DNA from: Scyliorhinus canicula
Lineage: Eukaryota
Assembly (NCBI RefSeq): GCF_902713615.1
Contig: NC_052160.1
Coordinates: forward strand, 137,558,737-137,622,736
Direction of reading: 5' to 3'
DNA length: 64,000 bases
The notes under the pieces are model-generated. The model saw only the letters and a list, made by a program, of their open reading frames with translations, did no database searches and had not been told where the DNA came from. The position numbers and the translations under genes are program-made. Below are positions 1 to 64,000 of the stretch, in pieces (position 1 is the first letter of the stretch; every line of letters begins with the position of its first letter).

Positions 1-302
1 CAATAACTACAGAACTGAACAGTTAACTGACATTACATCAAATCCTACATCTGACTGTAGTTATGAAAAAGCAACAAGTATAGTGTCAAATACACAATCA
101 ACCAGAGGCTGAGAATGAGCTGGGTATTCATAATTTATTATCCAGGAATCCCGAGACCGACAAAGATTCTTCATCATTGAATCTGATCACTTCAGCAGAC
201 TGAATAAACTGGAGGATGGTGTGTAATGTTAGAGAGATGATTTTTCTGCAGCGGGAGATAATGAATTGCATTATGAACGGTTTGAAAGTAATTGCTGATT
301 TA

Positions 303-530
303 GGGGCAGCACGGTGGTGCAGTGGTTAGCACTGTTGCCCCTCGCCGTCGAGGACCCGGGTTCGTACCCGGCCCCGGATCACTGTCTGTGTGGAATTTAC
401 ACATTCTCCCCGTGGCTGCGTGGGTCTCACCCCCAACAACCCAATAATGTGCAGGATAGGTGGATTGCCCGCGCTAAATTGGAAAATAAAGAGAATTGGG
501 TACTCTAAATTTAAAACAAAAACAAAGAAA
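303..530 (+). mobile_element. tRNA-derived V-SINE (HE1-like), short-tail subfamily
   Basis: A-box/B-box-like head (GGTGCAGTGGTTAGC...GGTTCGTACCC), V-core GGTGGATTG..GCTAAATTG, tail AATTGGGTACTCTAAATTT plus A-rich end. Confidence 0.85.
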
Positions 531-1024
531 CTTTGTTCCCAGATACGTAAACAAAGCTAAAGTCTGCAACTGTGCAAATCCTTTTTGTTTTATCAATCTT
601 GAAGCAGAACTGTACACGAATTTAAAGTGATATGTTTAGAAATGTCTTGTATAATAACTTCTGACTTTTGAAGTAGGATAACTAAATTCAACATACTTAG
701 GAATCCATAAACAATGTAGCTGATGTATTTACTGTGGTACTAATGGGACACTAACCCACAATATTTTAATTTACATTTGTAGTTGAAGAATTGTTAATTC
801 CCAGATCCCTGTTACTTTGTCACCTGTGTAGAATTACTTTATTGCATGTTGAAATTACTGTACTCTTCTTGCAAAATGGCATTAAAACTTCACAAATACT
901 TGATTTGACTATGTAGTTTTAGTTTGATCATCCAAAAGTACCATTCAAACCCACAACTTCCACAATCTTGAAGAATAAGGGCAACAGATGTTTGGGAAAC
1001 CTTTGCAAGTTTCCCTTTAAGCAA

Positions 1025-1246
1025 GGGCGGCACAGTGGTTAGCATTGCTGCCTCACGGCGCCGAGGATCCGGTTTCGATCCCGGCCCTGGGTCACTGTCC
1101 ATGTGGAGTTTGCATATTCTCTCCGTGTCTGTGTGGGTCTCACCCCCACAACCCAAAGATGCGCAGGGTAGGTGGATTGGCCACGCTAAATTGCCCCTTA
1201 ATTGGGAAAAACAATGAATTGGGTACTTAAAATTTCTTTTTTTTTT
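1025..1246 (+). mobile_element. V-SINE, short-tail subfamily, inserted in a CR1 3' fragment
   Basis: Same head/core/tail as 303; flanked by imperfect TSD AAGTT(T/C)CCCTT(T/C)AAGC at 1007-1022 and 1247-1262. Confidence 0.85.
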
Positions 1247-1410
1247 AAGTTCCCCTTCAAGCCACACACCATCCTGACTTGGAACTACATCGACGTTCCT
1301 TCACTGTGACTGGGTCAAAATTCTGAAACTCCCTCCCTAACAGCACTGTGGCTGTACCTGCACCATATGGACTGCAGCGGTTCAAGAAGGCAGCTCACCA
1401 CCACCTTCTC
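1247..1410 (+). mobile_element. CR1-type LINE 3' fragment
   Basis: AACTCCCTCCCTAACAGCACTGTGG...GGTTCAAGAAGGCAGCTCACCACCACCTTCTC motif recurs near 60200-60300 and 63840-63920. Confidence 0.7.
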
Positions 1411-1627
1411 ATTCCACAGAAAGGAAAAAGGAAGGCTTGCATTTAAATAGCACCTTTCACAACCTCCGGGCTACCACAAATGCATTACAATTAAGTATTT
1501 TGAAGTGAAGTCACTTTGTCACATGGGAAATGCACAGCCACAAGCAGAAGTGAAATCAGGCCTGATCATTTGTTTTGAAAACAGAATACTCAACAAATTA
1601 GGCAGAATCTGTCGAGGGAGCATCAGT

Positions 1628-1819
1628 GGCTGGAATTCTCCGGCCGTTGCAATTCTATTTTCCCGACGGCAGTGTGCTCCCCGCTAGCCGGAATCCTGGC
1701 AGCGTGGAGCAGCTTCAATGGGAAATCCCATTGGCAGGCGTTGGGAATCGAGAATCCCGCTGCCAGCGAAGGGCGCGCTGCTGAGAATCATGCAGCTGCG
1801 GAACCGGAGGATCTAGCCC
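1628..1819. mobile_element. Harbinger-type MITE
   Basis: Ends GGCTGGAATTCTCCGG / CCGGAGGATCTAGCCC form imperfect TIRs; AGT on both flanks; paralogous copy at about 32029-32218. Confidence 0.65.
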
Positions 1820-2485
1820 AGTGTTAACATTTCAGTTTGGTGACATTTATCGGGACCTTTCAATAAACTCATGACGTTGGTTGAGGGGTAAATCTTGGCC
1901 AGTGCATTGTTCTTCAGCTCGTACTGCATTGGGATCTTTGACAAGAAGGAAAACAGGACCTCGCTCCAACTGACCAATTCAAAAGGTTAACCCTGCAACA
2001 GTGCAGCATCCCCTCAGTCCAGCACTCAAGCATCAGCCTAATCTTACGTGATCAAGCCTCTGAAGTGAGATACGAACCCACAACTCTCTGACTCAGAGGC
2101 AGTTGACACAGCAGTAATATATTCCCAGGTACTGGCATAGGAACCCAAGGCTGAATGGGAATTTGGGAGTGTTTACCAATTAACTGCAAAACCCAAGAGA
2201 TCAGTTATGGTCAATGGATATTTTTCAAGCTGGAAGAGGGCTTGTAGTGGAACTCCTCAGGGGTTAGTATAGTATAGATTAATGACCTCGATCTTGATTT
2301 GCAGGGGACAATTTTAAACGTTTGCGGATGACACAAAACTTGGAAACATTGTTAACTGTGAGGTGGCAGCGTAGAACTTGAAAAGGACATTGGCATGTTG
2401 GTGAATTGGGCTGGTAGGTGGCAGGTGAAGTTCAATGCGGAGAAGTGTGAAGTGATGCATTTTGGTAGGAATAACATGTAGACAT

Positions 2486-3294
2486 GGGATGGAATCTTAC
2501 CAGCATTTGGCAAAGTACTGGGCTCAGACAGAAAACTGCTGTGTAATTTCCAGTTGCACAGAATAGTTTTCTCATGCAATCTTGAGCCCCTTAGACAAAA
2601 TGAAAATGAGGGGGTCATGGTTTACGCCATCACTTTGGCCGGGCGGGGCCTAATTGGGCCTGGAATCGGCTGCAAGGAGATCGGGACATCATCTTTAAAA
2701 TGCACCACAAGAGTGCTGCAGTTTAACGGTCTCCAGTCCACATCATGGAGGTCTCGGGATCTCCCCATCTCCCCCTCACCCCCACCACCACTTTGCGTCA
2801 ATCCTGGATGGTGCTCCGCTCCCTCCCTCCACCCACATCCACCGTCAGCATTGAAACCCCTCCGCCAACACCACGGAGGTATAGCTGCCAACCGTACCCC
2901 ACTTCCTATGGGGCTCCCACTAAGCCCTGCCCCTGGAACTGCCCTCTGGCACAGGTTAGCACTACCAGGTCGTCACAGTGTCAATCTGTGCCAGAGGGCA
3001 GTGCATGACCATCCACCCCATTCATGGCTGTGCTTACCGCTGTGCCTAGTCACATCGGCAAGGTACGAATATTCCATGGAGGTGTCATTTGAGCAGGAGG
3101 GGATGCTCTAATAACATTTAAATGCATCCAAATGGTGTTAACATGACGTGAACCTTCGTGATGACACAGTTGAAAGGCAGGAATATCGGAAAAATGCGAC
3201 CTCTCCTGTGAGAATCGCGTTTCCCAATTCTCACAAATGTTTCTACCCATGCTGCCAATCATGCAGATCGCGAATGTAGGCTCAAGATCATGCT
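2486..3294. mobile_element. GC-rich non-autonomous DNA transposon (Harbinger-type, degenerate)
   Basis: Interrupts the collinear CR1; begins GGGATGGAATCTTACC resembling Harbinger-type TIRs; right end degenerate. Confidence 0.5.
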
Positions 3295-3343
3295 CATTAT
3301 ATAAAATGAGGAGTACAATTCTTAAAGGGGTGCAGGACCCAAG

Positions 3344-3581
3344 TGTGGCGCTAACAATTATACTCAAAGACGAGAGACAAGAGAGGCTTTATTGCTGTGC
3401 GATGCTATTCCTCCATCTGCAACTGTAGACTAGGGTCTGAGTGACTCGCACGCATATTTATACACAAGCTCCCTGTGGGCGGAGCTAGCCGGCAGGGGCT
3501 TACCGGAGGAACCTGTATTACAGGTACAGGCATACATCCCCTACTGCAAGTACGCATAACTACAGTGGTTATATCACCACA
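3344..3581 (-). mobile_element. Solo LTR
   Basis: TG...CA ends; minus strand starts TGTGGTGATAT as do the LTRs ending at 20012 and 48035; minus-strand AATAAA; CCAAG/CTAAG near-TSD. Confidence 0.7.
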
Positions 3582-3626
3582 CTAAGGAACTGGGTTTTCT
3601 ATATATATATAAGTCTTTGAAGGTAT

Positions 3627-6614
3627 AAACTAATTCAGCAGGGGCATGGGAACCTGGATTGTAGTTTTGGGGTACGGGAGATTGAGAGTATAGAGGTCAG
3701 GAGCACAGATTTGACTTCGCAGGAGGGTGCCAGTGTTCAGGTAGGTGGTTTGAAGTGTGTCTACTTCAATGCCAGGAGTATACGAAATAAGGTAGGGGAA
3801 CTGGCAGCATGGGTGGGTACCTGGGACTTCGACGTTGTGGCCATTTCAGAGACATGGATAGAGCAGGGACAGGAATGGTTGTTGCAGGTTCCGGGGTTTA
3901 GGTGTTTTAGTAAGCTCAGAGAAGGGGGCAAAAGAGGGGGAGGTGTGGCGCTGCTAGTCAAGGACAGTATTACGGTGGCGGAAAGGATGCTAGATGGAGA
4001 CTCTTCTTCTGAGGTAGTATGGGCTGAGGTTAGAAACAGGAAAGGAGAGGTCACCCTGTTGGGAGTTTTCTATAGGCCACCTAATAGTTCTAGGGATGTA
4101 GAGGAAAGGATGGCGAAGATGATTCTGGAAAAGAGCGAAAGTAACAGGGTAGTTGTTATGGGAGACTTTAACTTTCCAAATATTGACTGGAAAAGATATA
4201 GTTCGAGTACATTAGATGGGTCGTTCTTTGTACAATGTGTGCAGGAGGGTTTCCTGACACAATATGTTGACAGGCCAACAAGAGGCGAGGCCACATTGGA
4301 TTTGGTTTTGGGTAATGAACCAGGCCAGGTGTTAGATCTGGAGGTAGGTGAGCACTTTGGAAACAGTGACCACAATTCGGTGACCTTTACGTTAGTGATG
4401 GAAAGGGATAAGTATACCCCGCAGGGCAAGAGTTATAGCTGGGGGAAGGGCAATTATGATGCCATTAGACATAACTTAGGATGTGTTGGTTGGAGAAGTA
4501 GGCTGCAAGGATTGGGCACACTGGATATGTGGAGCTTGTTCAAGGAACAGCTATTGCATGTTCTTGATAAGTACGTACCAGTCAGGCAGGGAGGAAGGGG
4601 TCGAGCGAGGGAACCGTGGTTTACCAAAGAAGTGGAATCTCTTGTTAAGAGGAAGAAGGAGGCCTATGTGAAGATGAGGCATGAAGTTTCAGTTGGGGCG
4701 CTTGATAGTTACAAGGAAGCGAGGAAGGATCTAAAGAGAGAGCTGAGACGAGCAAGGAGGGGACATGAGAAGTCTTTGGCAGGTAGGATCAAGGAAAACC
4801 CAAAAGCTTTCTATAGGTATGTCAGGAATAAAAGAATGACTAGGATAAGAGTAGGGCCAGTCAAGGACAGTGGTGGGAAGTTGTGTGTGGAGGCTGAAGA
4901 GATAAGCGAGATACTAAATGAATACTTTTCGTCAGTATTCACTCAAGAAAAAGATAATATTGTGGGGGAGAATGCTGAGACCCAGGCTATTAGAATAGAT
5001 GGCATTGAGGTGCGTAGGGAAGAAGTGTTGGCAATTCTGGACAAGGTGAAAATAGATAAGTCCCCGGGGCCGGATGGGATTTATCCTAGGATTCTCTGGG
5101 AAGCCAGGGAAGAGATTGCTGAGCCTTTGGCTTTGATTTTTAGGTCATCATTGGCTACAGGAATAGTGCCAGAGGACTGGAGGATAGCAAATGTGGTCCC
5201 TTTGTTCAAGAAGGGGAGTAGAGATAACCCCGGTAACTATAGGCCGGTGAGCCTAACGTCTGTGGTGGGTAAGGTCTTGGAGAGGATTATAAAAGATACG
5301 ATTTATAATCATCTAGATAGGAATAATATGATTAGGGATAGTCAGCATGGTTTTGTGAAGGGTAGGTCATGCCTCACAAACCTTATCGAGTTCTTTGAGA
5401 AGGTGACTGAACAGGTAGGCGAGGGTAGAGCAGTTGATGTGGTGTATATGGATTTCAGTAAAGCGTTTGATAAGGTTCCCCACGGTCGGCTATTGCAGAA
5501 AATACGGAGGCTGGGGATTGAGGGTGATTTAGAGATGTGGATCAGAAATTGGCTAGTTGAAAGAAGACAGAGAGTGGTAGTTGATGGGAAATGTTCAGAA
5601 TGGAGTTCAGTTACGAGTGGCGTACCACAAGGATCTGTTCTGGGGCCGTTGCTGTTTGTCATTTTTATAAATGACCTAGAGGAGGGCGCAGAAGGATGGG
5701 TGAGTAAATTTGCAGACGACACTAAAGTCGGTGGAGTTGTAGACAGTGCGGAAGGATGTTGCAGGTTACAGAGGGACATAGATAAGCTGCAGAGCTGGGC
5801 TGAGAGGTGGCAAATGGAGTTTAATGTGGAGAAGTGTGAGGTGATTCACTTTGGAAAGAATAACAGGAATGCAGAATATTTGGCTAATGGTAAAATTCTT
5901 AGTAGTGTGGATGAGCAGAGGGATCTCGGTGTCCATGTACATAGATCCCTGAAAGTTGCCACCCAGGTTGATAGGGTTGTGAAGAAGGCCTATGGTGTGT
6001 TGGCCTTTATTGGTAGAGGGATTGAGTTCCGGAGCCACAAGGTCATGTTGCAGTTGTACAAAACTCTAGTACGGCCGCATTTGGAGTATTGCGTACAGTT
6101 CTGGTCGCCTCATTATAGGAAGGACGTGGAAGCTTTGGAACGGGTGCAGAGGAGATTTACCAGGATGTTGCCTGGTATGGAGGGAAAATCTTATGAGGAA
6201 AGGCTGATGGACTTGAGGTTGTTTTCGTTAGAGAGAAGAAGGTTAAGAGGTGACTTAATAGAGGCATACAAAATGATCAGAGGGTTAGATAAGGTGGACA
6301 GCGAGAGCCTTCTCCCGCGGATGGGGGTGGCTAGCATGAGGGGACATAGCCTTAAATTGAGGGGTAATAGATATAGGACAGAGGTCAGAGGTGGGTTTTT
6401 TACGCAAAGAGTGGTGAGGCCGTGGAATGCCCTACCTGCAACAGTAGTGAACTCGCCAACATTGAGGGCATTTAAAAGTTTATTGGATAAGCATATGGAT
6501 GATAAGGGCATAGTGTAGGTTAGACGGCCTTTAGTTTTTTTTTTCCATGTCGGTGCAACATCGAGGGCCGAAGGGCCTGTACTGCGCTGTATCGTTCTAT
6601 GTTCTATGTTCTAT
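3627..6614 (+). mobile_element. Young 5'-truncated CR1 (HER1-like) LINE
   Basis: Uninterrupted ORF2, 3' tail GAGGGCCGAAGGGCCTGTACTGCGCTGTATC(GTTCTAT)3, 4-bp TSD GTAT at 3623-3626 and 6615-6618. Confidence 0.95.
3711..6518 (+). CDS. CR1 LINE ORF2: APE endonuclease + reverse transcriptase, 935 aa
   Basis: Endonuclease motifs YFNARS, ISETW, YRPP, GDFN, SDHN; RT motifs QHGF, DFSKAFDKV, GVPQGSVLGPLLF, FADDT. Confidence 0.95.
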   Translation: MTSQEGASVQVGGLKCVYFNARSIRNKVGELAAWVGTWDFDVVAISETWIEQGQEWLLQVPGFRCFSKLREGGKRGGGVALLVKDSITVAERMLDGDSSSEVVWAEVRNRKGEVTLLGVFYRPPNSSRDVEERMAKMILEKSESNRVVVMGDFNFPNIDWKRYSSSTLDGSFFVQCVQEGFLTQYVDRPTRGEATLDLVLGNEPGQVLDLEVGEHFGNSDHNSVTFTLVMERDKYTPQGKSYSWGKGNYDAIRHNLGCVGWRSRLQGLGTLDMWSLFKEQLLHVLDKYVPVRQGGRGRAREPWFTKEVESLVKRKKEAYVKMRHEVSVGALDSYKEARKDLKRELRRARRGHEKSLAGRIKENPKAFYRYVRNKRMTRIRVGPVKDSGGKLCVEAEEISEILNEYFSSVFTQEKDNIVGENAETQAIRIDGIEVRREEVLAILDKVKIDKSPGPDGIYPRILWEAREEIAEPLALIFRSSLATGIVPEDWRIANVVPLFKKGSRDNPGNYRPVSLTSVVGKVLERIIKDTIYNHLDRNNMIRDSQHGFVKGRSCLTNLIEFFEKVTEQVGEGRAVDVVYMDFSKAFDKVPHGRLLQKIRRLGIEGDLEMWIRNWLVERRQRVVVDGKCSEWSSVTSGVPQGSVLGPLLFVIFINDLEEGAEGWVSKFADDTKVGGVVDSAEGCCRLQRDIDKLQSWAERWQMEFNVEKCEVIHFGKNNRNAEYLANGKILSSVDEQRDLGVHVHRSLKVATQVDRVVKKAYGVLAFIGRGIEFRSHKVMLQLYKTLVRPHLEYCVQFWSPHYRKDVEALERVQRRFTRMLPGMEGKSYEERLMDLRLFSLERRRLRGDLIEAYKMIRGLDKVDSESLLPRMGVASMRGHSLKLRGNRYRTEVRGGFFTQRVVRPWNALPATVVNSPTLRAFKSLLDKHMDDKGIV

Positions 6615-6675
6615 GTATCAGGACAGGTGGAGAGCAGTTAATAAACCATTCTGTATTCTGGACTTTATTAATAGG

Positions 6676-7238
6676 TATGTTCCAGAAACATATATATAGA
6701 CAAATTCAAAGATGCCAGACAATGCTTAGAATGTGAGCATTTGCAGGTAATCAAGTCTTTCCAGATCCAGAGATAGGGGTAACCCCAGGTTAAAGAGGTG
6801 TGAATTGTCTCAAGCCAGGACAGTTGGTAGGATTTTGCAAGTCCAGGCCAGATGGTGGGGGATGAATGTAATGCGACATGAATCCCAGGTCCCGTTTGAG
6901 GCCGCACTCGTGTGTGCGGAACTTGGCTATAGGTTTCTGCTCGCCGATTCTGCATTGTTGCGCGTCCTGAAGGCCGCCTTGGAGAACGCTTACCCGGAGA
7001 TCAGAGGCTGAATGCCCTTGACTGCTGAAGTGTTCCCTGACTGGATGCATTCTAAGCATTGTCTGGCATCTTTGAATTTGTCCATATATATGTTTCTGGA
7101 ACATACCTCTTCATTCACCTGAGGAAGGAGCAGTGCTCCGAAAGCTAGTGTTTGAAACAAAGCTGTTGGACTTTAACCTGGTGTTGTCAGACTTCTTACT
7201 GTGCTCACCCCAGTCCAACGCCGGCATCTCCACATCAT
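6676..7238 (+). mobile_element. Penelope-like element fragment with inverted 5' part (GIY-YIG endonuclease C-terminus on minus strand, tail on plus)
   Basis: Minus-strand translation PVREHFSSQGHSASDLRVSVLQGG...EQKPIAKFRTHECGLKRD is typical of the Penelope GIY-YIG C-terminus; 13-bp TSD CTTTATTAATAGG at 6663-6675 and 7239-7251. Confidence 0.85.
7114..7151 (+). ncRNA. Minimal type I hammerhead ribozyme in Penelope tail
   Basis: CAC-CTGAGGA-A-GGAGC[AGT]GCTCC-GAAA-GCT-A-GTG: core CUGANGA and GAAA, 5-bp stem II, palindromic AGCT stem III, CUA cleavage triplet, CAC/GTG stem I. Confidence 0.75.
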
Positions 7239-8162
7239 CTTTATTAATAGGGGTATAGAGTACAAGAGCAAGGAGGTTATGCTGAACTTACACAAGATAC
7301 CAGTTAGACTTCAGCTGGAACATTGTGTACAGTTCTGGGTGCTGCCAATAGGAAGGATGTGAACGCATTGGAGCGAGTGCAGAAGAGGTTTACAAGAACT
7401 GTTCGAGGATGAGAAACTTCAGTTATGGGGATAGATTGGAGAGGTCGGGACTGTTCTCCCTGGAGAGACAAAGGCTAAGAGGAGATTTAATAGAGATGTT
7501 CAAAATGATGAGGGGGCGGGGCAGAGAAGGCAGGGAGAAACTGTTCAAGCAGCAAATGTGATGTGAGAAAAAAAATTCACACAGCGAGTGAGACAGGTCT
7601 GCACACTGCCTGGAAACCTGGTGGAGGCAGGTTCAATCATTCAAGAGGGTCATAGATGATTATTTGAATAGAAACAATGTGCATGGATATGGGGAAAAGG
7701 CAGGGGTATGGTATTAAGTCACAATGCGCATTTGGGAGAGCCGGTGTCAACACAATGAGCTGAATGGCCTCCTTCTGAGATTCTGTGATCTGCAATCTTA
7801 AATTTAAATCACTTGGCATTTTGGTGATCAAAGCACATGCGCAGACGGAGATATATCAGCTCAGCCTCCAAATATGCCAGTAACTCATGCAGGCTAAATT
7901 TCTTTCAATTCTTAAAAGCAAAAATGTCTCAAGTGCTAATCTTGTCACAAATCCAGTCTGTTCAACAGAACTTTAGAGTCGTGCATTCGATACATGTAAC
8001 AGTGATCCTGATTCAATGCGAGGACTGAATCCCGCTGAGATTGGATTTTTGTAACATGGGCAAGAGATATAAATGAGCAAATATTTAGAATATCACCTGA
8101 TGCGACAAAGTCTCAAACAGCTAAAAACATGGAGTGACATTTGCAGCATTACCTTGAGTAAC

Positions 8163-8264
8163 AGATAACCTCGCAATAGCCTTTGCGCAACTGATGGCAA
8201 ACATTTCATTATTGCCAAGTCCGTGAATTCTAGCTGGTGGGTAGGAAAGAGATCACAGTTCCTG
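8163..8264 (+). promoter_or_regulatory. Putative gene 1 proximal promoter motifs (GATA, C/EBP, ETS)
   Basis: AGATAA 8163-8168, C/EBP palindrome TTGCGCAA 8183-8190, GTTCCTG 8258-8264, all within 160 bp of the ATG; TATAAA at 8068-8073. Confidence 0.45.
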
Positions 8265-8318
8265 GCTGCACAAAGCGCCATTCTGTCCGCAATATCGGCT
8301 GGTTACTTTTTGCTGAAC

Positions 8319-8367
8319 ATGAAAAACATTGAATTCACTATCGTCCTTGTCGCTCTTTGGTTACCAG
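8319..8367 (+). CDS. Gene 1 exon 1: signal peptide of CD300/pIgR-like receptor
   Basis: ATG...MKNIEFTIVLVALWLP(G), donor G|GTAAGG, phase 1 matches V1 acceptor giving ...LWLPGSDG/VVGPREV. Confidence 0.85.
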
Positions 8368-8611
8368 GTAAGGAAGCAAATAGAATGAGCCCACGTTGGA
8401 GAGATATCACTTTGCTAACTTTCTTTCTAGCTGCTTAAAAAAAAAATCTACTTTTATTTCACAGACTCGACTGTGGCCTGCCAGCCCTTAACTGTATAAT
8501 GCATGTGCCCAGAAAGCCGGGTGAAGTTTGATTTTCACAATGCAATGTATGATTAAATTCTGTAGATTTAACGAATCGTGTGCACATTTTCGATATGTTC
8601 ATTTGGAAATG

Positions 8612-9039
8612 GGGGACGCGATTCAGCCACTGCCTGGTGCACTGCCAGGGTGCCAGGTTGGCAGTGTTAGGCTGTCTGGGTGCCATGTTGGCACTGCTGG
8701 GGGTCAGGCCCGGGGTGGTGGGGGTGGTGGGGGGGGGGGTCCTTGTCAATGGGAGGTGGGGTGAGTGGGGGTGAGGGTTTCCAGGTGCCTCTTCAGGTTT
8801 GGCAGCATGAATAGGGGGGGGGGTGGCAGAGATTGGGGAGGGGTATGATGCCCCAATCCGTGAACAGCCGCTCCTGCTAGCGAGGTGAGCTGAGCTCGCC
8901 AGTGGCAAATCTCTCCAAGTGCTACCTCAGCCAGGAGAAACTCACCCGGCTAACAAAAACAGCAACGTGGCGTTGAATAGAGGGTTGGTTCTCCGCGACC
9001 CAGGAGCAGACTTAGTTTTAAGCCCGCCGAATCGCGGCC
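8612..9039. mobile_element. Harbinger-type non-autonomous element
   Basis: Ends GGGACGCGATTCAG / CGAATCGCGGCC are imperfect inverted repeats; GC-rich interior similar to 43208-43920. Confidence 0.5.
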
Positions 9040-9343
9040 GACAGCGATATGAGAATATTAATGATTAATAAGTTATGAGAGTCCAGAGCAGTAATGTACA
9101 ACCTGGGCGAGTGAGTGGGCCGCATGAGTGACCCTCCTTCACCTCAGGGGGTCACAAGATTGAAGTTGGTCTTGTTCACTAACCGTGATCCCATGAATAA
9201 GATTCAATACATTTCATACACGCCGAATATTTCATCAGGAGTTATGGAAAATGCTCAATCATTTATATATTAATAGAATTAGCACCAACTTCAAATGGTA
9301 AAAACCGAAGAAATCTTTACACTTTTGACAGAGATCCCAGCTC

Positions 9344-9526
9344 TCATAGATTATCATAGAATTTACAGTGCAGAAGGAGGCCATTCGGCCCATCGAGTCT
9401 GCACCGGCTCTTGGAAAGAGCACCCTACCCAAGGTCAACATCTCCACCCTATCCCCATAACCTAGTAACCCCACCCAACACTAAGGGCAAATTTGTACAC
9501 TAAGGGCAATTTATCATGGCCAATCC
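9344..9526 (-). mobile_element. V-SINE 3' fragment
   Basis: Reverse complement of the tail GATGGGCCGAATGGCCTCCTTCTGCACTGTAAATTCTATGATAATCTATGA. Confidence 0.8.
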
Positions 9527-9881
9527 TCTCACAGTCAATGTTTTGAGCAATCAGCACACACCTCACTTCACTCCCCCTCAGTCACACCGAGAGGAAAAGA
9601 AACTGCGCGATCAGCAAGGTATCTGGCGGCCCGCATTCAGAACCCAGGTGGTCAGCATGTGGCCTCCCCCCCCACCCCAGCCACAGGCTGCCCACCACTG
9701 GTCCAGAGCTGCTCACTCTACTTTAACAAAATCGCCAGTACAATCTTATGAATGTATTCACTATGTATCTGCTGAACATCAAAGGGCTGGATTCTCCGGT
9801 TCCACAACTCGCGACGGTGCGCTGGGATGAGTTCACTGAGTAATCTACTATTTCAAAAAACAGAATACTGTAGAATATGCA

Positions 9882-10084
9882 ACCAAAAGAGAAAATGCTG
9901 GAAAATCTCAGCAGGTCTGGCAGCATCTGTAGGGAGAGAAAAGAGCGAACGTTTCGAGTCCAGATGACCCTTTGTCAAAGCCCACTCATCTGGAAACCTC
10001 CCTACAGATATTCCTGCTGAGATTTTCCAGCATTTTCTCTTTTGCTTTCAGATTCCAGCATCCGCAGTAATTTGCTTTTATCCG
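9882..10084. mobile_element. Short Penelope-tail-derived inverted (hairpin) element
   Basis: CAAAAGAGAAAATGCTGGAAAATCTCAGCAGG and its reverse complement; 14-bp TSD CTGTAGAATATGCA at 9868-9881 and 10085-10098. Confidence 0.75.
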
Positions 10085-10220
10085 CTGTAGAATATGCAGC
10101 TTGACATATTCCTGAAAATAAAAAACCTTCAGAATTCACTTGCAACATTCATCGATTGCAAAGCTACATTTACTTATGGTAGTTAATTTGTATGATACAC
10201 AGTTCCTTATTGCATATTTA

Positions 10221-10566
10221 GGGGCAGCACGGTAGCATGGTGGTTAGCATAAATGCTTCACAGCTCCAGGGTCCCAGGTTCGATTCCCGGCTGGATCACT
10301 GTCTATGTGGAGGCTGCACGTCCTCCCCCTGTGTGCGTGGGTTTCCTCCGGGTGCTCCGGTTTCCTCCCACAGTCCAAAGATGTGCGGGTTAGGTGGATT
10401 GGCCATGCTAAATTGCCCGTAGTGTCCTAATAAAAGTAGGGTTAAGGGGGAGGGTGTTGGGTTACGGGTATAGGGTGGATACGTGGGTTTGAGTAGGGTG
10501 ATCATGGCTCGGCACAACATTGAGGGCCGAAGGGCCTGTTCTGTGCTGTACTGTTCTATGTTCTAT
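10221..10566 (+). mobile_element. Full-length HE1-like V-SINE with (GTTCTAT)n tail
   Basis: B box GGTTCGATTCC, V-core, 3' tail nearly identical to the young CR1 tail. Confidence 0.9.
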
Positions 10567-11630
10567 ATCTTTTATCTGTGCGATGCATGGTCTCCACAAG
10601 GGACAAAGGAGAAGAGAAACATGTTTCATAAACTAAACATTCTCCTGCTATGCGTAAAATACTTTAGTTTCGCAAAGTAGATTCATGGCTGATAAAGAAC
10701 TACAGAACCTGCTGAAAACCTGACAGGAGGAAAGAGGGAACATCTTAGCAACATTGCCTGGAAAGAACTTAGAAATAGCTGTGTTTGGGAAACCAGCTGT
10801 AAACCTAATTTAATTTTTTCAAAAATGCTGGTTAAAATGCTTCGAGAGGTATGTTTGCTTTGAGGCTACCTCAGGGCTAAGGTCATTGTGGTTCAATATT
10901 TAGAAGCAAAATTATAATGTCCCACAGGTAATACGACGGCCCTTGGCATAAACCATTGCATCGAAGAAATGCTTAAACATGCGTTGTTCCCGCTCTATGT
11001 ACAGTCTAAGTCTGTGACAGAAGCCAAGATTGGACCAGTCTGTAACTTACCGAAATGAAAGACACGGCAAACAATTATTTGAATAAGGGTTAGATCCAGG
11101 CTGTTTGTTATTCTTACAATCAAATGGAACTTCATGAAAGTCAATGACATTGATGGCCTGTGTAAAGTGCTGATTCATGGTCGGGACATGGTCAGCCTGT
11201 GATGCGGTCCTAGCTTTTGAAAGACAAGAACAAACAAGCGTCAGCCAAGTCATTTATAAAATCACTTTTTGCAAATATCGCACATGTTGTAAATTGTCAC
11301 TAACTTTGCCGAATAGATGTGAAAGTAATGTTATTATTCTTGTGGATATTTTAGAAGCCCCTTTACCCACAGAACATATTGCACTTTGAAAGAACACCCA
11401 GCTCGGTGTTTGATTGTTTTTCTTATTTGATATATAATTACTTTAGGCCCTTTCTGAATGTTTGAAGAATTGACACGCAAGTAATATGTTAACACGAATC
11501 TGAGTGTTATGGCTGATATACGAAATATAGGAGAATTCATTTTCTGTTGGAACTGGATTATTGCAAGCACATAGATATTCTTAAAGGCCAACTGACAGAA
11601 AGACAATTTGCCCAACTAACCTGTCCTGTC

Positions 11631-11948
11631 ACAGAATTCCTGAGGAGGCCATTTGGCCCATCAAGCCTGCATCAACCCTCCGAAAGAGCACTCTGCCTAG
11701 GCCCAATCCCCCACCCTATCCTTGTGACTCCACCAACCTGTGGGCACTTAGGGACAATTTATCACAGCCAATCCACCTAACCTGCATGCCTTTGGACTGC
11801 AGGAGTAAATCGGAGCACCCGGAGGAAACCCACGCAGACACGGGAGAAAGTGCAAACTCCACACAGACAGTGACCCGAGGTCGGATTTGAACCCGGGTCC
11901 CTGGCGCTGAGATGCAGCAGCGCTAACCATTGTGCTGCCGTGCCACCC
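11631..11948 (-). mobile_element. V-SINE
   Basis: Reverse complement of SINE head, core and tail. Confidence 0.85.
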
Positions 11949-11961
11949 TGTCTGAACCATT

Positions 11962-12613
11962 GGGTGTGATTCTCCGCACCCCACGCCGGGTGGGAGAATC
12001 GCGGGAGGGCCAGGCGAATCACGACACGCCGCCCTGGCATCCCCCGCGATTCTCCCAACCCCCAAAAATGGTGTGTCGCGTTTTTCAACAGGCCGACCAG
12101 CGATTCTCCGGCCCGGATGGGCCGGGCGGCGTGCTGAACCCGACCGGTTCACGCCGGCGCCAACTTTACCTGGTCTCTGCCGGCGTGAACAGCGCGCGAC
12201 CAGTGAGTATGGGGCCTGTGGGGGGCAGAGGGAGGATCGAGCACCACGGGCATGCTCAGCAGATGTCTGGCCCACGATCGGTGCCCACCGATCGTCAGGC
12301 CGGCGTCTCTAAAAGACGCACTCTATTCCCTCCGCCGCCCCGCAAGATCAAGCCGCCATGTTTTGCGGGACAGCGGAGGGGAAGACGGCAACCGCGCATT
12401 CACGGGTTGGCGCCGGCCAACCTGCGCATGTGCGGCTGATGTCAATTCGGCGCTGCCGGCCGCGTCATTCCCGTCGTGCCACTTTGACGCAAGCGTCAAG
12501 GCCGGGCGCTCAGGATTCACGCGCCGCCGCTCCTAGCCCCCCGGGGGGGCGAATAGGGGGTGAGGAGCGGCCTCCGACAGCGGAGTTTTTCTCCCTTTGT
12601 GAGAATTGCGGCC
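11962..12613. mobile_element. CpG-rich Harbinger-type MITE
   Basis: Ends GGGTGTGATTCTCC / GAGAATTGCGGCC; interior homologous to 14179-14402 (inverted) and 61450-62101. Confidence 0.7.
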
Positions 12614-12883
12614 ACTAAGCCTGACAGTTAATTCCATAGCCTCAGAATTCTGTGCGTGCAGAAGTTCTTTTGTCCTCTATTCAATGACTTCTCATTCGTG
12701 TCTCCTCAGCCACAAGGAACAACCTTCCTCTCGCTTTCCTGACCCATTCTTTCATAGTTTTAAATACTCCATCCCATAATCCATGCTATTCTGTTGAAGA
12801 ATACCCCAGCCTTTTTCTGGATTTGCATTTTGCCATGACTACCACCAAGGCCAAGAGACGTTCATCGACAGATCTCTGAGTCA

Positions 12884-13123
12884 GAGTTTGCACGTTCTCC
12901 CCGTGACATTGTGGGTTTCCTCCGGGTGTTCTAGTTTCCTCCCACAGTCCAAAGATGTGCTGTTAGGTGGATTGACCATGCTAAATTGCCCTCAGTGTCA
13001 AAAGAAAGGTTGGGTGGGGTTATGGGGATAGGCTGTAGGTTTGCGCTTCGGTAGAGTGCCCTTTCCAGGGGCCGGTGCAGACTCGATGGGCCGAATGGCC
13101 TCCTTCGGCAGTGTCAATTCTAT
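12884..13123 (+). mobile_element. 5'-truncated V-SINE
   Basis: Core GGGTTTCCTCCGGGTG...CCCACAGTCCAAAGATGTGC and tail GATGGGCCGAATGGCCTCCTTC. Confidence 0.8.
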
Positions 13124-13753
13124 CATTCACTCGAGCCATCTGGCTAACCAAGGCATGGAACATCCAAATCATTCATACACACAGTGAAAAAGAAGAGATC
13201 ACACAACAGAAATCTGAAGGACACTATTACATCTCTCCAGCTAATAAAAAAATGCATTTAGCTCTTACTGTGTTTTTCCCTGCCAACCAATATTTAATCC
13301 AGTTTGCTATTCTTCCGTGAGATACCACTTAACCTTCTCTGGTAGCCTTCCATGTGCCATTTTGAGCCGATCAAACATATCACTGCAGTCACAGGACGGA
13401 GGGTAGTAATTGTACCCAACAAACTTTGGAATCATGGGTATTGTGATGTCATAAATAATTGTCAAGTAAATGGGTCGAAGCATCAAAGCATTGGGGAAAC
13501 ACAGGGGATGCGATTCAACGGAAAAATATCGAAGTGACATTTTGGGCGAGATTGGCAGGGTGATTGCCGACGGCTGTGTTGGTGAGATTGCGGTCCGCAT
13601 TCAACGGCAATTGGTGCCGCAAATGAGCCCCACGAGCTTCTCGCCATTGCTGCTGTCTCACCGTCTTATTTGCCGCACTCTCGCCTCAGCGTCTCGCCGC
13701 TAACAAGGAGTGGCTTTTAAACACTCCCTCACCACTCGCACCCAGTCACAAGC

Positions 13754-14050
13754 ATGGCAGGGCGCAGACCTGCTCCTCAGTTTGGGGATGCCAACGTGGC
13801 CAGGTTTCCCGACGCCGCCAATGCAAGGCGGGACATCCCAAGGGTTTTGGAGGACCAGCGGCAGAGTCAGCAATGCCGCCTGGGAGACAGTGACAGCGGC
13901 TGTCAGTGCGGGCAGCCTGACCAGGAGGACCAGCGGCAGGGTCAGCAATGCCGCCTGGGAGACAGTGACAGCGGCTGTCAGTGCGGGCAGCGTGACCAGG
14001 AGGACCGCCGTCCAATGTTGGAAGACCAACAGATCCCACCAAGCTGCAAG
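13754..14050 (+). pseudogene. Frameshifted Harbinger-type Myb/SANT-like DNA-binding protein exon
   Basis: MAGRRPAPQFGDANVARFPDAANARRD, then after a frameshift SGRVSNAAWETVTAAVSAGSLTRRT..AVQC, ending at donor AAG|GTAAGT; matches the Myb/SANT-like pattern (W..V...V.A....RT..QC) of Harbinger second ORFs. Confidence 0.6.
13849..14006 (+). repeat. 75-bp tandem duplication (2 copies)
   Basis: GGAGGACCAGCGGCAG unit starts at 13849 and 13924; a partial third starts at 13999. Confidence 0.9.
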
Positions 14051-14178
14051 GTAAGTTACCACCTCTCTCTTGGCATCGGTTTTGACTGCTACCCCTCAGA
14101 TTCCCAACTACCCCCTCATGAGCCCGCCCCACAGATCACTGACTGACACCTCACCAGATTCACATAGGACAAGGCTAT

Positions 14179-14402
14179 GGGCGGGATTCTCCTCAACGGC
14201 TGACACCAGCGTGAAACCCAGAGACGGCGTTGGACGCCACTCCTCGCCCCCTATTCCCCCCCTGGGGGGGCTAGGAGGGGCGTTGCGGGTAACTCGGCTG
14301 CCAGGCCTTGATGCTGGCATCAAGGCGGCGAGCCGATAATGACGCGGCCGGCGGCGCCTTAGTGACGTCAGCCGCGCATGCGCGGTTGCCGTCTTCCCCT
14401 CC
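14179..14402. mobile_element. Harbinger-type MITE end
   Basis: Starts GGGCGGGATTCTCC; reverse-complement similar to about 12370-12590. Confidence 0.65.
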
Positions 14403-14405
14403 GCT

Positions 14406-14593
14406 ATGTCCAAATTACCTAATAGCACGTCTTTCAGAACTTGTGGGAGGAAAGCGGAGCACCCGGAGGAAACCCACGCAGACACAGGGAGAACGTGCAG
14501 ACTCCACACAGACAGTGACCCAAGCCGTGAATCGAAGCTGGGGCCCTGGCGCTGTGAAGCAACAGTGCTCACCACTGTGTTACCGTGCTGCCC
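14406..14593 (-). mobile_element. V-SINE fragment (B-type)
   Basis: Reverse complement of head and core. Confidence 0.8.
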
Positions 14594-14652
14594 TATTTCA
14601 GTAAGGCCTTCAGAGGATTTCCAGCGTGCTGATTTGGGGATGGAATTGTCCA

Positions 14653-14975
14653 GCTGCACGGTGGCATAGTGGTTAGCACTACTACCTCACAGCGCCAGGG
14701 ACCCAGGGTCAATTCCGGCCTCGGGTGACTGTCTGTGCAGAATGCACATTCTCGCCGTGTCTGCGTGGGTTTCCTCCGGGTGCTCCGGTTTCTTCCCACA
14801 GTCCAAAGACATGCAGGTTAAGTGGATTGGCCATGATTAATTGCCATTTATTGTCCGAAAAGGTTAGGTGGGGTTACGGGGAAAAGGCAGGTACGTGGGC
14901 CTGGGTAGAATGCTCTTTTAGTGGGTCGGTGCAGACTCAATGGGCTAAATGGCTTCTTTCTGCAAGGTCTATCAG
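14653..14975 (+). mobile_element. V-SINE
   Basis: CACGGTGGCATAGTGGTTAGC head, core and degenerate tail. Confidence 0.85.
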
Positions 14976-14977
14976 AT

Positions 14978-15335
14978 TATGAGGGGCATGGGTAGAGTGG
15001 ATGGGCAGCCACTCTTTCCCAGGGTGGAGGGGTCAGTCACCAGGGGGCATAGGTTCAGGGTCCATGGGGCAAAATTTAAAGGAGCTTTGTGAAGCAGCTT
15101 ATTTACGCAGAGGGTGGTGAGTGCCTGGAACACGTTACCAGGGGAGGTTGTGGAAGCAGATACATCAATGGCATTCAAAAGGCATCTTGACAAATGCATG
15201 GACAGGATGGGTACAGAGGGATACGGCACAAGGAAGTGCTGAGGGTTTTGGCCAAGGTTGGTATCATGACCGGTACAGGCTTGGAAGGCTGAAGGGCCTG
15301 TTCCTGTGCTGTATTGTTCTTTGGGATTCTATAGA
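14978..15335 (+). mobile_element. CR1 LINE 3' fragment
   Basis: ATGAGGGGCATGGGTAGAGTGG...GAAGGGCCTGTTCCTGTGCTGTATTG, homologous to the ORF2 C-terminus and tail. Confidence 0.8.
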
Positions 15336-15467
15336 TTCAATGGACTCAGTTGCTTGCAACAGGTCAGGTTTTCCACGGTCACGTGGTTGATTGGCTTTCT
15401 CCTCAACCATCGAGGCTTCCTCCAAATATGTGGTCATGATACAACCCACTGCTTTCTGCCCTAACAG

Positions 15468-15797
15468 GTTCAGACGGAGTAGTGGGACCAAGGGAGGTGA
15501 ATGGAAGATTAGGAGGATCCATCACTATCAACTGCCAATACAACATACCAAGTAACAGGAATTCTGAGAAGTATTGGTGCAAGGGAGGACGAAGATTTTC
15601 ATGCACAGTATTAATGGACACTGGGAGATCACAGCAGGGAAGAAGCAACAGGCTGTTCATTGCGGACAACCAAACCAGTGGAATATTTTCCATAACAATG
15701 AGGCAATTGTCGCTGGGAGACACGGGATGGTATTGGTGCGGGATAGCATCACTGGGAAACGATGAGATGACTTCTGTCAAATTGAATGTCCTTGAAG
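15468..15797 (+). CDS. Gene 1 exon 2: Ig V-set domain 1 (CD300/pIgR family)
   Basis: Acceptor CTAACAG|, donor GAAG|GTAAGC, phase 1-1, 330 bp; GGSITINCQY..KYWCKGGRRFSC (C-x7-C extra disulfide)..DNQTSGIFSITMRQL..DTGWYWCG..VKLNV. Confidence 0.95.
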
Positions 15798-15852
15798 GTA
15801 AGCCAAATAATTAATCTGAATTTATTGACCTTGAGTTTACTATTAGCACTTC

Positions 15853-15858
15853 AATAAA
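15853..15858 (+). promoter_or_regulatory. Candidate intronic polyadenylation signal after V1
   Basis: AATAAA 39 nt after the read-through stop (TAA 15812-15814), followed by a GU/U-rich tract. Confidence 0.35.
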
Positions 15859-16263
15859 TGAACTCTGGCTGTTGTTTCATTCTCAGGCTTGCTGTGTTGA
15901 AAAAGGTTTCTGATACATAAAATATAAATTCAGAAAAAAAATAAGCCACCTGTACTTTTGATTGATAATCGGAGAAGAATTGGATTGAAATAGTAGTAAA
16001 TTAATAGAGAAAACATGCTGGAAATCTGAATGAAAAACTATCAATCTAGTAAATATATATGTGCGGTCAATACTTGTGCAGAGAAAATACAACTTAATGT
16101 TTTGGGTAGATTCATCTTCCGAATTGAAAATTGAAAGGTAAACAGGGGCCACTGTTATTGCCACAAGATGGGTCAGGGTAAGAGGCAGAGACACAGGAAA
16201 TGGATGCAACTCAAAAACATAGAATTGTTCCATTGCAGAAGGAGGCCCTTCAGCCCATCATGT

Positions 16264-16611
16264 GGGGCAGCACGGTAGCATGGTGGTTAGCATAAATGCT
16301 TCACAGCTCCAGGGTCCCAGGTTCGATTCCCGGCTGGGTCACTGTCTGTGTGGAGTCTGCACGTCCTCCCCGTGTATGCGTGGGTTTCCTCCGGGTGCTC
16401 CGGTTTCCTCCCACAGTCCAAAGATGTGCGGGTTAGGTAGATTGGCCATGCTAAATTGTCCGTAGTGTCCTAAAAAGTAAGGTTAAGGTGGGGTTGGGTT
16501 ACGGGTATAGGGTGGATACGTGGGTTTGAGTGGGGTGATCATTGCTCGGCACAACATCGAGGGCCGAAGGGCCTGTTCTGTGCTGTACTGTTCTATGTTC
16601 TCTGTTCTATG
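16264..16611 (+). mobile_element. Full-length HE1-like V-SINE
   Basis: Near-identical to 10221 copy; GTTCTAT tail. Confidence 0.9.
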
Positions 16612-16852
16612 TCGGCACCAGCTCACCGAATGAACAATGCACCTAGTGGGCTGGAGTCTTCCGCTCCGCCCACCGCAGGAACACTACGGGCGAGTCGCGA
16701 ACAATGGAGATCTCCATGGACCTCGGGCGGGATTCTCTGATCGCCGGGCGGACACGGCTGGAGAATCCCGCCCAATATCTCCCCCCCCCCGCTTTCTCCT
16801 CACATTCTGGAATATTCTTCCTTTGCAGGTGATAATCCAATTCCCTTTTGGT

Positions 16853-17150
16853 GGGCGGCACGGTGGCACAGTGATTAGCACTGCTGCTTCACAGCACCAG
16901 GGTCCCAGGTTCGATTCCCGGCTTGGGTCACTGTCTGTGCGGAGTCTGCACGTTCTCACCGTGTCTGCGTGGGTTTCCTCCGGGTGCTCCGGTTTTCTAC
17001 CACAAGTCCTGAAAGACGTGCAGGTTAGGTGAATTGGGCATTCTGAATTCTCCCTCTGTGTACCCGAACAGGCGCCGGAATGTGGCGACTCAAGGCTTTT
17101 CACAGTAACTTCATTGCAGTGTTAATGTAAGCCTACTTGCGACAATAATT
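16853..17150 (+). mobile_element. V-SINE with alternative (B-type) tail
   Basis: Same head; tail CCCGAACAGGCGCCGGAATGTGGCGAC...CAGTAACTTCATTGCAGTGTTAATGTAAGCCTACTTG. Confidence 0.85.
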
Positions 17151-17882
17151 TTAAAAAAGAAAAGAAAGATTTTGAATACCTGGATTGAATTTACCTCCAT
17201 CAGCACAATTTGGCAGCATATTCTAGATCTTAACAACACGCTACATGAAATCGTTTCTCCTCATGTCCACATTTTTTCTTTTACCAATTGCCCTAAATCA
17301 GCACCCTCTCATTCTCAACCCTTTCACCAGAGGCAAAGGCATTTCCCAATCTACACTGTTCAGAGCCCTCATGGTGTTAAACACGTCCATCAAATCTCCT
17401 CTCAATCTTCGCTTCTCCAATGAAAACAGCTCCAAACTTTTCTATCTGTCTTCATAACTGTCTTCATCTCTGGACCAAATGGTGTGAATCATTTCTGCAA
17501 ATCTTTTCTCAAATGCTTTAACGTAACTGAGGAAGGAGGTTGTTGTTTAGTCTGATGGAGATGGGGGCAGCCAGGAGAACGAAAGGTGGAAAAAGGAGTT
17601 GGAGCTCTACCCACGGCGAACGATCCTGAAAAATCGCGACCATTAGCTCTGTTTTCTCTCTCCACAGATGCTGCCCAACAAGCTGAGTTTTTCCAGCAAT
17701 TTTGACTTTAGTTTCTAATTTGTTTTTGCTTAAGTGCTTTCAGAGAGCCAGCATGGACGCAATAGCATAAACAATCACCTCCTGTCCTCAAAATACCTCC
17801 AATCTGTGATATTTGCCACTGTTTTACCAGTACGTTCCTCTCTTGACCTTCAGCATTTATGTGTTGCCCTTTATTCTTGCAG

Positions 17883-18206
17883 CCAGCTCATCTGAGCTAA
17901 GACAAGTGAACGGGACATTAGGAGAAGCTGTCACTCTGAAGTGTCAGTATCAAGTACCATATTACCAGCATCATGATAAGTACTTGTGCAAGGGCTCAGA
18001 GAGGAAATTGTGCACCATGATTGCGAACACTCAGGTAAAGAATGCAGACATCAGTGGAAGGATAATTGCTGTGGATAACAAGACCAGTGGAATATTTGCT
18101 GTGACCATGACTGAACTATCCATGAAGGACGAGGGGCTTTATTGGTGCGGAATAACAATCCTCGGCTACGACAAAATGATTCCCTTACAACTGAATGTTT
18201 TAGAAC
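17883..18206 (+). CDS. Gene 1 exon 3: Ig V-set domain 2 (CD300/pIgR family)
   Basis: Acceptor TTTATTCTTGCAG|, donor GAAC|GTAAGC, phase 1-1, 324 bp; GEAVTLKCQY..KYLCKGSERKLC..DNKTSGIFAVTM..DEGLYWCG..LQLNV. Confidence 0.95.
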
Positions 18207-18743
18207 GTAAGCTAAACATTTATTTCTTCCTGATGAGTAGTTTCCATACAGTTAAGCAAAGTGTCGTATGTTCTGCTATGAGGGACACGCGTTATTGGCT
18301 CATCGTAATTCATCAGGTCAATGAGCAGAATATGAATTTTTTAGGGGGAGGAGGTATCACATGACCCAGTACAGATGGAAGTGATGGAACTTTGGGGGTA
18401 GAAAATGGATCTTTGACCTTTGCCTCATTCATTAGGAAATGCCAAATTCTGTCCATTGGGTAAAGCACTTAACACAGAATCATAGAAAGCCTGGTGGTGA
18501 CACAGGAAGAAGGCAATCTTCTCCCAACTCCCTCTCACCTGTAGGGATCTGCAAAAGCAAGTGTATATGTAAATATGTATAGCCTCCGACCAGTAGGTGT
18601 CAGGCAAGTTATAGCACGTGGCCCCTCTCCTTTTTTTTGAAACTTTAGACTCATAGGCCCAGTTTGCCCAATCTCTCTTCATAACACAGTCTCGCCATCT
18701 CTGGAACAAGTCTGTTTAACCCTTATTGCGCTACCTCTATGCG

Positions 18744-19034
18744 ATAGAACATAGAACAGTACAGCACAGTACAGGCCATGCGACCCACGGTGTTGTGCCG
18801 ACAACCCAGTAACCCCCGCTTAACATTTTTTGAACACTAAAGGGCAATTTAGCATGGCCAATCCACCTAACCCACACATCTTTGGACTGTGGGAGGAAAC
18901 CGGAGCACCCGGAGGAAACCCACGCAGACACGGGGAGAACGTGCAGACTCCGCACAGACAGTGACCCAAGCCGGGAATCAAACCTGGGACCCTGGAGCTG
19001 TAAAGCAACTGTGCTAACCACTATGCTACCGTGC
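18744..19034 (-). mobile_element. V-SINE
   Basis: Reverse complement of head, core and (GTTCTAT) tail. Confidence 0.85.
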
Positions 19035-19474
19035 ATGCCAAGATCTCATTGCTGTCAGGCCTTTATATTTAAGACTCCTAGACAGTCACCCCATTAATTT
19101 TTAATGATTGTCTTTCTGCGCGTGATCCTGATCGCATCATCACATTATCGAGGAGAGCCTGGGAACATTGCGAACGGGAAGCTCGCAAGCATAAATCCCG
19201 TTTTTGACATCTCGCAGTACTATGCAACCACGATGGGATGTGCGCCCACAATTTACAGGCGTTTACCCCTAGTTAATGTTAATAAATCAATTATAACTTT
19301 AACTAACTGGTTTCACCTGAAAATTATTTTTATCACTGTCCATGCGCTGCTTTTTGTACTTCGAAATGTGTTGTGTTTTTCCACGAACGTGAAGATGAAG
19401 TTGGCTTGTTAAGTGTGGCAAGTATCTGGTCTATTTGTATTCCCGATGGTTGACTTATTCAGTATCAGTGACTT

Positions 19475-19803
19475 ATGGTGGTTAGCATAAATGCTTCACA
19501 GCTCCAGGGTCCCAGGTTCGATTCCCGGCTGGGTCACTGTTTGTGCGGAGTCTGCACGTCCTCCCCGTGTGTGCGTGGGTTTCCTCCAGGTGCTCCGGTT
19601 TCCTCCCACAGTCCAAAGATGTGCGGGTTAGGTGGATTGGCCATGCAAAATTGCCCTTAGTGTCCTAAAAAATAAGGTTAATGGGGGGGTTGTTGGGTTA
19701 CTGGTATAGGGTGGATACGTTGGCTTGAGTAGGGTGATCATTGCTCGGCACAACATCGAGGGCCGAAGGGCCTGTACTGTGCTGTACTGTTCTAAGTTCT
19801 AAG
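19475..19803 (+). mobile_element. HE1-like V-SINE
   Basis: Head slightly truncated; CR1-like tail. Confidence 0.85.
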
Positions 19804-19834
19804 TACTAAGGCCAGGACATTACCTGGTACCAGG

Positions 19835-20012
19835 TGTGCGGTAAACTAATTACAAGACAACAGATGAACAACAGCAAAATCATGCACATGCAAACTCTCT
19901 CTTTTACTTCCTCCAGCCAGTGTCTGGTCACCTGACTTTACATTCACTTATATACCGGTGAGACTCCTAGTGGTCAGTCACTGAATTACAACACAACCAT
20001 GATATCACTACA
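19835..20012 (-). mobile_element. Partial solo LTR
   Basis: Ends ATATCACTACA (minus TGTAGTGATAT), related to the LTR ends at 3581 and 48035; left boundary uncertain. Confidence 0.5.
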
Positions 20013-20427
20013 ATCACTACGATGGTTCAGACGGGCCTCATAGTTGGATCAGAAAATTAGTTGCGCAACCACCAATGAACAACCATGAATGCCCTGCTAA
20101 ATTTCAGCTAACAGGACATTGGTGCCTTTGTTTGGCAGGAGAAGGGGGAGAGGAAGGCTAAACCTAGGTCTCACAAAATTGCTGAGGGCGCCTAAAAGCC
20201 TGTGAGAAAAGTCAGGCTATCAAGAAAATAATCCAACAAACTAATTCTCCTCTGCCTGATCCTCACAGTTAGATCTGTATATAGACAATGGGCAATGGGG
20301 GGGACGAAAAGCTTTGATTTCCACATAGATTGGACCATACGCAGCAACTATGTAACACCTGGAAAATTGTGGGAAATTTGCAGCCGAGTATCTAATACAC
20401 CCGCTGTTATTGTTATTGCTTTCACAG

Positions 20428-20488
20428 TTCTTAAAACAACCACTCTGCCCAAAGAATCTCAGAAAACAGTCAGCTTGGAAAGTAAAAG
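20428..20488 (+). CDS. Gene 1 exon 4: short stalk
   Basis: Acceptor TTATTGCTTTCACAG|, donor AG|GTAAAT; (L)LKTTTLPKESQKTVSLESK(S); phase 1 to 2 bridges V2 (phase 1) and the TM exon (phase 2). Confidence 0.75.
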
Positions 20489-21160
20489 GTAAATTTGTGA
20501 CTCAATATATTTGAAAAATTAATATCCTTTCAAGTAATTCAGAGCAGAGCCGCTGTTATTCATGGTGTAGCGCTGCATGTTCTAACATGAATGCTTCAGC
20601 CTATAAAACTTACCTTTCACAACCTTTCTGCTTTCCACGGGTTGAGGCGTAGGTCCCAGCCCGGAGTAGTGACTGCGGTTGACAACTGTTTCTAAGAAGG
20701 ATTGGGGGGGTATTGATCGATCTGGGTCCACTTTGGCAAACACCATAAGGTCAGAATTCTGACACGACAGAAAAATATTGGGAACCAGGTTGAGTCTGGT
20801 AGTTGCTGAGTTTCTATGATCCCAGTTGATGTTATGACTAGACGGGAAGTTCCCAAATGGAGCCCTGGCTCAAAAGATTGCAACTTATATTTTTTTTAAT
20901 AAAATGTGGAGGAACAGAGTCATGGGACCACTAATTATTTTCAAAAATACTTTGTTTAATCAAACATGAAAATAAGTTTAACAAATGCACACAAAATTAA
21001 AGATTAACATGGATTCCAAAGGACATCTTAAGGTACAATGGTGTAATTAACACACAAAGTCCCTTGTAAGCACACAAGATGACTGTGGTCCAATACACAC
21101 ACTCGACTCTGAACCCAAGTTAGTGTTAGTGGTGAATTATAAACCCAGTAATTCACACTG

Positions 21161-21431
21161 TGTTCCAGTATATGTATTGTGTCCTTGTGGGCTCTGTATA
21201 CGAGCCGTTGCGTGGCTCTGCCCATAGGGGGAGATGAGGAGTTTGTACTGGGCTCCACCCTTGGCTCCGCCCATGGCTCCGCCCATGGCTCCTCCCACTA
21301 ACCAGAAGCCTAAAGCTCTGCAGTTGTGAGCCTGCTGCCAGTTCATCTCGTCGCAGGCAGGCTCTGTTGTAAGATTATTAAAACCACTGTTCACTTCCAA
21401 TCACGTGTCTTGTGAATTGATGGTCACATCA
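21161..21431 (+). mobile_element. Solo LTR nested in a longer repeat-like block (about 20940-22360)
   Basis: TGT...ATCA ends, ATTAAA, 12-bp GGCTCCGCCCAT repeats (GC boxes); no clean TSD seen. Confidence 0.55.
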
Positions 21432-24146
21432 GTGTTTGTGTATTTCTCCTCAAAATTCCTCCCTGCCGCTCCGATGATGATCACATAACAGTGTCCAAAC
21501 TCAACTCCCACAAACACACTTTAAAATCTTCTCTGATAATAATACTTTCCCTTAGCAGTTTGAATACTGAAATCCAGACCAAATTTTACAAATTACACTT
21601 TTAAACAAAGCCTCCACTCCATTTTTAACAACAAACCCAGTCCAGGATATTACACCAACGCCTTTAGGATTTCTTGGTCTTAACTATTATGCAAACTGCT
21701 CACAATTGCTTTAACTCCAGATACCCAGAGTGTATTAAAATAGCTTCAGGTGTTTGATTTAGCTCTGAAGGCTGCTGTGCCACTTTAAACAGGGTTACCT
21801 CAATTGTCTCTTTAACTCAGAACACTGCGTTTACTCTTCCTTGAATTCTTCTGAACAATACTTTGGTCTCTGTTTACTTAACTCCAGACCTCTTGGTAAC
21901 TTTTCCAGTTTTCTTAACTCGCTGCTCTTCAGAGCTTTGTACTTGTTTTCTGAACCAAGATTTAATCGTATAGCTTTTCCTCCAGCAAAGCTGAGAGAGA
22001 TGTTCCCTCTCTAACCTTCCAAAGCAACTGCATCTAGGAGCCGTCTCTCTCACTACCGAAATTGAAATAAATCAAAATAAATGCAGCTAAACTAAAACTT
22101 GAAAGCTTCTCAACCTTACAAGGCCCTAATTGTAAATCAACACCCACTTGCTGATGCCTTTTATTTATTCTTCCCACTGCAGCCCTCTCTAAGCATGATA
22201 GAAACACAGTCGGAACTTAACCAACCCCTGCACATACGAACACCTTTGTCTAGCATGAAGCTAACCAAAACTCTTATCCTTCCAAGCACAGAAACATTAA
22301 ACTAAACCCACTTCGAACTATACCTTATTTCTAATGTTTACGAAGCAAATATAAATCTGTTAAAATGGCCTTTGTTTTCTGAACCCAGCGGTTTAAAAAA
22401 AAATTGTTTTCTTGTTCCAGTTACTGATGCTGCTAAGATTGTTCCTTCTCCTTCCCAAAGCTGTTGACTCAATCCTGGGAACTAAATTTCAATTGCGTCA
22501 TTGTTCACATGTAAGCCTTGACATAATTCAACAGTCAATTTGACCCTCAGCTATCTCACAGCTAAACTGAAATCTGCCCTCATTTGATGTTCGTACCAGC
22601 ACATAACCAATCAAGGATCCCTGTTGGCAAAATATTTTTTGGAGACTATGGTGCGATATTATTGTCACTGGGCTGGTAATCCAGAAACCCAGGCTAATGG
22701 TCTGGGGGCATGGGTTTGAATCCCACCCCAGCAACTGAGAGTATTTGAATTCATTAAATAAAGTTTGGATTTGAGAGCTAAGCTCAACAACAGTGGCCAT
22801 GGAAGTATTCTCCATTGTCAGACAAATCCATCCGGTTCACAAATGCTCCTTCAGGGAAGGATATCTGCCGTCCTTACCCAGTCTGGCCTACATGTGACTC
22901 CAGACCCACACTCATGTGGTTGACTCTTAACTGCCCTCTGAAATGGCTGAACGAGACACTCACTTCAACGTCTATTAGTGATGGGCAACAAATGCTGGTC
23001 TTCCAACAATACCCACATCCCATAAACGAATAGCTAAATCAATTATCCTGTTCCCTCTCCCGTCTCACCTAAATTTAGACATCTCGGCAGATGCCTAGAA
23101 TCTCCCTGAGCCATGTTGCTTAGTCCAGCTGTCTGACAGACAATAGGGAAGGACAGGGATTGTTTTCTATTGCTGACCGTTGTTGGTCGGTTGGTTCTGG
23201 TGCAAAGAAAAGTCATTGTAAAAGCCACTGCCGTACTGAGCTTCCATCTGTAGAGCTAATTCAAAGTGGCAGGCACAGCGATTGATACAACGAGGAGAAA
23301 AATACCAGGAGAGCCCACTACTGGGGCTGAACATGGGAGGTCGGAGCCGGGGAAGTATTTTCCCGCTGGGTGGCCATGCAATTAAGGAGAGAAGCCCGCC
23401 CCCAAGAGCTGCTGGACCAATCACAGATGTAGCAGCATCACTGTCAGTGGTGTCAAACGCTGAGGCAGTATCTGCCTGGAAAGAGAATCTCGATGCCTGG
23501 GATCCCTCTAAAAGGGGGTAGATGGCATTGGGCAAAGACAGGGAGCGGGGAGCGGGCATCAAATACCACAAAGCCAGCAGGAATAAAATCAGAATTCGAC
23601 TGAGATCGGCTGCTGTAGTACCCGCAGCTTGTTCAGATGTTTTCTGTTTAAAATTGTGCAATGAAGTTGGAAGATTACTCATTAACCCCAATATTTTGAA
23701 ATGTTCCATGGTTTTCTGATGTCCCTTTCCATTTGCTGACTTCCCATAAATCAAGACAGAAATATTTTCAGAGCGTTGCATGAAAAGGACAGTTTTGTAG
23801 CCGTGGATTTTTCATTGCACTTCTGTGTTACTCCAGAAGCTCAGAATTGATACTCCTCTAAGGGTCTCCAGCTGGGCCGGGGCTGTTATACACCTGGGGC
23901 TCTCCTTGGAAAGGGGAAACCCCACCGCCTTAAAGGGGAAGTCCTGACTGCCTTAAAGGGGAAGTTCATATTCCGGGGAGGTCATGGGAAATGGTTTGGT
24001 TCTGATCCTTCATTGGGGTTATAACAATTATCTTTTACATCCCTTGGGACATCCCAAAATGCTCTACAGCCAATTAAGTACTTTTTTTCGAAGTGTAGTC
24101 ATTGTTGTAATAGGTACGAGTAAATAACAAGGAACCCTTTTTTAAA

Positions 24147-24450
24147 AATAATCTTTATTATCACAAGTAGGATTACATTAACACTGCAATGAAGTTACTG
24201 TGAAAAGCCCCTAGTCGCCACATTCCAGCGCCTGTTCGGGTACACGGAGGGAGATTTCAGAATGTCCAATTCACCTAACAAGCACGTCTATCAGGACTTG
24301 TGGGAGGAAACCGGAGCACCCGGAGGAAACCCACGCAGACACGGGAAGAACGTGCAGACTCCACACTGACAGTGACCCAAGACGGGAATCGAACCTGGGA
24401 CCCTGGAGCTGTGAAGCAACAGTGCTAACCACTGTGCTACCGTGCCGTCC
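24147..24450 (-). mobile_element. V-SINE, B-type tail
   Basis: Reverse complement of 16853-type element. Confidence 0.85.
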
Positions 24451-24648
24451 TTGGAGATTAAGGCTGCCTGGGATTCAGTATATGCCTGTGCCAACACAAT
24501 AACATGAGATCAGATCATGATTGGCAGCAAAGATATTTGGTTCCCATCAGCTGGAGAAGGGCTGCTGTTGAACACTCCCAGGCTTGATTCAAAGCTACAG
24601 GTTACAGAATCCGCCTTTAAACAATTAGCTGCTGGACACCAAAGAATA

Positions 24649-25003
24649 GCGCGGTAGCATTGTGGGTAGCACAATTGCATCACAGCTCCAGGGTCCCAGG
24701 TTCGATTCTGGCTTGGGTCACTGTCTATGTGAAGTCTGCACATTCTCCCCGTGTGTGCGTGGGTTTCCTCCGGGTGCTCCGGTTTCCCTCCACAGTCCAA
24801 AGATGTGCAGGTTAGGTGGATTGGCTATGATAAATTTCCCTTAGTGTCCAAAATTGCCCTTAGTGTTGGGTGGGGTTACTGAGTTATGGGGATAGGGTGG
24901 AGGTGTTGACCTTGGGTGCTCTTTCCAGGAGCCGGTGCAGACTTGATGGGCCGAATGGCCTCCTTCTGCACTGCAAATTCTATGATACCTATGATATCTA
25001 TGA
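24649..25003 (+). mobile_element. V-SINE with (CTATGATA)-like tail
   Basis: GCGGTAGCATTGTGGGTAGC head, core, GGCCTCCTTCTGCACTGCAAATTCTATGA tail. Confidence 0.85.
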
Positions 25004-25586
25004 ATAGCTGGGGCGGAAATGGCTGCTGAAAAGGTGGAATGAAGGCTCTGCAACTTGGGCTTCGTGTGGGACATGGTGACAAACTCATAGAATGTTCGGT
25101 CCTCCAGCAGTTCAGCAGGCTGTAAAAAACAACAAAGCCATTTTTGTCAGGACTTCCTCATCAAAAGCTGAATATAGTCCCTCATAAACTCATTAACCTT
25201 TAAGGGCCACACATTCAATGAACATTTCGACCGCACAATGGAAGTCAATCAGAAACATGCGGCTGAATTCTCCGTCGTCGGGTTTCTCCATTTTGCCGGC
25301 AGCCCGGGGGTTTCCTGACGGCGTGGAGCTGCTCCACAATGGGAAACCCCATTGACCAGCTGGAAAAATTGAGGATCCCGATGGCGTGCCAGAGGGAGGA
25401 ACCCGCCCATGGTGTTCAGATTCATCTGTCAGTGTAGGTGCGAATGAAAAGCCAAATTTTCAATTGTACATTATGTTCCCAATTATACATCATGTCCCCA
25501 TGTCTCCGAAACATCCCAAAGGACTCCAGGCAGAATTAAATTTATTGTGCAGTTGTTCCCATTGTCATACGTAAACACAGTGGGCA

Positions 25587-25896
25587 TAATAATAATCTAA
25601 TAATCTTTATTAGTGTCACAAGTAGGCTTACATTAACACTGCAATGAAGTTACTTTGAAACTCCCCTAGTCGCCACACTCCGGCGCCTGTTCGGGTACAC
25701 GGAGGGAAAATTCAAAATATCCAATTCACCTAATCGTGCGTCTTTCGGGACTTGTGGGAGGAAACCGGAGCACCCGGAGGAAACCCACGCAGACACGGGG
25801 AGAACATGCAGACTCCACACAGACAGTCACCCAAGCCGGGAATCGAACTCGGGACCCTGGCGCTGTGAAGCAGCAGGGCTAACCCCTGTGCCATCC
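25587..25896 (-). mobile_element. V-SINE, B-type tail
   Basis: Reverse complement of B-type SINE. Confidence 0.85.
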
Positions 25897-26384
25897 ATAT
25901 TATGAGCAGCAAATTTCCACAAATAACAAATAGATAAATGACGAGTTAACAGGTCACAAAGATCAATCAAGAACACAAGAGACAGGAGGAAGTGTGGACC
26001 ATTCAGCCCGTCGAGTCTCCCCCCGCCATTTAGTATGATCTCCACCGACCTTGGGCTTCAACTCCACTTCCCTCTCCGTACCCCATGCCCCCACCTCCCT
26101 ACCCAGATTCCCTGAGACACCAAAAATCTGTCTATCCCAGATTTAAAGGTGCTCAACGATGGAGCACCAAAATGCTCTGGGATAGAAAATTCCCAAGATT
26201 CACAAACCTGAGATTGAAGGAATTTCTCCTCATCTCATTCCTAAATGATCGGCCCCTTTGCCCCGAGGCTGTGCCTCTGTGTTTTAGATTCCCCAAGCTG
26301 TGGAATCTCGCAGTGCCCACCCCATCAAACCCCTTCAGAATCTTGTACATTTCAAAGAGATTGGCAGAAATGTATGCAAATTTT

Positions 26385-27262
26385 GAGTGTTTACGTAGGA
26401 AGTCCCGCACCTGCAGATACCTGAATTTGTTTCCCCTCGCCAACCCAAACTTCTCCTCCAGCGCCCTCATACTCGGAAAGCTCCCCTCTATAAACATATC
26501 CCCCATCCTCTCAATCCCTGCTCTCCGCCATATCCAGAACCCCCCATCCATACTTCCCGGGGCGAACCGATGATTATTACAGATTGGGGACCAGACCGAT
26601 GCTCCCTCTGCTCCCACATGTCTCCTCCATTGCCCCCAGCCTCTCAGGGCCGCCACCACCACGGGGCTGGTGGAGTACTGTGCCGGCGGGAACGGCAGAG
26701 GAGCAGTTACCAACGCCCCCAGACTGGTGCCCTTACATGAAGCCGCCTCCATACGCTCCCATGCCGACCCCTCCCCCACCACCCACTTCCTAATCATGGC
26801 TATATTTGCCACCCAGTAACAGTTACTAAAATTTGGCAGCGCCAGCCCGCCCTCTCCCCGACTCCGCTCAAACATTACCTTCCTTACTCGCGGGGTCTTG
26901 CCCGCCCAAACAAAGCCAGAGATCACTTTGTTGACCTGTTTAAAAAAGGATCATGGAATAAAGATGGGGAGACATTGAAACACGAACAGGAATCTTGGGA
27001 GGACCGTCATCTTCACCGTCTGCACTCTCCCAGCTAATGACAACGGGAGCGCGTCCCACATCTGAAAATCATCCTTCATTTGGTCTACTAGTCGGGCCAG
27101 ATTTAATTTTTGCATCCGGTCCCATTCCCGCGCCACTTGAATGCCGAGGTACCTAAAGCTTCCCCCTACTAACCTAAACGGCAGCTCCACCAATCGCCTC
27201 TCCTGTCCCCTCGCCTGGACCGCAAACATCCCTACCTCCCTTCCTCTGCACGTCGTTAGTCC
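26385..27262 (-). mobile_element. L1-clade LINE ORF2 fragment (post-RT region)
   Basis: FRYLGI...[44 protein letters not shown]...GGLALPNF...YW; typical L1 C-terminal region with one in-frame stop at 26951-26953. Confidence 0.85.
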
Positions 27263-27954
27263 TGGCCACGTGCAGCCACATGTCGGCATCGCTGCTGCTG
27301 CTCAATTGCCATCAAAAGAACTGCCAGCTCAACTGGCTACATCATTCTCTCAAACCACAAACTGAAAGGAAGAGAACAGGAAAGCGGGTGATGAGGATTC
27401 CTGACAAAGTCCTGACCTCTCAGGATCCGGGACATCCATCCCTGCTAATCCCCATGATAGCACCTTTCCAATGATCCTCACTCCTTCCCCTGTCACACAG
27501 TGGACAATTTCCCACATTTGCTCCTCTTAACTGCACCTGAATGAAGGGTTTTAACCCTTGAGAACCCCAGCGGGCAGCGTGACTCCCCCAAGGGTGAGGA
27601 GTGAGGGCAGTTGAGTGCATTCGTGGACCTGTGCTCTGACCTAATGGGGGAACGAGATGCTGCCACTTGTCATGTCCTGAACGGGGTGACTAATGTGCGC
27701 TGAAACCCACCTGCCTTGCATTAGGGGCAATACCTGTGACACCTCTCTGTTATGAGTGTCAGCCTGGAGTTCAATGCTTGGGGGCTAAGCTCCCAAATAT
27801 TTTGATTGACATAAATAACCAAGTTAACAAAATCAAATGAACTGAGAGACAAATTAAAGGGAAAGTCCCCAAAGGGAAACTGCTTTTAACTCCCAACTAT
27901 TTTGTTTAACACAAATAACTAAGTAAACAAAATCAAATGAACTTAGGAACTTAG

Positions 27955-28307
27955 GGGGCAGCACGGTAGCATGGTGGTTAGCATAAATGCTTCACAGCTC
28001 GTGTATCCCAGGTTCGATTCCCGGCTGGGTCACTGTCTGTGCAGAGTCTGCACGTCCTCCCCGTGTGTGCGTGGGTTTCCTCCGGGTGCTCCAGTTTCCT
28101 CCCACAGTCCAAAGATGTGGGGGTTAGGTGGATTGGCCATGTTAAATTGCCCGTAGTGTCCTAAAAAAAAAAGTAAGGTTAAGGGGGTTTGTTGGGTTAC
28201 TGGTATAGGGTGGATACGTGGGTTTGAGTAGGGTGATCATGGCTCGGCACAACATCGAGGGCCGAAGGGCCTGTTCTGTGCTGTACTGTTCTATGTTCTA
28301 TGTTCTA
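27955..28307 (+). mobile_element. Full-length HE1-like V-SINE
   Basis: Near-identical to 10221 copy, (GTTCTAT)n tail. Confidence 0.9.
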
Positions 28308-28989
28308 GGAAGCCTTAAGCTCCCAAAGGGTTAACTATTGGATGCCAATCAGTGGCACACTCATACATTCAATACTGACTAAATTGGCACAATTGACTTG
28401 TTAAGGCAGGTTCACGGAGCTAATAGGCTTCCCTTGGGTCAGGTGAGGCACACCTGATGGATGTGAAGACTGCAATTTGCAGTCACCCTCGTTCTCAGAG
28501 GCAATTCTCATTCTCTCAGCTCCCCTAGGCTGCCGATTAAACGAGCCTTCCAATTCGAACAGCCAGACACTCAAACACTAACCCCTGAGAGCCTCCAGAA
28601 TCAGTGGCATTGAACTTCCAGACAGCTCAGGCCCCAGGTTGCAAAGTGCAGCCTGAGTGTAGGGGTTCTGATAGCACTCCCCCCTCCCCCAGTGTCCTCT
28701 GTCCTCATGAAGCTGGTAACCACAAGGCAAACAAGCAGGACACAGGAAGCATTACTTGCCATCCAACCTCCAGACCCCTTGAAACATCTCTCCCCGAGAT
28801 GCCGAGAATCAACCTCCCCACGGCCTCGGGTAGAAGCTATCTGGGTCCTCCCGGGAAGGCCCCTGCGCTTGTTACCCTGGAGGGTAATGGAGTCCTGAGC
28901 TCTCGCCTCTGATATTCCTCCAGAGGTGAGGTCGCCAGATTCTGTTTTTTATGTAGTTGTTGTCATTCCAGCATTGTGTCATGCCAGAT

Positions 28990-29150
28990 TGCAATGAATG
29001 CTCAGTGAGGGGGGAAGATTGTTCACGCCGGACTGCAATGAATGCTCAGTGAGGGGGGAAGATTGTTCACGCCGGACTGCAATGAATGCTCAGTGAGGGG
29101 GGAAGATTGTTCACGCCGGACTGCAATGAATGCTCAGTGAGGGGGGGGAA
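28990..29150 (+). repeat. 44-bp minisatellite, about 3.7 copies
   Basis: Unit TGCAATGAATGCTCAGTGAGGGGGGAAGATTGTTCACGCCGGAC starts at 28990, 29034, 29078, 29122. Confidence 0.95.
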
Positions 29151-29270
29151 GTCCCAGCAGGAGGGCTTGCTAATGAGATGTTAAATCATCCAAATAATGT
29201 TCCTGACATTCCTGGGTGGGGAGCCTATAGATATAAGACATCAACTCTCTTATCTTCTGAGATGCGTCAT

Positions 29271-29579
29271 TAGAATCATAGAATTCCAACATTGCGGAAG
29301 GAAGGTCTGCACCCACCCTCCGAAAGAGCACCCTACGTAAGCCCATATCCCCAGCCTCTCCCTGTAAACCCAGCTAAACCTTTGAACACCTAAGGGGGAG
29401 TTTAGTATAGCCAATGCACTTAACTTGCACATCTTTGGACTGTGGGAGGAAACTGGAGCACCCGGAGGAAACCCACGCAGACACAGGGAGAAAGTGCAAA
29501 CTCCACATGGACACCCAAGGCTAGAATTGAACCGGGGCCCCTGGAGCTGTGAGGCAGCAGTGCTAACCACTGTGCCGCC
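29271..29579 (-). mobile_element. V-SINE
   Basis: Reverse complement of head, core and tail. Confidence 0.8.
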
Positions 29580-30147
29580 TCCAGGTGTGCATCTTCTCAT
29601 TCCGGGAAATGTAATGCAGCTCGCGCGAATCCCGATCCTGCGGGATTTTGCACCCGCGTCGCCATTCTCGCTGACGGCTAATGCCGTCTCAAAATTCCAC
29701 CCAATACATTTTAACCATCTTAAGGCCGATAAATGAACCAAATTTGGCTGATGACTGATTTGGAAGTTCACTTTCAGCTGATGAAAATGGGTGAAAACGT
29801 AAGAGAAGTGCAGCAGAGATTTTTTTAAAAACTGAGCACAAACTGATTATTAGTTTGTGTTCCTCCTCATTATTTCAGTTGCATTATTGGGCCACCAGGG
29901 GTGGTGTTTGGTATAAAGGTTCCATTTGGGGCAACGATAATAAATACTACCCACTTCATCTGTTGTAAGAAAGGCTTATTAGTAATGGGTGATATCTAAA
30001 TTGTTGACAAAATGATGAGCAGTAGTTAATACCTAGATAGTCACATTGGATGATGATGATAAAGATCTTGAAACACCCAAGTTGTTAAGATATGAAGTTG
30101 TGTGACATCTCAAAGATTAGTTTGCTACACTTCAGCTGCAATATATA

Positions 30148-30313
30148 GGGCTGGATTCTCTGCCGTCGGGATGCTCCATTTTGCCGGCAGCCCGGGGGTT
30201 TCCCGATGGCGTGGGGCTGCCCCACAATGGGAAACCCCATTGACCAGCCAGAGTAACAGAGTATCCCGCCGGCGTGCTGAAACAGAAATGTAGCGGGGCG
30301 GAGAATCCAGCCC
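30148..30313. mobile_element. Complete 166-bp Harbinger-type MITE
   Basis: Perfect 13-bp TIR GGGCTGGATTCTC/GAGAATCCAGCCC, ATA on both flanks; related copy near 25260-25410. Confidence 0.85.
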
Positions 30314-30665
30314 ATAATATCTGGGCAGTGAGAAAATTTTGCCTTGTCCTTCCCCTGTCTTGGTTATGACTGTGGGAGGCGGAATAGGCAGGTCAGAAGA
30401 TGAGAGATTGAGGGTTTTATATCTGTAGGTTTACCTGTATTTTTGAGTCTCTCAGAACTGCTACTACTTTGCCCAGGTATGCTGCTTTGAGGCTTATTAT
30501 TTTGGACAATATTTGTAGAAAAAGAACAGCTACATTGCTTCAGTTATTGCCTTATGGTGACTCGCCAAAAAACACAAACTATTATTGGTGGTCTGCATTG
30601 TCTGCCACATTCAATAGACACTTGATAGCCTTGAATTTGTGCTTCAGCTGGTTTTCCTTGTCTCA

Positions 30666-30990
30666 GGGGCAGCACAGTAGCACACACGTGGTTGGCACTG
30701 TGGCTTCACAGCGCCAGGGTCCCAGGTTCAATTCCCCGCTGGGTCACTGTCTGTGCGGAGTCTGCACGTTCTCCCCGTGTCTGCGCGGGTTTTCTCCGGG
30801 TGCGGAGTTTCCTCCCACAGTCCAAAGACCTGCAGGTTAGGTGGATTGGCCATGCTAAATTGCCCCTTTAGTGTCCAAAAAGGTTAGGAGGAGTTATTGG
30901 GTTACGGGGATAGAGTGGAAGTGAGGACTTAAATGGGTCGGTGTGAACTCGATGGGCCGAATGGCCTCCTTCTGCACTGTATGTTTTATG
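30666..30990 (+). mobile_element. V-SINE
   Basis: Head, core and tail recognisable. Confidence 0.85.
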
Positions 30991-31492
30991 TAATACTATG
31001 TTAGCAGTGCTAATAATGACAATTAAGGCTCCTTGTTCAGTATGTTACTGTATTTTCAATGCTACATCATCCCACAGTTCCCTCCGCTTGAGACCCTCTT
31101 TCAGAAGGTCATCGATTTCTGTCTTAAAGCAAGAATGAAACTTTGAGGTTAGGAAAGGTATACAATTTCAGTGTGAGCAGGCTGCATTACAATTCCCAGT
31201 TTGTGCTGCCACTCCAGAACATGCACTTTTAAAAAAGAAAATGACAGAATCGGCACAGGCCAATCCACAATGAATATGGTCATCACACCCACCATCAGTC
31301 TGAACTCCATCCAAGAGTTCATTGGCCACTGGAGTCAGTGCAAGAAAGAACAGGAATCAAAGTGGTTATTTTATTGATCGAACCCAGTCAAGTGTTTTTT
31401 GCTTCAGGGGATGTTTAGTCTAATCCACTGCTGATGATGTAAGCCAGTGAATTCTGGAGCCTCAGTTGTGTTCACAGGGTCCCAGGACACAG

Positions 31493-31830
31493 TCATAGAA
31501 TCGTAGAATTTACAGTGCAGAAGGAGGCCTTTCGGCCCATCGAGCCTGCACTAACCCTCTGAAAGAGCACCCTGCCTAGGCCCACACCCCCACTCTGTCC
31601 ACGTAACCTAACCTAACCTGTACATCAAGGGGCAATTGATTATGGCCAATCCACCTAACCTGCACATCTTTAGACTGTGGGAGGAAACCGGAGCACCCGG
31701 AGGAAACCCACGCAGACACAGGGAGAAAGTACAAACCCCCACAGATGGTCACCCGAGGCTGGAATTGAACCTGGATCCCTAAAGCTGTGGGGTAACAGAG
31801 CTAACTAACCACTGAGCCACCGTGCCGCCC
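31493..31830 (-). mobile_element. V-SINE
   Basis: Reverse complement of head, core and tail. Confidence 0.85.
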
Positions 31831-32515
31831 TGAGTCGCAGTAGGGCCAGCCCTGTAATGAGGCAGTGTGTGGTTGGTCTTTCGCTGGGCTCTTTGGCTGC
31901 TTGACAACTTGTGCAGTGGCATGGATTACACAGCCTATTGTTACTCTAACATTATTTTACTCCACAACTGTAGCAACGTTGGCTCACCAGCTGGGTATGA
32001 ACCAACTAAGGTTTATTTGCAACCTACTGGCTGGAATTCTCTGGCCATTTAGATTCTCTGTTCCCGCCGGCAGCATATCCCTGTTCCCGGGTTTCCTGAT
32101 GGCGTGCGGTGGCTTCAATGGGAAATCCTATTGACAAGCGTTGGGAGCAGGGGATTCTGCCAGCAGCGAACGGCACGTCACTGGGTAACATGTGGCTGGG
32201 GGACCGGAGAATCCAGACTCGTATATCTTACAGCCTTACTGCGTCGTGACTACCAGTCAGCATCGATCTGAGGCAAAAGCCCCCGACCCCGACCCTAGTC
32301 CCCTGATTGTTTTTTTTCGGGTCATGAGACCCTGTCGGCCAATCACCCCCTTTATCGGGGCTAGACACAGACGCTGCAATTTTCTTTCTCCTTCAAGTAT
32401 GTATCCAATTCCCTTTAGAAAGTTAAGATGGAAACTGTGTCCACCACCCTTTCAAAATGCAGATACCACATCATAACACGGGCTGCCAAAATGTATTTCA
32501 CCAATTTCTTTCACA

Positions 32516-32955
32516 TTGGATTGGATTTGTTTATTGTCACGTGTACCGAGGTTTCATGTACTTAATGATCTGCGAGCGGCTCAACAGATCATTAAGTACA
32601 TGAAATGAAAACGAAATAGAAGAAAATTCATAATAGGGCAACACAAGGTACACAATGTAACTACATAAGGACCGGCATTGGATGAAGCATACAGGGTGTA
32701 GTGTTAATGAGGTCAGTCCATAAGAGGGTCATTTAGGTATCTGGTAACAGTGGGGAAGAAGCCGTTTTTGAGTCTGCTCGTGCGTGTTCTCAGACTTTTG
32801 TATCTCCTGCCCGATGGAAGAGGTTGGAAGAGTGAGTAAGCCGGGTGGGAGGGGTCTTTGATTATGCTGCCCGCTTTCCCCAGGCAGCAGGAGGTGTAGT
32901 CGGAGTTGATGGACGGGAGGCAGGTTCGTGTGGTGGGAGGCAGGTTCGTATTGCT
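32516..32955 (-). mobile_element. Rex1/Babar-type LINE 3' fragment
   Basis: Minus-strand translation KAGSIIKDPSHPAYSLFQPLPSGRRYKSLRTRTSRLKNGFFP, typical of the Rex/Babar ORF C-terminus. Confidence 0.7.
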
Positions 32956-33900
32956 TCTTAGTTTTGGTTCAGGTGCCAAACATATTTCAATGTCTCCTTC
33001 CGTGATCAAACTAAATCACAAACGAATGTGACCGTGCAGATCGTCCTCTAACAGTGGATGAATCACATGCATGATAGATTATTAACACTATGTAAAGGAA
33101 ACTAGCTGACCTCTAACCAGCAGCCTGCTTGTGGATATTATGTGAGGACAGGATTGGAGTGAATCTGCGATTCTTCTTGTTGGTGGCCATTATCTAAGGA
33201 TATTGGAAAGGAAAATTAGCCATCAGACAGCTATCTGGTCTCCGTCGGAAACCTGGACAGAATCTTTTTTTAAATTCACTAATGGGATGTGGACGTCACT
33301 GGCTGGGCCAGCATTTGTTACCCATCCCTAATTGCCCTTAAACTGAATGGCTCGCTAGGCCATTTCAGAGGGCATTTCAGAGTCAACTGCTTTGCCAGGG
33401 TCCTGGAGTCACGTGTAAGCCAGACCGGGTAAGGTTGGCAGATTTCCTTCCCTAACGGACACGAGAGAACCAGATGGGTTTTTGCGACTATCGACAATGA
33501 TTTCATGGCCATCATTAGACTTTTAATTCCAAATGTTTACGTAATTCAAATTCCACCATCTGCCACGCTGGGATTTGAACCCAGGTCCCCAGTGACAATG
33601 CCATTGCGCCACCGCCTTCCCACGCGACGTAGGGTCCCGCCCGTCGGTGGAATGTTCTGGTTCTGCCAAAGTCAATGGACTTTTTAATAGCTCGGGCATC
33701 TTGCAGACTCGCCCCAGCTGCAACAGGGCCATAAGGTTCCATCCCCTGCTCCTACAGATTGGCATCCTGCAAAGATCAGTGCTTTCAGCGGGAGAGATGG
33801 GGAGAAGATTGGGAAATTCAAAATTGAAGGCTTTATTGCTCAGGGAATGAAAATGAGTTTCAATTCAGAGAAATTAACTTTCCTCTCTTCATCTTCACAG

Positions 33901-34010
33901 CACCTCAAGTTTTTCCATGATACTAGTGGTAACCGTGCTCGGAGTTCTTATTGTCATGTTCCTTGTTGCTGCTGTTGTTGTCATAAGATGCAGAAACCAA
34001 ATTGCAGCTG
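33901..34010 (+). CDS. Gene 1 exon 5: transmembrane domain
   Basis: Acceptor TTCCTCTCTTCATCTTCACAG|, donor CTG|GTAAGT; TSSFS-MILVVTVLGVLIVMFLVAAVVVI-RCRNQIAA; no charged TM residue; phase 2 to 1. Confidence 0.85.
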
Positions 34011-34900
34011 GTAAGTTACAGAATTTCGAGAATTCCAATTCCAAGTGCAAAGGAAAACCTTTCCCTTTCCAGCTGGGAAAAGTGTAGGGTGAGTGAGGCA
34101 GGAAATTTCCTCAAGAGCTGCTCCCGTGCAATTGGCCGGAATTGCCTCCAGGGAGGGGAGGATTCATCGGAGGTCATGGGGTTACTGCCGATTGTGGCGA
34201 TGAAAAGTGTGAGACAGCAGCCCCGAGGAACTTCCCAGCCTCATTCACAGTTACAAATCTGACCGAGCTGAGGCAGGATCAATGTGCAAATGTTTCTCCT
34301 TCTGCTGTAGTGGGATATAAAATAAACTCTGCGAGGCCACTCGCTTGTCACAGGCCCAAACAGCTTCGGTCAGCTGCACGGGCCAGAGCCTTGTGCCAAT
34401 GCTACATGTAAAGAAAAAGAAAATACTTGTGTTTAAGTGGCACCATCCACCTCAGAACATTCCAAAGGGCTTTGCCGCCAATTAAGTACTTTTGTAATGC
34501 TGTAAGTGCAGGAAATGTAACAAGCTTACCACAAAGCAGCTCATCAGCATTTTGGTGAAGTTGGATGAGGGTTAAACATTAGTCGGGACACTGGGGAACG
34601 TTTTCCTGCTCACCTTCGATATGGGAGAGCGGAGAAGCTGTAACATTCACCAAAGGCTTTCAGATTCCTCGGTTTATCATCTTATCCAAAATATAGAATC
34701 CCGAATGGTGCTTCGCTGCCTGAGTGATGCCCTAGAGTGTCAGGCTGGACCTTTGTGTTCGAGTCTGTGGAGTGGGACTTGAATCCACAACTTACTGACT
34801 CGGAGTGTTACCAACTGAGGCACAGCTGACACCTGCAGGAATCTCTCCAGCAGCAGTAGCCAAGCTGAACAATGAATAAGAACATGCCTTGACCCTACAG

Positions 34901-34953
34901 ATTTAAATGAAGCCATAGAAAGTGAACAATATACAATGCAGCACACACAAGGA
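34901..34953 (+). CDS. Gene 1 candidate cytoplasmic exon A
   Basis: Acceptor CCTTGACCCTACAG|, donor GGA|GTAAGT; phase 1 to 0; (D)LNEAIESEQYTMQHTQG. Confidence 0.5.
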
Positions 34954-35140
34954 GTAAGTGTGCAAAGAGCTGGTCGAAATATGATGTTCCAAACAGACGA
35001 GAGTGGAAAGTTTAAGTTTGATATATTTGAATTCGATTAAAATCAATGCTCAAATATCATGGACTACATTTCATGTTTCAATTAACAAAATCAGTAAATC
35101 AGTACCATGGGTTCGAATGAAATTGCAGTCAGCAGTTAAG

Positions 35141-35363
35141 TAATAATCTTTATTGGTGTCACAAGTAGGTTTACATTAACACTGCAATAAAGTTGAATAA
35201 AGTGAAAATCCCCTAGTCACCACACTCCGGCGCCTGTTCGGGTACACTGAGGGAGAATTCAGAATGTCCAATTCACCTAACAGCACGTCTTTCGGGACTT
35301 GTGGGAGGAAACCGGAGCGCCCGGAGGAAACCCACGCTGACACGGGGAGAACGTGCAGACTCC
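35141..35363 (-). mobile_element. Truncated V-SINE, B-type
   Basis: Reverse complement of core and B tail. Confidence 0.8.
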
Positions 35364-35655
35364 AGTACCATACAGAATACAGTAGATTCATTTGATTACA
35401 TTGGAATTAACAATAGAGGTGACTCTTTAAGCGATCCATTCCAACAGGTACCACAAAGGTGGAAATTTACCCAGATAATTTAAAAATAAATGGGTAATGT
35501 GCTAATCAAAGTGGCGCCCAGAAGCGTGCCATACACTTTTCCTAATTCCTGTATGCTAAGATTAAATATTGCTAAGATTAAATATTGCAAAGAATAATTT
35601 CTGATCTTGTATCTAAAACGTGCTGTTCAGTTAATTGGATTTATGTCATTCTTAG

Positions 35656-35711
35656 GTGAGAAGGAATTACCACATACAGAAGAAGAATCTAACTCACTCT
35701 ACAAAGATCTG
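35656..35711 (+). CDS. Gene 1 candidate cytoplasmic exon B with ITIM-like motif
   Basis: Acceptor GTCATTCTTAG|, donor CTG|GTAAGA; phase 1 to 0; (G)EKELPHTEEESNSLYKDL, SLYKDL fits (S/I/V/L)xYxx(L/V). Confidence 0.65.
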
Positions 35712-36028
35712 GTAAGAATTTCACAAAGCACATTCTTGGATGTTTTACGTCTAACCACCCTCCTTTCAAGGGCCACTTTATTCGTGGTCAGAAAATTGTT
35801 TTTGTACAAAACACAAAATAGTGCAGCTGCAGGAAATTTTAAATCGAGAGAGAAATTGCTGTGAATGTTCAGCAGGTCCGATGGCAGGTCGGAACCGGAA
35901 GTTCGTTAGAGATATAACAGCTATCCAACAGGTACGAAGGGAGGGAGAGGGGGAGGAGGAAAGAACAATGGAGAAGGTTTGTGATTGGGTTGTGGTATTA
36001 TCATAACTATTAGCATTGCAAGGGTTAA

Positions 36029-36716
36029 TGTAGTGTCGAGAGTAGCCACTAGAGGGAGCTACAGTTACAACTATATAAGGCAGTGATCATAGAATTTACA
36101 GTGCAGAAGGAGGCCATTCAGCCCATCAAGTCTGCACCGGCTCTTGGAAAGAGCACCCTACCCAAGGTCAACACCTCCACCCTATCCCCATAACCTAGTA
36201 ACCCCACCCAATACTAAGGGCAATTTTGGACACTAAGGGCAATTTATCATGGCCAATCCACCTAACCTTCACATCTTTGGACTGTGGGAGGAAACCAGAA
36301 CACCCGGAGGAAACCCACACACACACGGGGAGGATGTGCAGACTCCGCACAGACAGTGACCCAAGCCGGAATCGAACCTGGGACCCTGGAGCTGTGAAAC
36401 AATTGTGCTATCCACAATGCTACCGTGATGCTAGACCTTAGGAGAGGAGTGTATGCAGGGGATAGCTAGTGAAGGTCAGAAGAGCAGATAGTGCAAGTGT
36501 GCATAGATAATAGTTCAAACCAGTAGTGAGATTAGCTGTAGATGAGTATAGTGTAAATGTTATTAGTCAACAGTGTATTTATTCTTAAGGAGTACGAGTT
36601 AAAACCAAGTTAGTAGTGTAAATAAATTAGTAGCTTTGTTTAAGTTAAAGCTATTTTGTGGTCTTTATGAACACTACGCCAACGATCTTGAATTGAGCAA
36701 CACAAAGAACACCACA
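36029..36716 (+). mobile_element. Solo LTR interrupted by a V-SINE (36087-36427, minus)
   Basis: TGTAGTG...CACCACA ends, TATATAA and AATAAA; GTGAT on both sides of the SINE. Confidence 0.65.
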
Positions 36717-37082
36717 AGGTGTCAGGCAGGAGAGAGAGCAAATGAATGATAGTACAAGGCAGAAAGAGATGGTCTGGGATAAGTGAAGGAACTAAAGATG
36801 GATCTAAAGGAGGAAGAGGTGGGGAAAGCAGAATGGTAAGCCTTCCAAAATAAAGGGGAACACAGGTTAGAATCTGAAACTGTCTAACGCAGTCCAGGAA
36901 ACTGTAAAGTGCCCATTTGAAAAATAAGATGCATGTTCCTCGAACATACCGTGAGTTTCATTGGAACGGTTTAGAAGGTAGAGGACAGAGAGATAAGGAT
37001 GGGAGTTGGGCAGAGGATTAAAATGGAATGAAGCTCAGGGTCACAACTGCGGGCTGAGCGCATGTGTTTCATAAAAGCAGTC

Positions 37083-37389
37083 ACAGTGCAGAAGGAGGCC
37101 ATTTGGCCCATCGAGTCTGCACCGGCCCTTGAAAAGGGCACCCTACTTAAGCCCACACCTCCATCCTATCCCCAGTAACCCTACCTGAACTCTTTGGACG
37201 CTAAGGGCAATTCAGCATGGCCAATCCATCTAACCTGCACACCTTTGGACTGTGAGAGGAAACTGGAGCACCCGGAGGAAACCCACATAAACACGGGGAG
37301 AACATAAAGAATCCGCACAGACAGTGACCCAAGCCGGGAATCCAACCTGGGACCCTGGAGCTGTGAAGCAACAGTGCTACCGTGCCACC
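37083..37389 (-). mobile_element. V-SINE
   Basis: Reverse complement of head, core and tail. Confidence 0.8.
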
Positions 37390-37801
37390 AAGTCCCCCAA
37401 ACTCTGTTTAGTATCTCCAATGTAGAGACTTCCATGTCATGAGCAGCAAACACCCCGTACTAATTGAAATGCAAATAAATCTCTAAAGTACTTCATTTAA
37501 AATCAATACAAATTAAAACTTCATTTGAAAAAAGTACCGAAACTTGAACTTGGATGGAATGATTCAGTTGCACTTTTATTATTCAAATTCAGTTCATAGC
37601 CCAGTTTTTTCTGTGTTATGTTAATGTTCATCTCAAATGGATTAAACTTGAGGCTAAGATAACAAAATAATAACTCTCACCATTTTCCTCTAAAAATACA
37701 ACAGTAATAAATGCCACAACTTTAACTGAGTCAATTATATTTGACATCACAACTTAAAACTAAGTGCTTGCAAGGACATTTGAATGCTGAATTCATATAC
37801 C

Positions 37802-38167
37802 GGGGCAGCACGGTAGCATTGTGGATAGCACAAATGCTTCACAGCTCCAGGGTCCCAGGTTCGATTCCCGGCTTGGGTCACTGTCTGTGCGGAGTCTGCG
37901 CATCCTCCCCGTGTGTGTGTGGATTTCCTCTGGGTGCTCCGGTTTCCTCCCACAGTCCAAAGATGTGCAGGTTAGGTGGATTGGCCATGATAAATTGCCC
38001 TTAGTATCCAAAATTGCCCTTAGTGTTGGGTGGTGTTACTGGGTTATGGGGATAGGGAGGAGGTGTTGACCTCGGGTAGGGTGCTCATTCCAAGAGCCGT
38101 TGCAGTCTCGATGGGCCGAATGGCCTCCTTCTGCACCGTAAATTCTGTGATAATCTATGATCTATGA
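37802..38167 (+). mobile_element. Full-length V-SINE
   Basis: Near-identical to 56818 copy; TCTATGA tail repeats. Confidence 0.9.
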
Positions 38168-39529
38168 TATTAAAGCTCTTGAGTTTCCACAAATAATTGA
38201 ACCAATTCATAATCAAATCAGTTATCACGATGGGAAAGAAAATATTAGCAGCTAGATGTTTGAGAATGAAAGTCTCTAATAAATGTTTTTGCTACTCTCG
38301 AGTGACTCAATACATTTACATATCATCTGCTGTGGTTGACAGTGAGCCAGAATCTAGGAAGTGGGTGGGAATTTACAGTTTTCCTCTGCAACCTCAGGCC
38401 GTAGGGAGAAGGAAAATGAAATTGGATTCCAGCTGCTAATTGTGACCCAGTGGCACAATGCAGCAAAACATGGGGGCGGCAAGATTCTCAGTCGGCCAAC
38501 ACCGGAATCACGAAACGAGATTGGGCGGAAAACCGGTTCCACGCCGAATTCATGGTGGCCGCTTATTTCATGCCAAATCGCAATTCTCTGTTGCCTCAAC
38601 AGCGCGCTAATGCATTCCAGAACGCATTGACAGTAAACACCATTTGCATATCATTAGCGGGCCTGACCCGGTATTCTCCGGGGCCTCCTTGATTCTCCGC
38701 CTCCGATGGGCAAAATTCCCAACGGCGAGTTTAACTTGTGCTTTCAAAAATCGTGAAACTGGCGACATGGCTGCTGAGGCAGAGAGAGGGGGTACGGAAA
38801 GTGTCCAACATCGCCACAGTGTACTCACAGTTGTGCCGCTGCGGGCCAGGGGGCTTCTTCCAGGGCTGGGGGGAATAGCGGGGGGGGGGGGGGGTTGGCC
38901 AGGAGATAGGCTGTGGGGTCAGGGTAGACGGGCACTCCCCTAGGTGCTGTCTGGCCCCTGCCGATCCATCAGATATATGGGTGTTGTTATGTTTCTTGAA
39001 AGAATGCTAGAAGTCGTTCAGCAGTTGAAGGAAGGTTTATTGTGCTACACAATAAATGATTGCGTTAGCTTTCACTTACAGAACTGTACTTGTAAAGATA
39101 ATGCTTCTCTATGCTCTGCAACTAGGCCTGACCACACTAGCAGCCCTGAGCTCAACTTCCGTCCCTGTCCTTCTCACCAAAATGAGAGGGAGGGCCTTCA
39201 GCGTCACTCTTATATGTCCCCATGCTGCCCCTTGGTGGTGCTTCCATTTCCCATCAGCCCCTTCTGTACATACTCAAGCAAGGATCACTACAGGCGTGCT
39301 CCAGTGCAACTAGTGCCATCTTGTTGGCCGGGATGGTGTGTAATGTGTGTGTGCAGCTACAGCTTGTCAGCCTCCTGAGTGTCGATCATGGACCCAGTGA
39401 ATCCTGCACCATTTTTCATTGGTATCAATTGTGTTCCACGTGGCGCCGGTGCTAACCCCTCAATAGTCACTGAATTGGTCCAGGTTCGGCACCAGTTTTG
39501 CTGTCGTGAAAGTCAATGAATCCTGCGCT

Positions 39530-40103
39530 GGCATTGGTGGTGGAGGGTGTGAATGTTTATGGAAGGGGTGCCAATCATGTGGGTTGCTTTTTCCTGGATT
39601 GTTTCTTGAATTTCTTGAGTGTTGTTGGAGCTGCGCTCATCCAGGCTAGTGGGGAGTATTCCATCACACTCCTGACTTGTGCCTTGTGGACAGGCTTTGG
39701 GAGAGTCGGGAGGTGAGTTACTCACCACTGGATGTTTGGCCTCGGTACTGCTGCTGTAGCCACAGTATTAACCTGGCTCGTCCAGTTCCTGGTCAATGGT
39801 AACCGCAGGATGTTTACAGTGGGGGATTCAGTTATGGTAACTCCATTGAATATGACAAGGTGATGGTTTGATTCTCTCTCATTGGAGATGGTCATTGCCT
39901 GGCCCTTGTGTGGCATGAATGTTACTTCCCACTTGTCAGCCCAAGCCTGGATATTGTCCCGATCTTGCCGCATTTGCACGTGGATTGCTGCAGTGTCCGA
40001 GGAGTCGCAAATGGTGCTGAACATTGAGCAGTCATCCGCAAACATCCCCACTTCTGAACATAAGTTGGAAGGAAGATCATTGATGAAGCAGCTGAAGTTG
40101 GTT
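39530..40103 (-). mobile_element. CR1-type LINE RT C-terminal fragment
   Basis: Minus translation FINDLPSNLCSEVGMFADDCSMF...DNIQAWADKWEVTF. Confidence 0.85.
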
Positions 40104-40620
40104 GAATAGAATAGAATAGAATAGAAATAATATGCAAGGGTATGGGGAAAGGGCAGGAGAATGGTACTGAGCCGTGTTGCTCGTGTGAAGAGCCATTGCA
40201 GATGGGCCAAAAGGCCTCATTCAGCCGCAGAACAATTTTGTGATTCCGTGAAATATTGGCTTCAATAGGTGAAAAATTCTCTCATCGCTTGTCAGTGAAG
40301 CTTATGGTTTGTGAGGGGCCTCGAATTTGACCAGACCCAAGCTTTTAAACGACTTAAACTTCCAGTGTTTGGTTCAGAGGCTGTCTTTGAGTTTGTTTGT
40401 ATAAAGTGATTCTCAGCTGGAACTAACCCCCCTGTGACTGGCAGCACTGAATGGTTAGCACAGAGCAATTAGTAATCAGGTCAGAATGCCACACATATAT
40501 ATTTGTACAGAAATGAAAATGGTTATTAAAAAATCTTGAAATCGACGCTAACAGCGTTGGAGATGCTCAGTTAGTCTGCCAGCATTTGTGGAGAGAGGAA
40601 CAGAGTAAATGTTTCAGGTT

Positions 40621-40918
40621 AATAATAATCTTTATTGTCACAAGTAGGCTAAGATTAACACCGCAATGAAGTTACTGTGAAAATCCCCTAGTCGCCACAT
40701 TCCGGCGCCTGTTCGGGTACACAGAGGGAGAATTCAGAATGTCCAATTCAGCGAACAGCACGTCTTTCGGGACTTGTGGGAGGAAACCGGAGAACCTGGA
40801 GGAAACCCACCCAGACACGGGGAGAACGTGCAGACTCCGCACAGACAGTGACCCAAGCCGGGAATCGAACCTGGGACCCTGGCGCTGTGAAGCAACAGTG
40901 CTAGCCACGGTGCTACCG
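40621..40918 (-). mobile_element. V-SINE, B-type tail
   Basis: Reverse complement of B-type SINE with (TTA)n end. Confidence 0.85.
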
Positions 40919-43207
40919 TTGCAACGCCTTCATCTAATTCATTCCAGAATTTCAATTAAATTGCAGAGGAAAGTAAAACAAAAAGAAACATACATATTGT
41001 AATTGAAAATATGGAAAGATGTGTCATTTGAAACATGGAAGTCTGGCAATACCTGGTCTGAGAGAAACATGAGAGGATACAGGGAAAGATCCCATGAAGG
41101 GTTAAAAGCAGCTGCAAAGAGCAGGATTATAAAATGCAAATTCTTTCTCACCAGCAGGCTTAGCAAACACACAGTATTCTTGTATTAAGCTAAAACAATG
41201 GCTCGCACCTTCATTGAAAGTAACTATCTTAGGAAGTATCTGGAAAAGCATGGATGAGAGTTTCAATTGAATAAAGTGATGAATGTTTAAAACAGGCAGG
41301 TCTTTCAAGTCATAACCAAGTGAAATTTTAGCATACAGCTAAAAGCAAAGGTTTCACACTCTCATTGAAATTAACTCTCTTAGTAAACAGCTGGAAAGGA
41401 AAGGATGATGTTCAGTTGAATTTGGTGTCAATTCTAAGTGTGAAATTCTACTAATACCAAGTCAATTAAAAGAAAATTGGAGACAACCTGTCTACGAGAA
41501 ACATAATTTAAAGTCAAAATCAAAGGCAATGTTATGAGCTGGGGACAATTGGAAAATTAGACTATTGAAATGACAGGAATTAAAAGTAACACCTATTGAA
41601 ACCAAAGCATTTTTTGAATATCACAAAGGAACTTTGAACATCACAAAGGACAATGTAATCAGATCTGAGAGGTGAGACCATGTCCAAAATGAATACTTAG
41701 ATGTATTAGAATGTTTAGATCAAAGATACTTTTTACAATCAAAGTGAAATAAGCTCATTTATAATAAAGTCGTTAAAACTTAATAACTGTTCGAAAGAGA
41801 ATATAAACCCAAAGAAAGGGGACAGCCAGTAGAGCCAGCTATCACAGCTCGGTACATGAGAAGGATAGGACACAGCAACCGAGCTCACCAGCGAATACAT
41901 CTAAAGAAGACCAGATTTTAAAGAAGATTGATTGTCAAGTTGGGCCTGAAGGTCCCTTCAACCAACCAGAAGGATCCAGAAGCAAGATCTTTTTACCTTT
42001 CTGTAAAGAAAGTGTTTGCAGCTTTTAAAAGAAACATTATAATAATAAAATAACTTTAAAGTTTTAACCTGAAACAATGTTATTAGCCTACTTTACTTAC
42101 TTAACAACGCAGGACCCAGGACATCGATGCTACTAAGGGGTAAGTAGGTTAAATTCTTAGGTGAAGGTATGGGTTATACCGGGGGATAACTTGAAAATAT
42201 AGTTTGACCTGAATAGCACCCACCGAAGCCTGCATCGGAGTCAGGGAGTGAGAATCCCTGGTTTACCATTTAGAATATCGACCCTTTTTGGTATAGGGGG
42301 AATTCAAAGAATAGTGGTGAGTTTTAACTTCAATATGATAATAGAATACTTTACATAGAGACAAGTTTTACCTGTTTGAAATCAACTGCCACTAATGACA
42401 ATGAAAACTCATTCACTTTTCCAAAGTCTTTCAGAGATGTCCATGGTCAAGGTATCACATATGATGTGGAAACAAGCACAGCCATCTTTCAAAGGGAAGA
42501 GTTTCCTGTTTATATTTATGATAAACACCAACACGAACAGATGGATCCTGTCTAATTCGGGAGCTTCAGAACGAGTTCAATGCTCGACACTTGGGATTTC
42601 AATAACGTTCCTGTTATCGTTACTTTAGACTTACACGCTAACCGAGGTCAGTCTGAAGCTTCCATTTTTAATCACGGTCTTCATCTCCATTGACAGCTTC
42701 AATTCTGTAGCCTGCCTGGTATCTGAAGAAGTGTTGAGATTATTGCTGGTGTTATTAACAGAAAAATGCACAACACTTTTGCATTGTAACCCGTAATTCA
42801 TTACTGGTAACTCTCCAGATATATAGAGCGTTGTCTGCACTGGAATTGCAGACCGAGAAATGCCACACAGACAACTTGTATGTCCATCGACTGATAGTTC
42901 CGACAATAATTTCAATGTAAATTGTCTCCGACTGCCTTTAAAAATTATTTTCATAAAACTATTGTATTCCAAGATCTTTTTGGTCCGGCTGATCAGATCA
43001 CTGATTATATCAAACATCGAATTACTTGCACGTACAACAGGAGGTCAAAGTTCAATTTGTCAACCAAATTAAATATTTTTTTGCTAATAAACTGTCACCT
43101 GAACATTGAAAGTTCTGATAATTTTCAAGTGATCATTTGTATATTCAGAGGGAGTTTGGTTCTCAGGATGGCATTTCAACTACTGCGGCAGGATTCCCTG
43201 TCTTAAT

Positions 43208-43920
43208 GGGCTCGTCACACCTGACTTGGTGAGGCGAATAGGCCATTGAATCTCACGAGAGGCCTCTCACGAGATTCGCGACGCTCGAACCACCTTGCGA
43301 CATTTAACGAGATCTCGTGAGACGTCGCGATCTGCACGTCGCCCTCACTGGGTAAGATCCAGATCCACAAATTTAAGTCAGCCATTAGTCTCATTGACGT
43401 ATGCATGCACTGCCTTCTCCCGGGGCCCGGGAACTAACGGCTTCGCCTCGGAGATCTCGCCATAATGCCATTTAGCACTGCTTCTCACAAACATGGACCA
43501 AGCAGAACAGCACCTGGAGGGGTGGGGTGGGGGTCTACCAGGCCATTAGAGACCCTTAGTCGGTCAGGCTGTGGGCAGGGTATTACCCTGAAACTCCCAC
43601 TGGTACTTTGGTACAGCCAGCCTGGCACTGTCCAGATGACTGGGTGGCATTGCCAGGCTGGTGAGCACTGCCAGGGTGCCAGCCTGGCACAAGCAAGTTG
43701 TCCAGGTGGCACTGCCGGCTCAGAGGCATAGCCAAGGTGCCAAGCTAACATATTTTGTGCGGTGATGATGGGCTGGGGAGCCCTGTGTGGGTGTTGAAGG
43801 AGGTGCGGCGGGGGGGGACCCTGAACCCTCCCATAGTGCGCTTGGGCTTGGGGGGAGTCGGGGGTCATTTCAGGGGCTCCAGAGATCAGGACGTCATTTA
43901 AAAATGGCGTCCCGCTCACT
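43208..43920. mobile_element. Harbinger-type non-autonomous element
   Basis: CpG-rich palindromic GAGATCTCGTGAGACGTCGCGATC segment and GC-rich interior similar to 8612-9039. Confidence 0.5.
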
Positions 43921-43957
43921 CGCTACACTGAAGTGTTCCACCGAGCAGATCTCCTCG

Positions 43958-44081
43958 TTCCCGTACCAGCCTCCCCGAACAGGCGTCGGAATGTGGCGAC
44001 TAGGGGCTTTTCACAGTAGCTTCATTCGAAGCCTACTCGTGACAATAAGCGATTTTCATTCTCATTCATTTCATTTTCATT
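43958..44081 (+). mobile_element. Short core-less SINE (C-type), 5' truncated
   Basis: TTCCCGTACCAGCCTCCCCGAACAGGCG...GACAATAAGCGATTTTCATT(TTCAT)n. Confidence 0.75.
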
Positions 44082-45745
44082 CCTCAGTACACACTATGTG
44101 CAGCTTGGGCCGTGCGTTCCCCGCTGAAACCCCTATCTAACCCGGCTGCCATTTTATAGCGTTGTGTTTCTCTGCGCTCGCTTGGGGACTTTGTTCTCAT
44201 TTAGTTACATTCCACCCAAAGTCTTTCTGGAGTTCAAGCTTGCATTTTGGTACTTCTTCCTTCTAGGCTTGAGCTGGTTTTCTTTGTCAAACTGACTACT
44301 TTCTCTGTAGATTCACGATCATTTCAAGTTTACAGTGAAGATGTGCCAGCCACTCACTGGTTTTAGAACAAAAACACTAGGTCTAAAAACTTCTGCTCAC
44401 TTCTCTCAGAAGCACCATGCCGGAATCACTCACTGACTGTTGTCAGGCAGGACACTGTCCCTGGCCATCCTATAGGCTGCCAGCCAGCCAATCGAACCGA
44501 ATTCCACCAAAACCAGTGTCTAAGATTCACTCAGCGCCGGCGAGTCTGTTTTCTCTTCTCCAAAATAGAAAACCTGGAACACACTGTCGTGACTCGCAGA
44601 CTGCCTCAGCTTGAGTCCGCTGCTTAAAGGCACATTCCGATTATGGGTCCACGGACCAAAAATAATAAAATATTATAAATGGAAACAAAGGAAATAAACA
44701 GAGGGGACTCTTGCAGCAGAAGTTGAGGACACAGAAAAAGATAATTTAGTGGCAGAAAAATCAAGATTGGAGTAGCAGACTGGGATAAAGGACTAAGTTT
44801 TTTTTCTATTCACCACCAGGGACTTGCCCAATGAGTTCACAGGTTTTACTCCTTTCAAATTGGTTTATAGACTATAAAGATCCTCCTGTTTAATCCCTGT
44901 CTGTTCCCTTTTTCTCCTTTTAATTTCTGTTATTCTTTTGGCTATTTCAATGTTTTACATGGACAATTAACGTACCTATGCCTTTACGATGGACTTCACC
45001 TTTAATTCGAGTGACTGGTAAACTGAGGGTTGACCTATGACCCTCAGGCAAGGCAGCTTACAAGAAGTTGTTTACTTTTCAGATCAGCAGATTCCAGGGA
45101 GATCAGTGCTGACACATCTTGATGGACTTGGCTGTCGGCCAATGGACTGTTTCAACTTTCCGAGCCTTGTCAATGGCCCCTGTCAATTGGTTTGGGTTTT
45201 CTCTGGAATGTTTCTTCCCCTGTGCGACTGTGTTTTCTCTTCTATTTTTCTTTTGGTCAGAAGCTGGAGGGTCACAGCTCTGATTTCTCTCCCATCTAAT
45301 GGAGTCTTTTTGAAGATCTGAAGTAAAAACCTCCTTTTATGCACAGCCAAACTGAACATCAAGGAAACCAAAGTCAAGCCACAAGCTGCAGCGAGATTCA
45401 AATGTTTACAACTCTATTAAAATATGGTCTGGCGAACTTTGTTCTTATCTCAGAAAGGTTGTTGGTCATTCTGGTGCAGTTGGAAGCAAGTAAGAATTAA
45501 ACAGGCCTGAGGATGTTCCTTTGAGGTTAATAAAAGTTAAGGTGCCTCTACAGAGGACATCCTATTGTCTGGTAGTACTGACTGAATGCCACTGCCAGAA
45601 GATCATCTCTAATACTACGTTAGTGGCTTTGATCCCTAAGCATCCTGGGAGGACAGCCTGCTGCAACAACATCAACATCAGAAGCAAGAACGCTCATCTT
45701 TCATGTCATATTAATCCCCTTATTATCCCCCCCCTCACTCCCCCC

Positions 45746-45746
<1 letters not shown>

Positions 45747-45781
<35 letters not shown>
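45747..45781 (+). repeat. Poly-C tract (35 nt)
   Basis: Uninterrupted C run inside a longer C-rich stretch. Confidence 0.95.
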
Positions 45782-46399
45782 ACCTTCGTGTGTATCTACC
45801 TTGTGTGTGTTTGGGTAGAGGGTGGGATGATAAAGGGAGAGAGTAGTAAATGCGCTGGCCATTATTCTGTCATAAGTACTGCATATTTCAACTTTGTTTT
45901 GGTTATAAACAGTTATTATGTTCAACTTACAGAACTGGTGGCTATAATGTACTGAGCAGCCAAAGGGACAAAAATTCTGTGCCTTTTATACAAGTTATTG
46001 ATTAATTCACTTGTGCCGGGACTCCAGCATCTGTGTGGCTGGAATCAACCACGTCCTAATAAGACACTGAGTGAGAGGTCCTCTCAAACTAATCAAGGAG
46101 AGATTTTTAGAAGGAGGAAGTCTCTATGTTATCAAATATGTAATCATATTCCATGAGCAACTGGCAAGAGTCAGTGGTGTGACTCAACAACAGTTAAAAC
46201 AAACTCCTGAAACAGCGAGGAAAAAACAGGCAAACAAGCCAAGGCCCAAACTTTTCAGCAGAGGAGACTAGGTGCTCGTGGCCCTACCAATACTGGACGA
46301 ATCCCTAAAAGCCCATTCAGTGGCCAGTACAGAGTAGCAAAAAAGCGTGGGGAGGTAAAGCACCACCCCAGATTGCAGGAAAAAGCAAAGGCTCTGTTA

Positions 46400-47555
46400 A
46401 TATGATTGTGGCTAACCTGACTGTGGCCTCAACTCTACCTTCCTCTCTGCCGGCCATAACCCTCTAACTCCATTGTTGATCAAAAATCTCTCTAGTTCAG
46501 TCTGGGTTATGTTCAATGGTCCAGCATCCCTATTTTCTGGGGAAGAGAACTGTGTCCCCTAGTTCTAAATTGCCCCTCAAGGGAAACATTTTCACAGTAT
46601 CAAGTCCCCTCAAGATCGTATATTATTTCTATAAGATCACCTCTCATTCTTCTAACAGTCAATGGCCAACTTGCCCAACCTATCTTCACCCCAGGAGTCA
46701 GTAGAACAAACCTTCTCTGGACTGCTTCTAATCAATCAAACCCCTTCTTAAGTAAGGAGACCAAACTGCACACAGTATGCAAGGTCTCAAGGGCCCTGCA
46801 CAGTTGCAGCAACACTTCTCTACTTTTATACTCAATTCGCCTTGCATAAATTTTAACATTGCATTTGCTTTCCTAATCACTTGCTGTACCTGCAGCCTAA
46901 TGTTTTGTGATTCATGTAGCAGGACGCCCAGATCCCTCTGTACTGTTGAGTTCTGCAATCTCTCTCCATTTGAATTTTATGCTGTTTTTCTCCTCTTCCT
47001 GCCAAAATGGACAACCTCACATTTTTCCACATTATACTCCATCTGCCAAATCTTTGTCCCCTCACTTAATATAAGTAGACTCTTTATGCCCCCTTGTCAA
47101 ATTACTTTCCAACCTATACTTTGTGTCTTCAACAAAGTGAACTATCCAAGTAATTGATATCAGTTGTAAATAGTTCAGGCCCCAGCACTGATCCCTGTGA
47201 CATTGCACTCATTACATCATACCAACCTAAAAATGATACATTTTTCATCACTTCCTGCTTCCTGAAAGCCAGCCAATCCTCCATCCACGCGAATATGTTA
47301 CCCCGCTACCCCATGACCTCTTATCTTGTGTAATGAGGGTGGTACCTTATGGAAAGCTTTTTGGCAATCTGAGTACACCACATCCACAGTTTCTCCTTTA
47401 TCCACTTTGCTTGTTACAACCTCAGCAAACTCTAATAACTTAGTCAAACATGAGCTTCCTTTTTGAAAACCATGTTGACTCAATCTGATTGTATAATGAT
47501 TTTCTAAATGATCTGCCATTAACTCCTTAATAATAGATTCTAGCATTTTCCCAGT
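46400..47555 (-). mobile_element. Degenerate CR1 LINE RT fragment
   Basis: GKMLESIIKE...SQHGFQKGSSCLTKLLEF...VDVVYSDCQKAFHKV on the minus strand. Confidence 0.85.
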
Positions 47556-47566
47556 GACGGGTGTCT

Positions 47567-48035
47567 TGTTATGCTCTTGGTGTAGCATAAGCGGCTTCCT
47601 TGATGTTCACTCTGACAAAGGAAGGTTCAGATGCGGAGATAACTTCAACACGTTTATTGAACTATTTACAATTCTCCAACTTGGGTTCGCCACTACTGTT
47701 AATCCTATAGCTACTCAGACTGACAAACCAGTCTGCTACAATCCACGTGGTGGGTGTGATATTGAATCAACCCTGTGTCTGTACTCACTGAGTGTCTCCA
47801 TTGGAAAGAGGAAGATCATGTGTGCTGTGTCCTTTATATATGGGTTGGTGTAATGCCCCCCTGTGGTAGTGTCACCTCTGTGTGTATCGTGAATGCCCAT
47901 TGGTCGTGTCCTATCTTACTGACCTATTGGTTGAGTGTGTGTGTGTCATATCTCTGGTGCTCCCTCTAGTGTCTAGCTAGTCTACGTGTACTTCCATTAA
48001 CCCCTTGTGTATCTACAGTGATGCATATCACCACA
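47567..48035 (-). mobile_element. Solo LTR
   Basis: TGTTATG...ATATCACCACA ends; minus strand begins TGTGGTGATAT like the 3344-3581 LTR; minus-strand AATAAA. Confidence 0.7.
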
Positions 48036-48106
48036 ATGGGTATGGAAAGATGAGAATAAAGCAGATCGCTCCACTTTACATCTAAATCCTTTGAACATTA
48101 TGGAAG
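48036..48106 (+). pseudogene. Possible 3' remnant of a V-domain exon
   Basis: WVWKDENKADRSTLHLNPLNIME(G)|GTAAGA has the same 23-residue spacing and W-x-W...LN..E-G|GTAAG end as V1 WYWCG...KLNVLE(G)|GTAAG; the Cys is absent. Confidence 0.3.
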
Positions 48107-48184
48107 GTAAGAGCCCCAGTCCATTAGTTGGGTTGGGGAGCCCAGATTCAGCTTCCTCCTTATTGTGAAAGACCAGCTCAGATC

Positions 48185-48208
48185 TGATAACTACATGAAC
48201 AAGGAAGT
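48185..48208 (+). promoter_or_regulatory. GATA + ETS motifs upstream of orphan leader
   Basis: TGATAA 48185-48190 and AGGAAGT 48202-48208, 57-80 bp before ATG 48265. Confidence 0.4.
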
Positions 48209-48264
48209 CACTGACACAAATATAACACAGGAACCAAGTGATCTGAACACAGCACGGCTGAATA

Positions 48265-48349
48265 ATGTCCGAACGCAGTGAATTTATTGACCAGAAACAG
48301 TCCAGAACATTGAAATTATTTGCACATTTGATTGTTCTGTCTGTACCAA
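48265..48349 (+). CDS. Orphan/alternative leader exon of a CD300/pIgR-like gene
   Basis: MSERSEFIDQKQSRTLKLFAHLIVLSVP(S), donor A|GTAAGT, phase 1; 3' part resembles the gene 1 leader (AACATTGAA...TACCA). Confidence 0.5.
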
Positions 48350-48702
48350 GTAAGTATATTTTATAATCTTGTCCTTTGGCGTCATTAAAAAATACTTTTG
48401 TAGTCAAAGTTGATGAAGACCAGAAACATCCACTGGCTCAGTCACAAGGAGTTCTGTTGTGATGAACTAAAGATGAAACGCTCATGGTCTTGCAAATTGT
48501 CATGATGTCCATCTGCTTCTTGAGCACCATCCGTCCACATCGCTTCTTTCTGTGCTTTCCTGCAGTATGTGGTTCAGTCAGACCTGTTGACCCTCCATCT
48601 TCCCTGAAATTCTTGCTGTTCGTCAATACTAAGAGACTGAGTTAATTTATATTAGATTTTAACAACAATATCAGCAGCAAGTTGCATGATATGGCATTTA
48701 TT

Positions 48703-48924
48703 AAAACAAAGTGCTGGAAATGCTCAGCCGATCTGGCAGCATGTGGAGAGAGAAACATAGAGTTAACGATCCAAGTCCAATTCCTCGGCTCAGAAGAAGG
48801 GACACTTCTGACTTGAAATATTAACTCTTGTTTCTATCTCCACAGAAGCTGCCAGGCCTGCTGAGTATTTCCAACACTTTTTGATTTTATTTCAGCTTTT
48901 CGGTAGCTGCGGTATTTCACTTTT
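48703..48924. mobile_element. Short Penelope-tail-derived inverted element
   Basis: TGCTGGAAATGCTCAGC...GAGTTAAC arm inverted against GTTAACTC-like...GCTGAGTATTTCCAAC arm; degenerate hammerhead-like segment at 48789-48827. Confidence 0.6.
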
Positions 48925-48970
48925 AATGGATTACATATCACTAAACTTAGTATAAAAAACACAAGGTGCT

Positions 48971-49934
48971 TGTGACGGTAAAATATTGCAATCACGCAAG
49001 TCCGTAACTTGTAGTAACAAAGATTTTTATTCACAAACGTGCTTGGGAGACACATGGCTGCTCCTAAAGGGTGTCTCTCTGATACAAATGTAGCCATCTC
49101 AGATGGCAACCTGCAAAGGACCATGGGAATTATGGCCAACCCAGGACTCAGACACACTCAGAGCTTGTGTGTGTATTTGCAACCCAGATAGCTAGACGCA
49201 ATCAAAACCCCGGCTCGTCTGCATTCTAATGGCCCATTTCCCCAGAACAAAAGGACTGTACTCAGGTAACCGATACAGATGCAGACTAACCGGCGCCACT
49301 CCCTTTGCTAAGAAAGCCCAAACAGACAAGGTCAATGACCGCTCAGGACACGCCCGGCCTTCAAGGCACCCACCCCTTTATTGGCCAAAATCGAAGGGAG
49401 TGATCGAAGCCTGTCGAATTATTGGGTCCAAAGCTAAGGACAGCCCCAAAGAGGGCGAAATCCCAGAGGGATAAAAAGAGACACAGTCATGTGTTCGGTC
49501 TCTCTTGGATCCGGCCTATGCCAACCAAAGTGCAGCATAACGACCAGACAGACAAGTTCAATACCAACGATCGCTACCAGACGGATGAGCCCAGCAGAAA
49601 CGAAGCCACTTCCTGTACCCAACCGCAGAAGATCCGAACAAAGGCCTTGTTTATCTGCAAAGAGCCGGTTGCCCTGAAGTTAAGTACAGGTTATTGTAGT
49701 TGTTAGGTGTAGTTTAACTTGTGGTGTTTTGTGTTGCATGTCGAAGTAATCCTTGTGTGTAAATAAACTATCCTTGAACTTGAACTAACTAACTGGTTGT
49801 TTGGTCTTTGATCGATATCCGGTAAAGCCTTGGGTGGTACCATTTGATACCTGGCGACTCTGAAAAGCAATATTATCATTAATAACTGCCATATCTAGTT
49901 AATTTGGCAACATTATTGGTGACGCTGGTGGGAT
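48971..49934 (+). mobile_element. LTR (about 940 bp) followed by a PBS-like sequence
   Basis: TGTGACGG...GGCAACA, AATAAA near 49761, then TTAT-TGGTGACGCTGGTGGGAT (49917-49934). Confidence 0.65.
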
Positions 49935-51410
49935 AGTATTCCATTCATTAAAAAAAGCAACATTATTGGTGTCTCCGGTGCAAATTGGCAACGCAAAGGC
50001 GGTGTAAAATAGTTATATTTTGGGCTAACATATTTCACTAACTAAGGAGAATTGTAGATTGGTTAGATGGATTGGCCATGCTAAATTGCCCTTTGTCTCC
50101 AAGGACATGCAGGTTATGTGGGGTTATACCGGGAGACGGGGGGCAGCAGTGAGTGGGCGTCGGTAGGGTGCCCTATTAGAGGGTCGGTGCACACTCAACA
50201 AAGAACAAAGAAAAGTACAGCACAGGAACAGGCCCTTCGGCCCTCCAAGCCTGCGCCGACCATGCTGCCCGTCTAAACTAAAATCTTCTATACTTATGGG
50301 TCCGTATCCCTCCATTCCCATCCTATTCATGTATTTGTCAAGCTGCCCATTAAACGTCACTATCAACGACTCTGTGGGCCAAATGCCCTCCTTCTGCACT
50401 ATAACAATTCTCGGATTCAATCCACAGGTTGCAGTTGTTCCATTTATTGATTACGAGGGCAGCGCCAAGTCTGTGCTTCTTATCACATCCTGTGACAGTC
50501 ATTAAGTCTGTGATTGTTACTTTCCCACACCATCATGCTGAGAAAGGGCTCTAATAACTATTATTTTAAAGCTGTTGATACTCATGACTGCACTTGCCCA
50601 CATCAAAGCTATTAATGTTAAATGTCGAATTACCCCACTTTAGAGCTTCCTGTGAAGATCCCGCTGCTGACTGCATAATAATTATTATTGAAAAACTATT
50701 ATCTTTTTTTTACTTTTTCCAATTAAGGGGCAATAATGAAAAAATATTGTTGAGAACAGAAGTACATTTTGAGCAAAAAAAACCCACAGTCTTATTATCT
50801 CGTCTTAACAAAAATCGATTGCATCAGAACAGATATTGAGTAATTGCTTCTCGCGTGATTTCATATTTTTTTTCACTGCAACTCTGAAGCTCAAAGAATT
50901 GAATTGTTCTCTTCAATCATTTGCATTGTGATTGATGGTTGACTGGGAATTTATTCCACCGTAATTCTCAGTGCCAACTCAAAGCTGACCCCCCCCCCCC
51001 CCCACCCCCCCCTCCCCCCCCGCAGTGACATTTCGTGTGTAACTCTACAACCCCTCTGCGAAGATTCGCTGATGTTTTTGAACAGGTCACATCCTTGGCT
51101 TTTTGCAACTCTCTTCCACAAAAAATAACTAACTTGACCTCCCTGTCTTCACACTGTAAGATTTCAATTTGGGAGTTATAGAGCACCCAAAAAAGGGGTC
51201 GAGTTCTTTAGTGATTTCCGTGCAGGTTACTAATTAATTTAGAAGAAATAGTTTGAATAAGACACATTAGCTGAATAGACAGGAAAAGCACATGAGCCAT
51301 GATATGTGGGGATGGTGACACGTAGTGAGGGATAGTCTCCTTAGCTGGAGTTGTAGTCTCTTCTATTTTCTGAGGCCTTCCTCCATCTGACAAAGGTGGA
51401 AGCCAGCATT

Positions 51411-51717
51411 ATAATAATCTTTATTACTGTCACAAGTAGACTTACATTAACACCGCAATGAGGTTACTGTGAAAAGCCCCCAGTCGCCACACTCCGGCAC
51501 CTGTTCGGGTACAGAGAGGGAGAATTCAGAATGTCCAATTCACCTAACAACACGTCCTACGGGTCATGTGGGAGGAAACCGGAGCACCCGGAGGAAACCC
51601 ACGCAGACACGGGGAGAACGTGCAGACTCCACACAGACAGTGACCCAGGCGGGAATCGAACCTGGGACCCAGGCTCTGTGAAGCCATAGTGCTAACCACT
51701 ATACTACCGTGCTGCCC
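51411..51717 (-). mobile_element. V-SINE, B-type tail
   Basis: Reverse complement of B-type SINE. Confidence 0.85.
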
Positions 51718-52466
51718 ACCTAATTAACCTAACAAGCACATAAACAACAAAAGAGATACAGGGGTTGATTCTCCATTTCCCGACGCCGGTATCGGGATTC
51801 TGGATCTGTTGTAGAATGGCGGGTTGCCCGAAAACAGGGATCAGTGCTGGGTTCCAGACCTGTTGCAATGCTCCACTGTCTTGCCACCGGCCGCAGCACG
51901 CTACCCACCCATGCTAGCCGGAGAATGTGAATTCAGGTTTAGAATGCATAAGTGTGCAATTAACGGGCTGGAAGCCCGATATTTCTCCCCCCTCCCACCG
52001 CGATGCTTCTATCTCGGGTTGGGTGGGCTCAGTCTGTGGTTGAAGGGTTGACCCCAGGACACAACCCCTGGGATGGAGGGGGTGTCCCGTGTCTGGTCGG
52101 CCCCTTCCAGCCCTGGGCAAGCTGAAGATTACCCTTGGCACGGTGATCTCAGGCAGGCCTCTGCTCAACATCATCCTCCTGGTCTGAGTTTTTAAAGTTC
52201 CGATGTGGCCTCCTCAGCTTGAACTGCTCTGCCTGACATCTAAAGAGCGGTCCAGGAAGTCCAGTGAAGAAACAAAGCAGGTACACTTCCCTTGCCTAAA
52301 ATCTGCTTGTTCAGACTAAAACCTTCAAAACAGCAGCTGTTAAACGTTTCAGAGGCGGCCTCAAAAGCAACACTTGAAAAGCCTTGAAATCCTCTGACAG
52401 CATTTGGAATGTTGGGCATCCATTCAACTTCACACAGCAATGCTTCATCGTCCTTCATACTTCATC

Positions 52467-52640
52467 AGCTGGTTTAGCACAGGGCTAAATAGTTGCCATT
52501 TAAAGCAGGCCAGCAGCGTAGGTTCAATTCCCGTACCGGCCTCCCCGAACAGGCGCCGGAATGTGGCGACGAGGGGCTTTTCACAGTAACTTCATTTGAA
52601 GCCTACTTGTGCCAATAAGCGATTTTCATTTTCATTTCAT
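52467..52640 (+). mobile_element. Short core-less SINE (C-type)
   Basis: Head GGTTTAGCACAGGGCTAAATAG...GGTTCAATTCCC joined directly to the B-type tail, ending in TTTCA repeats. Confidence 0.8.
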
Positions 52641-53774
52641 CCTGTGATTGACAGTTTCATGGTTCAGACACCGGCTTGGTGGATAGTTTATTTATCTTTC
52701 CCTTCACGCTTGAATGCATCTCAAGTATGCTGCTTTGAAGCTAACCTGAGGGGAGTCGATCAGTTTCTTAAAAGCCTTTTTATTCAACAAACAACATTGC
52801 CTACACGAGGCCCGATACAACTTACCGGACCCTCTCTCCTTTCTGGTCAGCCCCACACTGACCAAACTTATATATCGGTGCTAATAAGCCACTCTGCCCA
52901 TGGTGGGGGAGCTTGCAGCACCAATGCACACAGGGAAACAATTATCCCCAGCTGGACATGTCCCACGCAAGTTATCACATAAGCAAAATGTTTATAAACA
53001 CACTTGATATGGAGCTAAGTGGTTTCACTTCCTCTCTTCTTGCAGCCAAAAGTACTTAGCTGGCAACACAGATGGTCACATGACCTATGGCCTGACCCTT
53101 GACCCCCCCCCCACCTTGTGATCCACCGTGCCAGGCGTGGTTTCACTGCCAGGGTGTAAGTGCTTGGATTGAACTTACCGCTCTTTGATGTGGTCAGTGT
53201 TTGTAAACTTTGAATTTCAACACTTCAGGCCACTGAACCATGAAGGGAGATGAATGAATCCAAGCTGCAGCTGGTTTGTAGAAGCTGTCAATCACAGACC
53301 ACCACTGGAACGCTATGAATGGCTTGCAGCGAATGGATCTGTGGGAACCAGATGCAAGTCACAGCTGTTAAGCTTCATAGAAGGGACACGTGGAGCTTCA
53401 AGGTAAATGTTACAGCTGTAACTTTACCCACTGTTCCTGTCTGGACTGCTCTCTACCTTCCAGACAATGGTCTGTTTTCTCAGGGGGTGTGCGTCATTGG
53501 GGAGGGGGGGGTCTCCTTAGGTAGGAGGTTCCCTGAGGCAGGGGGGTCCCTGTGGGGAGTTGGGGTCCGCCTATTACATGGGTACCTGTTGGGGGTCCCT
53601 TTGGTCAGGGCTTCCCTGGCGGGGATCTCCCTATTACATGGGTCCCTGGGGAGGGGGTGTGCTGGGGTTCTAGAAGAGGAGGTCTGAGCAGGTAGTGCAT
53701 TGTGGGAGGGCTCAGATGGTCTGGTCCTGGTCCTGGTATGGTGGACTTCGCAGTGGGACAAGGATTCTACGAGA

Positions 53775-55320
53775 TGCTTCCTCATTCTTCTGAACTCCAG
53801 TGAATTGAATCCGAACCGACTCAATTGCTCCTCCATGTCCGTTGGCCATCCTGGGAATCAGTCTGCTGAAGGTTAGCTGCACTCCCACGACAGAAAGAAC
53901 AGACTGCCTCAGATAAGGAGACCAGAACTGCACACAATATTACAGGTGTGGCCTCACCAAGACCCTGCATAATTGCATCAAGACCTTCCTGCTCCTGTAC
54001 TCGAATTCTCTCGCTATGAAGGCCAAAATACCATGTGCCTTCTTTACCACTTGCTGCACCTGCATGCTTACCTTCAGCAAGTGGTGTATGAGGATACCCA
54101 GGTTCCATTGTACATTACCCTCTCCTAGTTTATGGCCATTCAGATATGAAAATGAAATGAAAATCGCTTATTGTCACAAGTAGGCTTCAATGAAGTTACT
54201 GTGAAAAGCCCCTAGTCGCCACATTCCGGCTCCTGGTACGGGAATTGAACCGTGCTGCTGGCCTGCTTAGCCCAGTGTGCTAAACCAGCCCCTAATCATT
54301 TGCCTTCCTGTTTTTGCTACCAAAGTGGATAACCTTGCATTGATCCAAATTATACTGCATCTGCCATTCATTTTCCCACTCACTAAACTTGTCCAAATCA
54401 CAGAAGAACATCAGAATTAGGATCAGAAATAGGCAATTCAGAGCTTTGAGCCTGCTCCACCATTCAATCCGATCATGACTGATCTCTTCCTGGTCTCAAA
54501 TCCACCTCCCCACCTGTTCCTCACATCCGTTCTACCCATTTTTCACACTGAAGGATCTCTGAATCCTCCTCACAGCTCACCCTCCCACCCAACTTTGTGT
54601 CATCTGCAAATTTGGAGATATTACATTTAGTTCCCTCATCTAAATCATTAATATATATTGTGAATAGCTGGGATCCCAGCACCGATTCCTGCGGTACCCC
54701 ACCAGCCACTGCCTGCCAATTTGAAAAAGACATGCTAGTTCCTATTCTTTGGTTTCTGTCTGCCAAACCAGTTTTCTATCCATCTCAATTACTCCCGCCA
54801 GTGACTTTGTCATGAGCCTTCTGAAAGTTTAAATAAACCACATCCACTGGCTCCCCCTCATCAACTCTATTAGTTATATCCTCGGAGAATTCTGGTAGAT
54901 TTGTCAAGCATGATTTCCCCTTCATAGATCCAAGCTGACTAATAATAATAATAATAATAATCGCTTACTGTCACGAGTAGGCTTCAATGAAGTTACTGTG
55001 AAAAGCCCCTAGTCACCACATTCCGGCTCCTGTTCGGGGAGGCCAGTACGGTAATTGAACCGGCACTGCTGGCCTTGTTCTGCATTACAGGCCAGCTGTT
55101 TAGCCCAGCTGTTTAGCCCACTGTGCTAAACCTGCTCTGATCCTGCCACCATTTTCAAAGTGCTCTGCTATAAAATCTTTTATCCTGGATTTTAGAATTT
55201 TCCCCACCACTGACACCAGGCTGACTGGTCTATAATTCCCTGTTAACTTTCTACCTCTCTTTTTAAATAGCATTAGCTACCCTCCAATCTGTAGGAACTG
55301 TTCCAATGTCGATACAATCC
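53775..55320 (-). mobile_element. CR1 LINE RT fragment carrying two C-type SINEs (54146-54293, 54940-55132)
   Basis: Minus translation GVPQESVLGSQLFTIYINDLDEGTKCNISKFADDTKLGG. Confidence 0.85.
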
Positions 55321-55325
55321 TGGAA

Positions 55326-55553
55326 TTTTTTTTTTTAAATTTAGAGTACCGAATTCATTTTTTCCAATTAAGGGGCAATTTAGCGTGGCAAATCCACCTA
55401 CCCTGCACATCTTTGGGTTGTGGGGGCGAAACCCACGCAGACACGGGGAGAATGTGCAAACTCCACACGGACAGTGACCCAGAGCCGAGATTGAACCTGG
55501 GACCTCGGTGCCGTGAGGCAGCAGTGCTAACCCACTGTGCCACCGTGCTGCCC
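55326..55553 (-). mobile_element. V-SINE, short-tail subfamily
   Basis: 13-bp TSD TACAATCCTGGAA at 55313-55325 and 55554-55566. Confidence 0.9.
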
Positions 55554-56143
55554 TACAATCCTGGAAGATGACCACCATTAGAAGACGTTTCATAGCTTGT
55601 TTTAGACCCAGAAGAAAACAGTTTTGGAAAATTAAATTCTCCAAAGAAATTGGGAAAACTGTCAAATTGCCAAATTTAGGCTTATTAACCTCCATAATTA
55701 GTTCAATCCCCAACTACTTAAATCCCCCTTCTCGTCAGAAAGTGAGAAAAGTCATCTTCACAGCTCACAAGAAGTTTCATTCTGGGAGACAAGGAAGCGA
55801 TGGACAATGATTTCGGCTGAATTTTGATTGGATGATTATGTTCCTGCTGTGAGGAAAAAAACGTCGTCAGCTGCCACTTTCCTGCTGTCGTGGTGATTGG
55901 TTTTCAAAGCTGTGTGAGAAATCCTATCGCAGCATTATTGTGTAAGAGGGATTTAAAACAGCATTGTCTAAGAAGGCAGTGTATCAGAGTTTACCATCAA
56001 GTGAAACACATTTTATTTAAATCTCTGGAATGTTATGGAGGTTAAGTGCCCCATAAGATTTAGAATAGCAACTTGGGTCCTTGCGTTAGCCTGTCTGCAC
56101 AGAATCAGCTTTGGAAGGTGGGCCCACGCCATCTCCGCTTTGT

Positions 56144-56153
56144 GAAAGAGGAA
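56144..56153 (+). promoter_or_regulatory. IRF-ETS composite element (IECS-type) upstream of gene 2
   Basis: GAAAGAGGAA fits GAAANNGGAA, 128 bp before ATG 56281. Confidence 0.45.
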
Positions 56154-56280
56154 CTGTCCAATTTTGCTGCAATAAGAAGGAAATGACAAATACATCCAGA
56201 AAAATCAACCAATTCAAACGCAGGACAGTAAATATTACAGCACCCAGGCAGAGAGAACGCAGAAAAAGCAGCCCAGGACA

Positions 56281-56320
56281 ATGGAGTTCATTGCTCTTTT
56301 GATTCTTATGCCCCTATCAA
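56281..56320 (+). CDS. Gene 2 exon 1: signal peptide
   Basis: MEFIALLILMPLS(S), donor A|GTAAGT, phase 1 joins to V exon giving ...PLSSLC/QLTAPEK. Confidence 0.8.
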
Positions 56321-56817
56321 GTAAGTCTCTTTATTTAAAGAAATAGTAACCTTTAGCATGGATGAGAAGTATTTTTGTAATCAGAGCTGATGAAGGTTAG
56401 AAAGGATTGGATTATCAGGACAGCCTGCAAAATCCTAGCTGGGACTCCATGGTGTTTAGGAGATTGAGAGTTTATCTGGTGGAGGTGTCGAAATATGAAA
56501 ATGATCGGCAGGGTAGACATGGAGAAATTATTTCCTCTAGTTGGGGACTTGTGAACAAAGGGACAGAATCTTAAAATTAGAGTTAGGCTGTTCAAGAACG
56601 AAATCAGGAGGCACCTTTTCATAGAAACAGTCGCTCTGCGCCCCCCTCCACAAGTTACTCTGGATACTGGAGCTGGTGGAGGTTTTGAGATTAGGGCTGA
56701 GAAGTTGGAATAGGACTGATATGAGGTAAGGATAACAAGGGATTTGAAACCAAGTGTTGCCAAGGGTCTCCACCTCTTCCTGATGTCTCAACATTCCTCT
56801 GATCCGCAAAAGGCTCC

Positions 56818-57173
56818 GGCAGCACGGTAGCATTGTGGATAGCACAATCGCTTCACAGCTCCAGGGTCCCAGGTTCGATTCCGGCTTGGGTCACTGTCTG
56901 TGCGGAGTCTGCACATCCTCCCCGTGTGTGCGTGGGTTTCCTCCGGGTGCTCCGGTTTCCTCCCACAGTCCAAAGATGTGCAGGTTAGGTGGATTGGCCA
57001 TGATAAATTGCCCTTAGTGTCCAAAATTGCCCTTAGTGTTGGGTGGGGTTACTGGGTTATGGGGATAGGGTGGCGGTGTTGACCTTGGGTAGGGTACTCT
57101 TTCCAAGAGCCGGTGCAGACTCGATGGGCCGAATGGCCTCCTTCTGCACTGTAAATTCTATGATAATCTATGA
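56818..57173 (+). mobile_element. Full-length V-SINE
   Basis: Head, core and GTAAATTCTATGATAATCTATGA tail. Confidence 0.9.
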
Positions 57174-57343
57174 TAATATATTACATAAGTTTACAAGCAG
57201 GCAGATTTAGAGAATTTGTTTAATTTAACAATATTTTTAATCGTTTTAATAGCGACGATCAGTTTAAATAAGGGCTAATAATGAATAATGAAATCAGCAG
57301 GAATTTTAACTGAATGTTCTGATTGTGGAGAATCTGGAGAGCT

Positions 57344-57696
57344 GGGCAGCACGGTAGCACAATGGCTAGCACTGTGGCTTCACAGCGCCAGGGTCCCATG
57401 TTCAATTTCCCGCTGGTTCCCTGTCTATGCAGAGTCTGTACGTTCTCCCCGTGTCTACGTGGGTTTCCTCCGGGTGCTCCGGTTTCCTCCCACAGTCCAA
57501 AGACGTGCAGGTTAGGTGGATTGGCCATGCTAAATTGCCCCTTCGTGTCCAAAAAGGTTAGGAGGGGTTAGTGGGTTCCGGGGATAGTTAGGAGGGGTTA
57601 GCTGGTTACGGGGATAGGGTGGAAGTGAAGGCTTAAGTGGGTCGGTGCAGACTAGATGGGCCGAATGGCTTCCTTCTGCGCTGTATGTTCTATGTT
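57344..57696 (+). mobile_element. V-SINE with internal ~30-bp duplication
   Basis: GTTAGGAGGGGTTAG..GGTT.CGGGGATAG occurs twice at about 57558-57617. Confidence 0.85.
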
Positions 57697-57943
57697 TAGA
57701 TAATCACCAGGCTGCACGTTGGGAGAAGTGGGCGTAGAGATGGTGTACCCGCAGTGATTTGAATAACAAGGGTCGGCTAAATGAGAGTCCATGCAAGGAA
57801 TCCAATGTTGAAAATGGAACTGGATCTGTAATGGCAAAAGCGATTGTCGTAACAATGGAACAGGAATATTTATCTGGCTAGATATTGTTTGTATTGATCG
57901 CGATACAGCTGCTGATCATTTTTAATTATCAATATCTCAACAG

Positions 57944-58270
57944 GTTTGTGTCAATTAACTGCGCCCGAGAAGGTTGATGGGGAATTCGGAGGATCGGTCA
58001 CTCTGAACTGTCAGTATGATCTGCTTTATGTGAGCCATGTTAAACAATTGTGCAGAGGTCATGATTATTATGAATGTTCTGTTGTGGTTTCCACTATTGA
58101 ACCAGAAAATGGAAGAATATCTCTCACTGATAACAAAATACAAGGGATATTTTCAATAACAATTGATGACCTAATGAAGGATGATGGAGGACGATACTGG
58201 TGTGTGATAATATTAATGTCATTATTTAAAATACATCTAAAGACTTCTATTGATTTGGAAGTTTCTGAAG
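57944..58270 (+). CDS. Gene 2 exon 2: Ig V-set domain (CD300/pIgR family)
   Basis: Acceptor ATCTCAACAG|, donor GAAG|GTAAGA, phase 1-1, 327 bp; GGSVTLNCQY..KQLCRGHDYYEC..DNKIQGIFSITI..DDGGRYWC..IDLEV. Confidence 0.95.
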
Positions 58271-58393
58271 GTAAGATGGCTAATGTATTTCTGTATAGTT
58301 TACTCTTCCTGATTTAAACATTTGTAATCGGAAATAGCCACCAGTCTGCTCTAAATCACTCGCCACCACATACTGGGTTCATCACATGCATAT

Positions 58394-58698
58394 TAATAAT
58401 AATAAACTTTATTATTGTCACAAGTAGGCTTATATCAACATTGCAATGAAGTTACTGTGAAAAGCCCCTCGTCGCCACACTCCGGTGCCTGTTCGGGTAC
58501 ACAGAGGGAGAATTCAGAATGTCCAATTCACCTAACAAGCATGTCTTTCGGGAGTTGTGGGAGAAAACCAGAGCACCCGGAGGAAACCCACGCAGACACG
58601 GGGAGAATGTGCAGACTCCGCACAGACAGTGACCCAAGCCGGGAATCAAACTCAGGTCCCAGGCTGTGTGAAGCAACAGTGTCAACCACTGTGCTGCC
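58394..58698 (-). mobile_element. V-SINE, B-type tail
   Basis: Reverse complement of B-type SINE. Confidence 0.85.
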
Positions 58699-58924
58699 AT
58701 AGGATCATCGAACCCCTACGTTGCAGAAGGAGGCTGTTCAGCCTATCGAGTTTTCCTCGACCCTCTGAAGGAGCACCATACCTATCCCCATAACCCAACC
58801 CAACATTTTGGACACTAATGGGCAAGTCACCATAGCCAATCCACCTAACCTGCAGTAGTGATTTTGGATCATGCTCTGCATATTGTGGATTTGCTGGAGG
58901 GGTGGACATCCACTTACCGATATG

Positions 58925-59144
58925 CCCAACCACTGGGAACACTGGATTTCCAAGGCAAGGTCTACCCAACCACTGGGAACACTGGATTTCCAAGGCAAGG
59001 TCTACCCAACCACTGGGAACACTGGATTTCCAAGGCAAGGTCTACCCAACCACTGGGAACACTGGATTTCCAAGGCAAGGTCTACCCAACCACTGGGAAC
59101 ACTGGATTTCCAAGGCAAGGTCTACCCACTCACTGGGGACACTG
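58925..59144 (+). repeat. 40-bp minisatellite, 5 identical copies plus a partial
   Basis: CCCAACCACTGGGAACACTGGATTTCCAAGGCAAGGTCTA at 58925, 58965, 59005, 59045, 59085; diverged partial at 59125. Confidence 0.97.
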
Positions 59145-59623
59145 CCTCTGCTGAGAGGATTGAATTGGCAGCGGATCTGTTCACAGACAGACATTTCTCA
59201 CGTGTGGTTCAGCCGCAAAGTAATTGGGTGAATTTTAACAGTTAAATAGACGCACGTTTGGATGCGTGCAAAGGGTTACATCAAGTCACAGAAAGTTGGG
59301 ATCCCGATAGCATCCAGTGCCCTTTCAGGATATCCGTGGGAAGGTTTGATGGGGGGCGGGGAACCCTCGTGCAGCTCGCTGTCAGATATGTCATTTACAT
59401 ATTCAGATAAGCAATTAAGTTCTATTTAAATTAAGGATTCTGACCTTAACAGACAGCGGACTTCTTTTCCAAGCTGCTTGGAACTTACTCGTGTCACTGA
59501 GGCGACTGCACAACATTTCTTCAATAAAACTGACAGGCTGGGAAGCCTTTGACAGTGAAAATGACGAGCTTCAGTTTCCCAGACATGGCCGATCACCCGG
59601 GTGGGTAACCTTGCCAATGGCCA

Positions 59624-59738
59624 CCCAGCTGGCTGTCCCCACACCCACCCTACACCTACCGCCCAGCTGGCTGTCCCCACACCCCACCCTCTAACCCGCC
59701 CAGCTGGCTGTCCCCACACCCCACCCTCTAACCCACCC
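59624..59738 (+). repeat. 37-38-bp C-rich tandem repeat, 3 copies
   Basis: CCCAGCTGGCTGTCCCCACACC(C)CACCCT units at 59624, 59662, 59699. Confidence 0.85.
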
Positions 59739-59821
59739 AGGTCTCTGCCTCTCCCTGACGTTCTGTCCTCCCTTCTCCACAAGGAGAGGTCGGGAGTTGT
59801 GGGTGTTGGAAATGGCTTGTG

Positions 59822-60019
59822 CAGGGCAGCCTCACGGCGCTGAGGTCCCAGATTCGATCCCGGCTCTGGGTCACTGTCCGTGTGGAGTTTGCACATTCTC
59901 CCCGTGTTTGCGTGGGTTTCGCCCCCACAACCCAAAGATGTGCAGGGTAGGTGGATTGACCACACTAAATTGCCCCTTAATTGGAAAAAATGAATTGGGT
60001 ACTCTAAATAAAAAAAGAA
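59822..60019 (+). mobile_element. 5'-truncated V-SINE, short-tail subfamily
   Basis: 13-bp TSD GAAATGGCTTGTG at 59809-59821 and 60020-60032. Confidence 0.9.
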
Positions 60020-60417
60020 GAAATGGCTTGTGTGAATAAGAGGGAAGGGTGTGAAGGGTGACTGCGTGCCATGGACTAACAAATGCATCCCAGTATTTTA
60101 CCTTTAAAAAGGAACGATCAGCTGAATTAAGTGACTCAAATGGTACGGGGTGGAAATTTCACATTTAAAAAATGTGGCGTAGTCAAGAGAATAATTGGGT
60201 TAAAGTCCTGGAACACCCTTCACCAACAGCACTGTGGGTGTACCTACACCTCAAGGACTCCAATGGTTCAAGAAGGCAGCTCACCCACCACCTTCTCAAG
60301 AACAGTTAGTGATGGATAATGAATGTTGGCTTCGCCCGCAAAACCCACATCCCAGAAATGAATATTGAAATAGATCGCCTTCATTAATAAAATGTTCAAC
60401 GGCTTCCTCTATTATAG

Positions 60418-60505
60418 AACTGCAATGGACTTCAACAATGGGCCCTAACCCCAGGATAACATCGGATACTGTGACACCTTCTTCTTCCATAAGTCCCATT
60501 CACAT
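60418..60505 (+). CDS. Gene 2 exon 3: S/T/P-rich stalk
   Basis: Acceptor GGCTTCCTCTATTATAG|, donor AT|GTAAGT; (E)LQWTSTMGPNPRITSDTVTPSSSISPIH; phase 1 to 2, same as the gene 1 stalk exon. Confidence 0.8.
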
Positions 60506-61449
60506 GTAAGTTGAAATCAATATATTTGTTTCTTTAGTAACCATATATAAGGAATGGCAGCCTACAGAACATTAGCCAAGATGACCCTATAGAGCTGACA
60601 GCAAGATTGTACTTCAGTATTCTTTGGGCAGTCGCAGTTCAAAGTACAGCCAACCCTATATCTACGGGTCAGGTGGCCTTTTTAGGCAAGTCAGATTTCA
60701 AGGACTATTATTTTTAACTTGTTCATGGGACGTGGGTGTCGCTGGCTGTGCCTGCATTTATTGCCCAGCCCTAATTGCTCTCCAGAGGCAGTTAAGAGTC
60801 AACCACATTGATGTGGGTCTGGAGTCACACATAGGCCAGACCGGGTAAGGTAGGCAGATTTCCTTCCCAAAAGGACATTTGTGAACCAGATGGGTTTTTA
60901 CGACAATTGACAAAAGTTTCATGGTCATTTTTAAACTTTTAATTCCCGATTTTTATTGAATTCAAATTTCACTATCTGCAGTGGCAGGAATTGAACCAGG
61001 GACCCCGAGAGTTCTCTGGGTCACCAGTCCAGTGACAATCCCACTATGCCACCGCCTTCCCATGTCCCCTATTTAGCAGTTAGATAAGTAAATGAAAACT
61101 GCAGCATTATATCATGGCAATTGTTCTGGTCAAGCCTGAGTATCGAAATGTATTTTATCACGTCAGACATTACAAAATCACAGAAACTTTGCAGTGCGAA
61201 AGGAGTCCATTTGGCCCATCGAGTCTCCACCAGCTCTCTGAAAAAAGCATGCTGCCAAGTCCTCTGCCTTATCCCAGTAACATTGCAGATTTTTTCTTTT
61301 CAAATAGCAATCCAATTCCCTTTCGAATACTTAGATCGAATCTAACTCCACCGCCATCAGAGGAAGTTCATTCCAGCCTCTGGATGAAACATTTCCTCAC
61401 ATCACTTTTACTCCTTTTGCCAAGAGATTCTCACTTGAGTGGAAACAGT

Positions 61450-62101
61450 GGGCGGGATTCTCTGATCCTGAGGCTAAGTGTTGACGCAGTCGTAAACGGT
61501 GTCGCGTTCCTCGACGCCGTCAACATGCCCTCAGGAGCAGCGATTATGACCCCTACAGGGGGCAAGCACGGCACTGGAATGACCCATACCGCTCCAGCTG
61601 CCGATACAGGTGTCAGATGGGCATCGCGGGTCTGCGCATGCGCAGTGCGAAAGGTGCCAATGCGCGCAAGCATGGTGGCTCCCTTCTCCACGCCGGCTCG
61701 ATGCAACATGGCGTAGGGCGACAAGGCCGGCAGGGAATGAAAGAGGCCCCCAGCCTGAGAGGCCGGCCCACCGATTGGTAGGCCCTGATCGCGGAGTCCC
61801 CCCCCTTCCCCCCAGGGTCGGACCCCACTTCCCTCCCCCACCAGGCTACCCACAGATGGATGGATGCCGAGGCCCCACCGGGTAAGGCCACACGTGGACG
61901 GTGCTGGAGGTACTCGGATTTTTTGTCCAGCCGCTCGGCCCATCCCGGGTGGAGAATCGCCGGGGGGGGCGCGTAGAGCTGCCCTGACAGGCGCCCCGAT
62001 TCTCCACTCTCCGGAGAGTCGGCAGACCGCCGTCTCGGCAGCGTCGCGCAATTCACGCCCGGCCAGACGATTCTCCGGCCTGGGCTGAGAAAATCCCGCC
62101 C
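61450..62101. mobile_element. Complete 652-bp CpG-rich Harbinger-type MITE inside a CR1 fragment
   Basis: TIR GGGCGGGATT(C/T)TC / GAAAATCCCGCCC, 3-bp TSD AGT at 61447-61449 and 62102-62104. Confidence 0.85.
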
Positions 62102-63259
62102 AGTATCTCATTAATTCCCCTGCCCATACCCCTCAGGGTCATGAACACCTCTATCAAGTCTCTTCTCAGCCTTATTTTCTCCAAGGAAAACAGTCCGAAC
62201 TTCTCCAATCCATCCTCATAGCTACAGATCTTAATCCCTGGAATCATTCTTGTGTATCCCCTCTGTACTGCCTCCCATGCCTTCAAAACGTCCTCATGTA
62301 TGACGGCGAGAACGGGACACAATCTCAACATGAGACCTAACCACCCAGAAGGTGAAAAATAGTAAAATCTCAGAAATAATAATACTGATCCACTTTGTTT
62401 TTCTCTATGCGTAGCGTCTTATACAAGTTCAACATGACGTCCTTACTCTTGTACACAATGCCCCGATAGGATTGCTTATTCTATCTTCTGATAAGACTCA
62501 AAAGTCCGGTTGATTGGAGGTGTCCAAAATACAACTTTTATTTGCTAATTATTCACCTTAATACACTTGCAAAAAAACTAAATCAAAATCGTTGATCAAA
62601 ATAATACAGAAACTTGTCAGAACATAGCGAAAAGCGTAAAACATAAAGCAGAAGAAAAGTTCAAATAAAATTACGTCAAAACAAATTAAGTCGATAGATC
62701 GTTCAAAAATTCATGAAAGCATAAATTTGGACCAACCCCTTAACCACGAGGTCTTTCTCTTAAGGAGATTTCTATCGATGGTCTAATCCCTCATTCACTC
62801 TCATTGGTTTCAAATACTCAGCTGAGACCTCCTGGTTTATTCAAATAGATGTTTGTCACTTAGAAGATGATTTATTAATCAAACATTGGTCATTACTTGA
62901 GATTTACTAATGTCCATCAAAATTAATTCAGTGTCTACATGCGCACCACTGTACGAGGATAAGATGCTCCCGTCATGGCGAGCTATTAACCTTGCTGTTG
63001 CTAATTATCTGATACATTTTCATTACTAAATGCACTAGAATACAATGGTCTATACATTATACAAAATATTTTATGAAACAATGTCTGAATTTATGCAGGC
63101 ATGGCACCAAAGTTCAAGAGTGTATTCATTATCTGAAACAGTGACTATCATTCTGCAGTTAGGGTGTCTTGAATAATTTTCTTCTCAAGCTATACACTCA
63201 ATCAATCCTTAAAGGCAGCAAATAAATAAATCAATCAATAATTTGTCAGTCTGTATTAA

Positions 63260-63975
63260 TAAAGCCTAAGATCCTATTAGCTTTATTAACATCTCCACAT
63301 GCCCTGCCAGCTTCATATGCATCTCCAGTGATATCCATCTGGGCACCTCCTTTGGAGCTTCTCCCATTGTTTTCTGCTGTCTCTCCATTTTCTTCCTGCC
63401 AAAATGAATCACCTCACACTTCTCTACATTGAACTTCATATGCCACTTGTATGTATAATCCGCCAGCATATCTGTCCCTTTAAAGTTCAAGACTATCCTC
63501 ATCACAGTTGACAAAGGTTCCACTCCACATATTATATTGCTTAACCACACTCAAGAAACGTGGCACCATCCAGGACAAGGCAGCCCACTTTATTGGCACC
63601 CATCCACAAACATTCAGCACTGGCGCAAAGAAGCGCCATGTGTACCATCTACAAGATGCAATGCAGGCACTCACCAAGGTTCCTTAGATCGCACCTTCCA
63701 AACCCACGACCACTACCATCTAGAAGGGCAAGAGCAGCAGATACCTGGGAACCCCACCACCTGGAGGTTCCCCTCCAAGTGATTCACCACCCTGACTTGG
63801 GAAGATATCGCCGTTCCTTCACTGTTGTTGAGTCAAAATCCTGGAACTCCCTTCCTAACAGCACAGTGGGTGTACTTACACCACAGCAGTTCAAGCAGGC
63901 TGCTCACCTCCATCTTCTCAAGAGAAATCAGGGATGGGCAATCAATTCTGATCTACCCAGTAATGTCCATGTCTC
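63260..63975. mobile_element. Two CR1-type fragments (minus about 63260-63530; plus 3' end about 63540-63975)
   Basis: Minus WHMKFNVEKCEVIHFG; plus CTGGAACTCCCTTCCTAACAGCACAGTGGGTG...GGGATGGGCAAT. Confidence 0.75.
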
Positions 63976-64000
63976 GTGAAGGAATAACTATAAAATTAAT

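What the first reader, a model, noticed from the sequence alone, without database searches (positions are those of the whole stretch)
8319..35711. Two-V-domain pIgR/CD300-like receptor in a shark, hidden from the ORF track
Seen in the sequence: leader, V1, V2, stalk and TM exons join in frame (phases 1,1,1,2) with canonical GT-AG sites over about 26 kb, giving MKNIEFTIVLVALWLPGSDG-V1-V2-LLKTTTLPKESQKTVSLESKSTSSFS-TM-RCRNQIAA-Tyr tail. All V domains have the C-x7-C second disulfide of the CD300/pIgR/TREM group. Established: teleost pIgR and pIgR-like proteins have two V domains, skates have related MDIR receptors, and to my knowledge no clear pIgR orthologue is established in cartilaginous fish although they secrete IgM. 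Inference: this could be a polymeric-Ig-binding or inhibitory receptor of that lineage.
Basis: partly seen in the sequence, partly recalled or inferred. Interest (0 to 1): 0.8.

Follow-up and report, generated by a model that had tools for sequence, protein, structure and literature searches.

The report
Catshark two-domain CD300/pIgR-like receptor gene
This is a real, expressed small-spotted catshark gene for a cell-surface immune receptor with two antibody-like domains; public annotation already lists it as "polymeric immunoglobulin receptor-like", and nothing yet shows that it carries antibodies.

Summary
The exon chain is correct. Leader, V1, V2, stalk, TM and first cytoplasmic exon join in frame at GT-AG sites with the stated phases. 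The gene does not end at 35711: a last coding exon lies at 42427-42555, giving 7 exons and 352 aa.

This protein equals residues 310-661 of the RefSeq Scyliorhinus canicula model "polymeric immunoglobulin receptor-like". That model wrongly fuses it to the upstream gene. So the gene is not hidden from public annotation.

One-to-one orthologues exist in eight sharks. Rays and a chimaera have more distant ones. All share the signal peptide and a unique Tyr-bearing tail, and the sharks keep the same neighbouring genes.

Per domain, the closest solved structure is mouse CD300LF, not pIgR D1. In a domain tree, V1 and V2 sit in a cartilaginous-fish clade apart from tetrapod pIgR-D1/FCAMR-D1, but AU tests reject no alternative.

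The ITIM-like SLYKDL occurs only in Scyliorhinus. The tail resembles no pIgR tail.

Best reading: a conserved, non-adaptor-coupled CD300/MDIR-type receptor that signals or internalises through tail tyrosines. pIgR orthology is unsupported, and Ig binding is untested.

Earlier follow-ups of this scan reached the same verdict on neighbouring DNA of this cluster.

The parts
8319..8367 (+). Exon 1: ATG and signal peptide MKNIEFTIVLVALWLP+G, donor CCAG|gtaagg, ends in phase 1
   Evidence: The MK.IEF leader is conserved in all shark orthologues, with related leaders in rays (MKYIHF/MKFIQL).
15468..15797 (+). Exon 2: V1 domain. It has C39-C107 and C54-x7-C62, and CDR1 reads IPSNRNSEKYW
   Evidence: Pfam V-set E = 1.5e-16. 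Splice sites. 100% match to P0159. AF2 pLDDT is 80-90 with a helical turn at residues 44-48.
17883..18206 (+). Exon 3: V2 domain. It has C147-C215 and C162-x7-C170, with Leu in place of the core Trp (KYLCK)
   Evidence: Pfam V-set E = 4.8e-13. Splice sites. Held at 0.97-1.00 of words in five probable-RNA runs.
20428..20488 (+). Exon 4: Thr/Ser-rich stalk LLKTTTLPKESQKTVSLESK, ends in phase 2
   Evidence: 95% identical to S. torazame.
33901..34010 (+). Exon 5: STSSFS, then uncharged TM MILVVTVLGVLIVMFLVAAVVVI, then RCRNQIAA; ends in phase 1
   Evidence: AF2 helix at residues 257-291.
35656..35711 (+). Exon 6: GEKELPHTEEESNSLYKDL. SLYKDL fits both SxYxxL (ITIM) and YxxPhi; most sharks have NPVY here
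42427..42555 (+). It holds the nearly invariant Y322 and Y339
   Evidence: tblastn with P0001 (78%, E = 1e-21). Acceptor ccaaag|TCT. Conservation.
34901..34953 (+). Candidate exon that is not used (AG..GT, DLNEAIESEQYTMQHTQG). Including it would shift the frame of exon 6
   Evidence: Absent from RefSeq P0159 and from every orthologue.

Best explanation
A 7-exon, 34-kb gene of Scyliorhinus canicula (window 8319-42555, + strand) encodes a 352-aa type I membrane glycoprotein. Its parts are a signal peptide, two V-set Ig domains of the double-disulfide CD300/pIgR/TREM kind, a short Thr/Ser stalk, an uncharged transmembrane helix and a 69-aa disordered tail with tyrosines. It sits in a tandem cluster of CD300/pIgR-like (MDIR-type) receptor genes. 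Unlike typical cluster members, it is a conserved one-to-one orthologue across cartilaginous fish. Its CDR-like loops are as conserved as its framework, which points to a conserved, probably endogenous, ligand. Shown: gene structure, fold, family, conservation and transcription. Inferred: the ligand is bound by the V1 (and V2) loops. Because the TM has no charged residue, the receptor does not pair with DAP12/FcRgamma-type adaptors. It instead acts through its own tail: phosphorylation of the conserved tyrosines (Y322 DITYD, Y339 FPxYI) and, in most sharks, an NPxY/YxxL motif. These would recruit SH2/PTB proteins and/or the endocytic machinery. In Scyliorhinus the first motif has become SxYxxL, an ITIM consensus, so there the signal is probably inhibitory. 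The nearest functional analogues are CD300LF/CD300A and the zebrafish PIGRL proteins, which sense lipids or other self ligands, rather than pIgR.
For: Exons, phases and GT-AG sites. Exact identity to RefSeq P0159 residues 310-661. V-set domains. AF2 model with two Ig domains (pLDDT 80-90), a TM helix and a disordered tail. Exon-specific presence in RNA runs. Orthologues at 58-68% identity in Cetorhinus, Mustelus, Heterodontus, Chiloscyllium, Stegostoma, Rhincodon and Heptranchias (S. torazame 77% over the aligned part), 42-43% in rays and 38% in Callorhinchus, with a shared leader and tail. Conserved gene order, deduced from fused RefSeq models. Loops as conserved as framework (CDR1 0.72 and CDR3 0.69, against 0.72-0.80). 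Best per-domain PDB match is CD300LF. Nearest domains not known to be chondrichthyan are CD300-type. Language-model look-alikes of the TM plus tail are TREM-like transcript 1, C1orf162, LST1 and CMRF35-like molecules, not pIgR (lead only).
Against: No canonical ITIM, ITSM or ITAM is conserved across the orthologues, so 'inhibitory' holds at best for Scyliorhinus. The tail matches no known family. No ligand, cell type or tissue is known, because run labels were coded. Splice junctions are supported by the RefSeq model and by orthologues, not by reads that I laid myself (one search failed). The V1 CDR1 resembles the Ig-binding CDR1 of pIgR D1/FCAMR.
Confidence: 0.6

Rival explanations
1. It is the cartilaginous-fish functional counterpart, or even the orthologue, of pIgR/FcalphamuR. 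In this reading V1 binds polymeric IgM (with or without J chain), and the tail's NPxY/YxxL-type motifs drive endocytosis or transcytosis.
For: It has two tandem V domains, like teleost pIgR, and whole-ectodomain Foldseek hits are led by pIgR structures. The V1 CDR1 (SNRNSEKYWC) has N-R at the same distance from the Cys as tetrapod pIgR-D1/FCAMR ((V/A)N(R/K)H(D/T)RKYWC), is one residue longer than the CD300 type, is predicted as a helical turn and is conserved in sharks. The gene is single-copy and conserved, unlike fast-evolving paired receptors. AU tests do not reject V1 with pIgR/FCAMR D1 (p = 0.33). NPVY...L is ancestral in sharks. No pIgR is known in sharks (PMC4016189, PMC13337447).
Against: The ML tree puts V1 and V2 together in a chondrichthyan clade, apart from pIgR D1 and D5. 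Per-domain scores favour CD300LF. Ray and chimaera orthologues have the ordinary 13-residue CD300-type CDR1, so the pIgR-like loop looks derived in sharks. The position matching pIgR R34 is Glu. The tail shows no similarity to rabbit, bird or amphibian pIgR tails. The NPxY tyrosine is lost in several species. The field holds that elasmobranch J chain serves only IgM polymerisation (PMC10801876).
Confidence: 0.1
2. It is just one more interchangeable member of a lineage-specific CD300/MDIR expansion, a classical ITIM inhibitory partner of nearby activating genes, with no individual conserved role.
For: It lies in a tandem array: an upstream 1V ITIM gene, a downstream 1V gene at 48-58 kb, and many more according to earlier scan notes. 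SLYKDL fits the ITIM consensus. V-exon copy number varies between species: 3 V in S. torazame and 4 in Leucoraja.
Against: There are clear one-to-one orthologues with the same leader, stalk, TM and unique tail in all shark orders sampled, and recognisably in rays and a chimaera. The ITIM is not conserved. The loops are conserved rather than diversified. The tail differs from the VTYATV/TEYSTV tails of the neighbouring genes.
Confidence: 0.2
3. The true product is the 661-aa conjoined protein of the RefSeq model, that is, the upstream 1V receptor fused to this gene.
For: RefSeq models in S. canicula, Stegostoma, Chiloscyllium, Mustelus and Heterodontus all join the two genes.
Against: The fusion would bury a TM segment and a second signal peptide inside one chain. 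The ATG at 8319 and its leader are conserved, and they start the model in S. torazame (GCB70550.1), Heptranchias, Rhincodon, Leucoraja and Callorhinchus. In other species the same gene is fused instead to the downstream neighbour, which is the mark of an annotation artefact in tandem arrays.
Confidence: 0.05

Closest known systems
CD300LF / CLM-1 and the mammalian CD300 (CMRF35-like) family
   Same: It has a V-set domain with the extra C-x7-C disulfide. It gives the highest per-domain score of all solved structures (88.5 bits for V1 and 58.7 for V2). It is a type I receptor with an uncharged TM and a Tyr-bearing tail, and it lies in a tandem gene cluster.
   Different: It has two V domains instead of one. 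Its tail has no conserved ITIM or ITSM and matches no CD300 tail. Orthology to the mammalian cluster is unresolved (AU p = 0.42).
pIgR (tetrapod, 4-5 domains) and teleost two-domain pIgR (PDB 5f1s)
   Same: It belongs to the same double-disulfide V-domain superfamily. It shares the two tandem V domains with teleost pIgR. The V1 CDR1 shares N-R...KYWC with tetrapod D1. Database pipelines name it 'pIgR-like'.
   Different: Its domains do not group with pIgR D1 or D5 in the ML tree. Per-domain scores are lower: about 49 bits per domain to 5f1s and 57 bits to human D1. The tail is unrelated. No binding or epithelial expression data exist.
Skate MDIR (modular domain immune-type receptors)
   Same: MDIRs are a cartilaginous-fish multigene family of modular Ig receptors with similarity to CD300, TREM and pIgR (PMC3031540). 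From my own recollection of the uncited, unchecked 2006 Cannon et al. description, MDIR domain number is variable and some members (MDIR4/5) lack canonical signalling motifs.
   Different: No published MDIR sequence could be retrieved, so identity with a specific MDIR type was not tested (one search returned none by name).
Zebrafish PIGRL proteins
   Same: They have two to several pIgR-like V domains, some with inhibitory tails, and form a multigene cluster. That they were reported to bind phospholipids rather than Ig is from my own knowledge of Kortum et al. 2014, not checked here. PIGRL is listed as a family in 10.1101/2022.04.21.489081.
   Different: Teleost pIgR-like domains form their own clades in the tree. 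No orthology is shown.
FCAMR (Fc alpha/mu receptor)
   Same: The CDR1 motif of FCAMR D1 ((P/S)AN(K/R)HDRKYWC) resembles V1. Mammalian FCAMRs appear among the weak hits of the ray orthologue.
   Different: FCAMR D1 clusters with pIgR D1, not with shark V1.

Membership tests
Double-disulfide V-set superfamily (CD300 / pIgR / FCAMR / TREM / NKp44) | V-set fold with the canonical Cys pair plus a second C-x6-9-C disulfide after strand C | tested here: met
   Pfam V-set E = 1.5e-16 and 4.8e-13. CKGGRRFSC and CKGSERKLC follow KY[WL]. The best PDB hits are pIgR, CD300LF, CD300A and NKp44. AF2 Ig folds have pLDDT 80-90.
pIgR (orthologue) | N-terminal domain orthologous to pIgR D1, with a CDR1 of 15-16 residues carrying (V/A)N(R/K)H(D/T)RK(Y/F)WC | tested here: inconclusive
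   The ML tree separates V1 from the D1 clade (99/96*), but the AU test does not reject their union (p = 0.33). The CDR1 has 14 residues, shares N-R and KYWC, has Glu at the Arg position, and is absent from ray and chimaera orthologues.
pIgR (orthologue) | Cytoplasmic tail homologous to pIgR tails (sorting and endocytosis signals) | tested here: not met
   phmmer of the 69-aa tail against all fetched proteins, including rabbit, bird and amphibian pIgR, found only chondrichthyan orthologues. There is no Pfam match.
pIgR (orthologue) | Position in the PIGR-FCAMR-FCMR syntenic block | not testable with these tools
   The window and the reachable flanks (up to 10 kb) hold only V-set receptor genes. 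Notes of the scan give no flanking marker genes.
pIgR (function) | Binds polymeric Ig/J chain and is expressed on mucosal epithelium | not testable with these tools
   There is no binding data, and the RNA runs are coded without tissue labels.
CD300 / CMRF35-like | Single CD300-type V domain as the closest relative, with membership of the CD300 clade | tested here: inconclusive
   The highest per-domain similarity is to CD300LF. However, there are two domains, the base of the tree is unresolved, and the union with tetrapod CD300 is not rejected (p = 0.42).
Inhibitory (ITIM) receptor | Conserved (S/I/V/L)xYxx(I/V/L) in the tail and an uncharged TM | tested here: inconclusive
   The TM is uncharged. 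One motif, SLYKDL, is present in S. canicula and S. torazame only. Five sharks have NPVY/NPIY there, and the Tyr is lost in four species.
MDIR (skate) | Sequence match to published MDIR1-5, and membership of a large chondrichthyan cluster of modular Ig receptors | not tested
   The cluster context is met. No MDIR-named sequence was retrieved.

The most novel reading that the evidence does not exclude
This single-copy, deeply conserved two-V receptor, with a shark-specific pIgR-D1/FCAMR-like CDR1 and an ancestral NPxY...L tail, is the long-sought Ig-binding (IgM/J-chain) endocytic or transcytotic receptor of cartilaginous fish. It would have arisen either as the true precursor of pIgR/FCAMR or by convergence.
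Probability: 0.08. Interest if true: 0.85.

Novelty: new member of a known kind. Interest (0 to 1): 0.33.

Why it matters
How sharks move antibody into gut, gill and bile is an open question, because no pIgR or classical Fc receptor is known in them (PMC4016189, PMC13337447). Current opinion is that their J chain serves only polymerisation (PMC10801876). Most catshark 'pIgR-like' genes are fast-evolving paired receptors. This one stands out as a conserved one-to-one orthologue with conserved binding loops and a unique tail. That makes it a reasonable first candidate for a simple binding test with IgM, IgW, IgNAR and lipids. As it stands, it is an ordinary, already auto-annotated family member. 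The practical gains are a corrected stand-alone gene model (352 aa) in place of the chimeric RefSeq protein, and the finding that its 'ITIM' is not conserved.

Tried and rejected
- A word-indexed protein search with the V2 ORF (length window 100-320 aa) found nothing.
- An exact look-up of the 352-aa protein in assemblies found no record, so no stand-alone gene call exists in that collection.
- NCBIfam gave no family.
- Pfam on the TM plus tail gave only sub-threshold TM noise.
- The last protein search, with the skate orthologue, returned no MDIR-named entry. Cluster look-ups of ten batoid or shark representatives also gave no MDIR names.
- The Flowers et al. 2021 paper on pIgR emergence is not held, and 'ddIgSF' is in no held paper. 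My recollection that it describes a cartilaginous-fish cluster syntenic to the pIgR locus could not be checked.
- Scan notes gave no flanking marker genes for synteny.
- The Foldseek PDB ranking of the two-domain model favours multi-domain pIgR simply because it can align two domains. I rejected it as a discriminator.
- The candidate exon 34901-34953 was rejected as part of the main transcript.
- ITYDV was considered as a second ITIM and rejected, because position +3 is Glu.

Full report
**Observation**

The window has no N and is 46% G+C. On the + strand I read each exon boundary directly.
- Leader: 8319-8367, ATG...CCAG|gtaagg.
- V1: 15468-15797, cag|GTTCAG...TTGAAG|gtaagc.
- V2: 17883-18206, cag|CCAGCT...TAGAAC|gtaagc.
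- Stalk: 20428-20488, cag|TTCTTA...TAAAAG|gtaaat.
- TM: 33901-34010, cag|CACCTC...CAGCTG|gtaagt.
- Cytoplasmic exon: 35656-35711, tag|GTGAGA...GATCTG|gtaaga.

The quoted peptides are exact.

**Completing the gene**

An exhaustive HMMER search with V1 found 2844 relatives. The best is Scyliorhinus torazame GCB70550.1. Mapping it back on the window confirmed every exon. It also revealed a last coding exon at 42427-42555 (SFRDVHGQGITYDVETSTAIFQREEFPVYIYDKHQHEQMDPV, then TAA).

The seven exons give a 1059-nt CDS and a 352-aa protein with introns of 1.6-13.4 kb. This protein is an exact substring (residues 310-661) of the RefSeq protein 'polymeric immunoglobulin receptor-like [Scyliorhinus canicula]' (661 aa). 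The encoding record is assembly GCA_902713615.2. So the window is small-spotted catshark, and every junction agrees with the public model.

The RefSeq model joins this gene to the upstream single-V ITIM receptor through an in-frame reading of the 5' region (8169-8318). I regard this as an artefact, for three reasons.
- The ATG and leader at 8319 are conserved, and they start the models in several species.
- A fusion would bury a TM segment and a signal peptide inside the chain.
- In Heptranchias, Cetorhinus and Rhincodon the same gene is fused instead to its downstream neighbour.

A candidate exon at 34901-34953, which another first-reader note flagged as a possible splice switch, is used in neither RefSeq nor any orthologue.

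**Expression**

Indirect evidence exists.
- The V2 exon is held at 0.97-1.00 of its sampled words in five probable-RNA runs from four studies.
- It is held at 0.00 in sister runs of the same studies.
- The same positive runs hold only 0.17-0.24 of the 5.3-kb stretch that includes introns.
- In that stretch, exons make up 13.5% and four copies of an abundant SINE-like repeat about 20%.

This pattern fits a spliced, sample-restricted transcript.

**What it is**

An AlphaFold2 model built on ten orthologues shows two Ig domains (pLDDT 80-90), a TM helix at residues 257-291 and a disordered tail. The TM (MILVVTVLGVLIVMFLVAAVVVI) has no charged residue. There are three N-glycosylation sequons.

Against solved structures, multi-domain pIgR tops the list only by summing four domains. 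Single-domain comparisons are more informative.

| Domain | Mouse CLM-1/CD300LF | Human pIgR D1 | Teleost two-domain pIgR, 5f1s (two stretches) |
|---|---|---|---|
| V1 | 88.5 bits | 56.9 bits | 98 bits |
| V2 | 58.7 bits | 37.5 bits | 84 bits |

Outside the proteins I know to be chondrichthyan, the nearest domains are CD300-type, for example rodent CLM-3 at about 90 bits.

**Conservation**

Orthologues were found with the following identities.

| Group | Species | Identity |
|---|---|---|
| Sharks | Cetorhinus, Mustelus, Heterodontus, Chiloscyllium, Stegostoma, Rhincodon, Heptranchias | 58-68% |
| Shark | S. torazame | 77% over the aligned part (residues 25-352) |
| Rays | Leucoraja, Hemitrygon | 42-43% |
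| Chimaera | Callorhinchus | 38% |

All are auto-named 'polymeric immunoglobulin receptor-like' or 'uncharacterized'. They share the MK.IEF leader, the stalk, the TM and a tail found in no other fetched protein. The fused models show the same gene order in the sharks: a single-V ITIM gene, then this gene, then a single-V mucin-stalk ITIM gene.

The CDR-like loops are as conserved as the framework among eight sharks: CDR1 0.72 and CDR3 0.69, against 0.72-0.80. Domain number changes by exon duplication. S. torazame has three V domains, Leucoraja has four near-identical ones, and Hemitrygon has two near-identical ones.

**pIgR or not**

I cut 91 V domains from named proteins and built an IQ-TREE tree.
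- The set included rabbit, bird and amphibian pIgR; bird FCAMR; amphibian pIgR-like proteins; teleost pIgR-like proteins; Polypterus PIGR; mammalian and reptile CD300; and cartilaginous-fish genes.
- Tetrapod pIgR D1 and FCAMR D1 form a starred clade (99/96*).
- Shark V1 and V2, with the ray and chimaera domains, form their own clade (94/94).
- The base, which includes CD300, pIgR D5 and the teleost clades, is a polytomy.

With 108 columns the data are weak. AU tests reject none of three alternatives.
- V1 with D1: p = 0.33.
- V2 with pIgR D5: p = 0.14.
- The chondrichthyan clade with tetrapod CD300: p = 0.42.

The V1 CDR1 (CQYNIPSNRNSEKYWC, 14 residues between the Cys) does recall tetrapod pIgR-D1/FCAMR (C[FY]YPPTSVNRH[DT]RKYWC, 15-16 residues). 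CD300 has 13 residues and no N-R. The model predicts a helical turn there. But ray and chimaera orthologues have the 13-residue CD300-type loop, so the resemblance is more simply a shark-lineage novelty. The tail has no similarity to any pIgR tail and matches no Pfam family. Language-model look-alikes of the TM plus tail are leukocyte receptor or adaptor tails (TLT-1, C1orf162, LST1, CMRF35-like). These scores are only leads.

**Signalling**

Only SLYKDL fits the ITIM consensus. ITYDV does not, because position +3 is Glu. In the orthologue alignment this site varies.
- NPVY/NPIY...L in five sharks of both superorders, which is an NPxY plus YxxL pattern.
- NSLY in the two Scyliorhinus species.
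- NPVF in Heterodontus, NPVD in Mustelus, NSVT in Hemitrygon and DPVF in Callorhinchus.

The nearly invariant tail positions are F312-R313-D314, Y322 (DITYD) and D335-F336-P337-x-Y339-I340. No canonical ITIM, ITSM or ITAM is conserved. I therefore infer a receptor that acts through its own tail tyrosines, by SH2/PTB docking and/or internalisation. An inhibitory reading is justified only for Scyliorhinus.

**Context and literature**

Papers state that no pIgR or classical FcR homologue was found in sharks (PMC4016189), and a 2026 review repeats this (PMC13337447). A 2024 paper holds that elasmobranch J chain serves only IgM polymerisation (PMC10801876). MDIRs of the clearnose skate are described as a family similar to CD300, TREM and pIgR (PMC3031540).

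From memory only, Flowers et al. 2021 reported a cartilaginous-fish cluster of such 'double-disulfide' domains; the paper is not held. Earlier follow-ups of this scan on neighbouring windows of the same cluster reached the same general verdict: real genes, already in RefSeq, CD300/MDIR-type. I treated these as leads. My own tests agree.

**Verdict**

The gene is a new member of a known kind and is already auto-annotated. The pIgR idea is neither supported nor excluded. What sets this gene apart is its deep one-to-one conservation, its conserved loops and its uncharacterised tail, which make it a sensible candidate for a direct binding test.

Noticed in passing
window 48265-58270 (+): leader-like exons 48268-48363 and 56239-56307, V exon 57944-58270: This is the next receptor gene downstream, with a single CD300-type V domain (Cx7C, V-set E = 6.7e-11). 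It is orthologous to the C-terminal halves of the fused Heptranchias and Cetorhinus models, which continue into a mucin-like stalk and a tail with VTYSTV/VKYSTI ITIMs. RefSeq starts a gene about 5.7 kb after this gene's stop. Two alternative leader-like exons are present.
   Followed up: partly
window 8169-8318 and RefSeq protein P0159: The RefSeq model of S. canicula fuses the upstream single-V ITIM gene to this gene, as do models in Stegostoma, Chiloscyllium, Mustelus and Heterodontus. Other species fuse this gene to the downstream one. This is a recurrent conjoined-gene artefact in the tandem array, and it inflates the annotated proteins to 577-766 aa.
   Followed up: partly
29 places across the window, e.g. 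10237-10524, 16280-16561, 19400-19760, 27971-28259: A SINE-like repeat of about 290 bp is present in 29 copies (70-93% identity) on both strands, mostly in introns. It produces the recurring pseudo-ORF 'GPRFDSRLG...CGVCTFSPCLRGFPPGAPVSSHSPK' in the ORF list and adds to RNA word counts.
   Followed up: partly
window 26153-27289 (-): Two adjacent ORFs (257 and 112 aa) look to me, by eye, like the C-terminal part of a LINE reverse-transcriptase polyprotein. They lie inside the 13.4-kb intron 4.
   Followed up: no
window 34901-34953 (+): This is a well-formed AG...GT candidate exon encoding DLNEAIESEQYTMQHTQG (with a YxxM). It fits the incoming phase but would shift the frame of the next exon. It is not used in RefSeq or in any orthologue.
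   Followed up: yes
orthologues P0001 (S. torazame), P0002/P0153 (Leucoraja), P0026 (Hemitrygon): V-domain copy number differs between species through recent exon duplication: V2 twice in S. torazame, four near-identical V in Leucoraja, and two near-identical V in Hemitrygon. In rays the V1/V2 distinction seen in sharks is absent.
   Followed up: partly
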